A DNA stretch of 55,663 nt, taken from contig CASDYZ010000032.1 of NCBI GenBank assembly GCA_949285325.1, forward strand, positions 1 to 55,663, written 5' to 3'. The translations under genes and the position numbers were made by a program. The number at the start of each line of letters is the position of its first letter. Positions within the stretch are counted from its first letter, which is position 1. Below are positions 1-55,663 of this stretch, one piece after another. Source of the DNA: an uncultured bacterium. GTDB lineage: Bacteria; Bacillota_I; Bacilli_A; RFN20; CAG-826. A model generated the notes under the pieces. The model was not told where the DNA came from and did no database searches. It was given only the letters and a program-made list of their open reading frames with translations.

Positions 1-175
1 CTTTTTTCTCTTTTATTTCAAAACTACCAAATCCATATATATCAATATCGATATTATTTTTTAAACTTTCACTCATGAGCGTAAATAAAGCATCGACTAT
101 AATTTTAGTCTCTTTTAAAGTCATTCCTTTATTTTCACTTATTGTTCTAATTAAATCTGTTTTATTGATCTTCAT
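1..175 (-). CDS. hup: HU family histone-like DNA-binding protein (3' end beyond window edge)
   Basis: Not in ORF track; manual translation from ATG at 175: MKINKTDLIRTISENKGMTLKETKIIVDALF...IDIYGFGSFEIKEKK, with the HU NKxDLI start and GFGxF motif; follows gpsA as in Bacilli. Confidence 0.85.
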   Translation of the reverse strand, partial: MKINKTDLIRTISENKGMTLKETKIIVDALFTLMSESLKNNIDIDIYGFGSFEIKEKK

Positions 176-177
176 AA

Positions 178-1179
178 TTATTTTTCATCTTTTAGAGGTC
201 TATTCATCAATATTTTAATTAATTCTGAAGGTTTTTTATTTTCATAAATAACAGAATAAAGTTGCTCCACAATCGGCATATCTATATGGTAGATCTTACT
301 TAAATCGTGAACCACTTTAATTGTTTTTAAACCTTCGACAGTTTTATTATTTTCCTTTAAAAATTTCTCACTTGAATCATCCTTACCAATAGCGAGCCCC
401 GCCATAAAGTTACGGGAATGGAAAGAATAACAAGTAACTACTAAATCACCTAATCCAGTTAAGCCCAAATAAGTACTCTCTTTTCCGCCAAAATATTTTC
501 CAAATCTTCTTATTTCATTTAAACCTCTACAACACAGTGCTGCCCTAGCGTTATCTCCATATCCTAGTCCTTCTAAAATACCACTAGCGATCGCGATAGC
601 GTTTTTTAAAGCGACACCTATCTCCGCCCCAACTTCATCGTTATTGACATAAACTCTAAAATAGTCGTTAGAAAATAATGAAGCGATTTTTTTACATAAC
701 TCTTTATCACACGATACTGCACTGACACATGTTAAATCTCTTAAAATTACCTCTTCAGCGTGGCTAGGTCCAATTAAAGACGCGACACCTTTTAAATAAG
801 AATGAGGTATAACTTCTCTTATTAATTCACTCATTCTAATGTTTTTATTAGGATCAAACCCTTTCGCGGTATTAATAAAAACAGTTGGTTCTTTAAGATA
901 ATTTATAGTAGTATTAAGAACCTCTCTCATCGCCGCGGTTGGAACTGATAAAACAATAATGTTTGAAAATTCAACTGCCTCAGATATATCACAAGTCGCT
1001 TTAATTTTATCGCTCAAAACAATTTCATCACCATTTTAACGACTATTTTTATGATTTAAATTAATATCGTTTTTACATTCTTCAATATTTGTATATAAGA
1101 GCACATCGTGCCCGTTGTCAGTTAAAACTTGAGATAATGCGGTGCCCCAAGTACCCGCGCCAACAATACTTATTTTCAT
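178..1179 (-). pseudogene. gpsA: NAD(P)H-dependent glycerol-3-phosphate dehydrogenase interrupted by one in-frame TAA at 1036-1038 (real lesion or assembly error)
   Basis: ATG at 1179 overlaps the der stop (ATGA) and gives [19 protein letters not shown] (Rossmann motif). The same frame continues past TAA into ORF 178..1017 with GPSHAEEV, ALKNAIAI and GLGDLVVTCYSFHSRN motifs. Confidence 0.85.
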
Positions 1180-2501
1180 AATTTTTCATTTCTCTTTCTT
1201 AATAATATTTTAATTGGAGTGCCATCAAAATTGAAAGTTTCTCTAAGTCTATTTTCAATATATCGTAAATATGAAAAATGCAAATAGTTAACATCGTTGA
1301 CAAATAAAACAATTGTGGGAGGCGCGCTAGTAACTTGTGAAGCATAATAAATTTTAATTCTACCACCATTAAAATGGGGAGACGGGTTCATCATTTGTGC
1401 GTCTTGCATAACTTCATTTAAAATAGAAGTTTTTATTCTAGTGTGATAAGCTTCATGAACCATGTCGATTGTCTTAAATAAAGTATCGATACGTGCGCCA
1501 GTAAGAGCAGAGACAAATACAAGAGGTGCGTAGGATAAAAATTTATATTCGTTTCTCACGTAGCTACTAAATTCATTCATTGTGTGAGGATCTTTTTCAA
1601 TTAAATCCCATTTATTTACGACAATAATAATTGCTTTTTTTAAATCAGTCGCATATTCAATAACGTGTTTATCTTGGTCTTTAATCCCTTCATTCGCGTC
1701 TATTACCAAAAGCACAATTTCACTTCTTTGAACAGCTTTTAAGGCGCGAATTGCAGAGTATTTATCTATAGATTCATAGATTTTGCCTCTTTTTTTAAGC
1801 CCGGCAGTGTCTATTACTGTATATTTTTTATCTCCCTTTATAAACGGAGTATCAATAGAGTCTCTAGTCGTTCCAGCAATGTCGCTGACGATGACTCTAT
1901 CCTCTTTTAAAATGGCGTTAGTTAACGATGATTTTCCGACGTTTGGTCGACCAATTAAACAGAAAGTAACTGTGTCATCTTCCTCTTTTTCTTCTCCTTG
2001 AGGTAGGGTATCGACAATCTTGTTTAAAAGTTCGCCGACACCGACACCGTGACTAGAAGATACGACAAGTGGTTCGCCTAGCCCTAGAGAATAGAATTGA
2101 TGGGCTAAAGAAAGGTGAAGTGCTTCATCGATTTTATTGACGCAGAAAATATAAGGCTTGCTACTTTTTCTAATCATTTTAGCGGCTAAAATGTCGTCAT
2201 TAGTTAATCCTACTTGCCCATCTACGACAAAAACGATTAAATCTGCTTCGTCTATTGCTAATTCAACTTGGGCTCTTATTTGTTTTTGAAAAGGGGCATT
2301 TTTTAATTCTACCCCACCAGTATCAATTAGTGTAAATGTGTATCCTAACCAATTACATAAAGCGTACTGACGGTCTCTAGTTATCCCTGCTTCGTCATCA
2401 ACTATCGCTTTTCTTTCTCCACAAAGTCGATTGAACAGCGTAGATTTTCCAACATTAGGTGAGCCAACTATCGCAACTATACCTAATCTTTTATTATCCA
2501 C
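1176..2501 (-). CDS. der: ribosome biogenesis GTPase Der (EngA)
   Basis: Two tandem G domains ([16 protein letters not shown] and [16 protein letters not shown]) plus a KH-like C-terminus. Confidence 0.97.
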
Positions 2502-3174
2502 GTTTTTCTTTCTCCTTTAATTTTTTATTTATGATATTTATAACTTCTTCCACTACTTCATCGACACTTAAAAAAGATGTATCGAGAAGGACAGAATCAC
2601 TCGCTGGTTTTAAAGGAGCAAAACTTCTATGAGAATCGATGTAATCTCTTTTTCTAACATCAGCTTCTATTTCTTCTAAAGTACATGGGATGCCTTTTGA
2701 TATATTTTCTTCATAACGTCTAACCGCCCTAGTTTCTGGGGAAGCAATTTGAAATATTTTTACGTCAGCATTTGGAAGAACATATGTCCCAATATCTCTC
2801 CCGTCCATGATGACGCTGTTAGATTTAGCCATTTCTCTTTGTTGTTCCACTAACGCAAGCCTTATATCTTTATAAGAGGCGATATATGACACATTTGCGG
2901 AGACAAAAGGTTCACGGATTGGTTTTGTTACATCTTCACCATTACATAAGACAACATCGTTTGGAAGAAGCTGAATCTTAACTTTATTAATGACAGAACA
3001 TGATGCTTTTTCATCTTGACAGTTGATGCCGTTTTTTAAACAATACCACGTAAACGCTCGATACATCGCACCAGTATCAATATAAGTATATCCAAGTATT
3101 TTTGCTACCTTTTTAGCCACGGTAGATTTACCCGCCGCGGCAGGTCCATCAATTGCTACTGAAATGTTCATCAT
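2494..3174 (-). CDS. cmk: cytidylate kinase
   Basis: IDGPAAAGKST P-loop, DTGAMYR, DGRDIGT. Start moved to ATG 3174 behind a GAAGGTG RBS. Confidence 0.95.
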   Translation of the reverse strand: MMNISVAIDGPAAAGKSTVAKKVAKILGYTYIDTGAMYRAFTWYCLKNGINCQDEKASCSVINKVKIQLLPNDVVLCNGEDVTKPIREPFVSANVSYIASYKDIRLALVEQQREMAKSNSVIMDGRDIGTYVLPNADVKIFQIASPETRAVRRYEENISKGIPCTLEEIEADVRKRDYIDSHRSFAPLKPASDSVLLDTSFLSVDEVVEEVINIINKKLKEKEKRG

Positions 3175-3188
3175 TATCACCTTCTTCT

Positions 3189-3488
3189 TTAAAAAATCAA
3201 TGTGCCAATATATATGATTAAAATAAGTAACGCTAATAAACCAACTACGCACAAAGAAATGAAAAATATTTTTTGAGTCTTTTGTTTATTAATTAAATTT
3301 TGTTTATCTTTTTCATCTTCCTCTAAAGCAGATAAAACTTCTTCGATTGGGAGAGTAGAAGTCGAGCCAGCAGTGTCTTTAAAATTATTTGTATCAAAGA
3401 CTTTTTTATCATCTTTTTCACTATTTTTTGTCTCTCCGTTTAAGGAAGAACGATATTCTTTATATTTTTCTAATCTTGTCTCTCTCAT
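3189..3488 (-). CDS. small hypothetical protein with C-terminal transmembrane helix
   Basis: 99 aa, charged N-terminal region and one hydrophobic C-terminal segment; co-oriented with cmk. Confidence 0.65.
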   Translation of the reverse strand: MRETRLEKYKEYRSSLNGETKNSEKDDKKVFDTNNFKDTAGSTSTLPIEEVLSALEEDEKDKQNLINKQKTQKIFFISLCVVGLLALLILIIYIGTLIF

Positions 3489-3540
3489 ATTCTTTTATTT
3501 ATTGTAATAAAAAAAGAAAATTTTTTATAGGAAAAAAATA

Positions 3541-3563
3541 AAAAAATCTGCCCTAGTGGCAGA
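3541..3563 (-). terminator. intrinsic terminator
   Basis: TCTGCC-ACTAG-GGCAGA stem-loop followed by a T run on the minus strand. Confidence 0.75.
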
Positions 3564-3664
3564 AGGCCTGAATCTATACCTATTATTTTGTTTTAAGCCC
3601 GCTATTCAATCAAGCGTTTGTTGGCTTTAATAGGCTGTCTAGCACTATTTGTTTCTCTAGACAC
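3541..3664 (-). ncRNA. candidate structured small RNA / leader RNA of unknown family
   Basis: Bounded by a sigma-A-like promoter and an intrinsic terminator; contains hairpins UGUCUAG/CUAGACA, CCUAUUA/UAAUAGG, AAGCC/GGCUU and CGCU/AGCG. Confidence 0.5.
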
Positions 3665-3670
3665 AAGAAA

Positions 3671-3699
3671 ATAATAGACCTATAAATTGCAAATTGCAA
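3671..3699 (-). promoter_or_regulatory. sigma-A type promoter driving the candidate RNA
   Basis: TTGCAA-17 nt-TATTAT on the minus strand. Confidence 0.55.
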
Positions 3700-3709
3700 T
3701 AAAAATATT

Positions 3710-3738
3710 TTGCAAAAATAATTTTTACTTCTTATAAT
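3710..3738 (+). promoter_or_regulatory. sigma-A type promoter of ferredoxin
   Basis: TTGCAA-17 nt-TATAAT, followed by a GGAGG RBS. Confidence 0.7.
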
Positions 3739-3761
3739 CTAACTATCCGGAGGAAAAAATC

Positions 3762-3938
3762 ATGGGTCTTAAAAAACTCAAGGTTGATCCAAATGTTTGC
3801 ATCGGTTGCGGTGCTTGCTGCGGTACATATCCTGACAGTTTCCAAATCGGTGACGATGGACTTGCAGAAGTAATTAGTGACGAAGTAGACGAAGAAGCAA
3901 TGGCGGTTTGCCCTGTCGGCGCAATCGTAGAAGATTAA
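3762..3938 (+). CDS. fer: monocluster ferredoxin (58 aa)
   Basis: Not in ORF track: MGLKKLKVDPNVCIGCGACCGTYPDSF...AMAVCPVGAIVED with CxxCxxC...CP; GGAGG RBS; adjacent to ribU as in Bacillus. Confidence 0.92.
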   Translation: MGLKKLKVDPNVCIGCGACCGTYPDSFQIGDDGLAEVISDEVDEEAMAVCPVGAIVED

Positions 3939-3946
3939 CCTAAAAT

Positions 3947-3974
3947 AAAAGAACTAGCTGTTGCTAGTTTTTTT
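3947..3974. terminator. terminator between convergent fer and ribU
   Basis: AACTAGC-TGTT-GCTAGTT stem flanked by A and T runs. Confidence 0.6.
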
Positions 3975-4674
3975 CTTTTCCAATCTTGTCAATCATTTGA
4001 TGTAATTTCTTATATAACAATAGAGTAAATATAATAATTACAACATCTTTAAGTGCGTTGAATGGAAGAGCAACAACGAAGAAGAATGTCCACCCTAATG
4101 ATGTACAGGCCGGATTTGCGGCTTGACACATCGCGAGTAAACTTTCTTTAGGTATTTGCATGACTATCATATAAAACTCCACTATTGGGAAAGAGGTAAT
4201 TATAGAAGCAAAGACTGTTTGAATAACTGCTCCACTTATAATAGCAACAATCCCACCTTTAAAACTTCTAAATTTTTTATAGATTAGCCCAGCAGGGACA
4301 ACTAATAACAATCCATATATAAAATCAGCAAGTTCTCCAACGCCTAAAGTCGATGTTAAAGGGAGTTTTATCATCGTTTTAATAAAAATGACAAAGACCG
4401 CGCTGAAGGGTCCATAAGCTAAAGAGGCAATTAAAGCAGGAACTTCATCGAAATGAAATTCTAAAAACGAAGGGAAAAAGGGAAGGGAAAATTGAAAGTA
4501 AGGAACGACATATAAAATTGCAGACATCGCTCCTAGAATTGCGCTTCTTGTAATAAATTTTGATGATATAGGTTTTGTTTTAAAAAATAATTTATTAATT
4601 GACCATAGTAAGACAATAACTACAGTTAGACATCCAACGACAAATCGCACTAATTCGTATTCTTCCATGAGCAT
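3964..4674 (-). CDS. ribU: ECF transporter S component, riboflavin-specific
   Basis: FPSFLEFHFDEVPALI, GVGELADF and PFNALK motifs; FMN riboswitch directly upstream. Confidence 0.88.
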   Translation of the reverse strand: MLMEEYELVRFVVGCLTVVIVLLWSINKLFFKTKPISSKFITRSAILGAMSAILYVVPYFQFSLPFFPSFLEFHFDEVPALIASLAYGPFSAVFVIFIKTMIKLPLTSTLGVGELADFIYGLLLVVPAGLIYKKFRSFKGGIVAIISGAVIQTVFASIITSFPIVEFYMIVMQIPKESLLAMCQAANPACTSLGWTFFFVVALPFNALKDVVIIIFTLLLYKKLHQMIDKIGKEKN

Positions 4675-4717
4675 AGTTCCTTATATAAATAGAAATTACC
4701 TCAAGGCAAGAAAAAAA

Positions 4718-4823
4718 CTTCTCTCTTCCAGACTATAACTGTCGCTACTTGAATTGCACAAGTTCTGCTAATAAAGCTCGTGGAGTATACCACCGATTAA
4801 GGAATCTCACCTTACCCTGAAGC
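4718..4823 (-). promoter_or_regulatory. FMN riboswitch (RFN element)
   Basis: Minus strand reads CTTCAGGGTAAGGTGAGATTCC...CGGTGGTATACTCCACGA...CGACAGTTATAGTCTGGAAGAGAGAAG, matching the RFN consensus. Confidence 0.93.
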
Positions 4824-4857
4824 AAAAATATTATATACCTTAAAAATAAAATGAAAA

Positions 4858-5709
4858 TTATTTTTTTGTATGAGATAGTAATTTTTTTAAAAAAGAATTA
4901 AATTTTTTTGAGTCGTCGAATCTAAATTCGACTCTATTTGCGTTTAGTAAAGTTTTACAATCATATTTGTTATTTAGAATTGTTTCATACGATGAAAAAT
5001 CTAAATTATTTTTCTTCATGAATATAATTTTTTCTGTTTCACGAACCGATAATTTCTTTTCATAAATTTCATCTAAAATTAAATTCATGTCCTCTTCAGA
5101 TAGCGACATAAACGCTCTGACGTGACCGAAAGATATTTTTTTATTTATTAGATCGTTTTGAATTCTAACTGGTAGATGTTTTAACCTAATAATATTTGCA
5201 ATAGAAGGTCGACTCATTTTTAATAAAAGTGATAAATCTTTTTGTGTCAAATGATATTTTTTAATTAATTTATTTAAAATGTAGGATAGTTCAACAATAT
5301 TGACATCTTTGTCTTTTTTAATTTCAAGGGCCATTAAGAAAAGCATTTCTTGCTCTTCAATATTAACAACGTAAACATTTATAGAATCAAAATTAATATG
5401 TCTAGCGGCGTGATATAAAATACGAGGATAAATTACTTCATAACGATTATATTCATTTAAATAGACAATTAATGGGCGGCTGATAGAATGATTTTTTAAT
5501 CTCTCCATCTCTTCATTTAATTTATTCTTATTGTATTTAATGTTTTTATAAATGTGATTGTCATCGATTAAGGAAAGAGAAAGTTGACCTTGATAGGCGG
5601 CGAGATATTCTTTTTCGATATTAGAAATAACATCAGTTGAAGAAAATCTTTCAATCAAGGTAGAAAGAGAGCTTTTTAAAATTTGATTATCGTTATTTTC
5701 TTTCTTCAT
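4858..5709 (-). CDS. parB: ParB/Spo0J family protein, divergent N-terminal domain
   Basis: HTH TQKDLSLLLKMSRPSIANIIRL, ISFGHVRA and LSVRETEK motifs; overlaps parA. Confidence 0.8.
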   Translation of the reverse strand: MKKENNDNQILKSSLSTLIERFSSTDVISNIEKEYLAAYQGQLSLSLIDDNHIYKNIKYNKNKLNEEMERLKNHSISRPLIVYLNEYNRYEVIYPRILYHAARHINFDSINVYVVNIEEQEMLFLMALEIKKDKDVNIVELSYILNKLIKKYHLTQKDLSLLLKMSRPSIANIIRLKHLPVRIQNDLINKKISFGHVRAFMSLSEEDMNLILDEIYEKKLSVRETEKIIFMKKNNLDFSSYETILNNKYDCKTLLNANRVEFRFDDSKKFNSFLKKLLSHTKK

Positions 5710-6463
5710 GATCCATTACTTCCTTGGCTAATGAAAAGTAAGCAAGCGCCCCGCTGGAACTTGGACGATAAATTGTAACCGGTAAACCTTTGGCGTTACT
5801 TTCTGGCACAGAGATATTTCTAGGAATTTGTGTTAAAAATGTATTTTCTTTAAAAAGAGAGCGAATTTGCTGAGATATTTCTAAACAAAGACGAGTTTTC
5901 GCGTCATACATTGTAAGTAGAAATCCTTCAATTCCAAGATTTGGATTGTTAGATGATTGGATACGAGAAACGCTCGCCAAAATTTGAGCGACAGCTTCCA
6001 TAGCAAAATATTCACACTGTACAGGAATCAAAACCGAATCGGCCGCACATAAAGAATTTAAAGTTAATAATCCTAACGATGGAGGGCAATCAATAATAAT
6101 ATAATCGTAATTTTTTTTGATTTGTGACATCGCATTTTTTAAAACTAAAAATGGTTGATTAGTCTTATTAATTAATATTGAATCTAGAGAAGCTAAAATC
6201 AATTTAGAAGGAATTAAATCTAAATTTTTATACACTTGGCGTGTCGCTAAATTTATATCGTAATCAAATCCTAACACATCGTAAATAGAATGATTTATTA
6301 AAGTTATATCCACTCCTAAACCACGCGAACAATTACCTTGTGGATCCATATCAACGATTAAAACAGAACGATTAAAATGGGCGAGTGCCGCACCTAAATT
6401 AATGGATGTTGTCGTTTTTCCCACCCCGCCTTTTTGATTGGCAATCGCAATTATTTTACTCAT
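5693..6463 (-). CDS. soj: ParA/Soj ATPase
   Basis: NQKGGVGKTT, DMDPQGN, IDCPPSLG and PVQCEYFAME motifs. Confidence 0.95.
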   Translation of the reverse strand: MSKIIAIANQKGGVGKTTTSINLGAALAHFNRSVLIVDMDPQGNCSRGLGVDITLINHSIYDVLGFDYDINLATRQVYKNLDLIPSKLILASLDSILINKTNQPFLVLKNAMSQIKKNYDYIIIDCPPSLGLLTLNSLCAADSVLIPVQCEYFAMEAVAQILASVSRIQSSNNPNLGIEGFLLTMYDAKTRLCLEISQQIRSLFKENTFLTQIPRNISVPESNAKGLPVTIYRPSSSGALAYFSLAKEVMDHEERK

Positions 6464-6478
6464 TGATATCCTTCCTTT

Positions 6479-7180
6479 CTACAGTGGTTTTTTTAAGATT
6501 TGATTATAATTTCGAGGATAAATAGAACTCGAGGATTTATTCTTTTTAAATTCTAGTAAATATCTATCTTCTTTAGATAAAGGTAATTGATATTTAACCT
6601 CTTTTATAAGTTCTAAATTAAGAACATTAATCGCGTTTTGACTATCTATTAATTCACTTTTATAGCCACTTCCTTTGTATGAAATTATGTGACCACTTAT
6701 TTTTATAAAACTTGAACAAAGTTCTAATAATATTTGTAAATTTTTAACCGCTCTAGCAGTCACTATATCAAATTTTTCTCTATTTTGCTTTATAAATTCT
6801 TCAGCTCGGCACGCAAATGCATTGACGTTTGTTAATCCTAACTTATCTTTTACTTCATTGACGTGTTCTATTTTTTTAGATGTGGAGTCGATTAGAGTAA
6901 ATCTAGTGTTAGGACATAAAATCGCAAGCACTAGTCCTGGAAATCCTCCACCAGTTCCAATATCAAGTACGCTTTTATTTTCTAAATCAAAAAATTTAAC
7001 TAAGAAAACACAATCAATTATCATCTTATCAATAAATGTATTTTCATCGTTAATAGCGGTTAAGTTCATCACCTTATTTTTTTCTAAAGTTAAATCGATA
7101 AGATAATCTAATTGATTTATTTTTTCTTGTATTAAATTAAGCTCTATTTTATTAAGACAATCAATCAATATTTGTTTCAT
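6479..7180 (-). CDS. rsmG: 16S rRNA m7G527 methyltransferase (GidB)
   Basis: MNLTAI, LDIGTGGGFPG, RAE and TARAV motifs; follows mnmG. Confidence 0.95.
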   Translation of the reverse strand: MKQILIDCLNKIELNLIQEKINQLDYLIDLTLEKNKVMNLTAINDENTFIDKMIIDCVFLVKFFDLENKSVLDIGTGGGFPGLVLAILCPNTRFTLIDSTSKKIEHVNEVKDKLGLTNVNAFACRAEEFIKQNREKFDIVTARAVKNLQILLELCSSFIKISGHIISYKGSGYKSELIDSQNAINVLNLELIKEVKYQLPLSKEDRYLLEFKKNKSSSSIYPRNYNQILKKPL

Positions 7181-9054
7181 AATTTCTTTCTTTTCGCGTT
7201 CAAAATAAGCACACTGACATCGGATGGATTTACTCCACTTATTCGCGATGCTTGCCCAATGGTTGATGGTCTAATTTTATCTAATTTACTTCTCGCTTCA
7301 AGGGCTAAACCATCCATATTTAAATAATCAGTATCAGGTTTAAGTTTTAGTTCTTCAAGTTTATGCATATTTTGGGCATCTTTTTCTTGTTTAGCAATGT
7401 ACCCTTCATATTTAATCATTATTTCAACTTCTTCTATTTCAAATTTATCTAAATTTAAGTTATTTAATTCTGGAATAAATGTCATAAGTTTATCTAATTT
7501 TACTTTTGGGCGTTTAACTATTTCACTCGCTAAAACGCCACAACTTAAAGGAACTTCTCCAATATTTATTAAATAATCATTAAGTTCAGATTTCGTCCCA
7601 ATATATATTGTATTTAATAGTTCAATGGCGTTTTTGATATGGTTCTTTTTATCAAGAAATTTTTTATATCTATCTTCACTAATTAAACCTATCTTATAAC
7701 CAATTTCTTTAAGTCGCATATCAGCGTTATCGTGTCTTAATAATAATCTATATTCAGCACGAGAAGATAATAAACGATATGGTTCATCTGTTCCTTTAGT
7801 CACTAAATCATCGATCATAACTCCTATATATGCTTCGTCTCTTTTTAAAATTAATGGATCTTTCCCTTCAAGTTTAAGACTTGCGTTGATGCCCGCTATT
7901 AAACCAAGTGCAGCGGCTTCTTCATAACCACTAGTGCCACAAATTTGACCAGCGATATATAGTCCGTCCCATTTCTTTATAGAAAGAGCTTCATCATAAT
8001 CTTCAGTTTTTAATGCATCGTATTCAATAGCATAAGCATATTTTAATATTTTTGCGTTTTCAAAACCCGGTAAACTTTTTACCATCTTTTCTTGAATATC
8101 TACTGCCATCGAGGTTGAAAAACCCTGAAGGTAAATTGATGAAGTTTGTCTAGATTCAGGCTCTAAAAATAATTGATGTCTTTCTTTATCTTTAAAATTA
8201 ACTATTTTAGATTCAATAGAGGGGCAGTATCTAGGACCAACACTACTAATTAGTCCACCATATAAAGAAGTGTCATCGAGATGATCTAATATAATTTTAT
8301 GAGTTAAAGGTGTAGTGTAAATTAAATAGCAGAGTTCTTGCTCTTTTAAAGGTATAAATTTAGTAGTGTCAAAACTAAATGCATAGTGTCCGTCTGTTCC
8401 GAATTGAGGACTCGATTTTGAAAAATCGATAGATTCTTTTTCAATTCTAGGAGGAGTCCCAGTTTTAAGACGATATATGTGGAGTCCCATTTTTTCAAGT
8501 TCTTTAGAGAGCCCATAGGAGCCTTTTTCTCCGTCTGGACCTTCTTTTTTAACTTCCTTGCCACGATATATTTTTGCCTCCATATATGTACCGGTTGCTA
8601 AAATGACTACTTTTGAAGAAATACGGCGGCCGTCTTGTAATATAACGCCTCTAACTTCATTATTATTTTTGATTAAATCAACAACATTTCCCTCTAAAAA
8701 AGATAGATTTGGAGTGTTTTTGACAAAATTTTGCATGATTTTTGGATATTCGAGTTTATCTTGCTGACTTCTTAAACATCTAACACCTGGACCTTTACCG
8801 GTATTGAGCATTTTCATTTGTAAATACATCTCGTCCGCGGCAATTCCCATCATACCACCTAATGCATCTATTTCTCTGACCACTATCCCTTTTGCGCTTC
8901 CTCCAATAGAAGGATTACAGGGCATATTTCCTATCTTTTTAAAATTTAAAGAAATTAAAAGTGTTTTATGACCTTTATGAGCACAGGCAAAACAAGCTTC
9001 TAATCCAGCATGTCCTCCTCCGACAACGATAACTTCATAATCAAAATTATCCAT
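7177..9054 (-). CDS. mnmG: tRNA U34 carboxymethylaminomethyl modification enzyme (GidA)
   Basis: GGGHAGLEA, MPCNPSIGG, GPRYCPSIE, GTSGYEEAA and SRAEYRL motifs; ATG at 9054 lies 1 nt after the sufB stop. Confidence 0.97.
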   Translation of the reverse strand: MDNFDYEVIVVGGGHAGLEACFACAHKGHKTLLISLNFKKIGNMPCNPSIGGSAKGIVVREIDALGGMMGIAADEMYLQMKMLNTGKGPGVRCLRSQQDKLEYPKIMQNFVKNTPNLSFLEGNVVDLIKNNNEVRGVILQDGRRISSKVVILATGTYMEAKIYRGKEVKKEGPDGEKGSYGLSKELEKMGLHIYRLKTGTPPRIEKESIDFSKSSPQFGTDGHYAFSFDTTKFIPLKEQELCYLIYTTPLTHKIILDHLDDTSLYGGLISSVGPRYCPSIESKIVNFKDKERHQLFLEPESRQTSSIYLQGFSTSMAVDIQEKMVKSLPGFENAKILKYAYAIEYDALKTEDYDEALSIKKWDGLYIAGQICGTSGYEEAAALGLIAGINASLKLEGKDPLILKRDEAYIGVMIDDLVTKGTDEPYRLLSSRAEYRLLLRHDNADMRLKEIGYKIGLISEDRYKKFLDKKNHIKNAIELLNTIYIGTKSELNDYLINIGEVPLSCGVLASEIVKRPKVKLDKLMTFIPELNNLNLDKFEIEEVEIMIKYEGYIAKQEKDAQNMHKLEELKLKPDTDYLNMDGLALEARSKLDKIRPSTIGQASRISGVNPSDVSVLILNAKRKKL

Positions 9055-9055
9055 A

Positions 9056-10456
9056 TTATCCAACACTACCATCCATATCTAATTTGATTAATTGGTTGAG
9101 TTCAACTGCATACTCCATAGGAAGCTCTTTTGTAAAAGGTTCAATAAATCCCATTACAATCATCTGAGTGGCGTCACCTTCATTTAATCCTCTCGACATT
9201 AAATAAAATAATTGTTCTTCATTTATTTTACTAATTGTCGCCTCGTGTTCGATATATGAAGAATTGTTATATACTTCATTTTTAGGAATAGTATCACTTT
9301 TAGATATATTATCTAAAATAAGGGTGTCACATTCGACGTGAGATTTGCTATTTAAAGCGTCTTTATTAATTCTAACAGTGCCTCGATAATTTACTATTCC
9401 GCCCTTGCGACAAATAGATTTAGATATAATGTTAGATGTTGTATTTGGTGCTTCATGAATCATCCTTGCCCCAGCGTCTTGTTCTTGCCCTTTGCTAGCG
9501 ACTGCGATAGATATACAAGTCCCTTTAGCCCCACTTCCTTTTAATACACAAGCTGGGTATTTCATATTTGCTTGAGAGCCTATATTGCCATCTATCCATT
9601 CCATTTGCCCATTTTCATAAACAAAAGCACGTTTAGTAACTAAATTAACGATATTATTAGACCAGTTTTGAACAGTGGAATATCGGCATTTTGCATTTTT
9701 CATGACAATGATTTCCACCACTGCGGCGTGAAGTGATTCTTTTGAATATATCGGGGCGGTGCATCCTTCAACATAATGGACATCCGCGCCTTCATCAACA
9801 ATAATTAAAGTTCTTTCAAATTGACCAGTTTTTTCGTTGTTAATTCTAAAATAACTTTGCAAAGGTTTATCCAATTTTGTGTTTTTTGGAACGTAAATAA
9901 AAGAGCCACCAGACCAAACTGCCCCATTTAATGCTGAAAATTTGTTATCGTAATAAGGTACGACGGTACCAAAAAATTTCTTAAATAAATCAGGATAAAG
10001 TTTAAGGGCCATGTCAGTAGAAAGAAATATGACGCCTTTTTCTTCTACTTCTTTAAGCATATTGTGATATACAACTTCAGACTCGTACTGGGTTGAAACG
10101 CCCGCTAAAAACTTTTGTTCAGCTTCAGGGATACCGAGTTTATCAAAAGTGTTTCTAATAGTTTGAGGTACTTCATCCCAAGATTGAACCTCCCTTTGAC
10201 TAGGACGGGTAAAATAAGTGTATGAATCATAATCAAGGTAGGATAAATTAACACCAAAATTTGGATTAGGCATATTTAAAAATGCATTTAAAGATTTAAG
10301 ACGATATTCTCTCATCCAATCAGGCTCGCCTTTAATAGATGATATTTCATTTACTACCTCGATAGATAAGCCTTTTCCAGTATTAAAAATAGATGTGTCT
10401 TTATCTTTAAAACCATATTTATATTCTTCATCTAATTTTAAATCTTCTTTTTTCAT
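9056..10456 (-). CDS. sufB: Fe-S cluster assembly scaffold SufB
   Basis: [25 protein letters not shown] and PMEYAVE motifs. Confidence 0.97.
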
Positions 10457-10893
10457 TTATTATCGTCCTCAATAATTTTATTTGCCGCATTCCATCCGAT
10501 AGTCGCACATCTTATTCTTGCCGCCTGTTTTGAAGTATTAATAAAAGCTAGAGCTTCATCTAAAACTGATTCATCAAATGGTTGTTCATGAATCATTTTT
10601 ATATATTCATCAATAATATATAATGCTTGTTCTAAGGTTTTATCAATCAACAAATCGCACATGATATCAGTAGAAGCAGTCGATATAGCGCAAGCCCTTC
10701 CTTCAAAACATGCATCCACCACTATTTTATTATCTATTTTTAAATATACATCGATATCATCAATGCAGTTATCAGAATGCATGTGCAAAGTTTTATAAGC
10801 ATTGATATCATTTGGAAGTCTTTTATTATTTGGATGGGAATAATGATCCATAATAATTTGACGCATAATATCATTAGTCATTGAAATAGGCAT
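10453..10893 (-). CDS. sufU: SUF sulfur-transfer protein SufU
   Basis: IIMDHY, C-x-D, CAISTAS and RIRCAT motifs; position in the suf operon. Confidence 0.93.
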
Positions 10894-12103
10894 CTAAAAA
10901 ATCACCACCTTTTTCTAAAGCATTTATAAATATATCTAGTTCTTCTTCATTTGTATAAAAATAAAGTGAGGCTCGACATGTCGCGGGGGTTTTTAAAAAA
11001 TCCACTAACATTTTAGCACAATGTTCTCCACTTCTAAGAGCGATTCCTTTTGAATTTAATAAAGTTGCTTCATCTTGAGCAAAAACTCCTTTTACATTAA
11101 AAGTAATTATTGCTCCTTCAGCGTCCTTGTTATAAACAATGACATTATCTAATTTAGAAATTTTATCTAGTGCGTATTGTTTTAAATATCTTTCTCTTTG
11201 TTCTATATTTTCCATGCCGATAGACATTAAATATTCAACTGCTTTACCTAAACCTATGACGCCTTCTAAATTAAGTGTACCAGCTTCAAATCTATATGGA
11301 GCGTCTAAATAAGATACATCTAAACAAGTGTTGAATGAAATATTGTTTCCTCCGCCATTTAAAAAAGAAGGAATAGAATTTAATAAACTATATTTTCCTA
11401 CTACTACTCCAATACCAGTAGGTCCACACATCTTATGCCCGGAAAAAGATAAAAAATCAATGTCGCTATCTTTAAAATCAATCTTTTTGTGTGGGACAGA
11501 TTGCGCACCATCTACTACAAAAAAAGCACCATAAGAATGAATTAATTTAGAAAATGATTTTAAATCTATTTCGTACCCTAAAACATTACCAATATGAGCG
11601 AGGGCAACAATTTTTGTCTTATGTGTCAATACGCTTTTTAAATTATCTAGAGTGATTCTTCCATTTATATCCAAAGGCACAAATTTAATGTTCGCACCTC
11701 TTAATTTAGCTATCTCAAACCACGGCAAGGAATTGGATGCGTGTTCAGCTTCACTTATTACAATTTCATCCCCTTTTGATAAATAAGTCATCCCTAATCC
11801 AAAAGCGAGCAAATTTATCGACATAGTCGTTCCAGAAGTAAAGACTACTTCATTAACTTCTGAATTTATAAATTTAGATATTAAAGTACGTGATTTTAAT
11901 ACTTCATTATCCATGTTGAAACATAAATCATAATCTCCACGATGGGAATTGCATGTTATATCTTTATAATATCTAACTACTTCATCTATGACGCACTGAG
12001 GTTTAAAAGTTGTTGAGGCATTATCTAAAAATACAAGTCTTTTACCTTGCATTTTTTTATTTTGAAGCATAGGAAAATCTTCTCTAATTTTATTCCAATC
12101 CAT
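10874..12103 (-). CDS. sufS: cysteine desulfurase SufS
   Basis: DGAQS, SGHKMCGPTG (PLP lysine) and RSGEHCA motifs. Confidence 0.95.
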   Translation of the reverse strand: MDWNKIREDFPMLQNKKMQGKRLVFLDNASTTFKPQCVIDEVVRYYKDITCNSHRGDYDLCFNMDNEVLKSRTLISKFINSEVNEVVFTSGTTMSINLLAFGLGMTYLSKGDEIVISEAEHASNSLPWFEIAKLRGANIKFVPLDINGRITLDNLKSVLTHKTKIVALAHIGNVLGYEIDLKSFSKLIHSYGAFFVVDGAQSVPHKKIDFKDSDIDFLSFSGHKMCGPTGIGVVVGKYSLLNSIPSFLNGGGNNISFNTCLDVSYLDAPYRFEAGTLNLEGVIGLGKAVEYLMSIGMENIEQRERYLKQYALDKISKLDNVIVYNKDAEGAIITFNVKGVFAQDEATLLNSKGIALRSGEHCAKMLVDFLKTPATCRASLYFYTNEEELDIFINALEKGGDFLDAYFND

Positions 12104-12875
12104 GTTCTAATTTCCTCTTTAAAATTCTATTAAGTTCTTCTTTGGTCTCATCTAATAAAAATCCAGAGAAAACCGGCTTTATATAACCGTAAGTAATAAG
12201 AGTTTTTGCCTCGAGTTCACTTAACCCACGAGAAGTCAAATAAAACAAGTATTCATCAGATATTTTTCCAACCGCGCCCGAATGGCTTGCTTCGATATCA
12301 TTTTCATCAATTTTTAGAATAGGTCTAGCAATAGTTTGAGCGGTTTCATCAAAGACAAGGCCTCTTACATTTTGTGACGATTTAGATTTTACACACCCAT
12401 TTTTTATGTGAGAAATTCCAATAAAACTAATTTTGGAACTATTTTTACAAACCCCATAACAATTGACTATACCAACAGTGTTTCTACAGTTATGATTGAC
12501 ATTAATTTCAAAATTTTTTATGTCGTTTTCAGTACTGACACTTGAGACAATAACATTAGTTTTTGCCCCGATTCCATTTAGATTAATATCTACATGTAAA
12601 TTGATTTCTTTTTCACAAAAATCTGCAAAATAAAGATTAAATAGAGCGTTTTCAGCTAAATTTATAACGATATGAGTAGATTTTATATTTTTATTTTTAC
12701 AAATTAAAGACAAATTGAAATTACTATCCTTCTCTAAATTAATCGTTAAATTTTCACAGCCCAAAAAATTATCGTCACACTCAAATAATTCATTTTTTGA
12801 ATCGACATTATAAAAGTGAGATAAATTACTTAAACTAATTAATTTTTGTGTTGGTTTATTCAACTCTTTATTCAT
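12090..12875 (-). CDS. sufD: SufD (short form)
   Basis: PILKIDENDIEASH and LFYLTSRGL motifs; lies between sufC and sufS. Confidence 0.88.
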   Translation of the reverse strand: MNKELNKPTQKLISLSNLSHFYNVDSKNELFECDDNFLGCENLTINLEKDSNFNLSLICKNKNIKSTHIVINLAENALFNLYFADFCEKEINLHVDINLNGIGAKTNVIVSSVSTENDIKNFEINVNHNCRNTVGIVNCYGVCKNSSKISFIGISHIKNGCVKSKSSQNVRGLVFDETAQTIARPILKIDENDIEASHSGAVGKISDEYLFYLTSRGLSELEAKTLITYGYIKPVFSGFLLDETKEELNRILKRKLEHGLE

Positions 12876-13704
12876 TTGTCTCTTCTTTCTTTGTCATATC
12901 TTTTACAGCACATGTCCCTAGTGATACATTGTTCGTTTTCACTTCGCCTTCTTTAAATTCTATGCCGTATTCTGATCTTATGAATTCATAACCTTCATTA
13001 TCTATTCTTTTAATGAGGGAAGTATCTCCTTCTAAAGCAATTTTACCATCGATTAAAACCGCACATTTACTCGGTCCAATTAAATCGAATAATCGTGCAT
13101 AATGCGATATTACAAGAATAGTTTTATGTTCACTTTTTTCTTTTAAAATACACTCAGAGACAACTTGTATGGCGTCGACATCTAAACCTGAATCAATTTC
13201 ATCTAACATTATGAAACCAGGATCTAACAAAAGCATTTGTAATATTTCATTTCTTTTTTTCTCTCCGCCAGAAAACCCTTCGTTAAGTCCTCTTTGAATC
13301 ATTTCAAAAGGCATTTTAACTTCTTTGAGTGCGCTGTCGAGCAATTTATAAAATTGATAAGTGGATAGAGGCTTTTCTCTTTTTGAATTAATTGTAGCTC
13401 TTAAAAAGTCGGAATTTGCTACTCCTGGTACTTCAACTGGATTTTGCATCGACAGAAAGATACCTAATTTAGCTCTTTCATCAACGTTTAAATTAGTGAT
13501 ATCAATGTCGTTATAAAATATTTTTCCTTTTGTAATCTTATATCGTGGATGTCCCATGATACTCATTAGTAATGTTGATTTACCATTGCCGTTTGGGCCA
13601 AATAAGGCGAGCACTTCTCCATCACAAATAGTGAGATTGACACCTTTTAATATTTCTTTCCCTTCAACTTCGACATGTAAATCTATGATTTTAATTTCAT
13701 TCAT
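12868..13704 (-). CDS. sufC: Fe-S assembly ATPase SufC
   Basis: GPNGNGKST, NEGFSGGEKKRNEILQ and LDEIDSGLD motifs. Confidence 0.96.
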   Translation of the reverse strand: MNEIKIIDLHVEVEGKEILKGVNLTICDGEVLALFGPNGNGKSTLLMSIMGHPRYKITKGKIFYNDIDITNLNVDERAKLGIFLSMQNPVEVPGVANSDFLRATINSKREKPLSTYQFYKLLDSALKEVKMPFEMIQRGLNEGFSGGEKKRNEILQMLLLDPGFIMLDEIDSGLDVDAIQVVSECILKEKSEHKTILVISHYARLFDLIGPSKCAVLIDGKIALEGDTSLIKRIDNEGYEFIRSEYGIEFKEGEVKTNNVSLGTCAVKDMTKKEETNE

Positions 13705-13835
13705 ACCATCACCTCTAGTGCTTATTTATTCTACAAAATGATACATTTTCTTTCAAATGATACGATAAAAAATGTAATTTGTGTTGAAAAAATGAATAAA
13801 AGTGCTGAGTTATTAGCCATTTTAATAAAATTTTA

Positions 13836-13864
13836 TTGCATTAAAAAATTGTAATATATAAAAT
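13836..13864 (+). promoter_or_regulatory. sigma-A type promoter of the lipoprotein pair
   Basis: TTGCAT-17 nt-TAAAAT, followed by an AAGGAGG RBS. Confidence 0.55.
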
Positions 13865-13898
13865 ATTAACGCTATATATTTTAAGGAGGCAGCAGAAA

Positions 13899-15707
13899 AT
13901 GAAAAAAGGCAAACTAGCTATTGGATTAGTTACTAGTTTCATTGGCGCACTTGCAATGGGTGCGTGTTCTAGCTCTGTAACTTCTAACGATGAGGCTATT
14001 GTTTCTATCAAAGGATACAATGGTGAAACTATCGATGTTATTACTAACGATGTTTACGAACAATATCGTTATACAGATGATGGCATTACTCGTTTCTATA
14101 ACTCAATTATGGAAGTATTAATTCGTTATCAATTCCAAGAAAATACAATTCCTGGAATTAAAACCTATAGCGAAATTGTTACAGACGCAGAAAACAATGT
14201 CAGAAGTGCAAAATCTGACGCTCGTGATACCGCCGAAACAAATAGTACTTCTTACGATGAAGAGTGGGAAGCATATCTTGAAACACAAGGCGTAGAAAAC
14301 GAGGAAGAGTTAAAAGAACTCTTTATTTACAACTTAGAGAAAGAAGAAATTGAAGATTGGTACGCTAACGAAAACGAAGATGCTTTAAAAGCAGAATATA
14401 TCGGTGTAAGCGATACTGGAGAAGCTGTTGAAAGCGATTCTAGTGCTGGACTACCATATCACATTCGTCACGTATTAGTTTCTACAAGCGGAGATGCTAC
14501 TGATTTTACTAGAAGCACTATCACCGCTGACGAAGCGAAAAAATTAGCGACAGTCGTCAAAGAATTTGTCGATGGTAAAATTTCATTTGGTCAAGTCGCA
14601 TATACAAGTTCTGATGACGATGGAAGCGCTAGCAACTACGGTGACGTCGGCATCATGGATTTAACGACTGAATTTGTCAATGAATTCAAATTAGGTATTT
14701 ATGCGTATGATGGCATCTTAAGTAGACAAAATAGAAACGCTACTATCAATAATGGTTTAGGATTAAATGATGAATTTAACGACTCAACTGTTGGTGACAC
14801 TATCGATTCTATCGGTTTAACTTATGTACCATATGCCGCATTTGAAGCAATTGGTGAATATGCCGAAGATGAAAAAGATGACGCTGGTTTAGTTGTTAAC
14901 GATGGCTATCAAGCTTCATATCCTCGTAATATTTATTGGAACAAATACATCAATTTACATAATCCATTCGTTATCTCTAATAACGCTTTAAATGAAAGTG
15001 ACATCAATGGACAAGGTGGTTCATATATCACTGTCACTGATGCAAGTGAAGGACATTCTGGATGGAGATATGTTGAAGGTGTTTGTGAAGATCAAAACCA
15101 AAGAGTGTTAACCGATGAACAAGGTCGCGTCATTATCGGCGTGAGAAGTGAACACGGTATCCACTTTATGATTATGCAAAAATCTATTTATGAATTCACC
15201 GCTGGTGGAGAAAATAGTCAAAACGTTTCATTAAGTGAATATTATACGACCGCTGTTCCAAGCGATGCTGATTACCCAGTCTATGTAAGTGGTGAAACAA
15301 GTACACCAAAAAATACTTATGTCAACTATTTGCATACTGATGATCAATCTATCTTAAAAGATAGAGCGACCGCGGTTAAAAATAAAATCGAAACATTCGA
15401 TTCAACTTATGAATATCGTTTATATGAATATTTTGTCGAACAAAATGTCATTACATTCAACGATACAAATGGAGTTAATTTAGGTGAAGAGATTCAAAAA
15501 ATGATCGATGCAAAACGCGAATATAACAAGTGGAGTGCACAAGATACATTAAATGATTCTTGGGTTGCTTATCTCGAAATGATTCAACGTCAAAACGAGA
15601 CGAGAACTGAACAGAGATTAATTCCTGAAACCTGCGCTATCGGATTTAAAAATGCGAGCACAGATTCTAGATTTGATGTAGGAGGAGAATGTTACTATGT
15701 CGAATAA
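13899..15707 (+). CDS. large acidic lipoprotein, PrsA-like foldase with interrupted parvulin domain
   Basis: Signal peptide ending MGAC; parvulin motifs HIRHVLV, SFGQVAYTSSDDDGSASNYGDVG, FVNEFK and a distant VRSEHGIHFM; near hit and yhaM like Bacillus prsA. Confidence 0.72.
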   Translation: MKKGKLAIGLVTSFIGALAMGACSSSVTSNDEAIVSIKGYNGETIDVITNDVYEQYRYTDDGITRFYNSIMEVLIRYQFQENTIPGIKTYSEIVTDAENNVRSAKSDARDTAETNSTSYDEEWEAYLETQGVENEEELKELFIYNLEKEEIEDWYANENEDALKAEYIGVSDTGEAVESDSSAGLPYHIRHVLVSTSGDATDFTRSTITADEAKKLATVVKEFVDGKISFGQVAYTSSDDDGSASNYGDVGIMDLTTEFVNEFKLGIYAYDGILSRQNRNATINNGLGLNDEFNDSTVGDTIDSIGLTYVPYAAFEAIGEYAEDEKDDAGLVVNDGYQASYPRNIYWNKYINLHNPFVISNNALNESDINGQGGSYITVTDASEGHSGWRYVEGVCEDQNQRVLTDEQGRVIIGVRSEHGIHFMIMQKSIYEFTAGGENSQNVSLSEYYTTAVPSDADYPVYVSGETSTPKNTYVNYLHTDDQSILKDRATAVKNKIETFDSTYEYRLYEYFVEQNVITFNDTNGVNLGEEIQKMIDAKREYNKWSAQDTLNDSWVAYLEMIQRQNETRTEQRLIPETCAIGFKNASTDSRFDVGGECYYVE

Positions 15708-17583
15708 AATTAAATTTGCAGCAATCGCCCTTTTAGGTACGCTCGGCCTCGCTGGCTGTTCTAGTGAAGTTGTTGCTAAACCAGGCGATTACGATGATCC
15801 AATCATCACGATTGGTGATTATGATGAAGAAATTTACAACAACATTATGAGTACTGTTTACGACGGTATTCGTGATGGTGATTTAGCTTCAAATATTTTA
15901 GATGATGTTTTATATCAATATTCCATCAGCGTGTTCGGTCGATACAACAAAGTTGTCAATGCCGACTCAACTGCTGCTACCTTAAAAGATGTCGTCTTTG
16001 ATATTAGAGAACATACCAATCCAGAAACTGGAGAAGTAAGCGGTGCTTCTATCGCAAGTGAATTTATTAAATCTCACAAAGCGTATTGGTCAACCGACAG
16101 CGATGATAATCGTATCAACGATGATGGTGAAGAACCTGTCGTTGTCGATGAAAATGCCGAACCTTCCCAAAGTGAATACGCTCGTGTACTTGCTAAATGG
16201 GAAACTATTGAAAATAGAATTAGTGAAACATTATACACCGATATTTCAAGTGGCAATTATTCAAATAGAAGCATCTTCCACGAAGAAAATTATTTGATGA
16301 CACTTAGAAATTCATTGAATAATGTTGCCAATCCTATGGTGCCTGCAGAAGTCGATGCCGGTTTAACAGAAAGTTTACTCTATCCTGACATTGAAGAAAC
16401 TCAAGTATTCGATGTCGTCGATGGTTATGGACCTCTTCTCCACCGCGAATATTATCAATCAAATTATGCGTTAGACGAAACCGAAAGCGCCAGTGACGCG
16501 AATACGTATATTGAAGATGAAATTATTCCAACTATCTATCGTTCATTGTTAGTTGAACAATATTTATTAGATGAAACATACAATACTTTAGGTAGAAGTT
16601 ATGCTCGTAAAGTAAATATCGTCGCCATCACTGACAATGAAAATTATTTAGATGCGGCTGACTATTTGATGACAACTTTCGTTGAAGAATATGTCAATGC
16701 TGAGCCAAACGCTACAAGTGTCAGTGAATCGACAAATAAAGTTGATCTCGACACCTTCAAAATGTTATCAAACGCTTGGAGAGGTATCGATTTAACTGAT
16801 GATGAAGCTGCTTTATTAGAAAATTCTAATGGCTTTATCGCTGTTGAAGGAGAGCCAGCTGGCACTGTCTCTTATTACCGTGGAACACAGTACGGTAACT
16901 TGATGGAAGATTATGAAAAGATCAATGCTGATCCAAATCTTACCGACACCACTATTGAAAATACATTTACAAATAATGGTGAGTATCCAGTTTCTACTGG
17001 TTTAGAAATTCAAACGAACGAAATTCGTTTAGAAAATTACACTACTAATGGTTGGTATATTAAAAATGGTGGTTTAACTGAATTACCTGAATCAATCCGT
17101 ACAAGATTATTTAATATCGCCGTGGCTAATGCTTTAACAGAAAGCGATGACCAAGAAGCGATTGACCAAGACAGATGGCAATATGAAAATGGTAGTTGGA
17201 CATATAATCCAAATAACGATATCAATTCATATGTTGCAAAAATCAATGGCAAATATTATTTAAAACGTGATACGAGTGAACAAGGTAGCACCGAAAACGA
17301 TATGCTCTTCTACGATCGTGATAGTTCAACATATTACATTATCCAAATTGAGGAAGCAGTCTCTAGTTCTAAATTAAGTAGAACAAGTGACAATCGTTAT
17401 GGCGCAACTCGTGGCGACGATGTCATGGAAGAAATTGTCAATGAAGTTGCAAAAATTATCGCAACTGGTGAATCTTATTCAACCCTTTCAACTGAATATT
17501 GGTTAGAACAAGCTTCCATCGTCTTCTATGACACAATCGTGTACGATTATTTCAAAGAAAATTATCCTGATTTATTCGATTAA
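15697..17583 (+). CDS. large acidic lipoprotein, possible degenerate PrsA paralogue
   Basis: LAGC lipobox; overlaps the upstream gene and has a GGAGG RBS; remote PrsA-like segments (YARKVNIV, GWYIKNGG, YYIIQIEE, WLEQASIVFYD). Confidence 0.55.
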   Translation: MSNKIKFAAIALLGTLGLAGCSSEVVAKPGDYDDPIITIGDYDEEIYNNIMSTVYDGIRDGDLASNILDDVLYQYSISVFGRYNKVVNADSTAATLKDVVFDIREHTNPETGEVSGASIASEFIKSHKAYWSTDSDDNRINDDGEEPVVVDENAEPSQSEYARVLAKWETIENRISETLYTDISSGNYSNRSIFHEENYLMTLRNSLNNVANPMVPAEVDAGLTESLLYPDIEETQVFDVVDGYGPLLHREYYQSNYALDETESASDANTYIEDEIIPTIYRSLLVEQYLLDETYNTLGRSYARKVNIVAITDNENYLDAADYLMTTFVEEYVNAEPNATSVSESTNKVDLDTFKMLSNAWRGIDLTDDEAALLENSNGFIAVEGEPAGTVSYYRGTQYGNLMEDYEKINADPNLTDTTIENTFTNNGEYPVSTGLEIQTNEIRLENYTTNGWYIKNGGLTELPESIRTRLFNIAVANALTESDDQEAIDQDRWQYENGSWTYNPNNDINSYVAKINGKYYLKRDTSEQGSTENDMLFYDRDSSTYYIIQIEEAVSSSKLSRTSDNRYGATRGDDVMEEIVNEVAKIIATGESYSTLSTEYWLEQASIVFYDTIVYDYFKENYPDLFD

Positions 17584-17602
17584 TATCAGTAAATAATTTA
17601 TT

Positions 17603-17635
17603 AAAACTCTGTGTGTAAAAACATGGAGTTTTTTT
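17603..17635 (+). terminator. intrinsic terminator
   Basis: AAAACTCTGTGT/ACATGGAGTTTT stem with G-U pairs, followed by a T run. Confidence 0.7.
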
Positions 17636-17699
17636 ATGTCAAAATAAATACCTCCACTATTAAATTGATATATAATATTTATTGAAAGAGGTAATTTAT

Positions 17700-18110
17700 A
17701 TGAATAATAATGATGTATTTTGTAAGATAGTAAATGGTGAAATACCTTGCTATAAATTGTATGAGGATGAATCAGTTCTCGCTTTTTTAGATATATCGCA
17801 AGTTACTAATGGCCACGCCTTAGTCATAAGCAAAAATCATTACGATAACTTTTTATCCACTCCACACGAAGTGATGCACAAAGTAATGGATGTCGCTCAA
17901 CGCATCGGGCAAGCCCAAATTAAAATGCTCGGCGCGAAAGGTGTGAATATATTATCTAATTGTTATGAGGCTGCCGGACAAAGCGTCTTCCACTTCCACG
18001 TTCACGTCATACCTAGATATGGTGAAAACGAAGGCTTAGTAATTGAAATGAAGTCTGGAAATGAGAATTTAAATCTACCAGCCTTGGCAAATAAAATTAA
18101 AATTGACTAA
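17700..18110 (+). CDS. hit: HIT family nucleotide hydrolase
   Basis: VFCKIVNGEIP, AGQSVFHFHVHVIPR histidine triad; ATG 17700 behind GAGGT. Confidence 0.93.
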   Translation: MNNNDVFCKIVNGEIPCYKLYEDESVLAFLDISQVTNGHALVISKNHYDNFLSTPHEVMHKVMDVAQRIGQAQIKMLGAKGVNILSNCYEAAGQSVFHFHVHVIPRYGENEGLVIEMKSGNENLNLPALANKIKID

Positions 18111-19046
18111 TTATTTAATTTTTGGTTTATAAAAACTTCTTCCGTCAAACGAAAATAATTTTTGAGTAAATTCTCCCTCGTTAACATTTTCGTACGCTTT
18201 ATTTAAACATACCATTTTACTATCGAGTGAATCGATTAAACTTAATAAAAGCGCTTCTTGAGTTAATGGTAATACGGGTGAACCAAATTCAAGCTGTCCG
18301 TGATGGGATAAAATCATATGTTCGAGTAAAGTTACAACTTCTCCTTTTATGCCAAGTGACGAGGCTGTTTCGTGTAAAATCGCCGACATTATAGAAATAT
18401 GGCCAACTAATTTTCCTTCTAACGAATATTGATATAAAATATCGCCTTCTAATTCGACGGTTTTACCGATATCGTGAAGTATAATTCCAGAAATTAATAA
18501 ATCTTCACTTACATCTTTATAAATCGAACATAAATAATGACCGATATCACACATCGTCGTCGTGTGAGTTAATAGACCATGTAAATAGTCATGATGTATA
18601 CTCACCGCGGCGGGATATGTATAAATCTTATCTCTATATTTATTTACAATAGTTTTTACAATTAATTGACACTGACTATTTTTTATTGAATCAATGTATC
18701 TATTAAATTTATCTTTTAACAAATTAAAATCAATTGGGGATGTTTTAACAAATCTTGAAGTATCTATCTCACTTGTCTCAACCTTATCAGCCCCTAATAC
18801 TTTCATCTGTAGACTATTTTTATAAGTTATAACTTCTCCATATACTTCGATGATGTTTCCAGCGGTAAAGATTTCTTCATCTTCACTAGATACTTCCCAC
18901 TTTTTAGCGTTGATTTGACCAGTGTTGTCACGTAGTTCTAAATTTAAATAAGATAAACCGTTATTAGTTACACCTTTAACTTTACTCGCGACGAGCACTT
19001 GCATTTTAATTTTTGTTCCATCCTTTAAAGAAGAAATTGTGTCCAT
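18111..19046 (-). CDS. yhaM: 3'-5' exoribonuclease YhaM (OB fold + HD domain)
   Basis: LRDNTGQINAKKW OB fold; PAAVSIHH, LHDIGK, GHI and SHHGQLEFGSP motifs. Confidence 0.92.
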   Translation of the reverse strand: MDTISSLKDGTKIKMQVLVASKVKGVTNNGLSYLNLELRDNTGQINAKKWEVSSEDEEIFTAGNIIEVYGEVITYKNSLQMKVLGADKVETSEIDTSRFVKTSPIDFNLLKDKFNRYIDSIKNSQCQLIVKTIVNKYRDKIYTYPAAVSIHHDYLHGLLTHTTTMCDIGHYLCSIYKDVSEDLLISGIILHDIGKTVELEGDILYQYSLEGKLVGHISIMSAILHETASSLGIKGEVVTLLEHMILSHHGQLEFGSPVLPLTQEALLLSLIDSLDSKMVCLNKAYENVNEGEFTQKLFSFDGRSFYKPKIK

Positions 19047-19846
19047 TATTCTTTGTCCTCCATAACTAATTTTATATCGTCAGTTTTATATCCTTTTTGT
19101 TTTAACTTAATAAATATTTTATCATTTAAACTTTCTATTTGTTCATCATTTGACTGATATCTAGTTTTCAATTTTAAATAATCTTTTTTAAGTTGAGATA
19201 TCTCAACACTTCTTTTAGGTTCACTGACAAATTTTAAGGCGTGATCGATGCTTTCGTGATTAAATCCTTGCCTTAATAAATAGGCGTAAATCTTTTCTTT
19301 TTTATTTTGATAAGTTAGCAATTTATATTTATCATTTAATTTCAATACTAAATCCTTAGCTTTTTTATTTTCTTTGGTTTGAGAAAAAGTAATTTTAGAT
19401 GTAATTTCATCAAAAATACCCTTATTATGCAAAGTATTCAATATTTTTTCTTTACCAAAACCTTTATCATTTAAATATGAAACATAATCGTTTGATAAAA
19501 GTTTATCGTCGATAAGATGTTGATTTTTTAATATTTTTATAATCTCATCAACTTGTATCTTATTTAGTTGTTTTTTGTTATATAAATATTCTCTAGCCTT
19601 CCATTCGCTCAGACGCTTTTTACTTAAAACTTTTTTTAAATCAGATAAACTAGATGAAATCGCGATTCTTTCTTTTAGTTTTTTATATTCGCGGTTAGAT
19701 AAGACTTTATTTTCATATAGATAGAAGGAAGAATATGTATCAACATCCATTGTTAATTTTTCATTATTTACTAAAACGACATTAACTTTATTTTTGAATT
19801 TAGAAACTTTTTTAATTTTCTTTTCACCAATATTTTTTGATGGCAC
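19046..19846 (-). CDS. recX: RecX family regulator
   Basis: LIDDKLL, GFGKEKI...L..KGI, YLLRQGF and LKQKGY repeats; GTG start at 19846 behind GGAGGT. Confidence 0.8.
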   Translation of the reverse strand: MPSKNIGEKKIKKVSKFKNKVNVVLVNNEKLTMDVDTYSSFYLYENKVLSNREYKKLKERIAISSSLSDLKKVLSKKRLSEWKAREYLYNKKQLNKIQVDEIIKILKNQHLIDDKLLSNDYVSYLNDKGFGKEKILNTLHNKGIFDEITSKITFSQTKENKKAKDLVLKLNDKYKLLTYQNKKEKIYAYLLRQGFNHESIDHALKFVSEPKRSVEISQLKKDYLKLKTRYQSNDEQIESLNDKIFIKLKQKGYKTDDIKLVMEDKE

Positions 19847-20999
19847 GTTGATAAACCTCCAATACATTTTTATAAAAATTATCAATCGAATATATATCGA
19901 CTTTTCTTAAAGCGTTTGAAATTATTTTATCTTTTTGTTCTTCATTTAAATTTAATATACGGTAAGCTTTTTCGACAAAAGATTCGTCGTTAGTAAAGAA
20001 ATAACCAGTTTGCCCGTCTATTATCGTCCCACTTAAATTATCGTCGAGTCTAGCCAAAACGATGTCGGACGCCGCCATAGCTTCCATAAAAGTTAAACCT
20101 TGTGTCTCCGTCACACTCGCAGAAGTATATATATCTGCTAAGTGGTAATAAAAAGGCGTGTCACTTGAAGGAACTGGACCGATAAAATCAACTGTATCTG
20201 ATATTCTTAATTCGTGAGTTAATAGTTCTAGTTCAGTTTTAGCTGGACCTCCACCGACGACAATTAATTTAGTTTTTATTTCTGGATAAGTTTCTTTAAA
20301 TTTAGCGTATCCTCTAATAGATACATCCATACTCTTCTCTTTCGCGACACGACCTAAAATTAAAAATATTTTTGTGTCGTCATCTATATTGTGTTCAATT
20401 TTAAATTGTCTAGTTCTTTCAATATCTATTTTTTTTCTATCAAATAGAGAGAAATCAATACCAGTAGGAATGACGTTGACATAGATATCGCTTCCAGTAG
20501 AGCGTAGATATTCTTTAGTTTTATAACTTGGAGTGATGAGCTCTGCACATCCTTTTGCGATCGCTTTTGTATACACTCTCACTACTTTTTTTGCCGCTCT
20601 ATCTAAAAATCCTTTTGTGGCGTAGTATGTGTAATCTTCATAAGAAGTATGATAAGTATAAACAAGAGGAACTTTTAATTTTTTAGAAGCAAGGCGGGCA
20701 AAAACGCCGAGCATGCTATCGGTGTGATAATGGATGATGTCGGGCTTAAATTCTTTAACCATCTCCATCACGCGTTTATCATAAAATTTTGGAAAACGAT
20801 AACCATATAATTTTTTATTTTCAAAACCAGGCATATAAATTATATTATCTTTCACTTCGAGAGGTCCATCACTAGAGCGAGGAGTAACCACTAAGACATT
20901 ATGCCCTCTATCCCTAAACATTTTTACAAGATTAAACACAGATGTCGAAACACCATTTATAAAAGGTGGATATGTGTCAGAAAATACTGCGATATTCAT
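19824..20999 (-). CDS. GT4 glycosyltransferase, monoglucosyl-diacylglycerol synthase-like
   Basis: FSDTYPPFINGVSTSV, TYHT, IPTGID, GRVAKEK and SVTETQGLTFMEAMA motifs. Confidence 0.88.
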   Translation of the reverse strand: MNIAVFSDTYPPFINGVSTSVFNLVKMFRDRGHNVLVVTPRSSDGPLEVKDNIIYMPGFENKKLYGYRFPKFYDKRVMEMVKEFKPDIIHYHTDSMLGVFARLASKKLKVPLVYTYHTSYEDYTYYATKGFLDRAAKKVVRVYTKAIAKGCAELITPSYKTKEYLRSTGSDIYVNVIPTGIDFSLFDRKKIDIERTRQFKIEHNIDDDTKIFLILGRVAKEKSMDVSIRGYAKFKETYPEIKTKLIVVGGGPAKTELELLTHELRISDTVDFIGPVPSSDTPFYYHLADIYTSASVTETQGLTFMEAMAASDIVLARLDDNLSGTIIDGQTGYFFTNDESFVEKAYRILNLNEEQKDKIISNALRKVDIYSIDNFYKNVLEVYQRAIKKYW

Positions 21000-22489
21000 T
21001 AGATTGAATCATCATCCTCATCTATATTGTAATTGATGTATTCAGAAGGTTTATTATTTTCGGCTAAATCTTCTTTATTCTCTTTAACTGTTTTATTCTC
21101 GTTAATTGGAGAAGATTCATCTTTTTTCTTTTTATTATTCTTCTTTTTCTTTCTATTCGGAAAAAGCTTTTCTTGTATTGATTTTCTCGACAATTGTTTA
21201 GTCTCAATAAGTGTGTCAAATTCACTCTTCCTTATTGCGTATGTTTCAGATTGAAGTTCGACAAAAGTTTGATGGCCTGGAAATCCTTTTCGCCCGAGTT
21301 CTTCTTTAGGAGTGCCTCGATAAAACGCGGTTACTATGCCAGCGACAATTAGAGGTAAAGTAAATGTTGCAGTCCTCCAAATAAGAAGAGCGGAGTGACA
21401 AAGAATAATAGAATCAGCGGATGAGGAAATACCGCGGATATAATAAAATCCACTCGATGGATTAGCGGTATTGACAAATAGTTCAGAAAAGAAGTATTCA
21501 CTAACACCAGCAGATCCTGGAATTGGAATCAAACCAGTTACCATTTGGTGGTAATTGCTTAAGAAAACTGAATCCCAGAAGTTAGCAACTTCACTTTGAT
21601 TGCCTAAGCCTATTCCAGCAAAATAAGGAATAGAAAATTTAAGAGTCATATAGACAAAAAATAAGAAAGAAACGAGGATGGTAAAAGGTATATTTGTAAG
21701 TAGTCTTCTAAACTCAATTTTAAAGTTTTCAACTTGAACTCTCAGCGATTCTCGGCTCTTTTCTGGGTTTTTTAACAATTTTATTTTGTGAAAGAACGAG
21801 ATACATGGGCCCATGATGAAGTTGTGGAAGCCCCTCCAGTACGCCATTAAAAAGACGAGGAGAATGACGGAAAGATTAAGGATAAAACCAATGATTGTCA
21901 AAAGCCAAATAGGAATGGAAATATTTGCAAAACCTAAATTGAAAGTTATGTCGTTAATTTGAATGATGAAATCATATTTAATAACAAAAGAAAGTATTCC
22001 ATATAAAATTAAAACGGCTTGATAAATGATAGAATACATCGCCATGATAGAGACGGCAGAACTAATTGGAACACCTTGCTTTTTAAAAGTGTAGGCTTGC
22101 ATGAACTGCCCGCCACTTGAGCCAGGTGTAACTGCGTTATAAAAAGTACCAACTTCGTCACATGCTAGAGCTTGATGAAAACGATATTTACGAGTATATA
22201 ATCGAGCAAAACAGTATAAAATTAATGCCTTAATCAATATACAAACAAAAACAATACCAATAATAATACCGATATAAAGCCAATCGGCAGACGCTAAATT
22301 ACTAATAATTTCTTCAAAATTGCCTGAAATTGTCATGACCACCGCGACAATTGTTAAAATTAAAACAAGAGAAATATTAATTATATATTTTATAGTTCCC
22401 TTTTTCTTTTTAGACGAATGGTTAGGATTTTTCTTTCCTTCTTCGTATTCTTTTATTTGTTGTTCTAATTCTTCTTCTTTGTTTGGCAT
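20999..22489 (-). CDS. lysylphosphatidylglycerol-synthase TM-domain family protein (putative glycolipid flippase)
   Basis: FYNAVTPGSSGGQ, IPIPGSAGVSE and LIWR motifs; multiple TM helices; coupled to the GT4 gene. Confidence 0.82.
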   Translation of the reverse strand: MPNKEEELEQQIKEYEEGKKNPNHSSKKKKGTIKYIINISLVLILTIVAVVMTISGNFEEIISNLASADWLYIGIIIGIVFVCILIKALILYCFARLYTRKYRFHQALACDEVGTFYNAVTPGSSGGQFMQAYTFKKQGVPISSAVSIMAMYSIIYQAVLILYGILSFVIKYDFIIQINDITFNLGFANISIPIWLLTIIGFILNLSVILLVFLMAYWRGFHNFIMGPCISFFHKIKLLKNPEKSRESLRVQVENFKIEFRRLLTNIPFTILVSFLFFVYMTLKFSIPYFAGIGLGNQSEVANFWDSVFLSNYHQMVTGLIPIPGSAGVSEYFFSELFVNTANPSSGFYYIRGISSSADSIILCHSALLIWRTATFTLPLIVAGIVTAFYRGTPKEELGRKGFPGHQTFVELQSETYAIRKSEFDTLIETKQLSRKSIQEKLFPNRKKKKNNKKKKDESSPINENKTVKENKEDLAENNKPSEYINYNIDEDDDSI

Positions 22490-22610
22490 ATTTTCTTTAA
22501 AGAGTTTATCATAGTTTATGATAAATTGTATATAGATACAAAAATATTTTTATTAAGTTGATATTTTGATAAAATTTATTTAGACGTTTTCAAAAGGAAG
22601 TAATAAAATT

Positions 22611-23066
22611 ATGAACAAATTCATGGAAGAAGCTGTCAATGAAGCCTATAAAGGTATAAGAAACGGACACGGCGGACCTTTTGGTGCTGTTATTGTTAAA
22701 GATGGCGAAATCGTTGGTAAAGGTCATAATCAAGTTATTAAAAATCAGGACCCAACTTGCCATGGAGAAATGATGGCGATTCACGATGCTTGTAATAATT
22801 TAGGAACTTTTGATTTATCGGAATGTGAAATTTATACAACTGGTGAACCTTGTCCGATGTGCTTATGTGCAATCATGTGGGCTAATATTGATAAAGTCTA
22901 TTATGGATGTAACATAATAGATACCGAAAAAATCGGTTTTAGAGACGCAAAATTCTATGAGATGAGTAAACCTGAAAATCGCGACAAAATGATTATTGAA
23001 TTAGACCGCGATGAATGTTTAAAACTTTACGATGAATATTTAAAATTAGAACATAAAAACTACTAA
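22611..23066 (+). CDS. guaD: guanine/nucleoside deaminase (cytidine deaminase fold)
   Basis: GGPFGAVIV, DPTCHGE and EPCPMC zinc motifs; next to a nucleobase permease. Confidence 0.82.
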   Translation: MNKFMEEAVNEAYKGIRNGHGGPFGAVIVKDGEIVGKGHNQVIKNQDPTCHGEMMAIHDACNNLGTFDLSECEIYTTGEPCPMCLCAIMWANIDKVYYGCNIIDTEKIGFRDAKFYEMSKPENRDKMIIELDRDECLKLYDEYLKLEHKNY

Positions 23067-23071
23067 TTTAG

Positions 23072-24553
23072 ATGATTAAAAACTTTTTTATAGATTTAAA
23101 AAATGGAATAGTTTCTGTTTTTAAGGGCAACGCCAAAAAGGAAAACATTTATTCTGTCGATGGAAAAGTCCCACTTCTTCATGGGATAGTTTTTGGTATA
23201 CAACATATCTTTGCAATGTTTATTGCTAATATTGCTCCCATTTTAATTGTATTTGCCTCAATTGGATTGATGAACGCACCTGTTGAATATGCTTCATTTG
23301 CATCTAATGCGATAAGAAGCGCAATTTTTGTTGCAGGAATTGGAACGATAATACAGTTACTATTAGGTGCGAGACTACCGATAGTTATTGGCACTAGTTT
23401 TACTTTCGTCGGATTATTTGCTTCTTTTTATAAAGGGACGCCTAATACATTTTCCCCACAAACAATAGATGCTTATTATACGATAATGGCGTGTATTATA
23501 GTCGGAGGACTTTTTGTAGCAATTATTTCTCCATTTGTTAAATACTGGAGAAAAATTATTAAACCAATAGTGCCTGCGGTTGTTGTACTTGGAATTGGAT
23601 TATCGCTTCTTTCAACTGGTGCAGAATATTTTTTAGGTGGATCCACTATTATTAATTCTTCAATTCCAAATAGCGAATATTTCTTATATATTTTAGTGGC
23701 GTTTTTAACTTTATTAGTTGGCTTGCTATGGTCAATTTTTATTAAAGGTATTTGGAAAAATTTAAGCATCGTAATCGCAATTATTTTTGGATATATTCTC
23801 GCGTTGATTTTTAACTACACTATCGCTCCTGGAATGATAGATTTTTCTGCTTTAAATTTCAATGAATTAACAGATTTCATTAATGTTCCTTACTTCATAA
23901 ATTTTACTAAATTAAGATTTGAAGCACTGCCAATTATATTGACTTGTATCGTTTTTTTAGTCGCTTGTGTAGAGGGGATTGGAGATAGCACCGCAATATG
24001 TAAAAGTGGGTTAAATAGAGACATATCAAATAGGGAGTTAGGTGGCACGCTTTTTGTCGATGGATTTTCGAGTGCACTCGCGGGATGTTTTGGCGCGCTT
24101 CCCCTTACGACATTTGCACAAAACGTCGGCATAGTCACACAGACAAAAATGGTCAATCGTTATACAATTTTTCTCGGTGCTTTATTTTTGGTCTTGGCTG
24201 GTTTTTTCCCTCCGCTTGCTAATTTATTATTAACTATTCCTTATTGCGTTTTAGGTGGCGCGATTATAACTGTATTTGGTTCTATATCTCTTACTGGCTT
24301 GAAGATGATAAAAGAAGAAGGGTTTAGTGAGAAAAATATCACCATAGTATCCTTAGCCATTTGTCTAGGTTTTGGACTAACTTTAGTGACTTCATTATTT
24401 AATAGATTAGAAGATGGAGACACTTTTATGCAAAACTTAAAAATAATAATTTCTAATCCAGTAATTAATATGTTTGTAATCGCCATCATCTTATCTTGGC
24501 TACTACCAGAAGATATGTATATATCATTTAAAAAACAAGACAAAAATAATTAA
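23072..24553 (+). CDS. NCS2/NAT xanthine-uracil permease
   Basis: QH motif in TM1, GARLPIVIGTSF, NAT signature TFAQNVG. Confidence 0.9.
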   Translation: MIKNFFIDLKNGIVSVFKGNAKKENIYSVDGKVPLLHGIVFGIQHIFAMFIANIAPILIVFASIGLMNAPVEYASFASNAIRSAIFVAGIGTIIQLLLGARLPIVIGTSFTFVGLFASFYKGTPNTFSPQTIDAYYTIMACIIVGGLFVAIISPFVKYWRKIIKPIVPAVVVLGIGLSLLSTGAEYFLGGSTIINSSIPNSEYFLYILVAFLTLLVGLLWSIFIKGIWKNLSIVIAIIFGYILALIFNYTIAPGMIDFSALNFNELTDFINVPYFINFTKLRFEALPIILTCIVFLVACVEGIGDSTAICKSGLNRDISNRELGGTLFVDGFSSALAGCFGALPLTTFAQNVGIVTQTKMVNRYTIFLGALFLVLAGFFPPLANLLLTIPYCVLGGAIITVFGSISLTGLKMIKEEGFSEKNITIVSLAICLGFGLTLVTSLFNRLEDGDTFMQNLKIIISNPVINMFVIAIILSWLLPEDMYISFKKQDKNN

Positions 24554-24596
24554 AATATTTTAATAATTGACTTTTATTAACGATTTTTGATTAAAA

Positions 24597-25280
24597 TTAA
24601 TCTTTTCTAGTATAAATTAATTAAACTGTATTTTCGGGCAAGACTTTCGCACTTTTTAAATTATAATATTTAGGAAAAGCACTTACGTCTTCACTTCCAA
24701 CAAACGTCAATTCTTTTCTTCCGCCTTGTACACCTAGTGCGACAACTAAACTAATTTCATCAACTAATTTTTTTTCATAAAAACTGCATTAATTTTAGGT
24801 CCACCACAAAGTAGAAAAGTATCAATTCCATAACTTTTAATTTTTTCTAAAAATAATTTTGCATCAAATTCATCTTTTCCTGCAAATATATAACTTATCC
24901 CTTTGCTATTTAAATAAGATATAAATCTTTTATCTACATTTTCTAATAGCACGCATATAAATCTCGATTTATGATTAGCGTAATCAATATAAGGAGAAGA
25001 GAAAAATAATTTCCCCTTCCTATCGAAACTAAAACAGTAAATATCATCTTTGGTAAAATTATCTTTAATTTGTAATGTAGGTTTATATTCATCAAGGTTA
25101 ATCTCCTCAGAAGATAAGTATTCAAATGTCTCTACCACATCCCCAGGCAATTAAGGTTTTAAAAGTAAATTCGTCGTAATATTCGCCTGCAAAATCGCAC
25201 TCAGGATAGCCTTTTAAATCAGTGACTATCTTTCCGTCCATACTAACATACATATTGCAAATAACTTTCGCTCTATTCAT
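24597..25280 (-). pseudogene. RibD C-terminal / dihydrofolate reductase-like protein, disrupted
   Basis: MNRAKVICNMYVSMDGKI...AWGCGR, then a frameshift into ETFEY...LLCGGPKINAVF, a second frameshift in an A-run into LVDEISLVVA, and an in-frame TAA near the end. Confidence 0.85.
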
Positions 25281-25295
25281 ATATTATTTTCCTCT

Positions 25296-25763
25296 TTATT
25301 TTAATAGTGAAGTTATTTCATCTTTATCAATTTTAAAATTCGCTAAATATGAATTGATAATATTTAGATTTGGATACAATTTTTTAATGTGTTTAACGGC
25401 GTATCCAATTGGTGATCCACCACTTGTCGCGAATATGATTATTTTTTTACCAGTCAAATCATAAGTATCTAAAAACGTATCGACAGCGCGTGGCTCTACA
25501 CCCCACCAAATCGGAAAACCGATGAAAACATATTCATACTTAGAAAAATCTTCGTCAATTGACTCAATTTGAGGTCTAGCGTCTTCATCATTCATTTCTA
25601 CTGTCGAACGAGAATGTTTATCCATCCAATCTAAGTCAGTGTCGCTATATGGCGTTTTAGGTTTAATTTCTTTACACGGACAATCTAAAATTGAGGCGAT
25701 TTGATTTGCTTTATTTTCACTGACTCCAGAACAAGAAAAATATAATACTAAAATATTTGACAT
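25296..25763 (-). CDS. flavodoxin
   Basis: LYFSCSGVS, IGFPIWWG and FATSGGS motifs. Confidence 0.9.
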   Translation of the reverse strand: MSNILVLYFSCSGVSENKANQIASILDCPCKEIKPKTPYSDTDLDWMDKHSRSTVEMNDEDARPQIESIDEDFSKYEYVFIGFPIWWGVEPRAVDTFLDTYDLTGKKIIIFATSGGSPIGYAVKHIKKLYPNLNIINSYLANFKIDKDEITSLLK

Positions 25764-25775
25764 AAAATTTGCTCC

Positions 25776-26309
25776 TTATTTTAAATTATTACCTAATTCG
25801 TAAGCTTCATCTAAATAATGTTTTTTAATCATTGAAGGTGTTCCTGCCCCTTTTGCTAAAATCCTTCCTATTTCGTTCATTTTTAAATAAGAAGTTAAAA
25901 TATCGAAATGTTTAGATATAGCTTCCATAACAATATTATCGTCATTCCACGCGGCGGCGATATAAACTACTTTTAAATGTTTAGCGGTTATCTCCCCGTT
26001 TCGTGCGTAAAATCTATCGATGAGCATTTTTAATTGGGCGCTTACCCCAAAATAATAAACTGGGGTGACAAGAACTAAACAGTCACATTTAATAATCTTA
26101 TCTAAAACATAGTTTCCGTCATCTTTTTGCACACAAAGCCAATTCATCCCACATCTATCGCACCCTAAACAAGGATGAAGATTACCACGAGCGATATCGT
26201 AAGTTTCAACACTGTGTCCCGCATCAATTGCCCCTTTTATAAATTTATCGGTAATTGTATTTGATGTACCACTTAGATGTGGTGAACTCTTAATTACCAA
26301 GACATTCAT
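25776..26309 (-). CDS. iron-sulfur flavoprotein / NADPH-dependent FMN reductase family
   Basis: SSPHLSGTS, CLGCDRC...C cysteine cluster, TPVYYFGVSAQLKMLIDR. Confidence 0.88.
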   Translation of the reverse strand: MNVLVIKSSPHLSGTSNTITDKFIKGAIDAGHSVETYDIARGNLHPCLGCDRCGMNWLCVQKDDGNYVLDKIIKCDCLVLVTPVYYFGVSAQLKMLIDRFYARNGEITAKHLKVVYIAAAWNDDNIVMEAISKHFDILTSYLKMNEIGRILAKGAGTPSMIKKHYLDEAYELGNNLK

Positions 26310-26330
26310 ATTTATTCTCCTTTATTTAAT

Positions 26331-26391
26331 TGACACTTTGTCATTTATATTTTAAAAAGTAATTGACACTATGTCAAATAAAATATATATT
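26331..26391. promoter_or_regulatory. divergent promoters with two TGACA-N3-TGTCA operator palindromes
   Basis: Palindromes at 26331-26343 and 26364-26376; TTGACA-17-TATATT on the plus strand and TTGACA-17-TAAAAT on the minus strand. Confidence 0.75.
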
Positions 26392-26408
26392 AAAAACAGG
26401 TGAGATAA

Positions 26409-27059
26409 ATGTTTAAAAGAGCGAGAAGTAAAGATCAAATCGAACAAAGAAAAAATGAAATCATAAGAGCGATGGACCTTTTATATGAGAAAAAAGAATT
26501 AAGTCAAATTTATTTAAAAGATGTCGCTGACAAATGCTCTATCTCAAGAAGCGCGATTTATTCATATTATAAAAATAAAGAAGAGATATTAATCGATTCA
26601 TTAAATTTACACTACGCCAATTTAAATAAACAGTTTAAAACTTTACTTAATAAGAAATCTTTATCCAAAGAAGAATTAATAGAAAAATTAACTAAAATAT
26701 TTATAGACCATAAGGTCATTTTAAAGTTAATGTCTTCAAATTTAGTGGATATTGAAAAAAGGACAACCTTAGATAAATTAATTGAAATAAAAGAAGAATT
26801 TAAAACTTTTCAAACTAATTTTTATTTACTATTAGAAAAGAATTTTAATATTGACGAAGATCAAGGCAAAAACATATTTTTAGGCCTAGTTACATCGATG
26901 TATGGGTTTTATCCGCTTTCAAACCCTACAAAACTTCAAATTAAAGCAATGCAAAAAACTGGTTGCTATTTTAATACTGATTTAAATATAACTGTTAAAA
27001 ATTCTTTGACGCTTCTATTTAGAAATTTAAATTACAAAATATTCGTTAAATTAAAATAA
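26409..27059 (+). CDS. TetR family transcriptional regulator
   Basis: LKDVADKCSISRSAIYSYYKNKEEI helix-turn-helix. Confidence 0.92.
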   Translation: MFKRARSKDQIEQRKNEIIRAMDLLYEKKELSQIYLKDVADKCSISRSAIYSYYKNKEEILIDSLNLHYANLNKQFKTLLNKKSLSKEELIEKLTKIFIDHKVILKLMSSNLVDIEKRTTLDKLIEIKEEFKTFQTNFYLLLEKNFNIDEDQGKNIFLGLVTSMYGFYPLSNPTKLQIKAMQKTGCYFNTDLNITVKNSLTLLFRNLNYKIFVKLK

Positions 27060-27088
27060 GCCAGTTAAGTAACCGGCTTATTTTTTTT
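27053..27088. terminator. bidirectional terminator
   Basis: AAAATAAGCC...GGCTTATTTT stem between convergent genes. Confidence 0.75.
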
Positions 27089-28031
27089 ATTCTTCAGTTG
27101 ATGTTCTTGAACCAATTAAGTGTTCATCCATATGTTCAAATATTTCTTTAACACTTAGTGGTTTTCTTCCAACTAATTTTTCAAAGTCGTTTGTGTATGT
27201 CAACATTTGTCCAAGTCTAATTGCTCTACCAAAAGTAACCATGCCGTCAGAGCAGAATGGGAAATTAGTTGCTGTTTGCGCCCACATTTCTTCAGTAGTT
27301 CTTGGAACACCGATGGAATCAAAGAATTCATATTGTTCATCGTCGCTTATTTCAACATATTTAACGTTGTGTCCAGTTACTTTGTTAGCAATTTCGATAT
27401 ATTCGGCAATGGTTAGAGGCTCAGCCCCATTGACATCGACGACTCTATCCATCCAGTCTGACATCGCCGCGTGTGCAGCAGCAACCGCACAATCATCACG
27501 AGAAATATACGCCATTTTTCCATTTCCCATGTTGTTTGCTAAGACATTATTAGTGTTAGTATAAGCGTTGATATAATTTGAGACCATCGCTTCGGCGTAC
27601 TGCGAATTTCTCATAAATAAATAATGAAGTCCGCTTTCTTTGATATACGCTTCAGTATAAACGTGGTCGTTAACTTCATATGTGTCGATATCTTTTTCGC
27701 CTGCACCGACAATTGAAGTATAAACGATTCTTTTTACCCCAGCCTTAATAGCAGCATCAACGGCCACTTTTTGAACTTTTCTTCTTTTTGGACCAACAAA
27801 AGGCATTGAGATGAGTATCATCGTATCAGCACCTTTAAATGCTTCAACTAAATTTTCACTCTTGTTGAAATCAGCAACTCTAAGAATTACACCTAAACCT
27901 TTATACTCTTTTAGTCCTTTTTCTGTAGGGGCGGTAAAGATTAAAGAAGAATGTTCATACTTATCAAGTAATTCTTTTGCGCATCTTCTTCCAAAATTAC
28001 CATCGACACCATTCAATAAAATAGTTTTCAT
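27087..28031 (-). CDS. NmrA-like atypical SDR NAD(P)-binding oxidoreductase
   Basis: GVDGNFG Rossmann variant, ADF, AGVKRIVYTS and ISRDDCA motifs. Confidence 0.85.
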   Translation of the reverse strand: MKTILLNGVDGNFGRRCAKELLDKYEHSSLIFTAPTEKGLKEYKGLGVILRVADFNKSENLVEAFKGADTMILISMPFVGPKRRKVQKVAVDAAIKAGVKRIVYTSIVGAGEKDIDTYEVNDHVYTEAYIKESGLHYLFMRNSQYAEAMVSNYINAYTNTNNVLANNMGNGKMAYISRDDCAVAAAHAAMSDWMDRVVDVNGAEPLTIAEYIEIANKVTGHNVKYVEISDDEQYEFFDSIGVPRTTEEMWAQTATNFPFCSDGMVTFGRAIRLGQMLTYTNDFEKLVGRKPLSVKEIFEHMDEHLIGSRTSTEE

Positions 28032-28128
28032 TTTTTTCTCCTATATAGTTCTCTATGTCCATTTATAACACATAAACTTATCTATTGTTAATATGTTATT
28101 ATTTTAATAAAATAAATGAGATTAGTTT

Positions 28129-29499
28129 ATGGAAGTAGAAAACAACAGCTTAAAAGAAAAAGATGATAATAAAACTAATTCTTTTGAAAAAGGATTAGAT
28201 AAAGTCAATACTGGCTTTTTAAATTTTATCCACCGATTTGATTTAATAATTTATTTTGTAATAATTACTATCCTCGCGGTTGTAATGCGTCTATTTTTAC
28301 TACCTAAAGTAAGTGGCGACTATAATATTCTTACCGGTTGGTATGTCAATATATATGAAAATGGCTTTTCTGCCTTAGGCTCGCAGCAAGGCGATTATAC
28401 CCCGGCGTACAATTATATTTTGTATTTTATATCTTTATTTAGATTTAAACCTGGAGTTACCTATATATTACATATATTAGGTGGAGAATATGTGGTTGAT
28501 CCTATTCTATTTTCAATAAAAACTATCTCCATTTTATTTGATTTTGGGATGGCGATTTTTGTATATTTTATTACTAAAAAATTAACTAATTCGAAAACAA
28601 AAAGCGTACTAGCTTACACCTTGACTGTCTTTGGTTTAACTGTATTTTTAAATTCCTCTTTATGGGGGCAGTGCGATTCAATATACGGCTTTTTTATTGT
28701 CGGTTCGATATATTATCTACTAAAAAAACAACACCATATATCGTTTATCATGCTTTCTTTAGCGTTTTGTTTTAAACTTCAAGCAATTTTTGTCCTTCCA
28801 GTCTACATCATCTTATATTTAAAAAAGATGACAAAATTAAGATATTTTTTATATATCCCACTCATGTATTTTATATTTGCTTTACCCGCATCTATCGCAG
28901 CGTTAGACAATTTCTCATATCGACTTGGACAAATATTTTTGGTCTATTTTAATCAAGCTGCAAGAAGTTATAAACAAGTCTCACTTAACGCTGGTACATT
29001 TTATACTCTTATATTTACAAACTTTAAAGAGGAACAATATATTTCATATTTTGCTGTATTCCTCGCTCTTGCAGTAAATGGCACATTGATATTTTTCTTC
29101 ATGAGAACAAAAGCAAAATTGAACAATAACTTAATTGTTAAAATGTTTTTAATTTTCATGATGACTATGCCTTATTTCATGCCACACATGCACGATAGAT
29201 ATTACTATTTAGCGGATGTATTTGTCATCGTTTATGTCATGATAAATGTCAAAAAATTCTACATAGCTATAATGGCAATATTAAATTCGATGATTGGTTA
29301 TATGGTATATTTGTGGAATGTTCCTTTTATAAATGTCGTCCCGCAAGATGGCTCGATTGCTGATTCGACTAAAGCTTTATCTTTCCGCTTTGGTTCTATC
29401 GTATATCTTGTGGCGATAATCATTGTCTTAATAGACTTCTTTAAAGATTTAGAATTAAATACACCAAAAGAAGAAAATCAAATACAAGAGCAATTATAA
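28129..29499 (+). CDS. GT-C fold integral membrane glycosyltransferase (GT87/mannosyltransferase-like)
   Basis: Many TM helices; GDYTP, NSSLWGQCDSIY, FKLQAIF and MHDRYYY motifs. Confidence 0.72.
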   Translation: MEVENNSLKEKDDNKTNSFEKGLDKVNTGFLNFIHRFDLIIYFVIITILAVVMRLFLLPKVSGDYNILTGWYVNIYENGFSALGSQQGDYTPAYNYILYFISLFRFKPGVTYILHILGGEYVVDPILFSIKTISILFDFGMAIFVYFITKKLTNSKTKSVLAYTLTVFGLTVFLNSSLWGQCDSIYGFFIVGSIYYLLKKQHHISFIMLSLAFCFKLQAIFVLPVYIILYLKKMTKLRYFLYIPLMYFIFALPASIAALDNFSYRLGQIFLVYFNQAARSYKQVSLNAGTFYTLIFTNFKEEQYISYFAVFLALAVNGTLIFFFMRTKAKLNNNLIVKMFLIFMMTMPYFMPHMHDRYYYLADVFVIVYVMINVKKFYIAIMAILNSMIGYMVYLWNVPFINVVPQDGSIADSTKALSFRFGSIVYLVAIIIVLIDFFKDLELNTPKEENQIQEQL

Positions 29500-29514
29500 A
29501 AAAGACTTGAAAGG

Positions 29515-29766
29515 TTATCCCTTCAAGCCTTTTTCTTGTCTTTCCATATTTTCAACAACGACATCATATATCTCGCCTAATGTTGAACAATATTCTAATA
29601 TTTTCCATGGTTCATTTGTGTGAAAATGAATTTTAATTAAATCTTCATCCCCAACAGCAAGAAGACAATCTCCATCAAAATGATTGGTTATATATTCATC
29701 GATCGCGTCTTCATCTAGACCGTGTCCTTCGATGAGAAGCTGAGTGTCAAATTTATATTTTAACAT
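29515..29766 (-). CDS. stand-alone FakA/DAK2 middle-domain protein
   Basis: DCLLAVGDEDLIKIHFHTNEP...VVENMERQ resembles the FakA SLLVV...VKVHVHT..P...KVENMR segment; coupled to degV. Confidence 0.7.
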   Translation of the reverse strand: MLKYKFDTQLLIEGHGLDEDAIDEYITNHFDGDCLLAVGDEDLIKIHFHTNEPWKILEYCSTLGEIYDVVVENMERQEKGLKG

Positions 29767-30653
29767 TATTTTTTACCCCTCTTATCTCCCCAGAAAAACA
29801 CTGCAACTGTACCAGGTCCAGAATGTGAACCAATGACTGTTCCGATAGAATAAATCTCGACTATACCTTTCATTTTTGGATAGTTTTTTTCTATCTCATT
29901 TGCGATTATTTTCGCTTGGCTTTCAAAATCAGAATGGGATATATAAATTTTATCGCAGTAATTCTTTCCATCTCTAATATGCTCATTAACGGCGTTAAGC
30001 ATCATCTTTGAGGCTTGTTTAACCCCTAGACACTTCTTTAATGGAATTAATTTACCTTCATCATTAACATCAAGTAATGGACAAATATTAAGTAAATTAC
30101 CTAGTAAAAAACTTGTTTTAGAAATTCTTCCCCCACGATAATAATATTTTAAATCAGTAGAGAAGAACCAGTGATGAACATATAGACGATTATTGATAGC
30201 AAAATCAACGATTTCTTCAAAAGATTTTCCTTCGTCTCTTTGATCCGCCAATTTGTCCATCAATAGACCATATCCACTTGAAGCCGCCAAAGAATCGATA
30301 ATTTCGATTTTTCTATCTTTATATTTTTCTAATAATGTTTCAGCGGCTAATCTGGCGGAATTAATTGTCCCAGTTAAACCACTAGAAAGAGTGACGTGAA
30401 TGATGTCTAAACCCTCTTTTAAAAATGGTTCAAAATATTCAATGAACTCTTCAATGTTAATTTGAGAAGTCTTAGTCATCTCGCCCTTAGCCATACGAGA
30501 ATAAAATTCTTTAAACGGAATAGTTTGACCAAAATCATCTGGGTATTCATTGTCACCTAAATGATAATGGTAACAAATATAATGTAAATTTCTTTGTTCG
30601 TAATGTTCTTTAGTTAAATCCGATGTTGAACAACAAGATAATATAAATGACAT
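29766..30653 (-). CDS. DegV family fatty-acid-binding protein (FakB-like)
   Basis: TKTSQ, LSSGLTGT, IDSLAAS, RGGRIS and VIGSHSGPG motifs. Confidence 0.93.
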   Translation of the reverse strand: MSFILSCCSTSDLTKEHYEQRNLHYICYHYHLGDNEYPDDFGQTIPFKEFYSRMAKGEMTKTSQINIEEFIEYFEPFLKEGLDIIHVTLSSGLTGTINSARLAAETLLEKYKDRKIEIIDSLAASSGYGLLMDKLADQRDEGKSFEEIVDFAINNRLYVHHWFFSTDLKYYYRGGRISKTSFLLGNLLNICPLLDVNDEGKLIPLKKCLGVKQASKMMLNAVNEHIRDGKNYCDKIYISHSDFESQAKIIANEIEKNYPKMKGIVEIYSIGTVIGSHSGPGTVAVFFWGDKRGKK

Positions 30654-30833
30654 AAATGCCTCCTTTGAACGATAATAATAACATATAAATTATTTGTTTG
30701 TTAATATTTTAATGTTAAATAAAAGTGCGTTAATTAATTTAATTTTACAAAAATAATTAAGATTTAAAGGTTTTTTAAATAAAAATGAATAAATTTATAA
30801 AATTTTTTATTAATAATTTAATTGAACGATTAT

Positions 30834-30856
30834 AAAAAAAGAGCCCGAAGGCTCTT
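30834..30856 (-). terminator. intrinsic terminator
   Basis: AAGAGCC-TTCG-GGCTCTT followed by a T run on the minus strand. Confidence 0.8.
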
Positions 30857-30869
30857 ATAAGGATGATAA

Positions 30870-31097
30870 TTATTGTAAGAACAATTTCTTGGTAAATAAT
30901 ACACAGAAGAAATCGATCCAACCGAAGATGATACCAAGACCGAAGATGGCAATAATTGCGATAACTAGACGGATAATCCCGCGGTTGTTATACCAACTTG
31001 ACCATCTAACAATTAGTTCTACAACGTAGTTAACTCCAGGAATTAACAATAAAATCAATTGAACCCAACGAGGTAATTTTACAAATGCTTTATCCAT
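30870..31097 (-). CDS. small membrane protein (weak TM2-domain resemblance)
   Basis: 75 aa hydrophobic, AGGAGG RBS, own terminator; GIIFGWIDF end motif. Confidence 0.7.
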   Translation of the reverse strand: MDKAFVKLPRWVQLILLLIPGVNYVVELIVRWSSWYNNRGIIRLVIAIIAIFGLGIIFGWIDFFCVLFTKKLFLQ

Positions 31098-31161
31098 TTA
31101 AAGCCTCCTTTTTTCTGTCTTAAGTATAACACTTTTTTAAGTAAATAAAAAAGCACATTAT

Positions 31162-31190
31162 TTGCTATAAAAAGAGAAAGAATATAAAAT
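31162..31190 (+). promoter_or_regulatory. sigma-A type promoter of ferritin
   Basis: TTGCTA-17 nt-TAAAAT. Confidence 0.5.
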
Positions 31191-31220
31191 TAAGACATAA
31201 AGAAAAGGAGACTATATATT

Positions 31221-31715
31221 ATGAGTAAAATAACAAAACAATTATCAGATATGATCAACGATCAAATCAATGCTGAATTAGAAAGTGCTTATCTATATTT
31301 AGATATGGCAAATTATTATGCATCCAAGAGTTTAGGTGGATTTCAAAACAATTTTGAAAAACAAGCTGAAGAGGAAGTTGAACACGCTTTCAAACTTAGA
31401 AAATATTTAATTGATAATTCAATCGATGTCGTCTTAAAAGATGTCAAAATAACAAAAGTTAATTACAAAGATTTAAGAGAACCTCTCCAAAAACAATTAG
31501 AGCACGAAGAATTTGTCACATCATTAATTTATAAATTGATGGATAAGGCCATTGAAGATAGAGATTACGCGACCATTGAAATGTTAAAATGGTTTGTCAG
31601 TGAACAACAAGAAGAAGAAATATCCGCGAAAGCACTTCTAGATGAATTTGACGCCTTCGCGTCTGATAAAGCACTTTTATACAAATTAAATTCTCGATTA
31701 GGAAAAAGAGAATAA
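31221..31715 (+). CDS. ftnA: non-heme ferritin
   Basis: QINAELESAYLYLDMA, QAEEEVEHA, HEEFVT and WFVSEQQEEE ferroxidase motifs. Confidence 0.93.
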   Translation: MSKITKQLSDMINDQINAELESAYLYLDMANYYASKSLGGFQNNFEKQAEEEVEHAFKLRKYLIDNSIDVVLKDVKITKVNYKDLREPLQKQLEHEEFVTSLIYKLMDKAIEDRDYATIEMLKWFVSEQQEEEISAKALLDEFDAFASDKALLYKLNSRLGKRE

Positions 31716-31718
31716 CAT

Positions 31719-31745
31719 AATGCAGCAAGTTCGCTGCATTTTTTT
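31719..31745 (+). terminator. intrinsic terminator
   Basis: AATGCAGC-N6-GCTGCATT followed by a T run. Confidence 0.75.
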
Positions 31746-31789
31746 AAATTCAACTTGATATTTGTATTCAATTATTTAAAATAATTGTC

Positions 31790-33211
31790 ATGCGAATTAA
31801 AGATTTACCAATAATCAAAACATTTTATAACAACACTCAAACAATTAAATTAGCAATCCCAGTATTTATTGAATTGATTTTAAATGTTGGAATTGGATAT
31901 GTTAACCAATTTATGTTTGCTTCTATACCATCCGCGACCAACGCGATTGGGCAAGTAAACCAAATTGTTAATATCTTTATAGTGTCTTTTAGTGTTTTAT
32001 CTTCTTCGTCTTTAATATTGATTACTCAGTTAAACGGCACTGATAGCAAAGATAAAATAAGAAAAATATATCCTTTGACTTTATTTTTAAATTTGATCAT
32101 CAGTGTATTTGTCATCTTAATACTATTTTTAATCTCGCCATTTATTTTTAATTGGATGCAAGTTGATGTAGATATAATTGAATTCGCAAAATTATATTTA
32201 TATATAAGCGTCCCATCTTTACTTTTTTATGCATTAAATCAAGCATATTCTTCTTTTTTAAGGGCAAATAAAAAGATGGTACAACCTACCATTATTTCTT
32301 TAACTACAAACATTGTTAATATTGGTATTTGTGCAATTGTGTTATGGGCTATACCAGGATTAGATGTAAAAGATAAATTAATTGGGGCTGGACTAGCGTT
32401 ATTAATATCTAGATTCATATCATTTATCGCCTCATATTTATTCTTTAAATTTAGTGTAAAAGAAAAAATATCTTTAAAAGAAATAAGCCCTTTTCCCACT
32501 CAAATTTTAAAAAGACAACTTAAAATAGGTCTACCAACCGCGGGAGAAACATTATCGTATAATTTATCGCAATTTGTCTTAACAATAATCGTCAACGCTT
32601 CTTGCAGTGTATTAGATCAAAATTTAAGAACATATATAATGACTTTTACTTCTATCATTTATCTATTTGCCAGCGGAAGCGGGATTGCCATGCAAGTCAT
32701 CGAGGGTACGCTGATTGGTAAAAATGAAAAAGATAAAGCATATAAATTAGTATATGATACTGGGGTGATGGCTAGAACTATATCATTAATCATGTCGATT
32801 ATAGTCTTCTCATTAAGTTATCCGATATTTACTAGTTTATTATCTCCCGCGGTAAATGATCCACTTATTAATACTGATAATGTTACTATCTCTCACTGTG
32901 GTTTAACCGCCTTGTACTGCCTTTTAATAAACATTATTTTAGAGCAAGGTAGAGCAACTAATTTAGTGTACGTCAAAGGACTTGAAACTGCGGGTGATAT
33001 CGCTTTTCCTGTCGTAGGTTCAATATGTGCCTCATGGATTTTTACTGTCGGTATTTCAGCATTATTATGTTTAGTATTTAATTTAGGAATTTATGGTGCG
33101 TTTATCGGCGCGTGCTTAGACGAATGCGTTAGAGGCGTCGCTTTTTATATAAGATGGCATAATGGTAAATGGAAAAATATAAATCTATTAAAAGGTATCG
33201 CGAATACTTAA
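31790..33211 (+). CDS. MATE family efflux transporter
   Basis: About 12 TM helices; LAIPVFIE, KIGLPTAGE, EQGRATN and LDECVRG motifs. Confidence 0.88.
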   Translation: MRIKDLPIIKTFYNNTQTIKLAIPVFIELILNVGIGYVNQFMFASIPSATNAIGQVNQIVNIFIVSFSVLSSSSLILITQLNGTDSKDKIRKIYPLTLFLNLIISVFVILILFLISPFIFNWMQVDVDIIEFAKLYLYISVPSLLFYALNQAYSSFLRANKKMVQPTIISLTTNIVNIGICAIVLWAIPGLDVKDKLIGAGLALLISRFISFIASYLFFKFSVKEKISLKEISPFPTQILKRQLKIGLPTAGETLSYNLSQFVLTIIVNASCSVLDQNLRTYIMTFTSIIYLFASGSGIAMQVIEGTLIGKNEKDKAYKLVYDTGVMARTISLIMSIIVFSLSYPIFTSLLSPAVNDPLINTDNVTISHCGLTALYCLLINIILEQGRATNLVYVKGLETAGDIAFPVVGSICASWIFTVGISALLCLVFNLGIYGAFIGACLDECVRGVAFYIRWHNGKWKNINLLKGIANT

Positions 33212-33942
33212 TTATTTACGCTAAACACTTCTTTCTCTCTTTTAGGATATTTATATCGGTAAACACGGTTTAATAGATATATAAAAGGCATACCTAAGTT
33301 AGTTTCGATTAATGAATCTATTATTAAAGTTGAAAAAGAATTCTCATCAACTGTTCTTATTCCATATAAAAGAAACGCACTCTCCCACGCGAATTGAATT
33401 AAAAAACCAAGAGCAAACAAAAAGAATACATTTACTCTTTTTTCTTTTTTAGAAAACAAATTATAAATAATGACAATTAAATAAGAAACAATCAAAATGA
33501 TTGCCATTGGTCCGTGGTATGCATTAGTAGTTCTCATTGTCGCGATATTTCTTTCTCCACCCAATTCACTTATCGCTGGTAAAATAAACCACCAAAGAAC
33601 AGTCATAAATGTTATTAAAGGTGCGTCTTCATCTTTATCAATTAACAACCATATCAAGGCGATATTTGTCCCGCCAGAGGATATTTCATGCCAAAGAAGG
33701 TAAAAGAAATATGTTGCCTCGTTCGCGTTAACTCCGTTTATTAAAACGGTTCTAGACATCGATACATGATAAAAGAAAACATAGTCTACAATAAAATAAG
33801 TGACACCACCTATTAAAAACATAATGAGTGCGGACTTCTTTCTCTTTAAGATTAAAATACAAACAAAAAGAACAAGAAAAATAGTGTCTAATAAAATGTA
33901 TGTAAGGTTTAATTCTCTTGCGGGAATAATATTGTCGCTCAT
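33208..33942 (-). CDS. hypothetical polytopic membrane protein
   Basis: 244 aa with about 7 hydrophobic segments; no family recognised. Confidence 0.7.
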   Translation of the reverse strand: MSDNIIPARELNLTYILLDTIFLVLFVCILILKRKKSALIMFLIGGVTYFIVDYVFFYHVSMSRTVLINGVNANEATYFFYLLWHEISSGGTNIALIWLLIDKDEDAPLITFMTVLWWFILPAISELGGERNIATMRTTNAYHGPMAIILIVSYLIVIIYNLFSKKEKRVNVFFLFALGFLIQFAWESAFLLYGIRTVDENSFSTLIIDSLIETNLGMPFIYLLNRVYRYKYPKREKEVFSVNN

Positions 33943-34049
33943 GGGTTAATTATATATCAATAATAAAATCAATATGAAACTTTATGTTAAATTTTAACAA
34001 AAATAATAAATAATAAATCTAAAAACAATGTAAAAGTCGAATATTTACA

Positions 34050-35924
34050 TTAAATTTTAGTAAAAATAATTTTATTTAAATCTATGTTAAATGTTTGCTT
34101 ATTTCTTTTAAAACAAGTGTCGTCCTTACCAGCTTTTATACAGATATAATCTTCAAAGCAATCTAAATTTGCGTAAAGTAAAGTGTTATCACCTAGACTA
34201 TCCTCGTTGACACATTTAAATTTCATACATTGATGCTTATTGATTTCTTTTCTTTTATTTACTGGCGTAAAAGCATCATAAGGAATAAATAAATTATATT
34301 CACCTTCATTTAAAGATAAATCACCAATTAACTTAAAATTACCAAAGATTATCTCATTTAAGCCTTTCTTATTTTTCTTAACTAAGCACTTAGTTGTGTT
34401 AGAAATAAATTCAAAACGTGAAACAATTCTATTTTTTAGATTCTCGTCATATAAAGTGATATTTTCTAAAGGTATATATAATTTGATTTTTTCTCCTTCT
34501 TTGTATTCTCCCTTATTAAATTTTACTGCGATATAAGATTTTTTGTGCATAAGAGAGACGTAGAGTAATGACTGTTCTTTAGATTGCTCCACTATCTCAA
34601 TCTTTGCGTCTAAAACTAGATCATCATCTTTACCTTTTTCAAGTTTAAAGGCATTTGTTGGTATCTTTATTAAAATATCGTGACTGCCTCTAAATTCAGG
34701 TAATACTTTATTTTTATCTTCTTCATTTAATTTGATATCGACATTAGCGAAACTAACGACACCTTTATCGTAGTCAATCTTACTTTTTATATAATTTTCA
34801 CTCGATATACCTGAGATTCTTCTCTCATTATCTTTGTCGAATAAATGGACGTGTCTAGTGTGGAATTGGACGAAGATTTTATCTCCTTCTTTTACTTCTT
34901 TTCTCCCGTCGAGTTTAACCACAAGCGGTATGTCAGTATTTTCGATTTGAGTGTAACAAATAATTTCACTACCGAGTTTTTCAATAACGTCAACGATGAC
35001 AGGTACCGCATCTTCATCATCTTCATTCACTTCAAATATTTCTTCAGGTCTAATACCTAAAATAATATCTTTACCGATGTAAGAATATGAAATTAATTGG
35101 TGAATAGTATTGTCGTGAATATGAACTTTAAAAGTAGAATCATTTTTATTTATTACACCGACATATTTATTACCTTCTTTTAATAATTTTGCATTGAATA
35201 AATTCATTTGCGGTGAGCCTAAAAATGATGCGACAAATACATTTGCTGGATGATCGTATAAATTAGAAGGGGTATCGACTTGTTGAACGACACCATTTCT
35301 CATAACGACGATAATTGTACCCATCGTCATCGCCTCAGTTTGATCGTGAGTAACATAGACAAATGTCGTTTTAAGACGTCGGTGTAATTTTGTGATTTCA
35401 CTCCTCATCGACACTCTTAATTTCGCGTCCAAGTTTGAAAGGGGTTCATCTAACAAAAATACTTTAGGCTCTCTAACTATACTTCTACCAAGTGCAACTC
35501 TTTGACGTTGACCACCAGAAAGAGCTTTTGGTTTTCTAGAAAGATATGGTGTTAATCCTAATATTTCCGCTGCATTTTCGATTCTTTTTTTGATTTCATC
35601 TTTTGGGACTTTTGCCATTTTTAAACCAAACGCAATATTGTCGTAAACTGTCATATGTTGATAAAGGGCATAATTTTGGAAAACCATCGTTATATCTCTA
35701 TCCTTTGGAGATACATCATTGACTATTTTATCATCGATATATAAATTGCCAGATGTAATTTCTTCTAGCCCTGCAATCATTCTTAGAGTAGTTGATTTAC
35801 CGCATCCACTAGGACCGACAAAAACGACGAATTCATTATCTTTAATTTCAAGATTTAAATCGCTTACCGCTTTTACTCCCCCTTCATACACCTTGTAAAT
35901 ATGTTCAAATTTTAAGCTAGCCAT
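34050..35924 (-). CDS. sugar ABC transporter ATPase (MsmX/MalK family) with C-terminal extension
   Basis: GPSGCGKST, LSGGQRQR, LLDEPLSNLD and YVTHDQ motifs; about 250 extra C-terminal residues. Confidence 0.93.
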   Translation of the reverse strand: MASLKFEHIYKVYEGGVKAVSDLNLEIKDNEFVVFVGPSGCGKSTTLRMIAGLEEITSGNLYIDDKIVNDVSPKDRDITMVFQNYALYQHMTVYDNIAFGLKMAKVPKDEIKKRIENAAEILGLTPYLSRKPKALSGGQRQRVALGRSIVREPKVFLLDEPLSNLDAKLRVSMRSEITKLHRRLKTTFVYVTHDQTEAMTMGTIIVVMRNGVVQQVDTPSNLYDHPANVFVASFLGSPQMNLFNAKLLKEGNKYVGVINKNDSTFKVHIHDNTIHQLISYSYIGKDIILGIRPEEIFEVNEDDEDAVPVIVDVIEKLGSEIICYTQIENTDIPLVVKLDGRKEVKEGDKIFVQFHTRHVHLFDKDNERRISGISSENYIKSKIDYDKGVVSFANVDIKLNEEDKNKVLPEFRGSHDILIKIPTNAFKLEKGKDDDLVLDAKIEIVEQSKEQSLLYVSLMHKKSYIAVKFNKGEYKEGEKIKLYIPLENITLYDENLKNRIVSRFEFISNTTKCLVKKNKKGLNEIIFGNFKLIGDLSLNEGEYNLFIPYDAFTPVNKRKEINKHQCMKFKCVNEDSLGDNTLLYANLDCFEDYICIKAGKDDTCFKRNKQTFNIDLNKIIFTKI

Positions 35925-35927
35925 AAA

Positions 35928-36824
35928 CTATTCTCCTTTACTTTTGTCTAGACCTTTGTCAATTAATTCCAATGAATATTTTGAATTGATATGTTTGTCA
36001 AAGACGTGATAGGCGTAGAGGCTAAAAGAAATAGCCGAATGGGAAAAACCATAAAACACCAACAACGCCAAAAAAATAAATTGCATTATTAATAAAGGAA
36101 TAAAAAATGTTCCTATAATAAATAACATACTGACGATGACCATCAATAAATTTGATGGAAGTAAAATAATTGATAACAATAAATTATTTTTTGTAGTCGC
36201 AATAAATTTAAATTTATAAATAGAAGCACCGCAAAGAACAAAAAGAGAAAAACTTGCGACGATAACAAAAATAATACTTAGTAAAATAATTAAAATTACT
36301 TTGAGAAAAAATGGTATCTCATCCACTATCGGATAAAAATATATATTCATAAAGTATATGAATGTATAGATGCTAAAAACTACACCACTTAAAAGCGATG
36401 ATTTAATGTTAGATTTTACTCCATTAAAAAAGTCGCTCCACAAAAACAAATCACCTTCTTGAAACACCATCTTTTTAGCGACACTAAATGTTCCGCCTAA
36501 ACCGATAAAAGATAGGATAAATAAAGGTATAGAGAATAAATACTGTAGACATATGAGAGAAAAATTTTGAAATAGAATCATCTTCTCGTCTGGATTTGTA
36601 ATTAGAAATTGTTCTTTTGCGTAATTCATATATACGCCCCAAAGAAATGTAAAAATAACTAGAGGCAGGAAAAATAGACATGTAATTAAAGATAATAAAA
36701 TTAATTTAGAAAATCTATTTTTAAAAATATCAAAATACGCTTTGAAACGATTAGAAGGAAGCTTGCCGTCATTATTTTTAGAATTATCTTTATTGAAGAA
36801 ATTATAAAAACTATTTCTTTTCAT
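35928..36824 (-). CDS. YesL/DUF624-like membrane protein
   Basis: Multi-TM with WSDFFNGVKSN and Y.FK...T.KN.LLL segments typical of YesL; sugar ABC context. Confidence 0.6.
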   Translation of the reverse strand: MKRNSFYNFFNKDNSKNNDGKLPSNRFKAYFDIFKNRFSKLILLSLITCLFFLPLVIFTFLWGVYMNYAKEQFLITNPDEKMILFQNFSLICLQYLFSIPLFILSFIGLGGTFSVAKKMVFQEGDLFLWSDFFNGVKSNIKSSLLSGVVFSIYTFIYFMNIYFYPIVDEIPFFLKVILIILLSIIFVIVASFSLFVLCGASIYKFKFIATTKNNLLLSIILLPSNLLMVIVSMLFIIGTFFIPLLIMQFIFLALLVFYGFSHSAISFSLYAYHVFDKHINSKYSLELIDKGLDKSKGE

Positions 36825-37744
36825 TTTTTATTAACTCCTATAACTTCTTCTAAAGGAGGGACGACACCAATCGCACCTTTTTTTGTTGTGGCTTTTGCCC
36901 CAACAATATTAGCAAATCTAAGCAAATCCCTAATATTTTCTTCATTTTTTAATGCATTTTTATTATTATCAACCTCATATAAAATAAAAGAATAAAATGC
37001 ATCTCCCGCCCCGGTTGTGTCGAGTGCGTCAACTTTTATACTATCGACTTTTATAAGTTTGTCATCGTGATATAAAGCTGAACCTAATTTACCCAAGGAG
37101 ACAAATACATATTGATTTTTATTAAATAAATATTTAAGACCTTCTTCATATTTTTTAACGTTTGATAACAATAAAACTTCTTCTTCACTAACCTTGATTA
37201 AATCGCACTTCTTTATGACATCGATATAATATTGTTTAGATTGATTGGTATCAAAGAAGATATCGCTTCGATAATTGACATCAAAGGATATTTTTATATG
37301 AGGAAATCCTTTAAAATAATCAATCGCGTTTTTGATAAAATCTCGACCTTTTTCACTAGATAAACATAAAGAACCAAAATGAACTATATCAACCTCATTT
37401 AAATTAACATTTTCAATTAGTTCATTTAAATCAAATTGATAATCTGCCCCATCTTCTCTTATAAATTTAAAAGATCTCTCCCCCTTGTCTAAATTGACTA
37501 AAGCAATAGTCGTCTTTAAATTGTTCATTTTTTTAATAAACGTCTTCTTAAAATTTTGTCTAGAAGCAAAATCAATTAATTGTTCACCATATTTATCATT
37601 ACCAACTACACCATTAAAAATAACATCGCCTCCAAAAAAAGCGATATTTGACGCGACATTAAAAGGCGCGCCACCTGGGCGAACTTCTTCTATACTGCCA
37701 TCTTTAAATACATCGACTAATATTTCTCCAATAATCAATATCAT
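36821..37744 (-). CDS. PfkB family carbohydrate kinase (fructokinase)
   Basis: GEILVD, PGGAPFNVA, FDVNYR and DTTGAGDAF motifs; GH32 context. Confidence 0.9.
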   Translation of the reverse strand: MILIIGEILVDVFKDGSIEEVRPGGAPFNVASNIAFFGGDVIFNGVVGNDKYGEQLIDFASRQNFKKTFIKKMNNLKTTIALVNLDKGERSFKFIREDGADYQFDLNELIENVNLNEVDIVHFGSLCLSSEKGRDFIKNAIDYFKGFPHIKISFDVNYRSDIFFDTNQSKQYYIDVIKKCDLIKVSEEEVLLLSNVKKYEEGLKYLFNKNQYVFVSLGKLGSALYHDDKLIKVDSIKVDALDTTGAGDAFYSFILYEVDNNKNALKNEENIRDLLRFANIVGAKATTKKGAIGVVPPLEEVIGVNKK

Positions 37745-37746
37745 TA

Positions 37747-38703
37747 TTAAGCTGTTTCTCCTTTGACAAATGTAGTAGGAACGATGATTTTGGATTCCAC
37801 TTCTTCTTTGTCAATTCTTTTAATGAGAGTAGTTACAACTTGTCTAGCCATATTATTTAAATCTTGCTTAATGGTGGTAAATGTTGGATTTTGAATCCAA
37901 TCTCCCATACAACCATCGTAAGTTATTATTTTTAAATCGCTATTATAATTTAGTTCTCGCGCTACCCTATAAATGGCAAAGCCGAATGAATCGCTCGTCG
38001 TGAATACTGCGTCCAACTTTTTATATTTGTTTAAAAAACGTTTTGAGTGAACATATTCCTCACCGTGCCTAAAATCATCATAAAATATGTATTTTTCTAA
38101 ACCTAATTCATCACAGACATCATTATAGGCGTTATATCTTTCTAAAACTTCAGATGAGACGCTTGGCTTACCACCAATAAAACCGATATTCCTGCAGTTT
38201 AAAGAATATAAATATTTAATCGCTTTAAATGTCGCATCGTAATTATCAGAAGTTATACAAGGCACATTTTTACCAAAAAGTCTATCGATAGTCACAATCG
38301 GTAAAGAAGAATCAAAATTGTTATATTTGTTATGCGTGATAAAAATAATCCCATCAACTTGATTATTTTTTAACATCTTGATGAATTCTTCTTCTCTTTT
38401 TCTATTGTTGTCTGAATCTGTAATCAATAATTTATATCCAAATTCATGCGCGACATTTTCAATACATTCACTAATCTTTGCAAAGAAAGGATGGGAAATC
38501 ATCGGCACACATAAAGCGAGTATAAATGAACGATTAAGTTTAAGTGCTCTACCAAAAGAATTTTGTTCGTAATTTTCTTGTTCAATTACTTTTTTAATCC
38601 TTTCAGCGGCATCTTTAGATACATAACCATTGTTTAAATATCTCGATACTGTCGATTTACTCACTTTTGCTAAATTTGCAATGTCGATGATTGTCTTTCC
38701 CAT
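37747..38703 (-). CDS. LacI family repressor (ScrR-like)
   Basis: TIIDIANLAKVSKSTVSRYLNNGYVS HTH plus sugar-binding domain. Confidence 0.93.
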   Translation of the reverse strand: MGKTIIDIANLAKVSKSTVSRYLNNGYVSKDAAERIKKVIEQENYEQNSFGRALKLNRSFILALCVPMISHPFFAKISECIENVAHEFGYKLLITDSDNNRKREEEFIKMLKNNQVDGIIFITHNKYNNFDSSLPIVTIDRLFGKNVPCITSDNYDATFKAIKYLYSLNCRNIGFIGGKPSVSSEVLERYNAYNDVCDELGLEKYIFYDDFRHGEEYVHSKRFLNKYKKLDAVFTTSDSFGFAIYRVARELNYNSDLKIITYDGCMGDWIQNPTFTTIKQDLNNMARQVVTTLIKRIDKEEVESKIIVPTTFVKGETA

Positions 38704-38724
38704 CCTTAATGAGCCTTTCTAATT

Positions 38725-40722
38725 TTAACCTCTATTAGTTTTTTTCTTCTTACTAATATAGATTAACGCAAATGCGATGATACTTAAAGAAAGAACACCA
38801 ACAATTATGATAGTTGAATCTTTAATTGATGAACTTAATTCAAGAGTCGCACGCAATCCATTTGTTGAAAGTTGAGAATTAATATAACTCATCGTGTCAC
38901 TTACTTCACATAAATCAATCTCGGTAGTATAAACTTCGCCACAATAAGAATAATCCATGGAATTAGAAACAATTTCTTGTGCTTGTTCACTTAAATTTGA
39001 GTAAGTAGTTTCAAGCAATTGTTTAACTTCATTATATAATTCAGTATTGTTATCATTTATCATCGAACAATATGTGAAACCATTCTCAGTACTTCTTAAA
39101 GTAGAATAATATTGACTCATGAAATCATATGCTTCTTTCATCACATCGTTTGATGTATTTTCATCATCTAAAGTACTATCTTCTACATATATATCTTTAA
39201 CGACACCATAAAGATTAACATTTTCTCCACTAATAGTGCCATTTTGATTGATAACACCAAGTTTAAATGATGGAAGAGTGTCATAATATGTAACTAATTC
39301 GTCAAAGAATACACACCCCCAATTTCCACCAGTACGGTAGTCAGCTAACGCGATGATAATTTTTTGTCCTAAATAATCACTTAAATCGATTATGTGTCGA
39401 GTCATGGTGTTTAATCGTCCGTTGCCTCTCACTGAATCAACATTATCAAAGAATGCTTTATTAGTTACTTCATAAAGTAGTTCATGATTATCAGCGTTTA
39501 AAACTTGAACTGCAGATGAATTGCCCGCCATCTTGATAGAAATTAATCCGTTTCCGCTCAAAGTGAAAGCTGGAGACAATAAACGATATTTTTCAGTTTC
39601 AACAAAGCCGTTATCCCAACCTCGATAGAATTTATCGTCAGTTTTGTTGTACGGCATGTGTTCAGCCCACGGAGCGTGTTCTTCGCTACTAATCGCGTTT
39701 GCGAATGGAATGTAATAAGGTTGATTTAAAGTGGTTGTAGGGACAGTCTCGCCTTCTTGAACTTCTCCACTATATACAACATCTCTTGCGCTAAAATTGA
39801 GATCATACGCCCAGTCTAATAAATGTCCATCTTCAAAGCCTTCATTTAAATTGGTGATATTTGTTGAATAAGTGCCGTCTTCATTAATTGTTAATCCATT
39901 TGCTCTAACTACACTATATTCATCAGCAGTTCTATAAACATCGATAATATAATCTCTTGCTCTAGTATTATAATTAGCATTCGCGTCAAGCCCTTCACTT
40001 GGAATAGCGTGTTCACCATCATAAGGATTATATGGATAATGTGTAGTGTTATTTAAATCAATTACATTTCTTAAATCTTCGATATGGGCGGCTACACTCT
40101 TAACGACATCATCGATATTTTGATTGACTTGAAGCGCGCCAAAAGTCACCATACCAAAACCACCAGTTCTTTCATCAATTATTTGTAAATATAGTTGTTG
40201 TCCTTGATATTTACTTGGAATTTCAACAACTTTTGTAATCATATTGACAGAAAGATATGGATCATTAAATTGATCGTTAGTGATAGTTTTTACAACTTCA
40301 TCACCTTCAACTGTTTTAATTTCAACTCTATTTTGTGTAGTTTCGCCATTCACTTGAGGTCTTCCGCCTAAGGTGAAGGTGATGTAATCTTCAGTTTGTA
40401 CGAACGACTTGCTTGTAATTGTACCAGTCCAAGTTTCATGTCTATTACCATCGTAGAAATTATCCATCGCATTAAAATAACGATAATTCCAGAATGTACC
40501 ATATCTATCAGTCGTATACGCCGATGGTTTTAATTCCTCTTGCCCTTCACTAAGCTGTGTGCTATGAAAAGTGAAATTTGCATCGTTAAAAGGAATATAT
40601 TTTTCCACTTCTTCTTGAGCAGATACATTTGTTGTAAGAGGGGCATCAACAGTCATAAGTCCGCCGAAGGCAAATGCGGATATAGCCATTAAGCCAGTGC
40701 CTAAAAGTAAATACTTCTTCAT
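38725..40722 (-). CDS. non-catalytic surface protein: signal peptide, two CBM38-like modules, helical domain, C-terminal TM anchor
   Basis: Signal peptide ending VSA; two copies of the module shared with neighbouring genes; ends in a hydrophobic helix + KKKK. Confidence 0.7.
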   Translation of the reverse strand: MKKYLLLGTGLMAISAFAFGGLMTVDAPLTTNVSAQEEVEKYIPFNDANFTFHSTQLSEGQEELKPSAYTTDRYGTFWNYRYFNAMDNFYDGNRHETWTGTITSKSFVQTEDYITFTLGGRPQVNGETTQNRVEIKTVEGDEVVKTITNDQFNDPYLSVNMITKVVEIPSKYQGQQLYLQIIDERTGGFGMVTFGALQVNQNIDDVVKSVAAHIEDLRNVIDLNNTTHYPYNPYDGEHAIPSEGLDANANYNTRARDYIIDVYRTADEYSVVRANGLTINEDGTYSTNITNLNEGFEDGHLLDWAYDLNFSARDVVYSGEVQEGETVPTTTLNQPYYIPFANAISSEEHAPWAEHMPYNKTDDKFYRGWDNGFVETEKYRLLSPAFTLSGNGLISIKMAGNSSAVQVLNADNHELLYEVTNKAFFDNVDSVRGNGRLNTMTRHIIDLSDYLGQKIIIALADYRTGGNWGCVFFDELVTYYDTLPSFKLGVINQNGTISGENVNLYGVVKDIYVEDSTLDDENTSNDVMKEAYDFMSQYYSTLRSTENGFTYCSMINDNNTELYNEVKQLLETTYSNLSEQAQEIVSNSMDYSYCGEVYTTEIDLCEVSDTMSYINSQLSTNGLRATLELSSSIKDSTIIIVGVLSLSIIAFALIYISKKKKTNRG

Positions 40723-40739
40723 TTTATTTTTCCTCCTTT

Positions 40740-42947
40740 TTAATTACTTCTAGCTTCGAGCCATGGGAGTCTAACTTCCTCGCCGTTTTGAATGACGACG
40801 TCATAGTGCTCGTCTATGTTGATTGTTTGTTCGTGATAGACGTTAATATCATCAAAGAAAGCGACTGCCCAACTTTCTGAAATAACTTCATCACAAATTT
40901 CTATATAAAGGTTTTCACCTAAATATTGACTTAAATCAGCTACATATGTATTCATCGTGGCTAATCGACACCCTTGAGAAATATAAGGGAAATTAACATC
41001 TTGGAAGGCGTAGTTACGATACTCTGCAACAACCTCATTTGTTTCATTTTTAACAGTTAATTTTGAGGAACGTCCACCTAATTTAAATGTGATTTGCCCG
41101 CTTCCATTAAGTGTGAATGTCGTTGACTTTAATGTGTATCCTTCTACTTCAACACTACACGCATTCCACCCGTTAAAGAAATATGTGCCACTTTTATTAA
41201 ATGGGATGGCTTCAGCCCACCAAGTATCATCGCTACAAATCGCATTATCAGTGTTAACATTGCCGTCTAATACGAGCCAACCATCTAAATTACCAGTTTC
41301 AAAACCACCATTTTCAATTTGATTATCGTAAGTCAAATTATCCAAGACATTTAATTTAATAATGCTATCTGTAAAATTGTCGAATGCATCACTAATCTTA
41401 ATATTGACAACGTACTCTCCAACATTTAATTCAAAATTAGAATAGTCACCTTCTACTTCATTTCCGTTATATGTAACAGATGTAATTTCTGTTTTTAAAT
41501 CGTTAGTCGCAGTGTAATCATCACTGTAAGACAATTGTTTAAACAAAACATTTAAATTCATCGTTTGAGGAGAGATTGTTAGTTCTTGTGCTACTCCATT
41601 TGTCTCATCAATGACAGGTGCTTGTCCACCTAGTGGGAAAGAAATACCGCCGTTATATGCGTTTATATAAGCATTTTTTGCTACGTCGTCAGCGACTTCA
41701 TTCGCCCAATTTCTAAGTGACGCTACTCCGTCAATCACTTCTTGTTCACTCAAATTAATGACGAAATCATCAACTTCAATAAATGCAAATCCACCAGTCG
41801 ATACATTATCTACGATTGTGAAATATAAAGTCTTACCAATATATTCACTTAAATCTACATAATAACGGATGAGATTTTGGGCTAAATCTGGATCTTTAAA
41901 AGCGGTGTTATAAACTTTTAATAATTCTTCACCGGTCTCCCCGTCATTAACCGCGACATATGTGCCAGGTTGAGAAGCCGCGCCGATCATAAATGTCGCA
42001 TAAGATTTACCATTTCCTTTATCGATTACTTTAAATCTTTCACTTCTCATTTTACCCGTTTTATCTTCACCACTTGAAAGGTTAGATAAGAAGTATTCTC
42101 CCTCTGCGTGATATTGTCTAGTTTCCCAATATAAACTTGAAGAAGGTACAATCATACTGTCATTTAAGAACGCTTCTCCCGCGATTGGTAACCAATACGA
42201 TGTATCGCCTGTTTCAAATCCCCCATTTCTAAGCGACTCTACTGGAGTAGAAGCGTCGATATCAGCTTGTTGATACATGAGAAGTTGATCTTCTCTTTCA
42301 ACTAGTGCATCGTTTCTTTCTTGTGCGTTCATCAACAATTTAAAATCGTCAAGATTAAAGAAAGAATAATCTTCATAATCAGATTCAGTCGCATTATCAG
42401 TTATCTTAATGTAAATATCTTTTTCAAGATGTTCTCTTAAATCGACGACATGACGAATCATGATAGACCTAATAGTCGTGCCATTAAAATCAGTATTAAC
42501 TAATTTTGTATATTCAGTTTCTCTATCGCCATCTAAATAAAATGTTAAAGGAACATCGTCTTTACCGACTTCATAAAATTCAATATAGCAATCTTCAGTA
42601 TTAGACGCAGCCCCTAATTTTAAGGAGATATTAGCTATCCCACCTAAATGAAATGGGTCACTTGTTAAAGTACCAGTAAATGCTGGTAAAGACATGCTTG
42701 CCCCGGCGTACATATATTCGCCTACTTTTTCACTTTGTTGCCCATCTTCAAAACTAGAAGCATTAGAGACATCTTCTTCACTAAAGCCACCTAAACCTCC
42801 AACAGTCCAACCAACTAAACCATCTTCAAAGCTACCATTTTTGATTTGTGTGTCATATTTAGGCGTCTCTTCACCACTCTCTTCACAACCAGTGACGAGA
42901 AAAGGAATTAATAACAATAAAGGTACAATAATCTTATTTTTCATCAT
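40740..42947 (-). CDS. non-catalytic lipoprotein with three CBM38-like modules and an Ig-like spacer
   Basis: Start moved to ATG 42947 (AAGGAG RBS, lipobox VTGC); three NGxFExG..W / S..F / DL..(Y/H) / DD repeats. Confidence 0.75.
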   Translation of the reverse strand: MMKNKIIVPLLLLIPFLVTGCEESGEETPKYDTQIKNGSFEDGLVGWTVGGLGGFSEEDVSNASSFEDGQQSEKVGEYMYAGASMSLPAFTGTLTSDPFHLGGIANISLKLGAASNTEDCYIEFYEVGKDDVPLTFYLDGDRETEYTKLVNTDFNGTTIRSIMIRHVVDLREHLEKDIYIKITDNATESDYEDYSFFNLDDFKLLMNAQERNDALVEREDQLLMYQQADIDASTPVESLRNGGFETGDTSYWLPIAGEAFLNDSMIVPSSSLYWETRQYHAEGEYFLSNLSSGEDKTGKMRSERFKVIDKGNGKSYATFMIGAASQPGTYVAVNDGETGEELLKVYNTAFKDPDLAQNLIRYYVDLSEYIGKTLYFTIVDNVSTGGFAFIEVDDFVINLSEQEVIDGVASLRNWANEVADDVAKNAYINAYNGGISFPLGGQAPVIDETNGVAQELTISPQTMNLNVLFKQLSYSDDYTATNDLKTEITSVTYNGNEVEGDYSNFELNVGEYVVNIKISDAFDNFTDSIIKLNVLDNLTYDNQIENGGFETGNLDGWLVLDGNVNTDNAICSDDTWWAEAIPFNKSGTYFFNGWNACSVEVEGYTLKSTTFTLNGSGQITFKLGGRSSKLTVKNETNEVVAEYRNYAFQDVNFPYISQGCRLATMNTYVADLSQYLGENLYIEICDEVISESWAVAFFDDINVYHEQTINIDEHYDVVIQNGEEVRLPWLEARSN

Positions 42948-44373
42948 TTTCTTCTCCTTTAGTTTCTTTATATTCATATTTAATAAAATTAGTAATATTA
43001 ATATTGCTATCATTTTCGTTATCAAAACAAACACCATATTCTCCACATGCAAAATATAGTGCGGAGAACGCATATTTATTGTTGATTAATATTTCGATAC
43101 ATGAATGGTCAATCAATATGTCGAAATGAAGTTTATCGACACCTTCATCAATCAATATTTTTCTAACATTCGCATCACTTCCATCTTGATTAAAAATATA
43201 TTCAAAAGAATCTTCTCTAGAAAAAAGTATAGTTTCATCACTTTTATCGATATAAATATAAAAACCTTTACCATTAGAATTATATAGGCTGATAATCCCA
43301 TTTTTATCGATTTGAATATTAAATTTATAACGCACTATTGGGCTATTTGACTTAAATTCGCATTGATTTTCAACTTTAAAGTCGTCTATTTGATTTATAT
43401 TTTTTACATATTTTTTTAATCCGTCATCATTAAAATATTGATAGATATAATTGTTTTCTACTTTTAAGATTCTAGGCACGATAAACTGACCTGCATAACC
43501 TAAAAATTCGCTAGGGAAATTTCTATCCCACATCGCTTGCCACGCGACGAGGTAGTTAATATTGTCGTGTCTTAAAGTTTGAGAAGCATAAAAATCAAAA
43601 CCATAATCGAGTTGTATCTCGTCGCTTGTAGGAACAAATTTAATGTTGTCAAAATCAAATTTACCAATTAAAGCGATTGTTGAATGTATGTTTTGATATT
43701 TATATTTAGAAGTAGATTTTTTATACTGTGGGGAACAGAATAAAATACATTCGTCATTTTGTTCATTTAAAAATAAAATGTCGCAGCATTCAAGCATGCC
43801 GTTACTTAAATTATTCATTTCAAAAATTGGTCCTAGATAGGTGACATCCTTAAAATCTTTAGTTCTAAATAAGATTAGATGTGAACCATCTTCTTTGACT
43901 TTCGCGCCGACAAGTACATAAAAATAACCATGACGGAAAAATATCTTAGGGTCTCTAAAATTATTAATATCATATATAGAAGGCAAATTATGCCTATCTA
44001 TAAATGGATTTAAATCGCTTTTTATATAATTGAGTCCATCAGTAGAAGAGGCGATACACTGCGTCTGCACTTTATCTTTAACACCTGTATAAACTAAATA
44101 ATGTTTTTTATCAATTTCAGTCGCGGAGCCAGAAAAACATCCATCGCCATTATCGTAAGGTTTATCAGGACATAAAGCGATACCCACTTCATCCCATTTA
44201 ATTAGATCTTCACTGACAAAATGTAGCCAGTGCATCGGCCCCCATTTAGTGTCAAATGGATTGTGTTGGGCGAAAAGATGATATTTTCCATCGAAGAAAG
44301 AAAAACCATTAGGGTCATTAATCCATCCTTTGTGGGCGGTGATATGAAAAATAGGTCGATAATCTTTATTCAT
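42934..44373 (-). CDS. GH32 beta-fructofuranosidase, cytoplasmic
   Basis: WINDPNG, FSGSA, FRDP and EC motifs; no signal peptide. Confidence 0.92.
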   Translation of the reverse strand: MNKDYRPIFHITAHKGWINDPNGFSFFDGKYHLFAQHNPFDTKWGPMHWLHFVSEDLIKWDEVGIALCPDKPYDNGDGCFSGSATEIDKKHYLVYTGVKDKVQTQCIASSTDGLNYIKSDLNPFIDRHNLPSIYDINNFRDPKIFFRHGYFYVLVGAKVKEDGSHLILFRTKDFKDVTYLGPIFEMNNLSNGMLECCDILFLNEQNDECILFCSPQYKKSTSKYKYQNIHSTIALIGKFDFDNIKFVPTSDEIQLDYGFDFYASQTLRHDNINYLVAWQAMWDRNFPSEFLGYAGQFIVPRILKVENNYIYQYFNDDGLKKYVKNINQIDDFKVENQCEFKSNSPIVRYKFNIQIDKNGIISLYNSNGKGFYIYIDKSDETILFSREDSFEYIFNQDGSDANVRKILIDEGVDKLHFDILIDHSCIEILINNKYAFSALYFACGEYGVCFDNENDSNINITNFIKYEYKETKGEENDEK

Positions 44374-44374
44374 A

Positions 44375-46429
44375 TTAATTCACCTCAATATCGTGGAAGA
44401 CACCACTGGTAAGATGTGCGCTTCCCCCTTCAGTAAAGAAAGAAATATCTTTTCCTGCTTCACTAGGAAAAATAAGCCCGCTCATCGTGTAATATCCATC
44501 ATTAATAAATAATTCAACACTTGAAACATCGACAAATATCTCAAATTTAATTTTGTTGTCGATTGGTTCAATTCGTGCATATCTGACATTTAGTTCTCCA
44601 TCGTCATCAAAGGAGTCAATATCGACACCACTGTTACGCCTATCAAATACGACCATACCTAAAAAATCATCATAGTAAATATTAGTAGATTCATTTTCGC
44701 TTTGAAGGAGTTTAAAACCAGCTTTCCCACCATTTAAATTAGATACATCAATTTCAACATTTAAATGAATTTTATCGCCTTTAACGTCTAATTTAATTTC
44801 ATTATCACTACATTCGATTTCATTCAAAATAGTCTCGTTTTGATAGTAATTTTGTATTTCTTGTATTGGTTTTTGATAAATATGATTATCTTTTAATTCT
44901 AGTTCTCTAGGCAAGGTAACTTCACCTGCATAGCCATCTATCGCACTAGGATAACTTCTCGACCACATATTCATCCACGCGAGCATTATGGTCCTATCTT
45001 CTTCTTGATAAATCTGAGTGGCATAAAAATCAAAACCTTTATCAAATTCCTCCATGTAGTCGACACCATTATCATTTGTAAATATACCGTTTTCAAAATC
45101 GAGATTACCGATCTGATAAGTGACAGAATGGATATTTTGATATGACGCTTTATCCGCGTCTCTTATAGATTGTGGAGAAGTTATAATAATGTCTTTACCA
45201 TCCATATAGGCATAATTTGGACATTCAAACATCCCGCTTCCTGTAATGGTGGAAGAATAAATACTACCTATCGTTTTCCAATTTAATAAATCGGAGGAAG
45301 AATATAAAAGAAGTTGACCTCCTTCACCTTCTAGTTTCCCACCAATCAACGCGTAATAAACATCGTCTTTAACAAATAAATATGGATCTCTAAAATCAGT
45401 GATTCGCGAATTTAGTCTCATAGATGAATCAATAACTGGGTTCATATTTCTCTTAGTGAAAGATACGCCATCAAAACTAGTGGCGAGAGCTTGTTGTTGC
45501 ACCCCTGTTTCACCTACCGCGGTGTATAGTAGATGCATCTTATCTCCATCTACCACCGCACCTCCAGAAAATACACCATTTTTATCGTAACTTTTATCAG
45601 GTGCAAGTGCGATAGAGGCATCTGTCCACTTAATTAAATCTTTACTTATCGCGTGTCCCCAATACATCGTATCCCAGCTAGGAGAATATGGATTATGTTG
45701 ATAAAACAAATGATAGTAACCATCGTAATAAACAAAACCATTAGGGTCGTTCATCCATCCTATAGTAGGCATGAGATGATATGTGTGTCTATATCTATCA
45801 TTGACTGTGTCTTTGTATTTAAGCGTGTAATTTCTCGCGTCGCTCAATAAAGTTCCATCATCTTCATTCAAAGAAGAAGATATTTCAAAATCATCGACCA
45901 TTATGTAGTTATAACCACTATTAGAAGAATCATTGTCATTAAGTTGAACATATAATTGTTCACCTATATATTCTTTTAAATCGACGACGATACGGTACAT
46001 CCTATTATTCGGTACTTCGTGATTAAAAAATTTATTACTAATTCTTGTTATTTCTTCACCAGTGTCATCTTTATGGATTGACACATAGACTAAATCAGGG
46101 TTTGCCCCTCCTCCAATCAAGAAACTAATTTTACCATTTCCTTTAAGTTTAAATGATGTTGATTTAAGTGTACCAACCGCCTCATTACCGACACTTTCTC
46201 CACTTAAATAAAAATTACCTTCGACGTGAATTTTATCTTTATTTGAATCACTTATCAAAACACAAGTATCGTTAAAAGCGTCCCCACTTATCGTCCAATT
46301 AGAAAGCGTCCCTAACTCAAAATCTCCATTGGTAAAAGTGTAAGGTTTATCACTTGAGGAAGTAGAGCAAGATGAAGAGGAGATAGTTAAAAATAAAATT
46401 AACAAAGGGGCAAATTTATTTTTTTTCAT
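44375..46429 (-). CDS. GH32 exo-type fructan hydrolase lipoprotein with N-terminal CBM38-like module
   Basis: Signal peptide ending SSSC; NGDFELGTLSNW module; WMNDPNG, FSGGA, FRDP and MFECP motifs. Confidence 0.9.
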   Translation of the reverse strand: MKKNKFAPLLILFLTISSSSCSTSSSDKPYTFTNGDFELGTLSNWTISGDAFNDTCVLISDSNKDKIHVEGNFYLSGESVGNEAVGTLKSTSFKLKGNGKISFLIGGGANPDLVYVSIHKDDTGEEITRISNKFFNHEVPNNRMYRIVVDLKEYIGEQLYVQLNDNDSSNSGYNYIMVDDFEISSSLNEDDGTLLSDARNYTLKYKDTVNDRYRHTYHLMPTIGWMNDPNGFVYYDGYYHLFYQHNPYSPSWDTMYWGHAISKDLIKWTDASIALAPDKSYDKNGVFSGGAVVDGDKMHLLYTAVGETGVQQQALATSFDGVSFTKRNMNPVIDSSMRLNSRITDFRDPYLFVKDDVYYALIGGKLEGEGGQLLLYSSSDLLNWKTIGSIYSSTITGSGMFECPNYAYMDGKDIIITSPQSIRDADKASYQNIHSVTYQIGNLDFENGIFTNDNGVDYMEEFDKGFDFYATQIYQEEDRTIMLAWMNMWSRSYPSAIDGYAGEVTLPRELELKDNHIYQKPIQEIQNYYQNETILNEIECSDNEIKLDVKGDKIHLNVEIDVSNLNGGKAGFKLLQSENESTNIYYDDFLGMVVFDRRNSGVDIDSFDDDGELNVRYARIEPIDNKIKFEIFVDVSSVELFINDGYYTMSGLIFPSEAGKDISFFTEGGSAHLTSGVFHDIEVN

Positions 46430-48783
46430 TAATATATCCCCTCCAAATTGTTCATCACAAAACTCGATATAATACTAGAAGTTTCTATTTTTGTATATAA
46501 AGCATCAAAAGAAGAAGGATAACTCCTCAAAGATATAGTTTTTTCATTGTTAAAGACAACTTCGACACAACTTCTATCGACATATAAATCAATTTCAATC
46601 GATGAAGCATCGCTTATTTGTCCACTAAAATCTCCGCCACTCAAAGAAGAATTATTGCCATTTAAAGTGTTGACTGCCCCAACGATGTTATTAGCAGGAT
46701 CAACATAAATAGATGTATATTCACTCTCATCGCTAGTCATCCTCGTCTTAATCGTTAATGGAGAAGAGAGATTTTCAACACTTAATTTAATATTAAACAT
46801 ATCGCTACTTATGTCTTTAATATTCATGTTGATTTCATCTGCGCTTAGATTGACACCATCAAAAACTACTCCACTAGATAAATTAGAGACAACGTCATCG
46901 ATGATAGATATATTTAAATCGTTGGTGTTGGTATTATAGTTAATAACACGTGGTAAACCAACATTATGTGACCAGCCAGAACTTGCTAAATCAATAGATT
47001 CTCTCGACGATTGTAAAATTGAGAAAATAATAGTCTCACCACTCACTGGATCAATAAAACCACTTGGGCCAGTAAAGATATTTTTACCATAATCCATTCG
47101 GCGAGGATCTTTAAAATCTGGAATAAATCTAAATGTATCTTTATTAAATTTACCAATCCAATAGATGATATTATTGTCTGCGGTTGACGCGGGCGCAGGT
47201 GAAATAATAAATATCCATTTATTTGTTTCGTTGTTATTCTCATCTTTTAAAGGAAGTAGGACAGGTAACTCCCATACAGTACCGTATTTAGAGTCACTAT
47301 TATCATAATCAAAGACATGACCTTTATATTCCCAGTTATGAAAATAATCTGTTTTATTCGCATTAGTGTAATAAATGAGGGCGGTGCCTCGAGAAGAGTT
47401 TTCATCCCCACTTCCAATGATTAAATAATAATCATCACCATCTTTATAAATGTGTGGATCTCTAAATTCTCCACTTCTTCCTTGTCCACTTTCTTGAGCA
47501 ATTGCAAGCTCATCATCAATTATCCATTCAGTTAAATATGGATCAGATAAATCTTTAGGTTTAGCCATACCGACATTTTGATTTGAAACTAGACCAGAAT
47601 GAACATAATCACCAGCGGTAAAAAATAAAGTAGGTACACCATCTTTATCGTAAGTAGACGCGCCAGACCACACCCCGTCAGGACATACACTATCAGCGGT
47701 AGGGACGACAACTTCTTTTCTAGGTGTCCAATTAACCATATCTTCACTAGTTAGGTGTCCCCAACAAATACCACGCGCGTCATTGAAATATGGACCATTA
47801 GGATTGAATTGGAAAAATAAATGATAGACACCGTTATAATATATAGGGGCGTGTGGCTCATTCATCCAATGCTCGTATGGACCTCCGTGATATTGTGGTT
47901 TATATACATCAGTCGTAAGTGTATTTTGAATCCAAACATCATTAAAATTAACTTCTTTAATTTCGCCATCAACTAAACAAGTTTCATAATATTCTCTATA
48001 ATCTTTAAAAGTTAAAACTGAATCATAAAACCTAAGTTCATCTAATAGTCCAGAAATAACTCCTTCTGAACAATCTCCCGATGAGGTGGCGACAGTGTTT
48101 TTACCAATTAAAAGTGGTAAGTCGCATCCAACAATTTTAGAAGAGGCAGGTATTTCCATCCTGTTGGCGATTACACCATTGACATATAAAAGCATCTCAC
48201 CATTTACTCCGTCGAAGACTGCAAGGACACTGTTCCATTCATATTGATTTAAAGGTGTACCTTCATCATAAAGTTGATACCATCCACTTTCTGTTCCTAC
48301 TCCAAAAGTGACTTTACCATCTCTTTTGTATCCAAGTTGAAAACCAGAAGCATAACTATCATCTTTATAATATTGACTAGCAATCGCTTGTATTAAATCA
48401 TCTTTAGAATTTTGATCACTCCAATTGTACGCGCGAGGCGCAATCCAAGCGGATATAGAGAAACTATCACCTTCTACTTTATATTCACCACTATCGATGG
48501 AGGCAAAAGTAGAATAGCCATCAAACACCATCGCGTCATCAAATATCCCTTCTTTAAATTGAATGTTTATTGGTGATGGTAGGGTTTGTGATTCTAATAA
48601 GTGATAGCTCATCTTGATAGAATCTATATGTTTAGATGAATCTATTAATAGCGATTCATTATTTTCTTCAAATTTAAAATACGCTTTTAAGTTTTGTTCA
48701 TACGCCATTCCAGTAGAATTAGAACAAGAGACACTTGCCAAAGATAAAAATAATAAAAAACTAATACTCAATATTTTTTTCAT
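46429..48783 (-). CDS. LamG-GH32 lipoprotein, cycloinulo-oligosaccharide fructanotransferase / endo-fructanase-like
   Basis: Signal peptide ending SVSC; LamG motifs (FSISAWI, LYVNG, GLLDELRFY); WMNEPHAP, WSGAS, FRDP and VWELP motifs. Confidence 0.82.
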   Translation of the reverse strand: MKKILSISFLLFLSLASVSCSNSTGMAYEQNLKAYFKFEENNESLLIDSSKHIDSIKMSYHLLESQTLPSPINIQFKEGIFDDAMVFDGYSTFASIDSGEYKVEGDSFSISAWIAPRAYNWSDQNSKDDLIQAIASQYYKDDSYASGFQLGYKRDGKVTFGVGTESGWYQLYDEGTPLNQYEWNSVLAVFDGVNGEMLLYVNGVIANRMEIPASSKIVGCDLPLLIGKNTVATSSGDCSEGVISGLLDELRFYDSVLTFKDYREYYETCLVDGEIKEVNFNDVWIQNTLTTDVYKPQYHGGPYEHWMNEPHAPIYYNGVYHLFFQFNPNGPYFNDARGICWGHLTSEDMVNWTPRKEVVVPTADSVCPDGVWSGASTYDKDGVPTLFFTAGDYVHSGLVSNQNVGMAKPKDLSDPYLTEWIIDDELAIAQESGQGRSGEFRDPHIYKDGDDYYLIIGSGDENSSRGTALIYYTNANKTDYFHNWEYKGHVFDYDNSDSKYGTVWELPVLLPLKDENNNETNKWIFIISPAPASTADNNIIYWIGKFNKDTFRFIPDFKDPRRMDYGKNIFTGPSGFIDPVSGETIIFSILQSSRESIDLASSGWSHNVGLPRVINYNTNTNDLNISIIDDVVSNLSSGVVFDGVNLSADEINMNIKDISSDMFNIKLSVENLSSPLTIKTRMTSDESEYTSIYVDPANNIVGAVNTLNGNNSSLSGGDFSGQISDASSIEIDLYVDRSCVEVVFNNEKTISLRSYPSSFDALYTKIETSSIISSFVMNNLEGIY

Positions 48784-48786
48784 AAA

Positions 48787-49698
48787 TTATTTTAGTCCGG
48801 TAAAACTAACTCCTTCCACGATGTATTTTTGGGCAAAAATATAGACGAGTGCGATAGGTATAGTTGAAAAAGTCAAAGACGCCATTACGACTCCAATATC
48901 TTTAGGAGAAGCAGTATTGACTAACTGTAAGAATACTTGTAGAGGTTGAAAGGCTGGGTTAGGGAACATAAATTGTGCAAAGATATATTCATTCCACTGC
49001 CCCATGAAAGTAAATATTGCTACGGTTGCAAAAATTGGTTTTGAAAGTGGGACTATCATCCTAAAAAACACTCCGACTCTCGAACATCCATCAATTCTCG
49101 CAGCTTCTTCAATCTCGATAGGCATTCCTAAAAAATATTGTCTAAACATATAAGTGTAAAATAAGGAAGCAAAACCTGGTAAAAGATAACCAATGACACT
49201 GACTGGTTCAGTGAGTAAACCTAAATAATACAAAATTAAATATGTCGGGACGATACTAGTTTCAACCGGGATAATCATCAACAATAAAATGATGGTTGTC
49301 ATCGCCTTATTGCCTGGGAATTTAAATCTAGCAAGTGCATATCCCGCTAAAGAATTTATAATTAATACCATAACAATTGTCACCGTGCAGTAGACAATTG
49401 AATTTAAAATAGAACGTCCAAAATATTCAAAAGTATCAAATAACTTAATATAGGATACAAACCATTCACTTATGTTCCATGAAGGTGGTAAAAATGTAAA
49501 GATGCTATTCATTTGAGCATACACTTGCTCGTCTGTCTTAAATGAATTTGATACCATCCAAACAATAGGGAAGAGGAAAATGAACACTAAAAAAGCACAT
49601 AGAAAAGCAATAGATATTTTTATCAACAATTTAGATATTGATATTTTCTTTTTTGGTTTATGTAAAGAATATATGCGGTTAGTATTGATGCTTTTCAT
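48787..49698 (-). CDS. carbohydrate ABC permease (MalG-like)
   Basis: EAA loop IEEAARIDGC; AGYALAR and FMGQWNEY motifs. Confidence 0.93.
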   Translation of the reverse strand: MKSINTNRIYSLHKPKKKISISKLLIKISIAFLCAFLVFIFLFPIVWMVSNSFKTDEQVYAQMNSIFTFLPPSWNISEWFVSYIKLFDTFEYFGRSILNSIVYCTVTIVMVLIINSLAGYALARFKFPGNKAMTTIILLLMIIPVETSIVPTYLILYYLGLLTEPVSVIGYLLPGFASLFYTYMFRQYFLGMPIEIEEAARIDGCSRVGVFFRMIVPLSKPIFATVAIFTFMGQWNEYIFAQFMFPNPAFQPLQVFLQLVNTASPKDIGVVMASLTFSTIPIALVYIFAQKYIVEGVSFTGLK

Positions 49699-49700
49699 AA

Positions 49701-50636
49701 TTATGCTTGGTTATCTCCTCCTAATACTTTTCTTAAAGTGAGTGATATTGTCGCGATAATAAAGGTATAGAGTAAGGCGATCGCACTCGAATAACCAACG
49801 TCGCGGTATTCGACACCAGTTTTATAAATGTAAAAGGACATAGTCATAGTCGAACCAAGTGGTCCACCATCAGTCATAATCATCGGTTGAATGCAAATTC
49901 TAAAAGCACCGATAAGCATAGTTATAAAAACAAATACGAGAGTTGGCTTAATTGAAGGGAGGGTGACGTGGATAAATTGTTGCCACTTATTTGCCCTGTC
50001 GATAGAAGCGGCCTCATACATATCTTTAGATATATTTTTCAGCCCACTTAAAATGATGAGCATCTGATATCCTGCACCTTGCCAAGCAGATATAAATATG
50101 ATGCACGGCATAGCTTGATTAGGATCTTCTAAAAAGAGCGCGGGATTTGCCCCTAGTGCGAGTAAAAATGTATTTATAAGTCCTTCTTGAGAATTTAACA
50201 AATTCATCCAAAGCATTGAGGTGACCGCTAAAGAGAGCATAACCGGGACAAAAAATGCCCAACGCAAGAAAGTGTTGAAACGCTTGACGTGATTTAAAAG
50301 AAGTGCGAGTCCTAATGCAGTGCCAAATTGAAGAGGCATGACACCTAAGACAAATATCAAAGTGTTTTTAAGTGCGTTTCTAATTTCTACGTCTTCAAAA
50401 GCTCTTAAAAAATTATCAAAACCGATAAAATTAACTCTATCGAGTCTTAGCATATTCGCGTCAGTAAATGCATAAGTTAATGATATAAATATTGGTAAGA
50501 AAACAAAAATTGCCGCCAGAACGAAACACGGTAGGAGAAAAAGTATACCAGTTACTGCTTCTTTAGTATTGTATTCACTCTTACCAAATGTGAAGTGTGT
50601 TTTCTTTTTTCTAGCGACAATATTGTTAATTTTCAT
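49701..50636 (-). CDS. carbohydrate ABC permease (MalF-like)
   Basis: FIGFDNF, EAA loop MYEAASIDRA and MTDGGP motifs. Confidence 0.93.
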   Translation of the reverse strand: MKINNIVARKKKTHFTFGKSEYNTKEAVTGILFLLPCFVLAAIFVFLPIFISLTYAFTDANMLRLDRVNFIGFDNFLRAFEDVEIRNALKNTLIFVLGVMPLQFGTALGLALLLNHVKRFNTFLRWAFFVPVMLSLAVTSMLWMNLLNSQEGLINTFLLALGANPALFLEDPNQAMPCIIFISAWQGAGYQMLIILSGLKNISKDMYEAASIDRANKWQQFIHVTLPSIKPTLVFVFITMLIGAFRICIQPMIMTDGGPLGSTMTMSFYIYKTGVEYRDVGYSSAIALLYTFIIATISLTLRKVLGGDNQA

Positions 50637-50639
50637 ATT

Positions 50640-51983
50640 TTATGCTCTGGCGGCATCCACTCTTTCCATTTGTTCTCTAATTTGATTTTCTAAATCGTAA
50701 TTAGACACTAAATTCATGTTTTTGATGTAATTTAAAACTTCTCCATACGCATCTTTTAAAACTGGATATTTAACCATTTGAGGACGTGTATATTGATTAG
50801 ATACGAGATATGAAGCGAGGTCTTGTTCTGGACCACTTTTAAATTCTTCCATAGTATCTAAAAGATTTTTATTAGTTGGGAATGTACCAATCGCGTCATA
50901 CATCATCTTTGATGCAGTCTCGCCAGTTAAATATGTAAGTACGATTGTTGACGCTTCAATATTTTTGCTATCGTTAGTGATACCAAATCCATACGAACCA
51001 CAAGGTGAAGCGACAATATCGCTTTTATTTCCGCTTTCATCTTCATAGACAGGATATGGCATAATTCCATAATTATCTTTAAATGCTGAATCAGATTTTT
51101 TAATTTCTCTCGCATCCCATGGACCATGGATTTGGAAAGGAATTAATTCTTGGGCAAAAGCATTTTCGTTCGTGCCGTTATATACCCAAGATTCACTACC
51201 TGTTAATCCTTCGTTTGAATAAAACATTTCAAGTTGGGCGATGCCTGATATTGCTTCTTGAGTAGTAAGGGCTTCTGTGACGTGATCATCTGTACCAAAA
51301 TTTGCCCCTGCAGAATATACTAGTCCAGAATAAAGATACATATTACCATCAGTACCAAAATTTTGATTTAATGCGATTTGATATTCTAAGCCGGCGTCTT
51401 TCAATACTTGTTGAGCAGTATGAACATCTTTCCAAGACCAAGGATTTTCTAAAGTACCAAAGTCTTCTTCAGTATAGCCAACTTGCTTTAATAAATTTTT
51501 GTTGTAATAAAGTCCGCCTGGAGCTTCCATTCCAGAAAGGAAATACATTTTACCATCGATCGTACCTTGTTTGATAACGCTGTCGACATAGGTGTTTTTA
51601 ACTTCATCACTTAAATATTCATCAAAAGACACAATAATATCGTTGTAAACTTTTGCGGCGACATCACTAGAGTCAACCGCGACGATATCTGGAAGTGAAT
51701 TAGTCATAATTGAGGCATTAATTTTATCTTCTAAAGTCGTACCCCAAAACGACATGGATATGCGAAGTTGAGTGCCATCGCTTGTCGTATAACCGGCGTT
51801 GTTGAAGTTGGTTTGAAGTTGCTTATATATTTTACCTTCATCTTCTGTTTCATTTTTATGAACCCAAACAGTGACGATTTTAACTCCATCTTCTTCACTT
51901 GGTTCTCCACCTCCACATGATGTAAAAACAAATGCACTTGTCAAAACAAGAGACATTAAAATTGGTAGTTTAAATTTTCTCAT
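50640..51983 (-). CDS. carbohydrate ABC solute-binding lipoprotein
   Basis: Lipobox FTSC; LPDI, LYYNKNLL and HGPW motifs of family 1 solute-binding proteins. Confidence 0.9.
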   Translation of the reverse strand: MRKFKLPILMSLVLTSAFVFTSCGGGEPSEEDGVKIVTVWVHKNETEDEGKIYKQLQTNFNNAGYTTSDGTQLRISMSFWGTTLEDKINASIMTNSLPDIVAVDSSDVAAKVYNDIIVSFDEYLSDEVKNTYVDSVIKQGTIDGKMYFLSGMEAPGGLYYNKNLLKQVGYTEEDFGTLENPWSWKDVHTAQQVLKDAGLEYQIALNQNFGTDGNMYLYSGLVYSAGANFGTDDHVTEALTTQEAISGIAQLEMFYSNEGLTGSESWVYNGTNENAFAQELIPFQIHGPWDAREIKKSDSAFKDNYGIMPYPVYEDESGNKSDIVASPCGSYGFGITNDSKNIEASTIVLTYLTGETASKMMYDAIGTFPTNKNLLDTMEEFKSGPEQDLASYLVSNQYTRPQMVKYPVLKDAYGEVLNYIKNMNLVSNYDLENQIREQMERVDAARA

Positions 51984-51998
51984 AACTTATTCTCCTTG

Positions 51999-52012
51999 TG
52001 GGAACGATACCA
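51999..52012. promoter_or_regulatory. LacI/cre-type operator upstream of the fructan locus
   Basis: TGGGAACGATACCA pseudo-palindrome with central CG, between the promoter and the AAGGAG RBS. Confidence 0.65.
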
Positions 52013-52017
52013 TATAT

Positions 52018-52045
52018 ATAATACAACCACTATAAAATATGTCAA
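52018..52045 (-). promoter_or_regulatory. promoter of the fructan locus
   Basis: TTGACA-16 nt-TATTAT on the minus strand. Confidence 0.6.
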
Positions 52046-52783
52046 CATTTTTTGTTTATTTACTGTCAAAATTTGTTATTTAAAAATTATTTATTTTTAT
52101 TTGTTGTAAATATATCGATATTTTAATGATAGATTTCATATAAAAGCGACTATCAAATAAAAAATAAATTATCAATTTTTAATATCTCTTTTCTCGTTGT
52201 AAAGATATTATCCTTAAATGCTTATAGAAGATAAATAATCAAATAGTTTCTTGATTTTGTTATTTTTAATGTATCGCTCAAATATTTAAAAATATTCTTC
52301 CTCTACTATATTTAGTATTTTTTCTTTATCTTGTTTAATTATACTTTTTGGAAGATAACTACCGTCTTACCACTAAATTATTTTCTAAAAATGTGTTACA
52401 AAGTTAAAATTATTTTCAGTTTGTAACACTTATTTGAATGAATATAGTGTTATTTATCATATAAAAAGAGACGTCTTGATTTTAAATCAAGAGGTGTTTT
52501 CATTATGATTTACAATTAATGAATGATTCGTAACATTTATTTTTTCTTCAAGTATCACTAGTTAAAACGCTTTTCAAATTATTTTCTATATTTAATAGAT
52601 ATTGTTCATTTTGTAACTATAGAATGCCTTGTAATTGTAAACACTATTCTTGTAATGGTTGTTCTAAAAAATCAGAGGATTTGATCACCATTACAAGATG
52701 CAATTCTCAAAAGCCATTAATTATCAGCATAAAAAGAAAAAGCCTAGACATCCATAGAGGTATACTAAGCATAATCTACATAA

Positions 52784-52869
52784 TGGTGCCCGAGGCCGGA
52801 CTTGAACCGGCATGGTTATTCACCGATGGATTTTGAGTCCATTGCGTCTACCAATTTCACCACTCGGGC
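52784..52869 (-). tRNA. tRNA-Leu (anticodon CAA)
   Basis: GCCCGAG/CTCGGGC acceptor stem + ACCA, anticodon arm ATGGA-CTCAAAA-TCCAT, long variable arm, GGTTCAAGTCC T arm. Confidence 0.96.
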
Positions 52870-52878
52870 GTCTAAGAT

Positions 52879-52907
52879 ATTTTAAATACACAAATAACAT
52901 TTATCAA
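52879..52907 (-). promoter_or_regulatory. tRNA promoter
   Basis: TTGATA-17 nt-TAAAAT directly upstream of the tRNA. Confidence 0.6.
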
Positions 52908-53417
52908 TATATAAAAAATTTTAATTATTGTTATTAGATAAAATCATTACTACCACTATTTTGAAGCGTGCTATATAAGCATTTTGTTGTTCCCACTATG
53001 TCATATAATTTGTCTTTACTAACTACACTTCACTTAATAAAACCACTATCAATCAACTATTTTAAATGTTGATTATGATATATTTATTTTTTAATTCCAA
53101 AATAGTTATATATATTTTTCTAATTTCAATAAAATCCTACCACCCATTTTTTTATCTTTATATTAAGATAAATTACTTATATTGTATCGATACATTTGTG
53201 TTCTAATGCAAATTTTTGCCCAAAATGACATTTTTTTGCATTACATCAATTTTTAAATTTAACACTATTTCTATTGTAATTTTATTGTTAGAGACACTAA
53301 ACTCGTCTCAAAATTTTAAGAATATTAAAAATCAAGTGATTCCTTTCTATCGTATAGCAAAATTTCAAAATCATGTGTTAATACCAATTTTAAAAATTTG
53401 TCTATTTAAGTTAATTT

Positions 53418-53638
53418 TTAATAAAAAGTTTGGTAATTTTCACTTAAAGATAACTCTTCCTCATTTTCTGTGAAATTATACAAAACTAATATTTCAGGAT
53501 CATATAAACCATCAGCCTCAATTTGATCTGGAATACCTGTATCCGCTAATTTTTGTTCGCTTGACGGAAATGTGTTGTTAAGCCCTAGAGCCTCAAACGC
53601 GAAAATGCTTACTAGTAAGATTGTCTTAAAAAACATAT
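53418..53638 (-). pseudogene. probable truncated secreted protein remnant
   Basis: AGGGGAG RBS and a signal-peptide-like MFFKTILLVSIFAFEALG, but it stops early and the downstream frames are broken. Confidence 0.35.
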
Positions 53639-53714
53639 GCACTCCCCTTTTCAAATAATAATAATATCTCGTCTAAGCTATCATAAACTGAGCTAATGGT
53701 CGAAGTATTGATAA

Positions 53715-54047
53715 CTATCTCCCCAATTCCATTACAAGATCATTACACATTAGTTGTAAATTAGAAACGTTTGTCGCTTGTAGTCTATCCCACTCTCCAC
53801 TAAAAGATAAATTTAATGCATTAACCTTATCGGCGAATTCATTTATATTATGAAGGTTCAAGTCAATTGAAAACTCATCGCTATGTATTTCAACAGTCAT
53901 CCTTTGACGCGGAAATACCAAATCGTATCGTTTATTGTTAGCATCCTCCAAATCGATTCCCTCAGATTTAAAACAATAAGTAACATTAAACTTATCACTA
54001 TCAACTACTGGAGTCCAATATCGTTGATAATTATTAGTTTTAAACAC
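53715..54047 (-). CDS. hypothetical protein or gene fragment
   Basis: 110 aa ORF with protein-like composition but no RBS or recognisable motif. Confidence 0.3.
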   Translation of the reverse strand: MFKTNNYQRYWTPVVDSDKFNVTYCFKSEGIDLEDANNKRYDLVFPRQRMTVEIHSDEFSIDLNLHNINEFADKVNALNLSFSGEWDRLQATNVSNLQLMCNDLVMELGR

Positions 54048-54505
54048 ACTATAAAAATTAGAATATTCATTGAATGATTCAAAAAAATATATGCCAACAA
54101 CTTTGCTACACCTTCATTTTTGAAAATATATATTTGATAAGTAGAATATTCTAATAATCCAGGAAAGCAATAATCCATCGCGATAGAACAAAACACAAAC
54201 TTAAATACTTCTAAATCATTTGGTCCGTCTCCAAAATAGATTACTTATTCAAGTTTGAAACCTAGATAATCAACCAGAGCCTGTATAGCACTAATCCTTG
54301 AGCATCCTTTATTCTGCAAGCTTACTGTTTTAGTTGTTTCCCAATAGTAAACATCAAAATTCATTTTTAATCTTTCTAGTTCTACTTTTTCTATGTCAAA
54401 TAAAACTAGGTTATAAAATTTTGAAGTAGCACCTTTGCTTTGAGCAATAAACCCATTTTTCAGCGCTTTTTCTTTTGCTTTATCACTGTTAATAATTTTG
54501 TAAAA
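54005..54505 (-). pseudogene. Cof-type HAD hydrolase C-terminal remnant
   Basis: KGCSRISAIQALVDYLGFKLE*VIYFGDGPNDLEVF...SIAM...NEGVAK with HAD motif GDGxND; in-frame TAA at 54245-54247; N-terminal DxD motif missing. Confidence 0.75.
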
Positions 54506-54586
54506 AAAATAACCTATAATGCTTACAAATTATAGATGTTCGTCAGAAATGGCACTCAACCTACATATTAATACTTTCGACACCTC

Positions 54587-54630
54587 AAAAATAAAGGGTG
54601 TTGTTTTTATTTGTTTATTGCAACACCTCT
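54587..54630 (-). terminator. probable terminator after the fic gene
   Basis: GGTGTTG/CAACACC stem followed by a T-rich tract on the minus strand. Confidence 0.45.
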
Positions 54631-54663
54631 AGAGTTCGAAACCGACACGCTATAAAATTTTTG

Positions 54664-55593
54664 TTATATACGAGCATTTAATAAAAACAGGTATTCATTT
54701 TCTGATTCTTCAACAAGATTTTTAATAATTTCAATAAAATCAGAATAGTCATAAGTTGTATGTGCTTTATCTAAAGCATCATAGTATTCAACTCTATCTT
54801 CGTTTTTAATTATAACAGGCGGATATCCATTTTTTATTAACTCAAAATTAAGTAAGAGTCTTGCAGTTCTTCCGTTTCCATCTACAAAAGGGTGTATTTT
54901 TACAAACTCACCATGAAGATAACATGCTCTTACGATAGGGTGTAAATTACTCCACTTTTTATAATTTTCTATTAATTTTTGCATTTCAAAAGGTACATTA
55001 ATATAGTTAGGAGGTATGTGTTTCGCACCACTAATAAAAACATTTTCTTGACGATATTTACCAGCGTTAACAGAATCAATTTCTTTTAATATTAAGTGAT
55101 GAATAGATTTAATGTTATATTCAGTTAAAACACAATCTTTTCGAACAAGTTCTTCAATAAAGTCGATTGCTTCCTTGTGATTTATGGTTTCCAAGTGATC
55201 CTTTAATGGCTTGCCTTTAATTGCAATTCCATTTTCTAAAACCACTTTTGTCTCAGAAAGAGTTAAATTATTACCTTCAATTGCATTTGAATTATAAGTC
55301 CACTCAACAACTAATTTATTTTTGAGTTGCTTGTTCATCAAATTTGAAAATGGTCTAAATGTATCTATCAATTCTTTCTTTTTATCAACTGGTTTAAAAT
55401 CGATTGAATTATAAAATATATTTTCTTTAACTTTATATCTTTTATCAATAGGCTTTGTTGCCTCTACTGGTATCAACCAAGTTTTGCTAACTTTTATTGC
55501 ACCTTCAATTCTACCTTCCGAACACAAAGCTCTGATTCTTCTTTCATTGATTCCCCACTTTTCTACAAAATATAAGATATTTTTTAATTCCAA
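54664..55593 (-). CDS. Fic-domain protein (class II) with N-terminal HTH
   Basis: HPFVDGNGRTAR Fic motif, SNAIEG inhibitory motif, N-terminal WGINERRIRALCSEGRIEGA...WLIP; TTG start behind AGGAGGTG. Confidence 0.9.
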   Translation of the reverse strand: MELKNILYFVEKWGINERRIRALCSEGRIEGAIKVSKTWLIPVEATKPIDKRYKVKENIFYNSIDFKPVDKKKELIDTFRPFSNLMNKQLKNKLVVEWTYNSNAIEGNNLTLSETKVVLENGIAIKGKPLKDHLETINHKEAIDFIEELVRKDCVLTEYNIKSIHHLILKEIDSVNAGKYRQENVFISGAKHIPPNYINVPFEMQKLIENYKKWSNLHPIVRACYLHGEFVKIHPFVDGNGRTARLLLNFELIKNGYPPVIIKNEDRVEYYDALDKAHTTYDYSDFIEIIKNLVEESENEYLFLLNARI

Positions 55594-55631
55594 ATAAATC
55601 ACCTCCTTTATTCTGATATCGGCACAATATT

Positions 55632-55660
55632 ATTGTAAAGAAATTGCTATTGTAAGTCAA
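55632..55660 (-). promoter_or_regulatory. promoter of HTH-Fic gene
   Basis: TTGACT-17 nt-TACAAT. Confidence 0.6.
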
Positions 55661-55663
55661 CAC

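Follow-up and report, generated by a model that had tools for sequence, protein, structure and literature searches.

The twelve genes described here probably form a single LacI-controlled operon for the use of fructans, of inulin or levan type, in a small and probably wall-less member of the Bacilli from the bird gut. They occupy positions 34050-51983 of the 55,663-nucleotide stretch of DNA that was analysed (the window) and all lie on the minus strand, with spacings of -14 to +21 nt (gaps or overlaps, taken from the coordinates), in agreement with the co-oriented, tightly packed cluster of the original prediction. Fructan chains would be retained at the membrane by two non-catalytic surface proteins, the lipid-anchored SurfD with its three modules and SurfE, which has two and is anchored by a C-terminal helix. 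GH32A, a lipid-anchored enzyme with a CFTase-type LamG-GH32 core and Glu at the nucleophile position, would cut the polymer internally or transfer fructosyl chains, and GH32B, also lipid-anchored and with one module and classical exo-type motifs, would trim the chain ends. The resulting oligosaccharides could be imported by way of a lipoprotein SBP, two permeases and a long MsmX-type ATPase, perhaps with the aid of a DUF624-like membrane protein, and hydrolysed by the cytoplasmic GH32C. Fructose would then be phosphorylated by a PfkB kinase and the pieces would enter glycolysis. LacI is expected to act as the repressor, at a palindrome of 18 bp located between the -10 box and the ribosome-binding site.

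Gene content and promoter region

The import genes SBP (50640..51983), a lipoprotein of a CUT1-type ABC importer (Pfam SBP_bac_1 and SBP_bac_8), ABC permease 1 (49701..50636) and ABC permease 2 (48787..49698; both Pfam BPD_transp_1) come first. They are followed by the lipoproteins GH32A (46429..48783; Pfam Laminin_G_3, GH32N and GH32C) and GH32B (44375..46429; one module with Pfam GH32N and GH32C), and by the cytoplasmic enzyme GH32C (42934..44373; Pfam GH32N and GH32C), in which neither a signal peptide nor a hydrophobic segment was found. SurfD (40740..42947), a lipoprotein, combines three modules with helical linkers and a single Ig-like domain in its AF2 model. SurfE (38725..40722) starts with a signal-like N-terminus, carries two diverged modules and has both a helical domain and a membrane anchor at its C-terminal end. 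The last four genes encode a LacI-family regulator (37747..38703; Pfam LacI HTH and Peripla_BP_1/3), a PfkB-family sugar kinase (36821..37744; Pfam PfkB), a multi-pass membrane protein (35928..36824) and an MsmX/MalK-type ABC ATPase (34050..35924; Pfam ABC_tran, OB_MalK and TOBE_2, and NCBIfam). Lipobox cysteines of SBP, GH32A, GH32B and SurfD were identified by eye in the translations. A longer SurfD reading frame from 43073 was rejected in favour of the ATG at 42947, and SurfE was rejected as a lipoprotein in view of its N-terminal signal-like helix and its C-terminal membrane helix at residues 631-659 (AF2 model and hydrophobic segments). A tblastn search of the 1.15-Mb genome (E<=1e-5) found GH32, the module and SBP nowhere outside this locus.

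The PfkB kinase is probably a fructokinase, its top NCBIfam match being to fructokinase with an E of 6e-51, under that model's cut-off. The membrane protein had been called YesL-like; it is indeed a multi-pass protein, but its match to DUF624 (E 0.025; 15.2 bits, where the cut-off is 24.2) falls short of that label, and a match to the MusI family (NCBIfam, E 4e-4) is also sub-threshold. The ATPase is 624 aa long, about 250 aa beyond the MalK/UgpC models that it matched; the excess is a C-terminal extension, residues 371-500 of which are similar to the protein's own TOBE region, and the full length is kept across the syntenic loci. The oligosaccharide-binding proteins of solved structure that SBP matches are all distant, the best having an E of 3.6e-10, and it is not near any solved fructo-oligosaccharide binder.

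A promoter-like site, TTGACA-16-TATTAT, lies on the minus strand at 52018..52045, 35 nt upstream of the SBP start, and has the top score of the scan (11/12). Such sites are in no excess across the region (101, against 102.8 in shuffles), so that this one is weak on its own. Between its -10 box and the ribosome-binding site lies a candidate LacI-type operator (51997..52014), a palindrome of 18 bp that is imperfect and centred on CG. This sequence is kept in four of five upstream regions; G001, G024 and G029 have it in the same position before the SBP gene, and in G029 the palindrome is perfect. Matches to it number one in the window, against 0.04 expected, and one in the entire genome.

Co-conservation of the genes across relatives was also borne out. 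SurfD matches were found in eight of 41 relatives, counting G000, and the gene order is identical in five of the six loci retrieved.

The surface modules and their relatives

The module, about 170 aa long, occurs in six copies on three surface proteins, as had been proposed and as all-against-all BLASTP and alignment confirm: B1 (45830..46357) on GH32B, D1 (42276..42869), D2 (41676..42239) and D3 (40821..41333) on SurfD, and E1 (40078..40605) and E2 (39253..39885) on SurfE, all on the minus strand. In the BLASTP comparison, residues 31-209 of GH32B match 239-423 of SurfD with 37.6% identity (E 1e-23), and residues 274-707 of SurfD match 77-481 of SurfE (E 9e-31). Seven columns of the six-copy alignment are invariant, and the copies share 24-39% identity with the first one. 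Those of SurfE have diverged strongly, with 24-26% identity to D2. The N-terminal 200 or so residues of GH32B are without a Pfam match, and SurfD and SurfE have no Pfam family above cut-off; the two are the non-catalytic multi-module surface proteins of the original prediction, SurfD with three copies and SurfE with two.

The AF2 models (pLDDT 91 for SurfD, whose fold matches are CBMs, and 80.5 for SurfE) give the module a beta-sandwich fold. CBMs are its top structural neighbours (Z 10-13), led by the porphyran-binding CBM 8xmz (Z 13.1, rmsd 2.9, 133 aligned) and CBM61 2xom (Z 11.9), with CBM16 and CBM4-2 next. A profile of the six copies found 1688 cluster representatives at E<=1e-3 among 1.84 billion, and GH32 is also present in 18 of the best 150 matches. 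In the class, the module was found in 28 of 399 scored genomes; a hand cross-tabulation of the 27 besides G000 placed it within about 2 kb of GH32 in 16, while ten were without GH32 and one had GH32 unlinked. A Christensenella MAG encodes SBP, permease, permease, a WMNEP-type GH32 lipoprotein and then a five-module non-catalytic lipoprotein, in a similar split form. Related modules are also fused to GH125 in GH130/GH125 loci (G021, G135 and G180) and, in G103, make up a five-module lipoprotein whose gene has a GH97 gene on one side and GH66 and GH31 genes on the other. Belonging to the family does not by itself fix a specificity. Because the wider family is found in mannoside and dextran loci as well, it is their context that suggests fructan binding by the window modules.

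All six window modules fall in sets of exclusively fructan-labelled rows in a module tree of 57 rows (quick search, SH-aLRT support). Four lie in a 24-row set (98) and two in a 13-row set (93, with a nested 7-row set at 99), and the modules of mannoside loci (15 rows, 90) and of dextran loci (5 rows, 96) are separate. Among the 31 'fructan' rows, twelve belong to SurfD homologues whose label was assigned by homology, and these are therefore not independent.

It could be argued that SurfD and SurfE bind some other glycan, of host or dietary origin, or are adhesins, and merely ride in the operon. The module family does turn up in mannoside loci, in dextran loci and in genomes that lack GH32, and the diverged SurfE modules sit on long branches in the tree. 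However, every one of the six modules clusters with modules fused to GH32, D2 shares 38% identity with the module that GH32B carries, fusions of LamG-GH32 with the module exist, and five relatives from the families f1, f4 and f6 retain SurfD and SurfE in their place between GH32C and LacI, all of which makes a role unrelated to fructan quite unlikely.

The GH32 enzymes and the comparison with CFTase

Pfam GH32N, the five-bladed propeller of the N-terminal part, and GH32C, the beta-sandwich that follows it, both score above their cut-offs in each of the three enzymes. The catalytic motifs of GH32 proteins are WMNDPNG, which holds the nucleophile, RDP, and EC with the acid/base Glu. Their counterparts are present in all three enzymes, as WMNDPNG, FRDP and ECP in GH32B, as WINDPNG, FRDP and ECC in GH32C, and as WMNEPHAP, FRDP and WELP in GH32A, where Glu replaces Asp. 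In endo-inulinases, the Glu of WMNEPNG has been called critical (PMC6042768), and GH32A is predicted from this one motif and from its relatives to be a surface endo-acting fructanase or fructotransferase. GH32B, whose nearest solved relatives are exo-acting beta-fructofuranosidases and a sucrose-6-P hydrolase, is predicted to be a surface exo-fructosidase. The similarity of GH32B and GH32C to sucrose-6-phosphate hydrolases and beta-fructofuranosidases would also suit a plain operon for sucrose or short fructo-oligosaccharides, with the surface GH32s trimming small sugars and no polymer capture. This is very unlikely, since small sugars would call neither for three GH32s, two of them lipid-anchored, nor for six CBM-fold modules on three surface proteins, nor for an enzyme of the endo or transferase type predicted for GH32A.

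One of the nearest known systems is cycloinulo-oligosaccharide fructanotransferase (CFTase), which the locus had been proposed to resemble in a split form. P0107, a Paenibacillus-type protein about 60% identical to proteins of some 35 Paenibacillus genomes, has modules at residues 34-210, 223-393 and 406-556, GH32 at 815-1295 and a further module at 1331-1490. The window-module profile matches these four repeats at E 1e-122, and the link to CBM38 runs via P0107, whose likeness to the published dbCAN arrangement CBM38x3-GH32-CBM38 is one of layout. That arrangement, in a Defluviitalea protein, is CBM38(44-189)+CBM38(221-367)+CBM38(409-527)+GH32(808-1121)+CBM38(1313-1448) (PMC7355431). In the CFTase of P. 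macerans, CBM38 spans residues 32-389 and consists of a pair of beta-sandwiches with levan and inulin as ligands (PMC10076258); the window modules, judged by their AF2 models and CBM neighbours, have a fold of the type expected of CBM38, a beta-sandwich of about 150-180 aa.

A Laminin_G_3 and GH32 core was present in all six module-GH32 fused proteins scanned. GH32A is 35% identical over 737 aa to the LamG-GH32 core of P0107 (residues 586-1295; E 1e-126), and for 14 of 18 fused proteins its identity to their GH32 part is 35-41%. Since the modules are related to CFTase-type repeats and GH32A is collinear with the core, binding and catalysis appear to be split here and fused elsewhere. The idea of a split CFTase thus stands as regards domain architecture, the modules grouping with GH32-fused clades, but not as regards a CFTase proper, which joins modules and GH32 core in one polypeptide, for GH32A is without a module. 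CFTase of Paenibacillus and Bacillus has beta-sandwich modules of the same clade, a Laminin_G_3 and GH32 core and Glu at the nucleophile position, all as in the window. In contrast, it is one secreted polypeptide, whereas the window distributes these blocks over four membrane-tethered proteins, and the CFTase-type core and GH32A share 35% identity.

GH32A could in theory be a true CFTase, making rings that few competitors use and that are taken up by SBP and its importer and opened inside by GH32C, in parallel to the cyclodextrin pathways. The nearest relatives detected for GH32A are the LamG-GH32 cores of module-flanked proteins of CFTase-type layout, and SBP, which has no close solved relative, has weak matches that include maltodextrin-binding proteins and 2zyk, a solute-binding protein for cyclodextrin or maltodextrin. 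Such a route is nonetheless unlikely, as the Paenibacillus-type core is only 35% identical to GH32A, P0107 and its Paenibacillus relatives are no more than putative cyclising enzymes, rings would offer little to a surface exo-enzyme such as GH32B, and the Glu-type nucleophile motif is common to plain endo-inulinases (PMC6042768). A broader proposal is similarly doubtful: SurfD and SurfE would supply inulin at a naked membrane to the tethered GH32A, and the rings would be private goods, secured by dedicated SBP/ABC uptake and opening by GH32C, as one instance of a wider class of module-built surface binders. If true, it would provide a fructan counterpart of the cyclodextrin pathways, and the wider class would replace binders of the SusE/F type in fructan, dextran and mannoside loci of single-membrane bacteria.

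Known systems, host and habitat

Taken as an operon for fructan use, the locus is not the new system that it had been proposed to be. Sheridan et al. (2016) define a Gram-positive polysaccharide utilisation locus (gpPUL) by an enzyme that degrades polysaccharide, a system for carbohydrate transport and a regulator of transcription (PMC5320581). The locus fits this definition. At least one such enzyme is asked for, and the window has three GH32 genes; transport falls to SBP together with the two BPD_transp_1 permeases and the ABC ATPase, and a LacI-family gene is accompanied by the conserved palindrome at the promoter. Fructan gpPULs with GH32, an ABC transporter, LacI and fructokinase have already been published (PMC5320581). 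Eub-3 and Eub-4 of Eubacterium rectale and Roseburia unite these four in one locus, as the window does, but with one GH32 (joined in some strains of Eub-4 by CBM66) rather than three, and the account of them describes no non-catalytic binding proteins, whereas the window has two multi-module surface proteins (PMC5320581).

No SusC-like or SusD-like Pfam match was found among the twelve window proteins, which sets the locus apart from the Sus-like PULs of Bacteroidota. The levan system of Bacteroides thetaiotaomicron is said to combine SusC/D with a glycan-binding protein at the surface and the endo-levanase BT1760. The window resembles it, as far as that system is reported, in its predicted surface binders, surface endo-GH32, importer and internal exo-GH32 activity, and differs in the lack of an outer membrane and of SusC/SusD, in its ABC importer and in binders of another fold family. 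The Sus-like, 'selfish' foraging of the original prediction is no more than an inference for this locus. Gram-positive starch degraders offer a further comparison in Sas6 and Sas20 of Ruminococcus bromii, non-catalytic multi-CBM surface proteins that are anchored by dockerin and cohesin. Like SurfD and SurfE, they are stand-alone, CBM-built surface proteins that help a monoderm to hold polymer; unlike them, they use other CBM families, act on another substrate and are not anchored by lipid or helix. CBM66 of Bacillus subtilis SacC is likewise a non-catalytic beta-sandwich joined to GH32 that binds fructan (PMC10076258, PMC5320581). It belongs to a different CBM family and was not detected in the window, the LamG domain of GH32A giving no match to solved CBM66 at E<=0.1.

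The description of the apparatus as a Gram-positive surface is doubtful. Neither a PBP transpeptidase nor a sortase was found in the genome, which is 97.8% complete, so that this surface is probably a naked membrane. Contigs from a metatranscriptome-library run cover SBP, permease 1, GH32A, GH32B, SurfD and SurfE, a weak hint of expression because DNA can occur in such libraries. Contigs with matching DNA come from seven studies. Of these, contigs of a bird metagenome (X3) and of a chicken-gut metagenome (X7) match the compared DNA at about 97-98% identity, with all 30 of its bins covered.

Organization of the operon and its flanks

Twelve minus-strand ORFs, separated by intergenic distances of -14 to +21 nt, fill positions 34050-51983 of contig C32 in the genome G000 (1.15 Mb, 67 contigs, 97.8% complete, 32.5% G+C). 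With families assigned by Pfam and NCBIfam, the products in order of transcription are a solute-binding protein (SBP; SBP_bac_1), two permeases (BPD_transp_1), GH32A (784 aa; Laminin_G_3, then the GH32N and GH32C domains), GH32B (684 aa; some 200 aa without a family, then GH32N and GH32C domains) and the protein GH32C (479 aa; GH32 alone, without a signal peptide). These are followed by two proteins that reach the cut-off of no family, SurfD (735 aa from an ATG at 42947) and SurfE (665 aa), then by a LacI-family regulator recognized by Pfam/NCBIfam, a PfkB kinase whose top NCBIfam match, fructokinase, is below cut-off, a 298-aa multi-pass membrane protein and a 624-aa MalK/UgpC-type (MsmX/MalK-type) ATPase (34050-35924). 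Small corrections aside, these ORF and family calls show the coordinates and gene list of the original prediction to be right. Read from the protein sequences, a lipobox cysteine ends the signal peptide of the SBP, GH32A, GH32B and SurfD; SurfE has a hydrophobic helix at its N-terminus and, at its C-terminus, a membrane helix with lysines behind it. A search of the genome found no further GH32, module or SBP genes outside the operon.

The flanks are unrelated to the operon. Downstream by 107 nt on the minus strand, a 244-aa multi-pass membrane ORF (33208-33942) has no Pfam family and no tblastn match in six loci of relatives (L011-L016), which argues that it probably lies outside the conserved operon. 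A MatE gene also lies downstream, on the opposite strand. Upstream is an AT-rich stretch of ~1.7 kb without long ORFs (51984-53700; 26% G+C), within which 0.8 kb of DNA precedes a minus-strand tRNA-Leu(caa) gene (52784-52869); a Fic-family gene lies farther on (54664-55602).

The top promoter-like site of the region is TTGACA-16-TATTAT at 52045-52018, from a scan that overall was not above chance. An 18-bp imperfect palindrome (51997-52014) lies between this site and the AAGGAG ribosome-binding site. It recurs at the same position in the relatives G001 and G024 and is perfect in G029, and so is present in four of five upstream regions; it was not seen upstream of the G027 operon, where the gene start is uncertain. 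With up to three mismatches allowed, the palindrome has a single match in the window (0.04 expected) and a single match in the whole G000 genome. Its conserved position and genome-wide uniqueness fit a LacI-type operator serving this operon alone.

The repeated module and its family

BLASTP among the 12 proteins, with alignment, places a ~170-aa module once at the N-terminus of GH32B, three times on SurfD and twice on SurfE, bearing out the six copies on three surface proteins originally predicted. The copies are 24-39% identical to the second SurfD copy, with seven invariant columns in the six-copy alignment. In the AlphaFold model of SurfD (49 sequences, pLDDT 91, pTM 0.70), beta-sandwiches at residues 31-205, 240-399 and 541-728 are accompanied by helical linkers and a small Ig-like sandwich (454-534). 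The SurfE model (33 sequences, pLDDT 80.5) has two module-like sandwiches, a membrane helix and a helical C-terminal domain; the C-terminal region matches no Pfam family even at E<=10. By sequence, SurfD has no match among solved structures at E<=1. Foldseek with the whole three-module model gave multi-domain matches only, at low TM-scores, and a second fold comparison, of the modules, gave clean single-domain matches to CBMs: the porphyran-binding CBM 8xmz (Z 13.1), CBM61 (2xom, Z 11.9), and CBM16 and CBM4-2 (Z ~10.5), with MAM domains at a similar level. The modelled modules thus resemble CBMs, a shared fold from which the ligand is not deducible.

A profile of the six copies, searched against 1.84 billion cluster representatives, matched 1688 proteins at E<=1e-3, 728 at 1e-10 and 279 at 1e-30. 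Among the best 150 matches, which are biased to many-copy proteins, 18 have a GH32 domain and 132 lack one. The Paenibacillus-type fusion P0107 (1495 aa) has a GH32 region between three modules and a fourth one, and is ~60% identical to proteins from ~35 Paenibacillus genomes. This layout is that published for a Defluviitalea protein, annotated by dbCAN as CBM38(44-189)+CBM38(221-367)+CBM38(409-527)+GH32(808-1121)+CBM38(1313-1448) (PMC7355431). Residues 32-389 of the cycloinulo-oligosaccharide fructanotransferase (CFTase) of P. macerans are described as CBM38, a pair of beta-sandwiches with levan and inulin as ligands (PMC10076258). The modules are thus putative members of CBM38, an indirect assignment that sequence and layout support well. 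The surface proteins themselves are nameless: in searches for relatives of SurfD and SurfE, the five named of 83 matches and the two named of 82 are all called 'hypothetical protein', as are the only clusters found in the ESM Atlas (best score 0.91). The main texts of open-access papers and preprints yielded no description of stand-alone CBM38-type surface proteins and no paper on fructan loci in wall-less Bacilli.

As a family, the module appears not to be fructan-specific, judging from the genes that accompany it. Of the genomes sampled from the class, 399 could be scored and two could not; the module is present at E<=1e-8 in 28 of the 399. GH32 was sought in 31 genomes, namely the 27 module-bearing ones besides G000 and four further module-bearing relatives. 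By hand cross-tabulation, 16 of the 27 have a module within ~2 kb of GH32 and one has GH32 on another contig; in the other 10 GH32 was not found. Modules are held by a GH130 locus in three of these 10 GH32-less genomes, identified by Pfam in G021 and G135 and suggested in G180 (L059, C2) by a module layout parallel to that of G135. Modules are fused to a GH125 alpha-mannosidase in G021 (locus L016, contig C15) and G135 (L058, C1), and they also occur in other large lipoproteins. The G021 and G135 loci have GH130 and F5/8-type-C genes, to which G021 adds DUF1861, an SBP and two permeases. These GH125/GH130 loci appear to follow the plan of the window operon, with mannosides or N-glycans as the likely substrate. 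In G103 (L060, C12:9000-28999), the ORF at 7123-10671 encodes a lipoprotein of 1182 aa that has five modules besides Ig-like domains and lacks an enzyme domain, and lies between a GH97 gene and genes for GH66 (the dextranase family) and GH31; its product is a candidate dextran-binding surface protein.

A quick maximum-likelihood tree was made of 57 modules, using domain matches with i-E<1e-6 that cover 120 or more profile positions. The six window modules all group with fructan-labelled rows only. One branch sets apart the 15 rows from mannoside loci (SH-aLRT 90), and another the five rows from dextran loci (96). A correspondence between module clade and locus substrate is only suggested by this tree, since 12 of its 31 'fructan' rows are SurfD homologues labelled by homology (the other 19 being physically fused to GH32), only four non-fructan genomes were sampled and the SurfE modules form long branches. 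From this locus, non-catalytic surface proteins built of several such modules appear to make up a large family without a name, with members in fructan, dextran and mannoside loci. Provided that the modules recognize the substrates of their own loci, these proteins would serve single-membrane bacteria as surface glycan binders, and would be easy targets for binding assays and markers of fructan use in poultry and other gut metagenomes.

The GH32 enzymes and the split architecture

GH32A carries the features of the enzyme part of the fused proteins. Laminin_G_3 directly precedes GH32 in all six fused proteins scanned (of 18), as it does in GH32A, and GH32A aligns to P0107 residues 586-1295 over 737 columns (35% identity, E 1e-126). 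Over the GH32 part, GH32A shares 35-41% identity with 14 of the 18 fused proteins but only ~24-25% with GH32B and GH32C. Its motifs are WMNEPHAP, FRDP and WELP; of the 18 fused proteins, 11 also read WMNEP, and P0107 has Glu at the aligned position. The Glu in WMNEPNG has been described as a mark of endo-inulinases (PMC6042768). GH32B and GH32C, with WMNDPNG and WINDPNG respectively, FRDP, and ECP and ECC, have their nearest relatives among exo-acting beta-fructofuranosidases and sucrose-6-phosphate hydrolases.

By architecture and alignment, GH32A corresponds to the core of the module-flanked CFTase-type enzymes. Since it matches the LamG-GH32 core of the fused proteins, the description 'split CFTase' in the original prediction is a fair statement about domains; GH32A may hydrolyse or may cyclise, and a cyclofructan route is a possibility for the locus. 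The predicted activities would form three tiers, endo-/transferase-type and exo-type outside the cell and exo-type inside. As this locus shows, a CFTase-type enzyme can have its parts distributed over several membrane-tethered proteins. In most of the Paenibacillus/Fontibacillus loci (L017-L050), the 3-kb flank of the CFTase-type gene also contains an ordinary GH32 gene, usually 1-2 kb upstream, and in a few a PfkB kinase gene as well. No homologues of the window SBP or permeases were found in the 3-kb flanks of the Paenibacillus CFTase-type genes, and those loci are therefore uninformative on the importer.

Conservation, transport and life at the membrane

The cluster is conserved across related genomes. 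SurfD relatives occur in eight of 41 genomes of a genus, family and order sample (G000 included), and the same genes in the same order were found in five of six relatives' loci examined (G001, G024, G018, G027 and G029), which fall under three family codes (f1, f4, f6) within the order. Among the shared genes are those of SurfD, a SurfE-like protein, the membrane protein and the long ATPase; in G029 there are two LamG-GH32 genes, and the contig stops short of the ATPase. The locus type is also present in other families of the class (G149, G403), and it reaches Clostridia: a Christensenella MAG has an SBP, two permeases and an 821-aa WMNEP-type GH32 lipoprotein, then an 1144-aa lipoprotein with five modules and no GH32.

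The ATPase has a C-terminal extension of ~250 aa (residues 371-624; 34053-34814) that matches no Pfam family even at E<=10. Residues 371-500 resemble the TOBE region of the same protein (25% over 87 aa, pairwise E 9e-6), a hint of additional TOBE-like repeats. The syntenic ATPases of G001, G024, G018 and G027 likewise have the full 624 aa, and a paralogue on contig C2 aligns to residue 495. Some bacilli share one MsmX among importers, unlike G000. Elsewhere in G000, five further pairs of CUT1-type permease matches lie on contigs C2, C7, C23, C40 and C61 (C40 having a match for only one permease), with an MsmX-like ATPase match within a few kb on four of the five (C2, C7, C23 and C61).

No match to the PBP transpeptidase family or to sortase was found in the G000 genome which, at 97.8% completeness, indicates a probably wall-less cell. 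The single, weak Mur-ligase match (E 3e-9) is, at a guess, a folylpolyglutamate-synthase-type gene. Relatives' protein records bear the names 'Tenericutes bacterium', 'Bacilli bacterium' and 'Candidatus Enteromonas sp.', and loss of peptidoglycan genes has been reported in gut lineages of this group (PMC7301438). Lipid- and helix-anchored proteins of a wall-less cell would face the medium directly, making capture and cleavage of polymer at a naked membrane physically plausible.

With polysaccharide-degrading enzymes, a carbohydrate transporter and a transcriptional regulator, the locus has all three defining features of a gpPUL (Gram-positive polysaccharide utilisation locus). Its logic is PUL logic, and its biochemistry is predictable. 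Like the published fructan gpPULs (PMC5320581), it has GH32, an ABC transporter, LacI and a probable fructokinase, but it adds two non-catalytic multi-module surface proteins, a predicted three-tier GH32 set, its own long ATPase and a probably wall-less host. There is no SusC/D in the operon, to which 'Sus-like' would apply by analogy only. Fructans (inulin, levan, cereal fructans) are major prebiotics and feed components, and competition for these polymers by monoderm or wall-less gut bacteria is far less understood than the Bacteroides Sus paradigm. The points of note here are the split architecture, an unnamed module-protein family that extends across substrates and a possible cyclofructan route.

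Near-identical DNA is present in runs of seven studies, of bird, chicken-gut or animal faeces metagenomes, the best-matching run being possibly the source; runs X19 and X20, with a small share of words, were left out of the comparison. Two runs of other studies span the whole compared stretch at ~97-98% identity. Contigs of X13, a metatranscriptome-library run, cover six operon genes, no more than a hint of transcription; its gaps at 33500-34767 and 36036-37937, over most of the ATPase, membrane protein and kinase genes, are uninformative on the length of the operon and on its transcription. In SurfE, contigs of X13, X3 and X7 share an in-frame 3-base insertion behind 40363 along with ~2-3% substitutions, which points to a close strain relative widespread in bird-gut samples.

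Follow-up and report, generated by a model that had tools for sequence, protein, structure and literature searches.

A lipoprotein GH32 enzyme with a predicted glutamate nucleophile, probably an endo-inulinase, in the fructan operon of a small-genome gut bacterium

What does a surface GH32 enzyme do with inulin when a glutamate stands where the canonical enzymes carry their aspartate nucleophile? The question is raised by a gene at 46429..48783 (minus strand, as are all features given below) in a 55,663-nucleotide stretch of DNA (the window; contig CASDYZ010000032.1) from an uncultured bacterium. A sequence-only reading had proposed that the gene product forms cyclofructans, as cycloinulo-oligosaccharide fructanotransferases (CFTases) do, and had named a plain endo-inulinase as the alternative. 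In our analysis this alternative is the better reading. The protein is probably a membrane-anchored, outward-facing, endo-acting beta-fructanase, with an endo-inulinase (EC 3.2.1.7 type) as its likeliest identity, and within a fructan utilisation operon of Gram-positive style it is most likely the enzyme that attacks the polymer.

The reading frame is open under translation table 11 and encodes a 784-aa lipoprotein composed of a LamG domain, a GH32 propeller and a C-terminal sandwich. Its N-terminus, MKKILSISFLLFLSLASVSC followed by S, is a signal peptide whose last residue is a lipobox-like Cys20 (48724..48783). A Cys behind a hydrophobic stretch is aligned in most gut homologues, and a lipobox-like pattern was found in 108 of 120 near homologues. 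The LamG, or concanavalin-A-like, jelly roll follows at residues ~30-270 (47974..48696), where Pfam places Laminin_G_3 (PF13385) at residues 102-258 (E 1.3e-16). The model of this domain (pLDDT 90.4) matches generic lectin-type jelly rolls in Foldseek, for example the sugar-binding domain 4 of the GH43 arabinanase AbnA. The catalytic domain (Glyco_hydro_32N, PF00251, E 7e-53) spans residues 299-623 (46915..47889) and the C-terminal beta-sandwich (Glyco_hydro_32C, PF08244, E 5e-10) residues 647-764 (46492..46845). The AF2 model of the whole protein has a pLDDT of 90.9 and a pTM of 0.88, and its top Foldseek matches are all GH32 structures. Pfam, AF2 and Foldseek thus agree on the GH32 fold, a five-bladed propeller followed by a beta-sandwich.

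Three motifs mark the predicted active site, namely WMNEPH (starting at residue 306), FRDP (440) and WELP (504). In phmmer alignments with solved GH32 structures, E309 (47857..47859) coincides with the Asp nucleophile in W(M/I)NDPN and E505 (47269..47271) with the acid/base Glu in WECP, while D442 of the RDP motif (47458..47460) aligns as the predicted transition-state stabiliser. This triad is invariant in 36 of 36 aligned sequences, as are all positions of W306-H311, R441 and W504-P507, and the substrate-binding residues N308, Q325, W341, W372 and R441 are invariant across a very wide phylogenetic range. WMNEPH occurs in all 120 of the best near-length homologues and WELP in 118 (the remainder being one WEMP and one missed by the pattern). 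All 69 long homologues likewise carry a WMNEP-type motif together with WELP, 68 as WMNEPH[A/G] and one as WMNEPNA. Given this conservation among homologues, the Glu motif of the target is not a chance replacement; judged from the alignments, WMNEPH with WELP is the mark of a large family and no peculiarity of this protein. Pfam, the alignments and the sequence itself therefore bear out the earlier description, in which a lipoprotein signal and a LamG domain precede a GH32 domain whose nucleophile position is occupied by Glu.

We refer to this family by the working name GH32-E, defined by a LamG domain that immediately precedes a GH32 domain with W-x-N-E-P and W-E-L-P, an arrangement that the target has. 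Named genomes yielded at least 583 relatives, from gut Firmicutes MAGs, Paenibacillus, Streptomyces, Bacteroidota and haloarchaea, and most of these phyla-spanning relatives are enzymes of about 800 aa. GH32-E members measure 784-815 aa, and their nucleophile lies at residues 309-330. A maximum-likelihood tree of 54 domains separates them from canonical GH32 domains by a branch with 100/100 support and places the target in a gut clade of 11 rows (support 100/99). In databases the homologues are named only generically ('GH32 C-terminal domain-containing protein', for instance); endo-inulinase was absent from the names returned by sequence searches with the target, and no assay of any gut-clade member was found in the searchable literature.

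Structural comparison says little about endo as opposed to exo action. The nearest solved structures, by sequence and by fold, are exo-enzymes and invertases. The Aspergillus ficuum endo-inulinase INU2 ranks 15th of 27 distinct sequences in a phmmer search of solved structures (E 2.7e-20), and endo-inulinase 3sc7 is 18th in Foldseek, after plant invertases and exo-enzymes, in a list where all matches have 16-23% identity and where endo and exo GH32s are not separated. Such proximity would suit an exo-acting or other surface fructosidase that releases fructose or inulobiose, or a low-activity fructan-binding protein in which the Glu is merely tolerated. We consider this improbable. The invariance of the triad and of N308, Q325, W341, W372 and R441 argues for an active enzyme, and two canonical exo-type GH32s are already encoded in the operon. 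Furthermore, in 29 of the 69 long homologues a single polypeptide joins a GH32-E domain to a canonical GH32 domain with WMNDPNG. Exo and endo hydrolases that cooperate would be expected to show such a pattern, and the frequent fusion argues for a complementary rather than a redundant activity.

The neighbouring genes supply the context in which such an activity would operate. Upstream of the target lie a solute-binding lipoprotein of an ABC importer (50640..51983; Pfam SBP_bac_1/8, with an N-terminus of ...VFTSC before GGG) and two BPD_transp_1 permeases (49701-50636 and 48787-49698, together 48787..50636). Downstream lies a second surface GH32 (44375..46429), a 684-aa lipoprotein that bears a repeat module at its N-terminus and the canonical motifs WMNDPNG and ECP; its start and the target's stop share 1 nt. 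It is followed by a cytoplasmic canonical GH32 of 479 aa (42934..44373), which has WINDPNG and lacks a signal peptide. Next come a lipoprotein with three repeat modules, probably a fructan-binding surface protein (40740..42947), and a secreted protein that is anchored in the membrane at its C-terminus and whose two module copies are weaker (38725..40722). In BLAST, the modules of both match the repeats of L084, a 1340-aa protein of the genus Paenibacillus considered below (E 5e-15 to 9e-8 for the former, E 7e-6 to 9e-5 for the latter). A LacI-family regulator (37747..38703), a PfkB-family sugar kinase, probably a fructokinase (36821..37744), a polytopic membrane protein (35928-36824) and a MalK/MsmK-type ABC ATPase (34050-35924) complete the set.

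The operon is collinear and tightly packed, with a 1-nt overlap and a 3-nt gap, and it brings together a surface glycanase, an ABC importer with its solute-binding protein, an intracellular glycosidase, a regulator and a kinase, the combination that characterises a Gram-positive polysaccharide utilisation locus (gpPUL). It takes up about 18 kb of a 1.15-Mb genome (97.8% complete), and all three GH32 genes of that genome lie within it. The host is a small-genome gut bacterium and probably wall-less. Synteny was tabulated for 20 loci of 59 searched, and the layout is kept in other gut MAGs. The entire operon is collinear in a Bacilli MAG (L004), and the order of solute-binding protein, two permeases, GH32-E, canonical GH32 and module proteins recurs in five further loci (L014, L021, L022, L048 and L054); four of these also have the LacI regulator and the kinase, the L022 locus ending before them.

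On these grounds we propose the following route, in its likely order. Inulin-type fructan would be held at the membrane by the module-bearing surface proteins and by the target's own LamG domain, and its internal beta-2,1 bonds would be cut by the GH32 propeller through a retaining double-displacement mechanism, in which E309 would be the nucleophile, E505 the acid/base and D442 the stabiliser of the transition state. The presumably linear oligosaccharides could then be trimmed by the neighbouring canonical surface GH32, caught by the solute-binding lipoprotein, or both. Entry would proceed via the ABC permeases, after which the cytoplasmic canonical GH32 would release fructose for phosphorylation by the PfkB kinase, with the operon under the control of the LacI regulator. 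The only cytoplasmic GH32 is of the canonical Asp type, and so fits linear oligosaccharides whose fructosyl end is free.

The linkage preference deserves separate consideration, since two surface GH32s in one operon might divide linkage types between them. An endo-levanase or broad endo-fructanase would attack the beta-2,6 bonds of levan, or the mixed fructans of grasses and bacteria, besides or instead of inulin. The CBM38 region of a CFTase is reported, in the accessible text of PMC10076258, to bind levan as well as inulin, and homologous modules are present at the locus; moreover, some long homologues are named 'levanase' in databases. These names are automatic annotations, however, and the characterised endo-levanase BT1760 has an Asp nucleophile, Asp62, in a different motif, GFVGDPMP (available text of PMC5245892). 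Between the target and the solved endo-levanase LevB1 (9h8i) the match is weak (E 6e-10), and the Glu-nucleophile GH32s documented in the available sources act on inulin. A levan-directed or broad activity is therefore unlikely, if still worth bearing in mind, and inulin remains the favoured substrate.

The cyclofructan proposal had rested on the joint occurrence of NEP, WELP and LamG. In a CFTase the fructosyl-enzyme closes on its own chain end, and the resulting 6-8-membered rings, unusable by competitors, would here be imported by the ABC system. Cyclofructans are resistant to exo-fructosidases, the B. circulans CFTase measures 1503 aa, and cyclisation by the B. macerans enzyme needs its C-terminal region. 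As far as the accessible texts go, CFTases belong to GH32 and act on inulin (PMC10076258, PMC4835578), and that of Paenibacillus macerans CFC1 is a 1333-aa protein with an N-terminal CBM38 at residues 32-389 (PMC10076258). L084 opens with a signal peptide and two repeat modules, continues with LamG-GH32 and closes with a third repeat; its motifs are WQNEPGG (Glu nucleophile), FRDP and VWELP. This architecture fits the published description (CBM38 and two beta-sandwich domains) and makes L084 a candidate CFTase. It aligns with target residues 28-781 at 31% identity (E 2e-107), so that the suspected resemblance is real at the level of the superfamily, which both share and which includes the clade of CFTase-like candidates; transferase chemistry is accordingly within evolutionary reach.

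As a diagnostic of CFTases, the resemblance fails. LamG, the NEP motif and WELP are common to the whole family, occurring in the at least 583 relatives across phyla. Pfam finds LamG as the sole N-terminal domain of the target, and in BLAST the L084 repeat modules match the neighbouring proteins and not the target's N-terminus. Modules homologous to those of L084 are present in trans, on three neighbouring proteins, while the target has neither CBM38-type repeats in cis nor a C-terminal extension, its 784 aa ending right behind a GH32 C-domain that stops at residue 764. Its nucleophile loop reads WMNEPHA rather than WQNEPGG, and the 11 WQ/WG-NEPGG sequences form one clade (100/100) with the target outside; the CFTase identity of that clade is itself deduced from architecture. 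Nor does the cell appear equipped to open rings, since the sole intracellular GH32 among the genome's three is of the canonical Asp type and no endo-type candidate was seen inside. We found no evidence pointing to cyclofructan chemistry in this analysis, and a CFTase identity for the target is very improbable. We give equally little credence to a wider version, by which the gut LamG-GH32-E lipoproteins transfructosylate inulin into a cyclic or end-blocked, exo-fructosidase-resistant product taken up only by the cognate ABC importer. If true, small-genome gut bacteria would secure for themselves part of a polymer that is open to all.

No prebiotic is in wider use than inulin, and who profits from it is decided by which of the gut organisms are first to cut it outside the cell. 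Among gut Firmicutes and their small-genome relatives, GH32-E seems to be the principal enzyme of endo-inulinase type, and its annotation as a Glu-nucleophile endo-inulinase type would sharpen metagenomic prediction of inulin degraders. A probably wall-less bacterium with a 1.15-Mb genome becomes, through its operon of about 18 kb, a candidate primary degrader of dietary fructan.

The locus shares its clustering of GH32, ABC transporter, LacI-type regulator and kinase with the fructan gpPULs of gut Firmicutes (Roseburia and the Eubacterium rectale group), as described in the available portions of PMC5320581 and PMC7833758. The 17 GH32s studied in the latter are canonical NDPNG enzymes or have an inactive Gly-Asp cluster, and only two, with CBM66, are extracellular; unlike the target, none is described with a Glu nucleophile in the accessible text. 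Further parallels are found among the endo-inulinases, where a Glu nucleophile does occur, as the sequence-only reading had stated. INU2 (PDB 3RWK/3SC7) acts endo on inulin and has its nucleophile Glu43 in YWMNEPNG and Glu233 in EVPDM (PMC5245892, in part). It resembles the target in belonging to GH32, in its Glu nucleophile and in having a residue other than Cys behind the acid/base Glu (EVP versus ELP), whereas it lacks LamG and shares only ~20% identity, being alike in working but of another lineage.

The chief characterised counterpart is EnIA of Arthrobacter S37 (GH32, EC 3.2.1.7; Kim et al. 2008, through PMC5984348 and PMC7545266). In the accessible text its gene measures 2439 bp, the nucleophile is Glu323 and the acid/base Glu519, Asp460 is listed as well, and the products run from inulotriose to inulopentaose (PMC5984348); N322, Q339 and R459 are given in PMC7545266. 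Reviews print its motifs inconsistently ('319-WMNDEPNGL-327', '519-ECMP-522'; PMC5984348), and the loop is apparently WMNEPNG-like where the target has WMNEPH. No EnIA-named protein was found among the target's homologues in sequence searches, and the catalytic domain had no match at E<=1e-60 in the sampled genomes from the family of Arthrobacter sp. HS15c (0/401); we infer the homology of target and EnIA from the published residue numbers alone. By these numbers, the target has the same layout in its 784 aa (N308, E309, Q325, R441, D442, E505), with nucleophile and acid/base 196 residues apart in both and a Gln at E+16 in both (Q325 and Q339). The ~812 codons of EnIA and its nucleophile at 323 also fall within the 784-815 aa and 309-330 of GH32-E. 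EnIA is a secreted soil enzyme and the target a lipoprotein in a gut operon; the target is a new family member of an already known enzyme type, and nothing in the analysis calls for a new mechanism.

The open reading frame at 46429..48783 on the minus strand runs uninterrupted for 784 residues and begins with a signal peptide terminating in a lipobox-like Cys20. Pfam assigns residues 102-258 to Laminin_G_3, 299-623 to the catalytic part of GH32 and 647-764 to its C-terminal domain, which bears out the sequence-only reading of a LamG domain ahead of GH32 behind a lipoprotein-type signal. The motifs WMNEPH, FRDP and WELP start at residues 306, 440 and 504, respectively. When phmmer aligns this protein with GH32 enzymes of solved structure, Glu309 falls over the nucleophile Asp of WMNDPN/WINDPN and Glu505 over the acid/base Glu of WECP; the reported combination of Glu at the nucleophile position with WELP is therefore real and correctly placed.

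These features define a LamG-linked subfamily with a Glu nucleophile, here termed GH32-E. Among the 120 best near-length homologs of the target, WMNEPH is present in all and WELP in 118, the two other cases being one WEMP and one missed by the search pattern. All 69 homologs longer than 1372 aa combine a WMNEP-type motif (WMNEPH[A/G] in 68, WMNEPNA in one) with WELP, and 29 of them fuse GH32-E and a canonical GH32 domain in a single chain. Pfam scans of six long multidomain proteins place LamG directly upstream of the Glu-type domain in every case. An alignment of 36 sequences, covering gut MAG proteins, Bacillaceae and Streptomyces, shows W306-M-N-E-P-H311, Q325, W341-G-H, D369-G, W372, R441-D442 and W504-E-L-P507 to be invariant; the Pro of RDP is not constant within the gut clade.

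Scanning one genome per species returned at least 583 relatives, which include gut MAGs of Bacilli, Lachnospiraceae, Oscillospiraceae and Christensenellaceae, as well as Paenibacillus, Streptomyces, Bacteroidota, Duganella, Vibrio and haloarchaea; haloarchaeal plasmids also carry them. Database names of the homologs found in our searches were all generic, with neither endo-inulinase nor CFTase (cycloinulo-oligosaccharide fructanotransferase) among them, and the seven relative records of the plasmid collection were likewise generically annotated. In a Streptomyces glaucescens locus (L035, 10001-10684), an in-frame stop codon interrupts the LamG region of the GH32-E homolog; this gene may be broken, or the stop may be a read error.

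A maximum-likelihood tree of 54 catalytic domains parts the Glu-type from the canonical GH32 domains on a 100/100 branch, and places the target within an 11-row clade of gut sequences (support 100/99). The full-length model of the target is confident (pLDDT 90.9, pTM 0.88), and its best PDB neighbours by Foldseek are GH32 enzymes throughout, at 16-23% identity. Foldseek with this full model did not separate endo from exo GH32 enzymes. The LamG-GH32 arrangement was absent from solved structures in phmmer and Foldseek searches. Taken alone, the LamG domain resembles generic lectin-type jelly rolls, its Foldseek matches including the binding domains of clostridial neurotoxins and domain 4 of the arabinanase AbnA, with no CBM66 among the best 50. 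We read this predicted likeness as a shared fold only.

The sequence-only reading had also proposed, from the combination of LamG, NEP and WELP, that the target may form cyclofructans. The CFTase of P. macerans CFC1 (AAG47946.1) is a GH32 enzyme in which, in excerpts of PMC10076258, residues 32-389 constitute CBM38, two β-sandwich domains that bind inulin and levan. GH32-E matches occur in 31 of 74 genomes from the genus of Paenibacillus endophyticus, and one locus of that genus (L084, 3260-7282, minus strand) encodes a protein of 1340 aa. This protein has a signal peptide, two copies of a ~150-aa repeat module and LamG, followed by a GH32 domain with WQNEPGG, FRDP and VWELP, then Big_2 and a third, C-terminal copy of the module. 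Because this layout fits the published CFTase/CBM38 description, we treat it as a candidate CFTase-type protein. It shares LamG, NEP and WELP with the target, so the proposed likeness to CFTases is real at the superfamily level, but these features do not discriminate. The target has neither flanking repeats nor a C-terminal extension. Moreover, the relatives of the candidate CFTase-type protein with WQNEPGG or WGNEPGG, of 1966-2147 aa and found in Paenibacillus, Cohnella, Guptibacillus and Halalkalibacterium, form an 11-row clade with it in the tree, from which the target is excluded (100/100). Cyclofructans are not known to be attacked by exo-fructosidases. Rings would also need an intracellular opener, and the sole cytoplasmic GH32 of the host genome is of the canonical Asp type. 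The proposal of cyclofructan formation is thus unsupported for the target, and we regard a CFTase activity as very improbable.

The ~150-aa repeat module is nonetheless present at the locus, with six copies over three neighbouring surface proteins, all on the minus strand. It begins N-G-x-F-E-x-G-x-L-x-x-W, closes with a hydrophobic-x-D-D stretch and had no Pfam model in our scan. The repeat of the candidate CFTase-type protein is homologous to the N-terminal domain (45872-46330) of a second surface GH32 (E 1e-18) and to three modules of a 735-aa lipoprotein (40740-42947; E 5e-15 to 9e-8), with weaker homology to two modules of a 665-aa anchored protein (38725-40722). From the architecture match, the module may be CBM38 and bind inulin; if so, six probable fructan-binding modules are displayed in trans at this locus.

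The host genome (1.15 Mb, 97.8% complete, about 32% G+C, read with table 11) has only three GH32 genes, all adjacent in the target's operon. The gene order on the minus strand is a solute-binding lipoprotein, two permeases, the target, the second surface GH32 (a lipoprotein with canonical WMNDPNG/ECP), the cytoplasmic canonical GH32, the 735-aa lipoprotein, the membrane-anchored secreted 665-aa protein, LacI, a PfkB kinase, a membrane protein and an MsmK-type ATPase. The junctions flanking the target are one 3-nt gap and one 1-nt overlap. A Bacilli MAG (L004) shows the entire gene order in collinear form, with a target counterpart of 59% identity, and the core order is found again in five Clostridia-type MAG loci (L014, L021, L022, L048 and L054). 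Three of these (L021, L022 and L048) carry two GH32-E paralogs per operon and the window one; the paralogs lie side by side in L021 and L048, with a canonical GH32 between them in L022. The MalK/MsmK-type ATPase (34050-35924, minus strand, 624 aa) extends ~250 residues past its TOBE domain without a Pfam family. Upstream of the operon lie a tRNA-Leu(CAA) (52784-52869, minus strand), farther off an apparent remnant, by eye, of a Cof-type HAD phosphatase with a GDGPND motif and an internal stop codon (~54100-54520, minus strand), and at the window edge a Fic/DOC-domain protein (54664-55602, minus strand; Pfam E 2e-24).

Searches of the host genome gave no penicillin-binding transpeptidase match and a single Mur-ligase-type match, and the organism is therefore probably wall-less. 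With lipoprotein anchors, the operon's surface enzymes would then sit directly on the membrane. Against solved sugar-binding proteins, the solute-binding protein gives weak matches (best E 3.6e-10), which have no bearing on linear versus cyclic ligands. Taken together, we conclude that the target is probably a surface endo-inulinase that supplies the operon's ABC importer with linear inulo-oligosaccharides; an endo-fructanase for levan or of mixed specificity is unlikely, and an exo-acting enzyme or one with some other activity improbable. The searched literature contained no assayed gut-clade member of GH32-E.

Among GH32 enzymes described elsewhere, the inactive ‘cluster 4’ proteins of gut butyrate producers (excerpts of PMC7833758) were rejected as relatives, being intracellular with Gly-Asp versus Asn-Glu in the target. 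The fungal endo-inulinase INU2, a Glu-nucleophile enzyme, uses Glu43 in YWMNEPNG and Glu233 in EVPDM (excerpts of PMC5245892). EnIA, the endo-inulinase of Arthrobacter sp. S37, is a 75-kDa enzyme from a 2439-bp gene, yields products of DP3-5, and uses Glu323 as nucleophile, Glu519 as acid/base and also Asp460, with N322, Q339 and R459 binding substrate (excerpts of PMC5984348 and PMC7545266). None of 401 sampled genomes from the family of Arthrobacter sp. HS15c matched GH32-E, and the one Arthrobacter locus returned (L083) has a canonical GH32 with GWLNDPNG. The case for EnIA as a member of the LamG-GH32 family is good but indirect, the comparison being by published residue numbers, with motifs printed inconsistently in reviews. 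In GH32-E members of 784-815 aa the nucleophile lies at residues 309-330. The target, with N308/E309, Q325, R441/D442 and E505, has the Asn-1 and Gln+16 arrangement of EnIA as excerpted; its ~300 residues ahead of the catalytic domain and ~800-aa length are comparable, and the span from nucleophile to acid/base is 196 residues in both enzymes.
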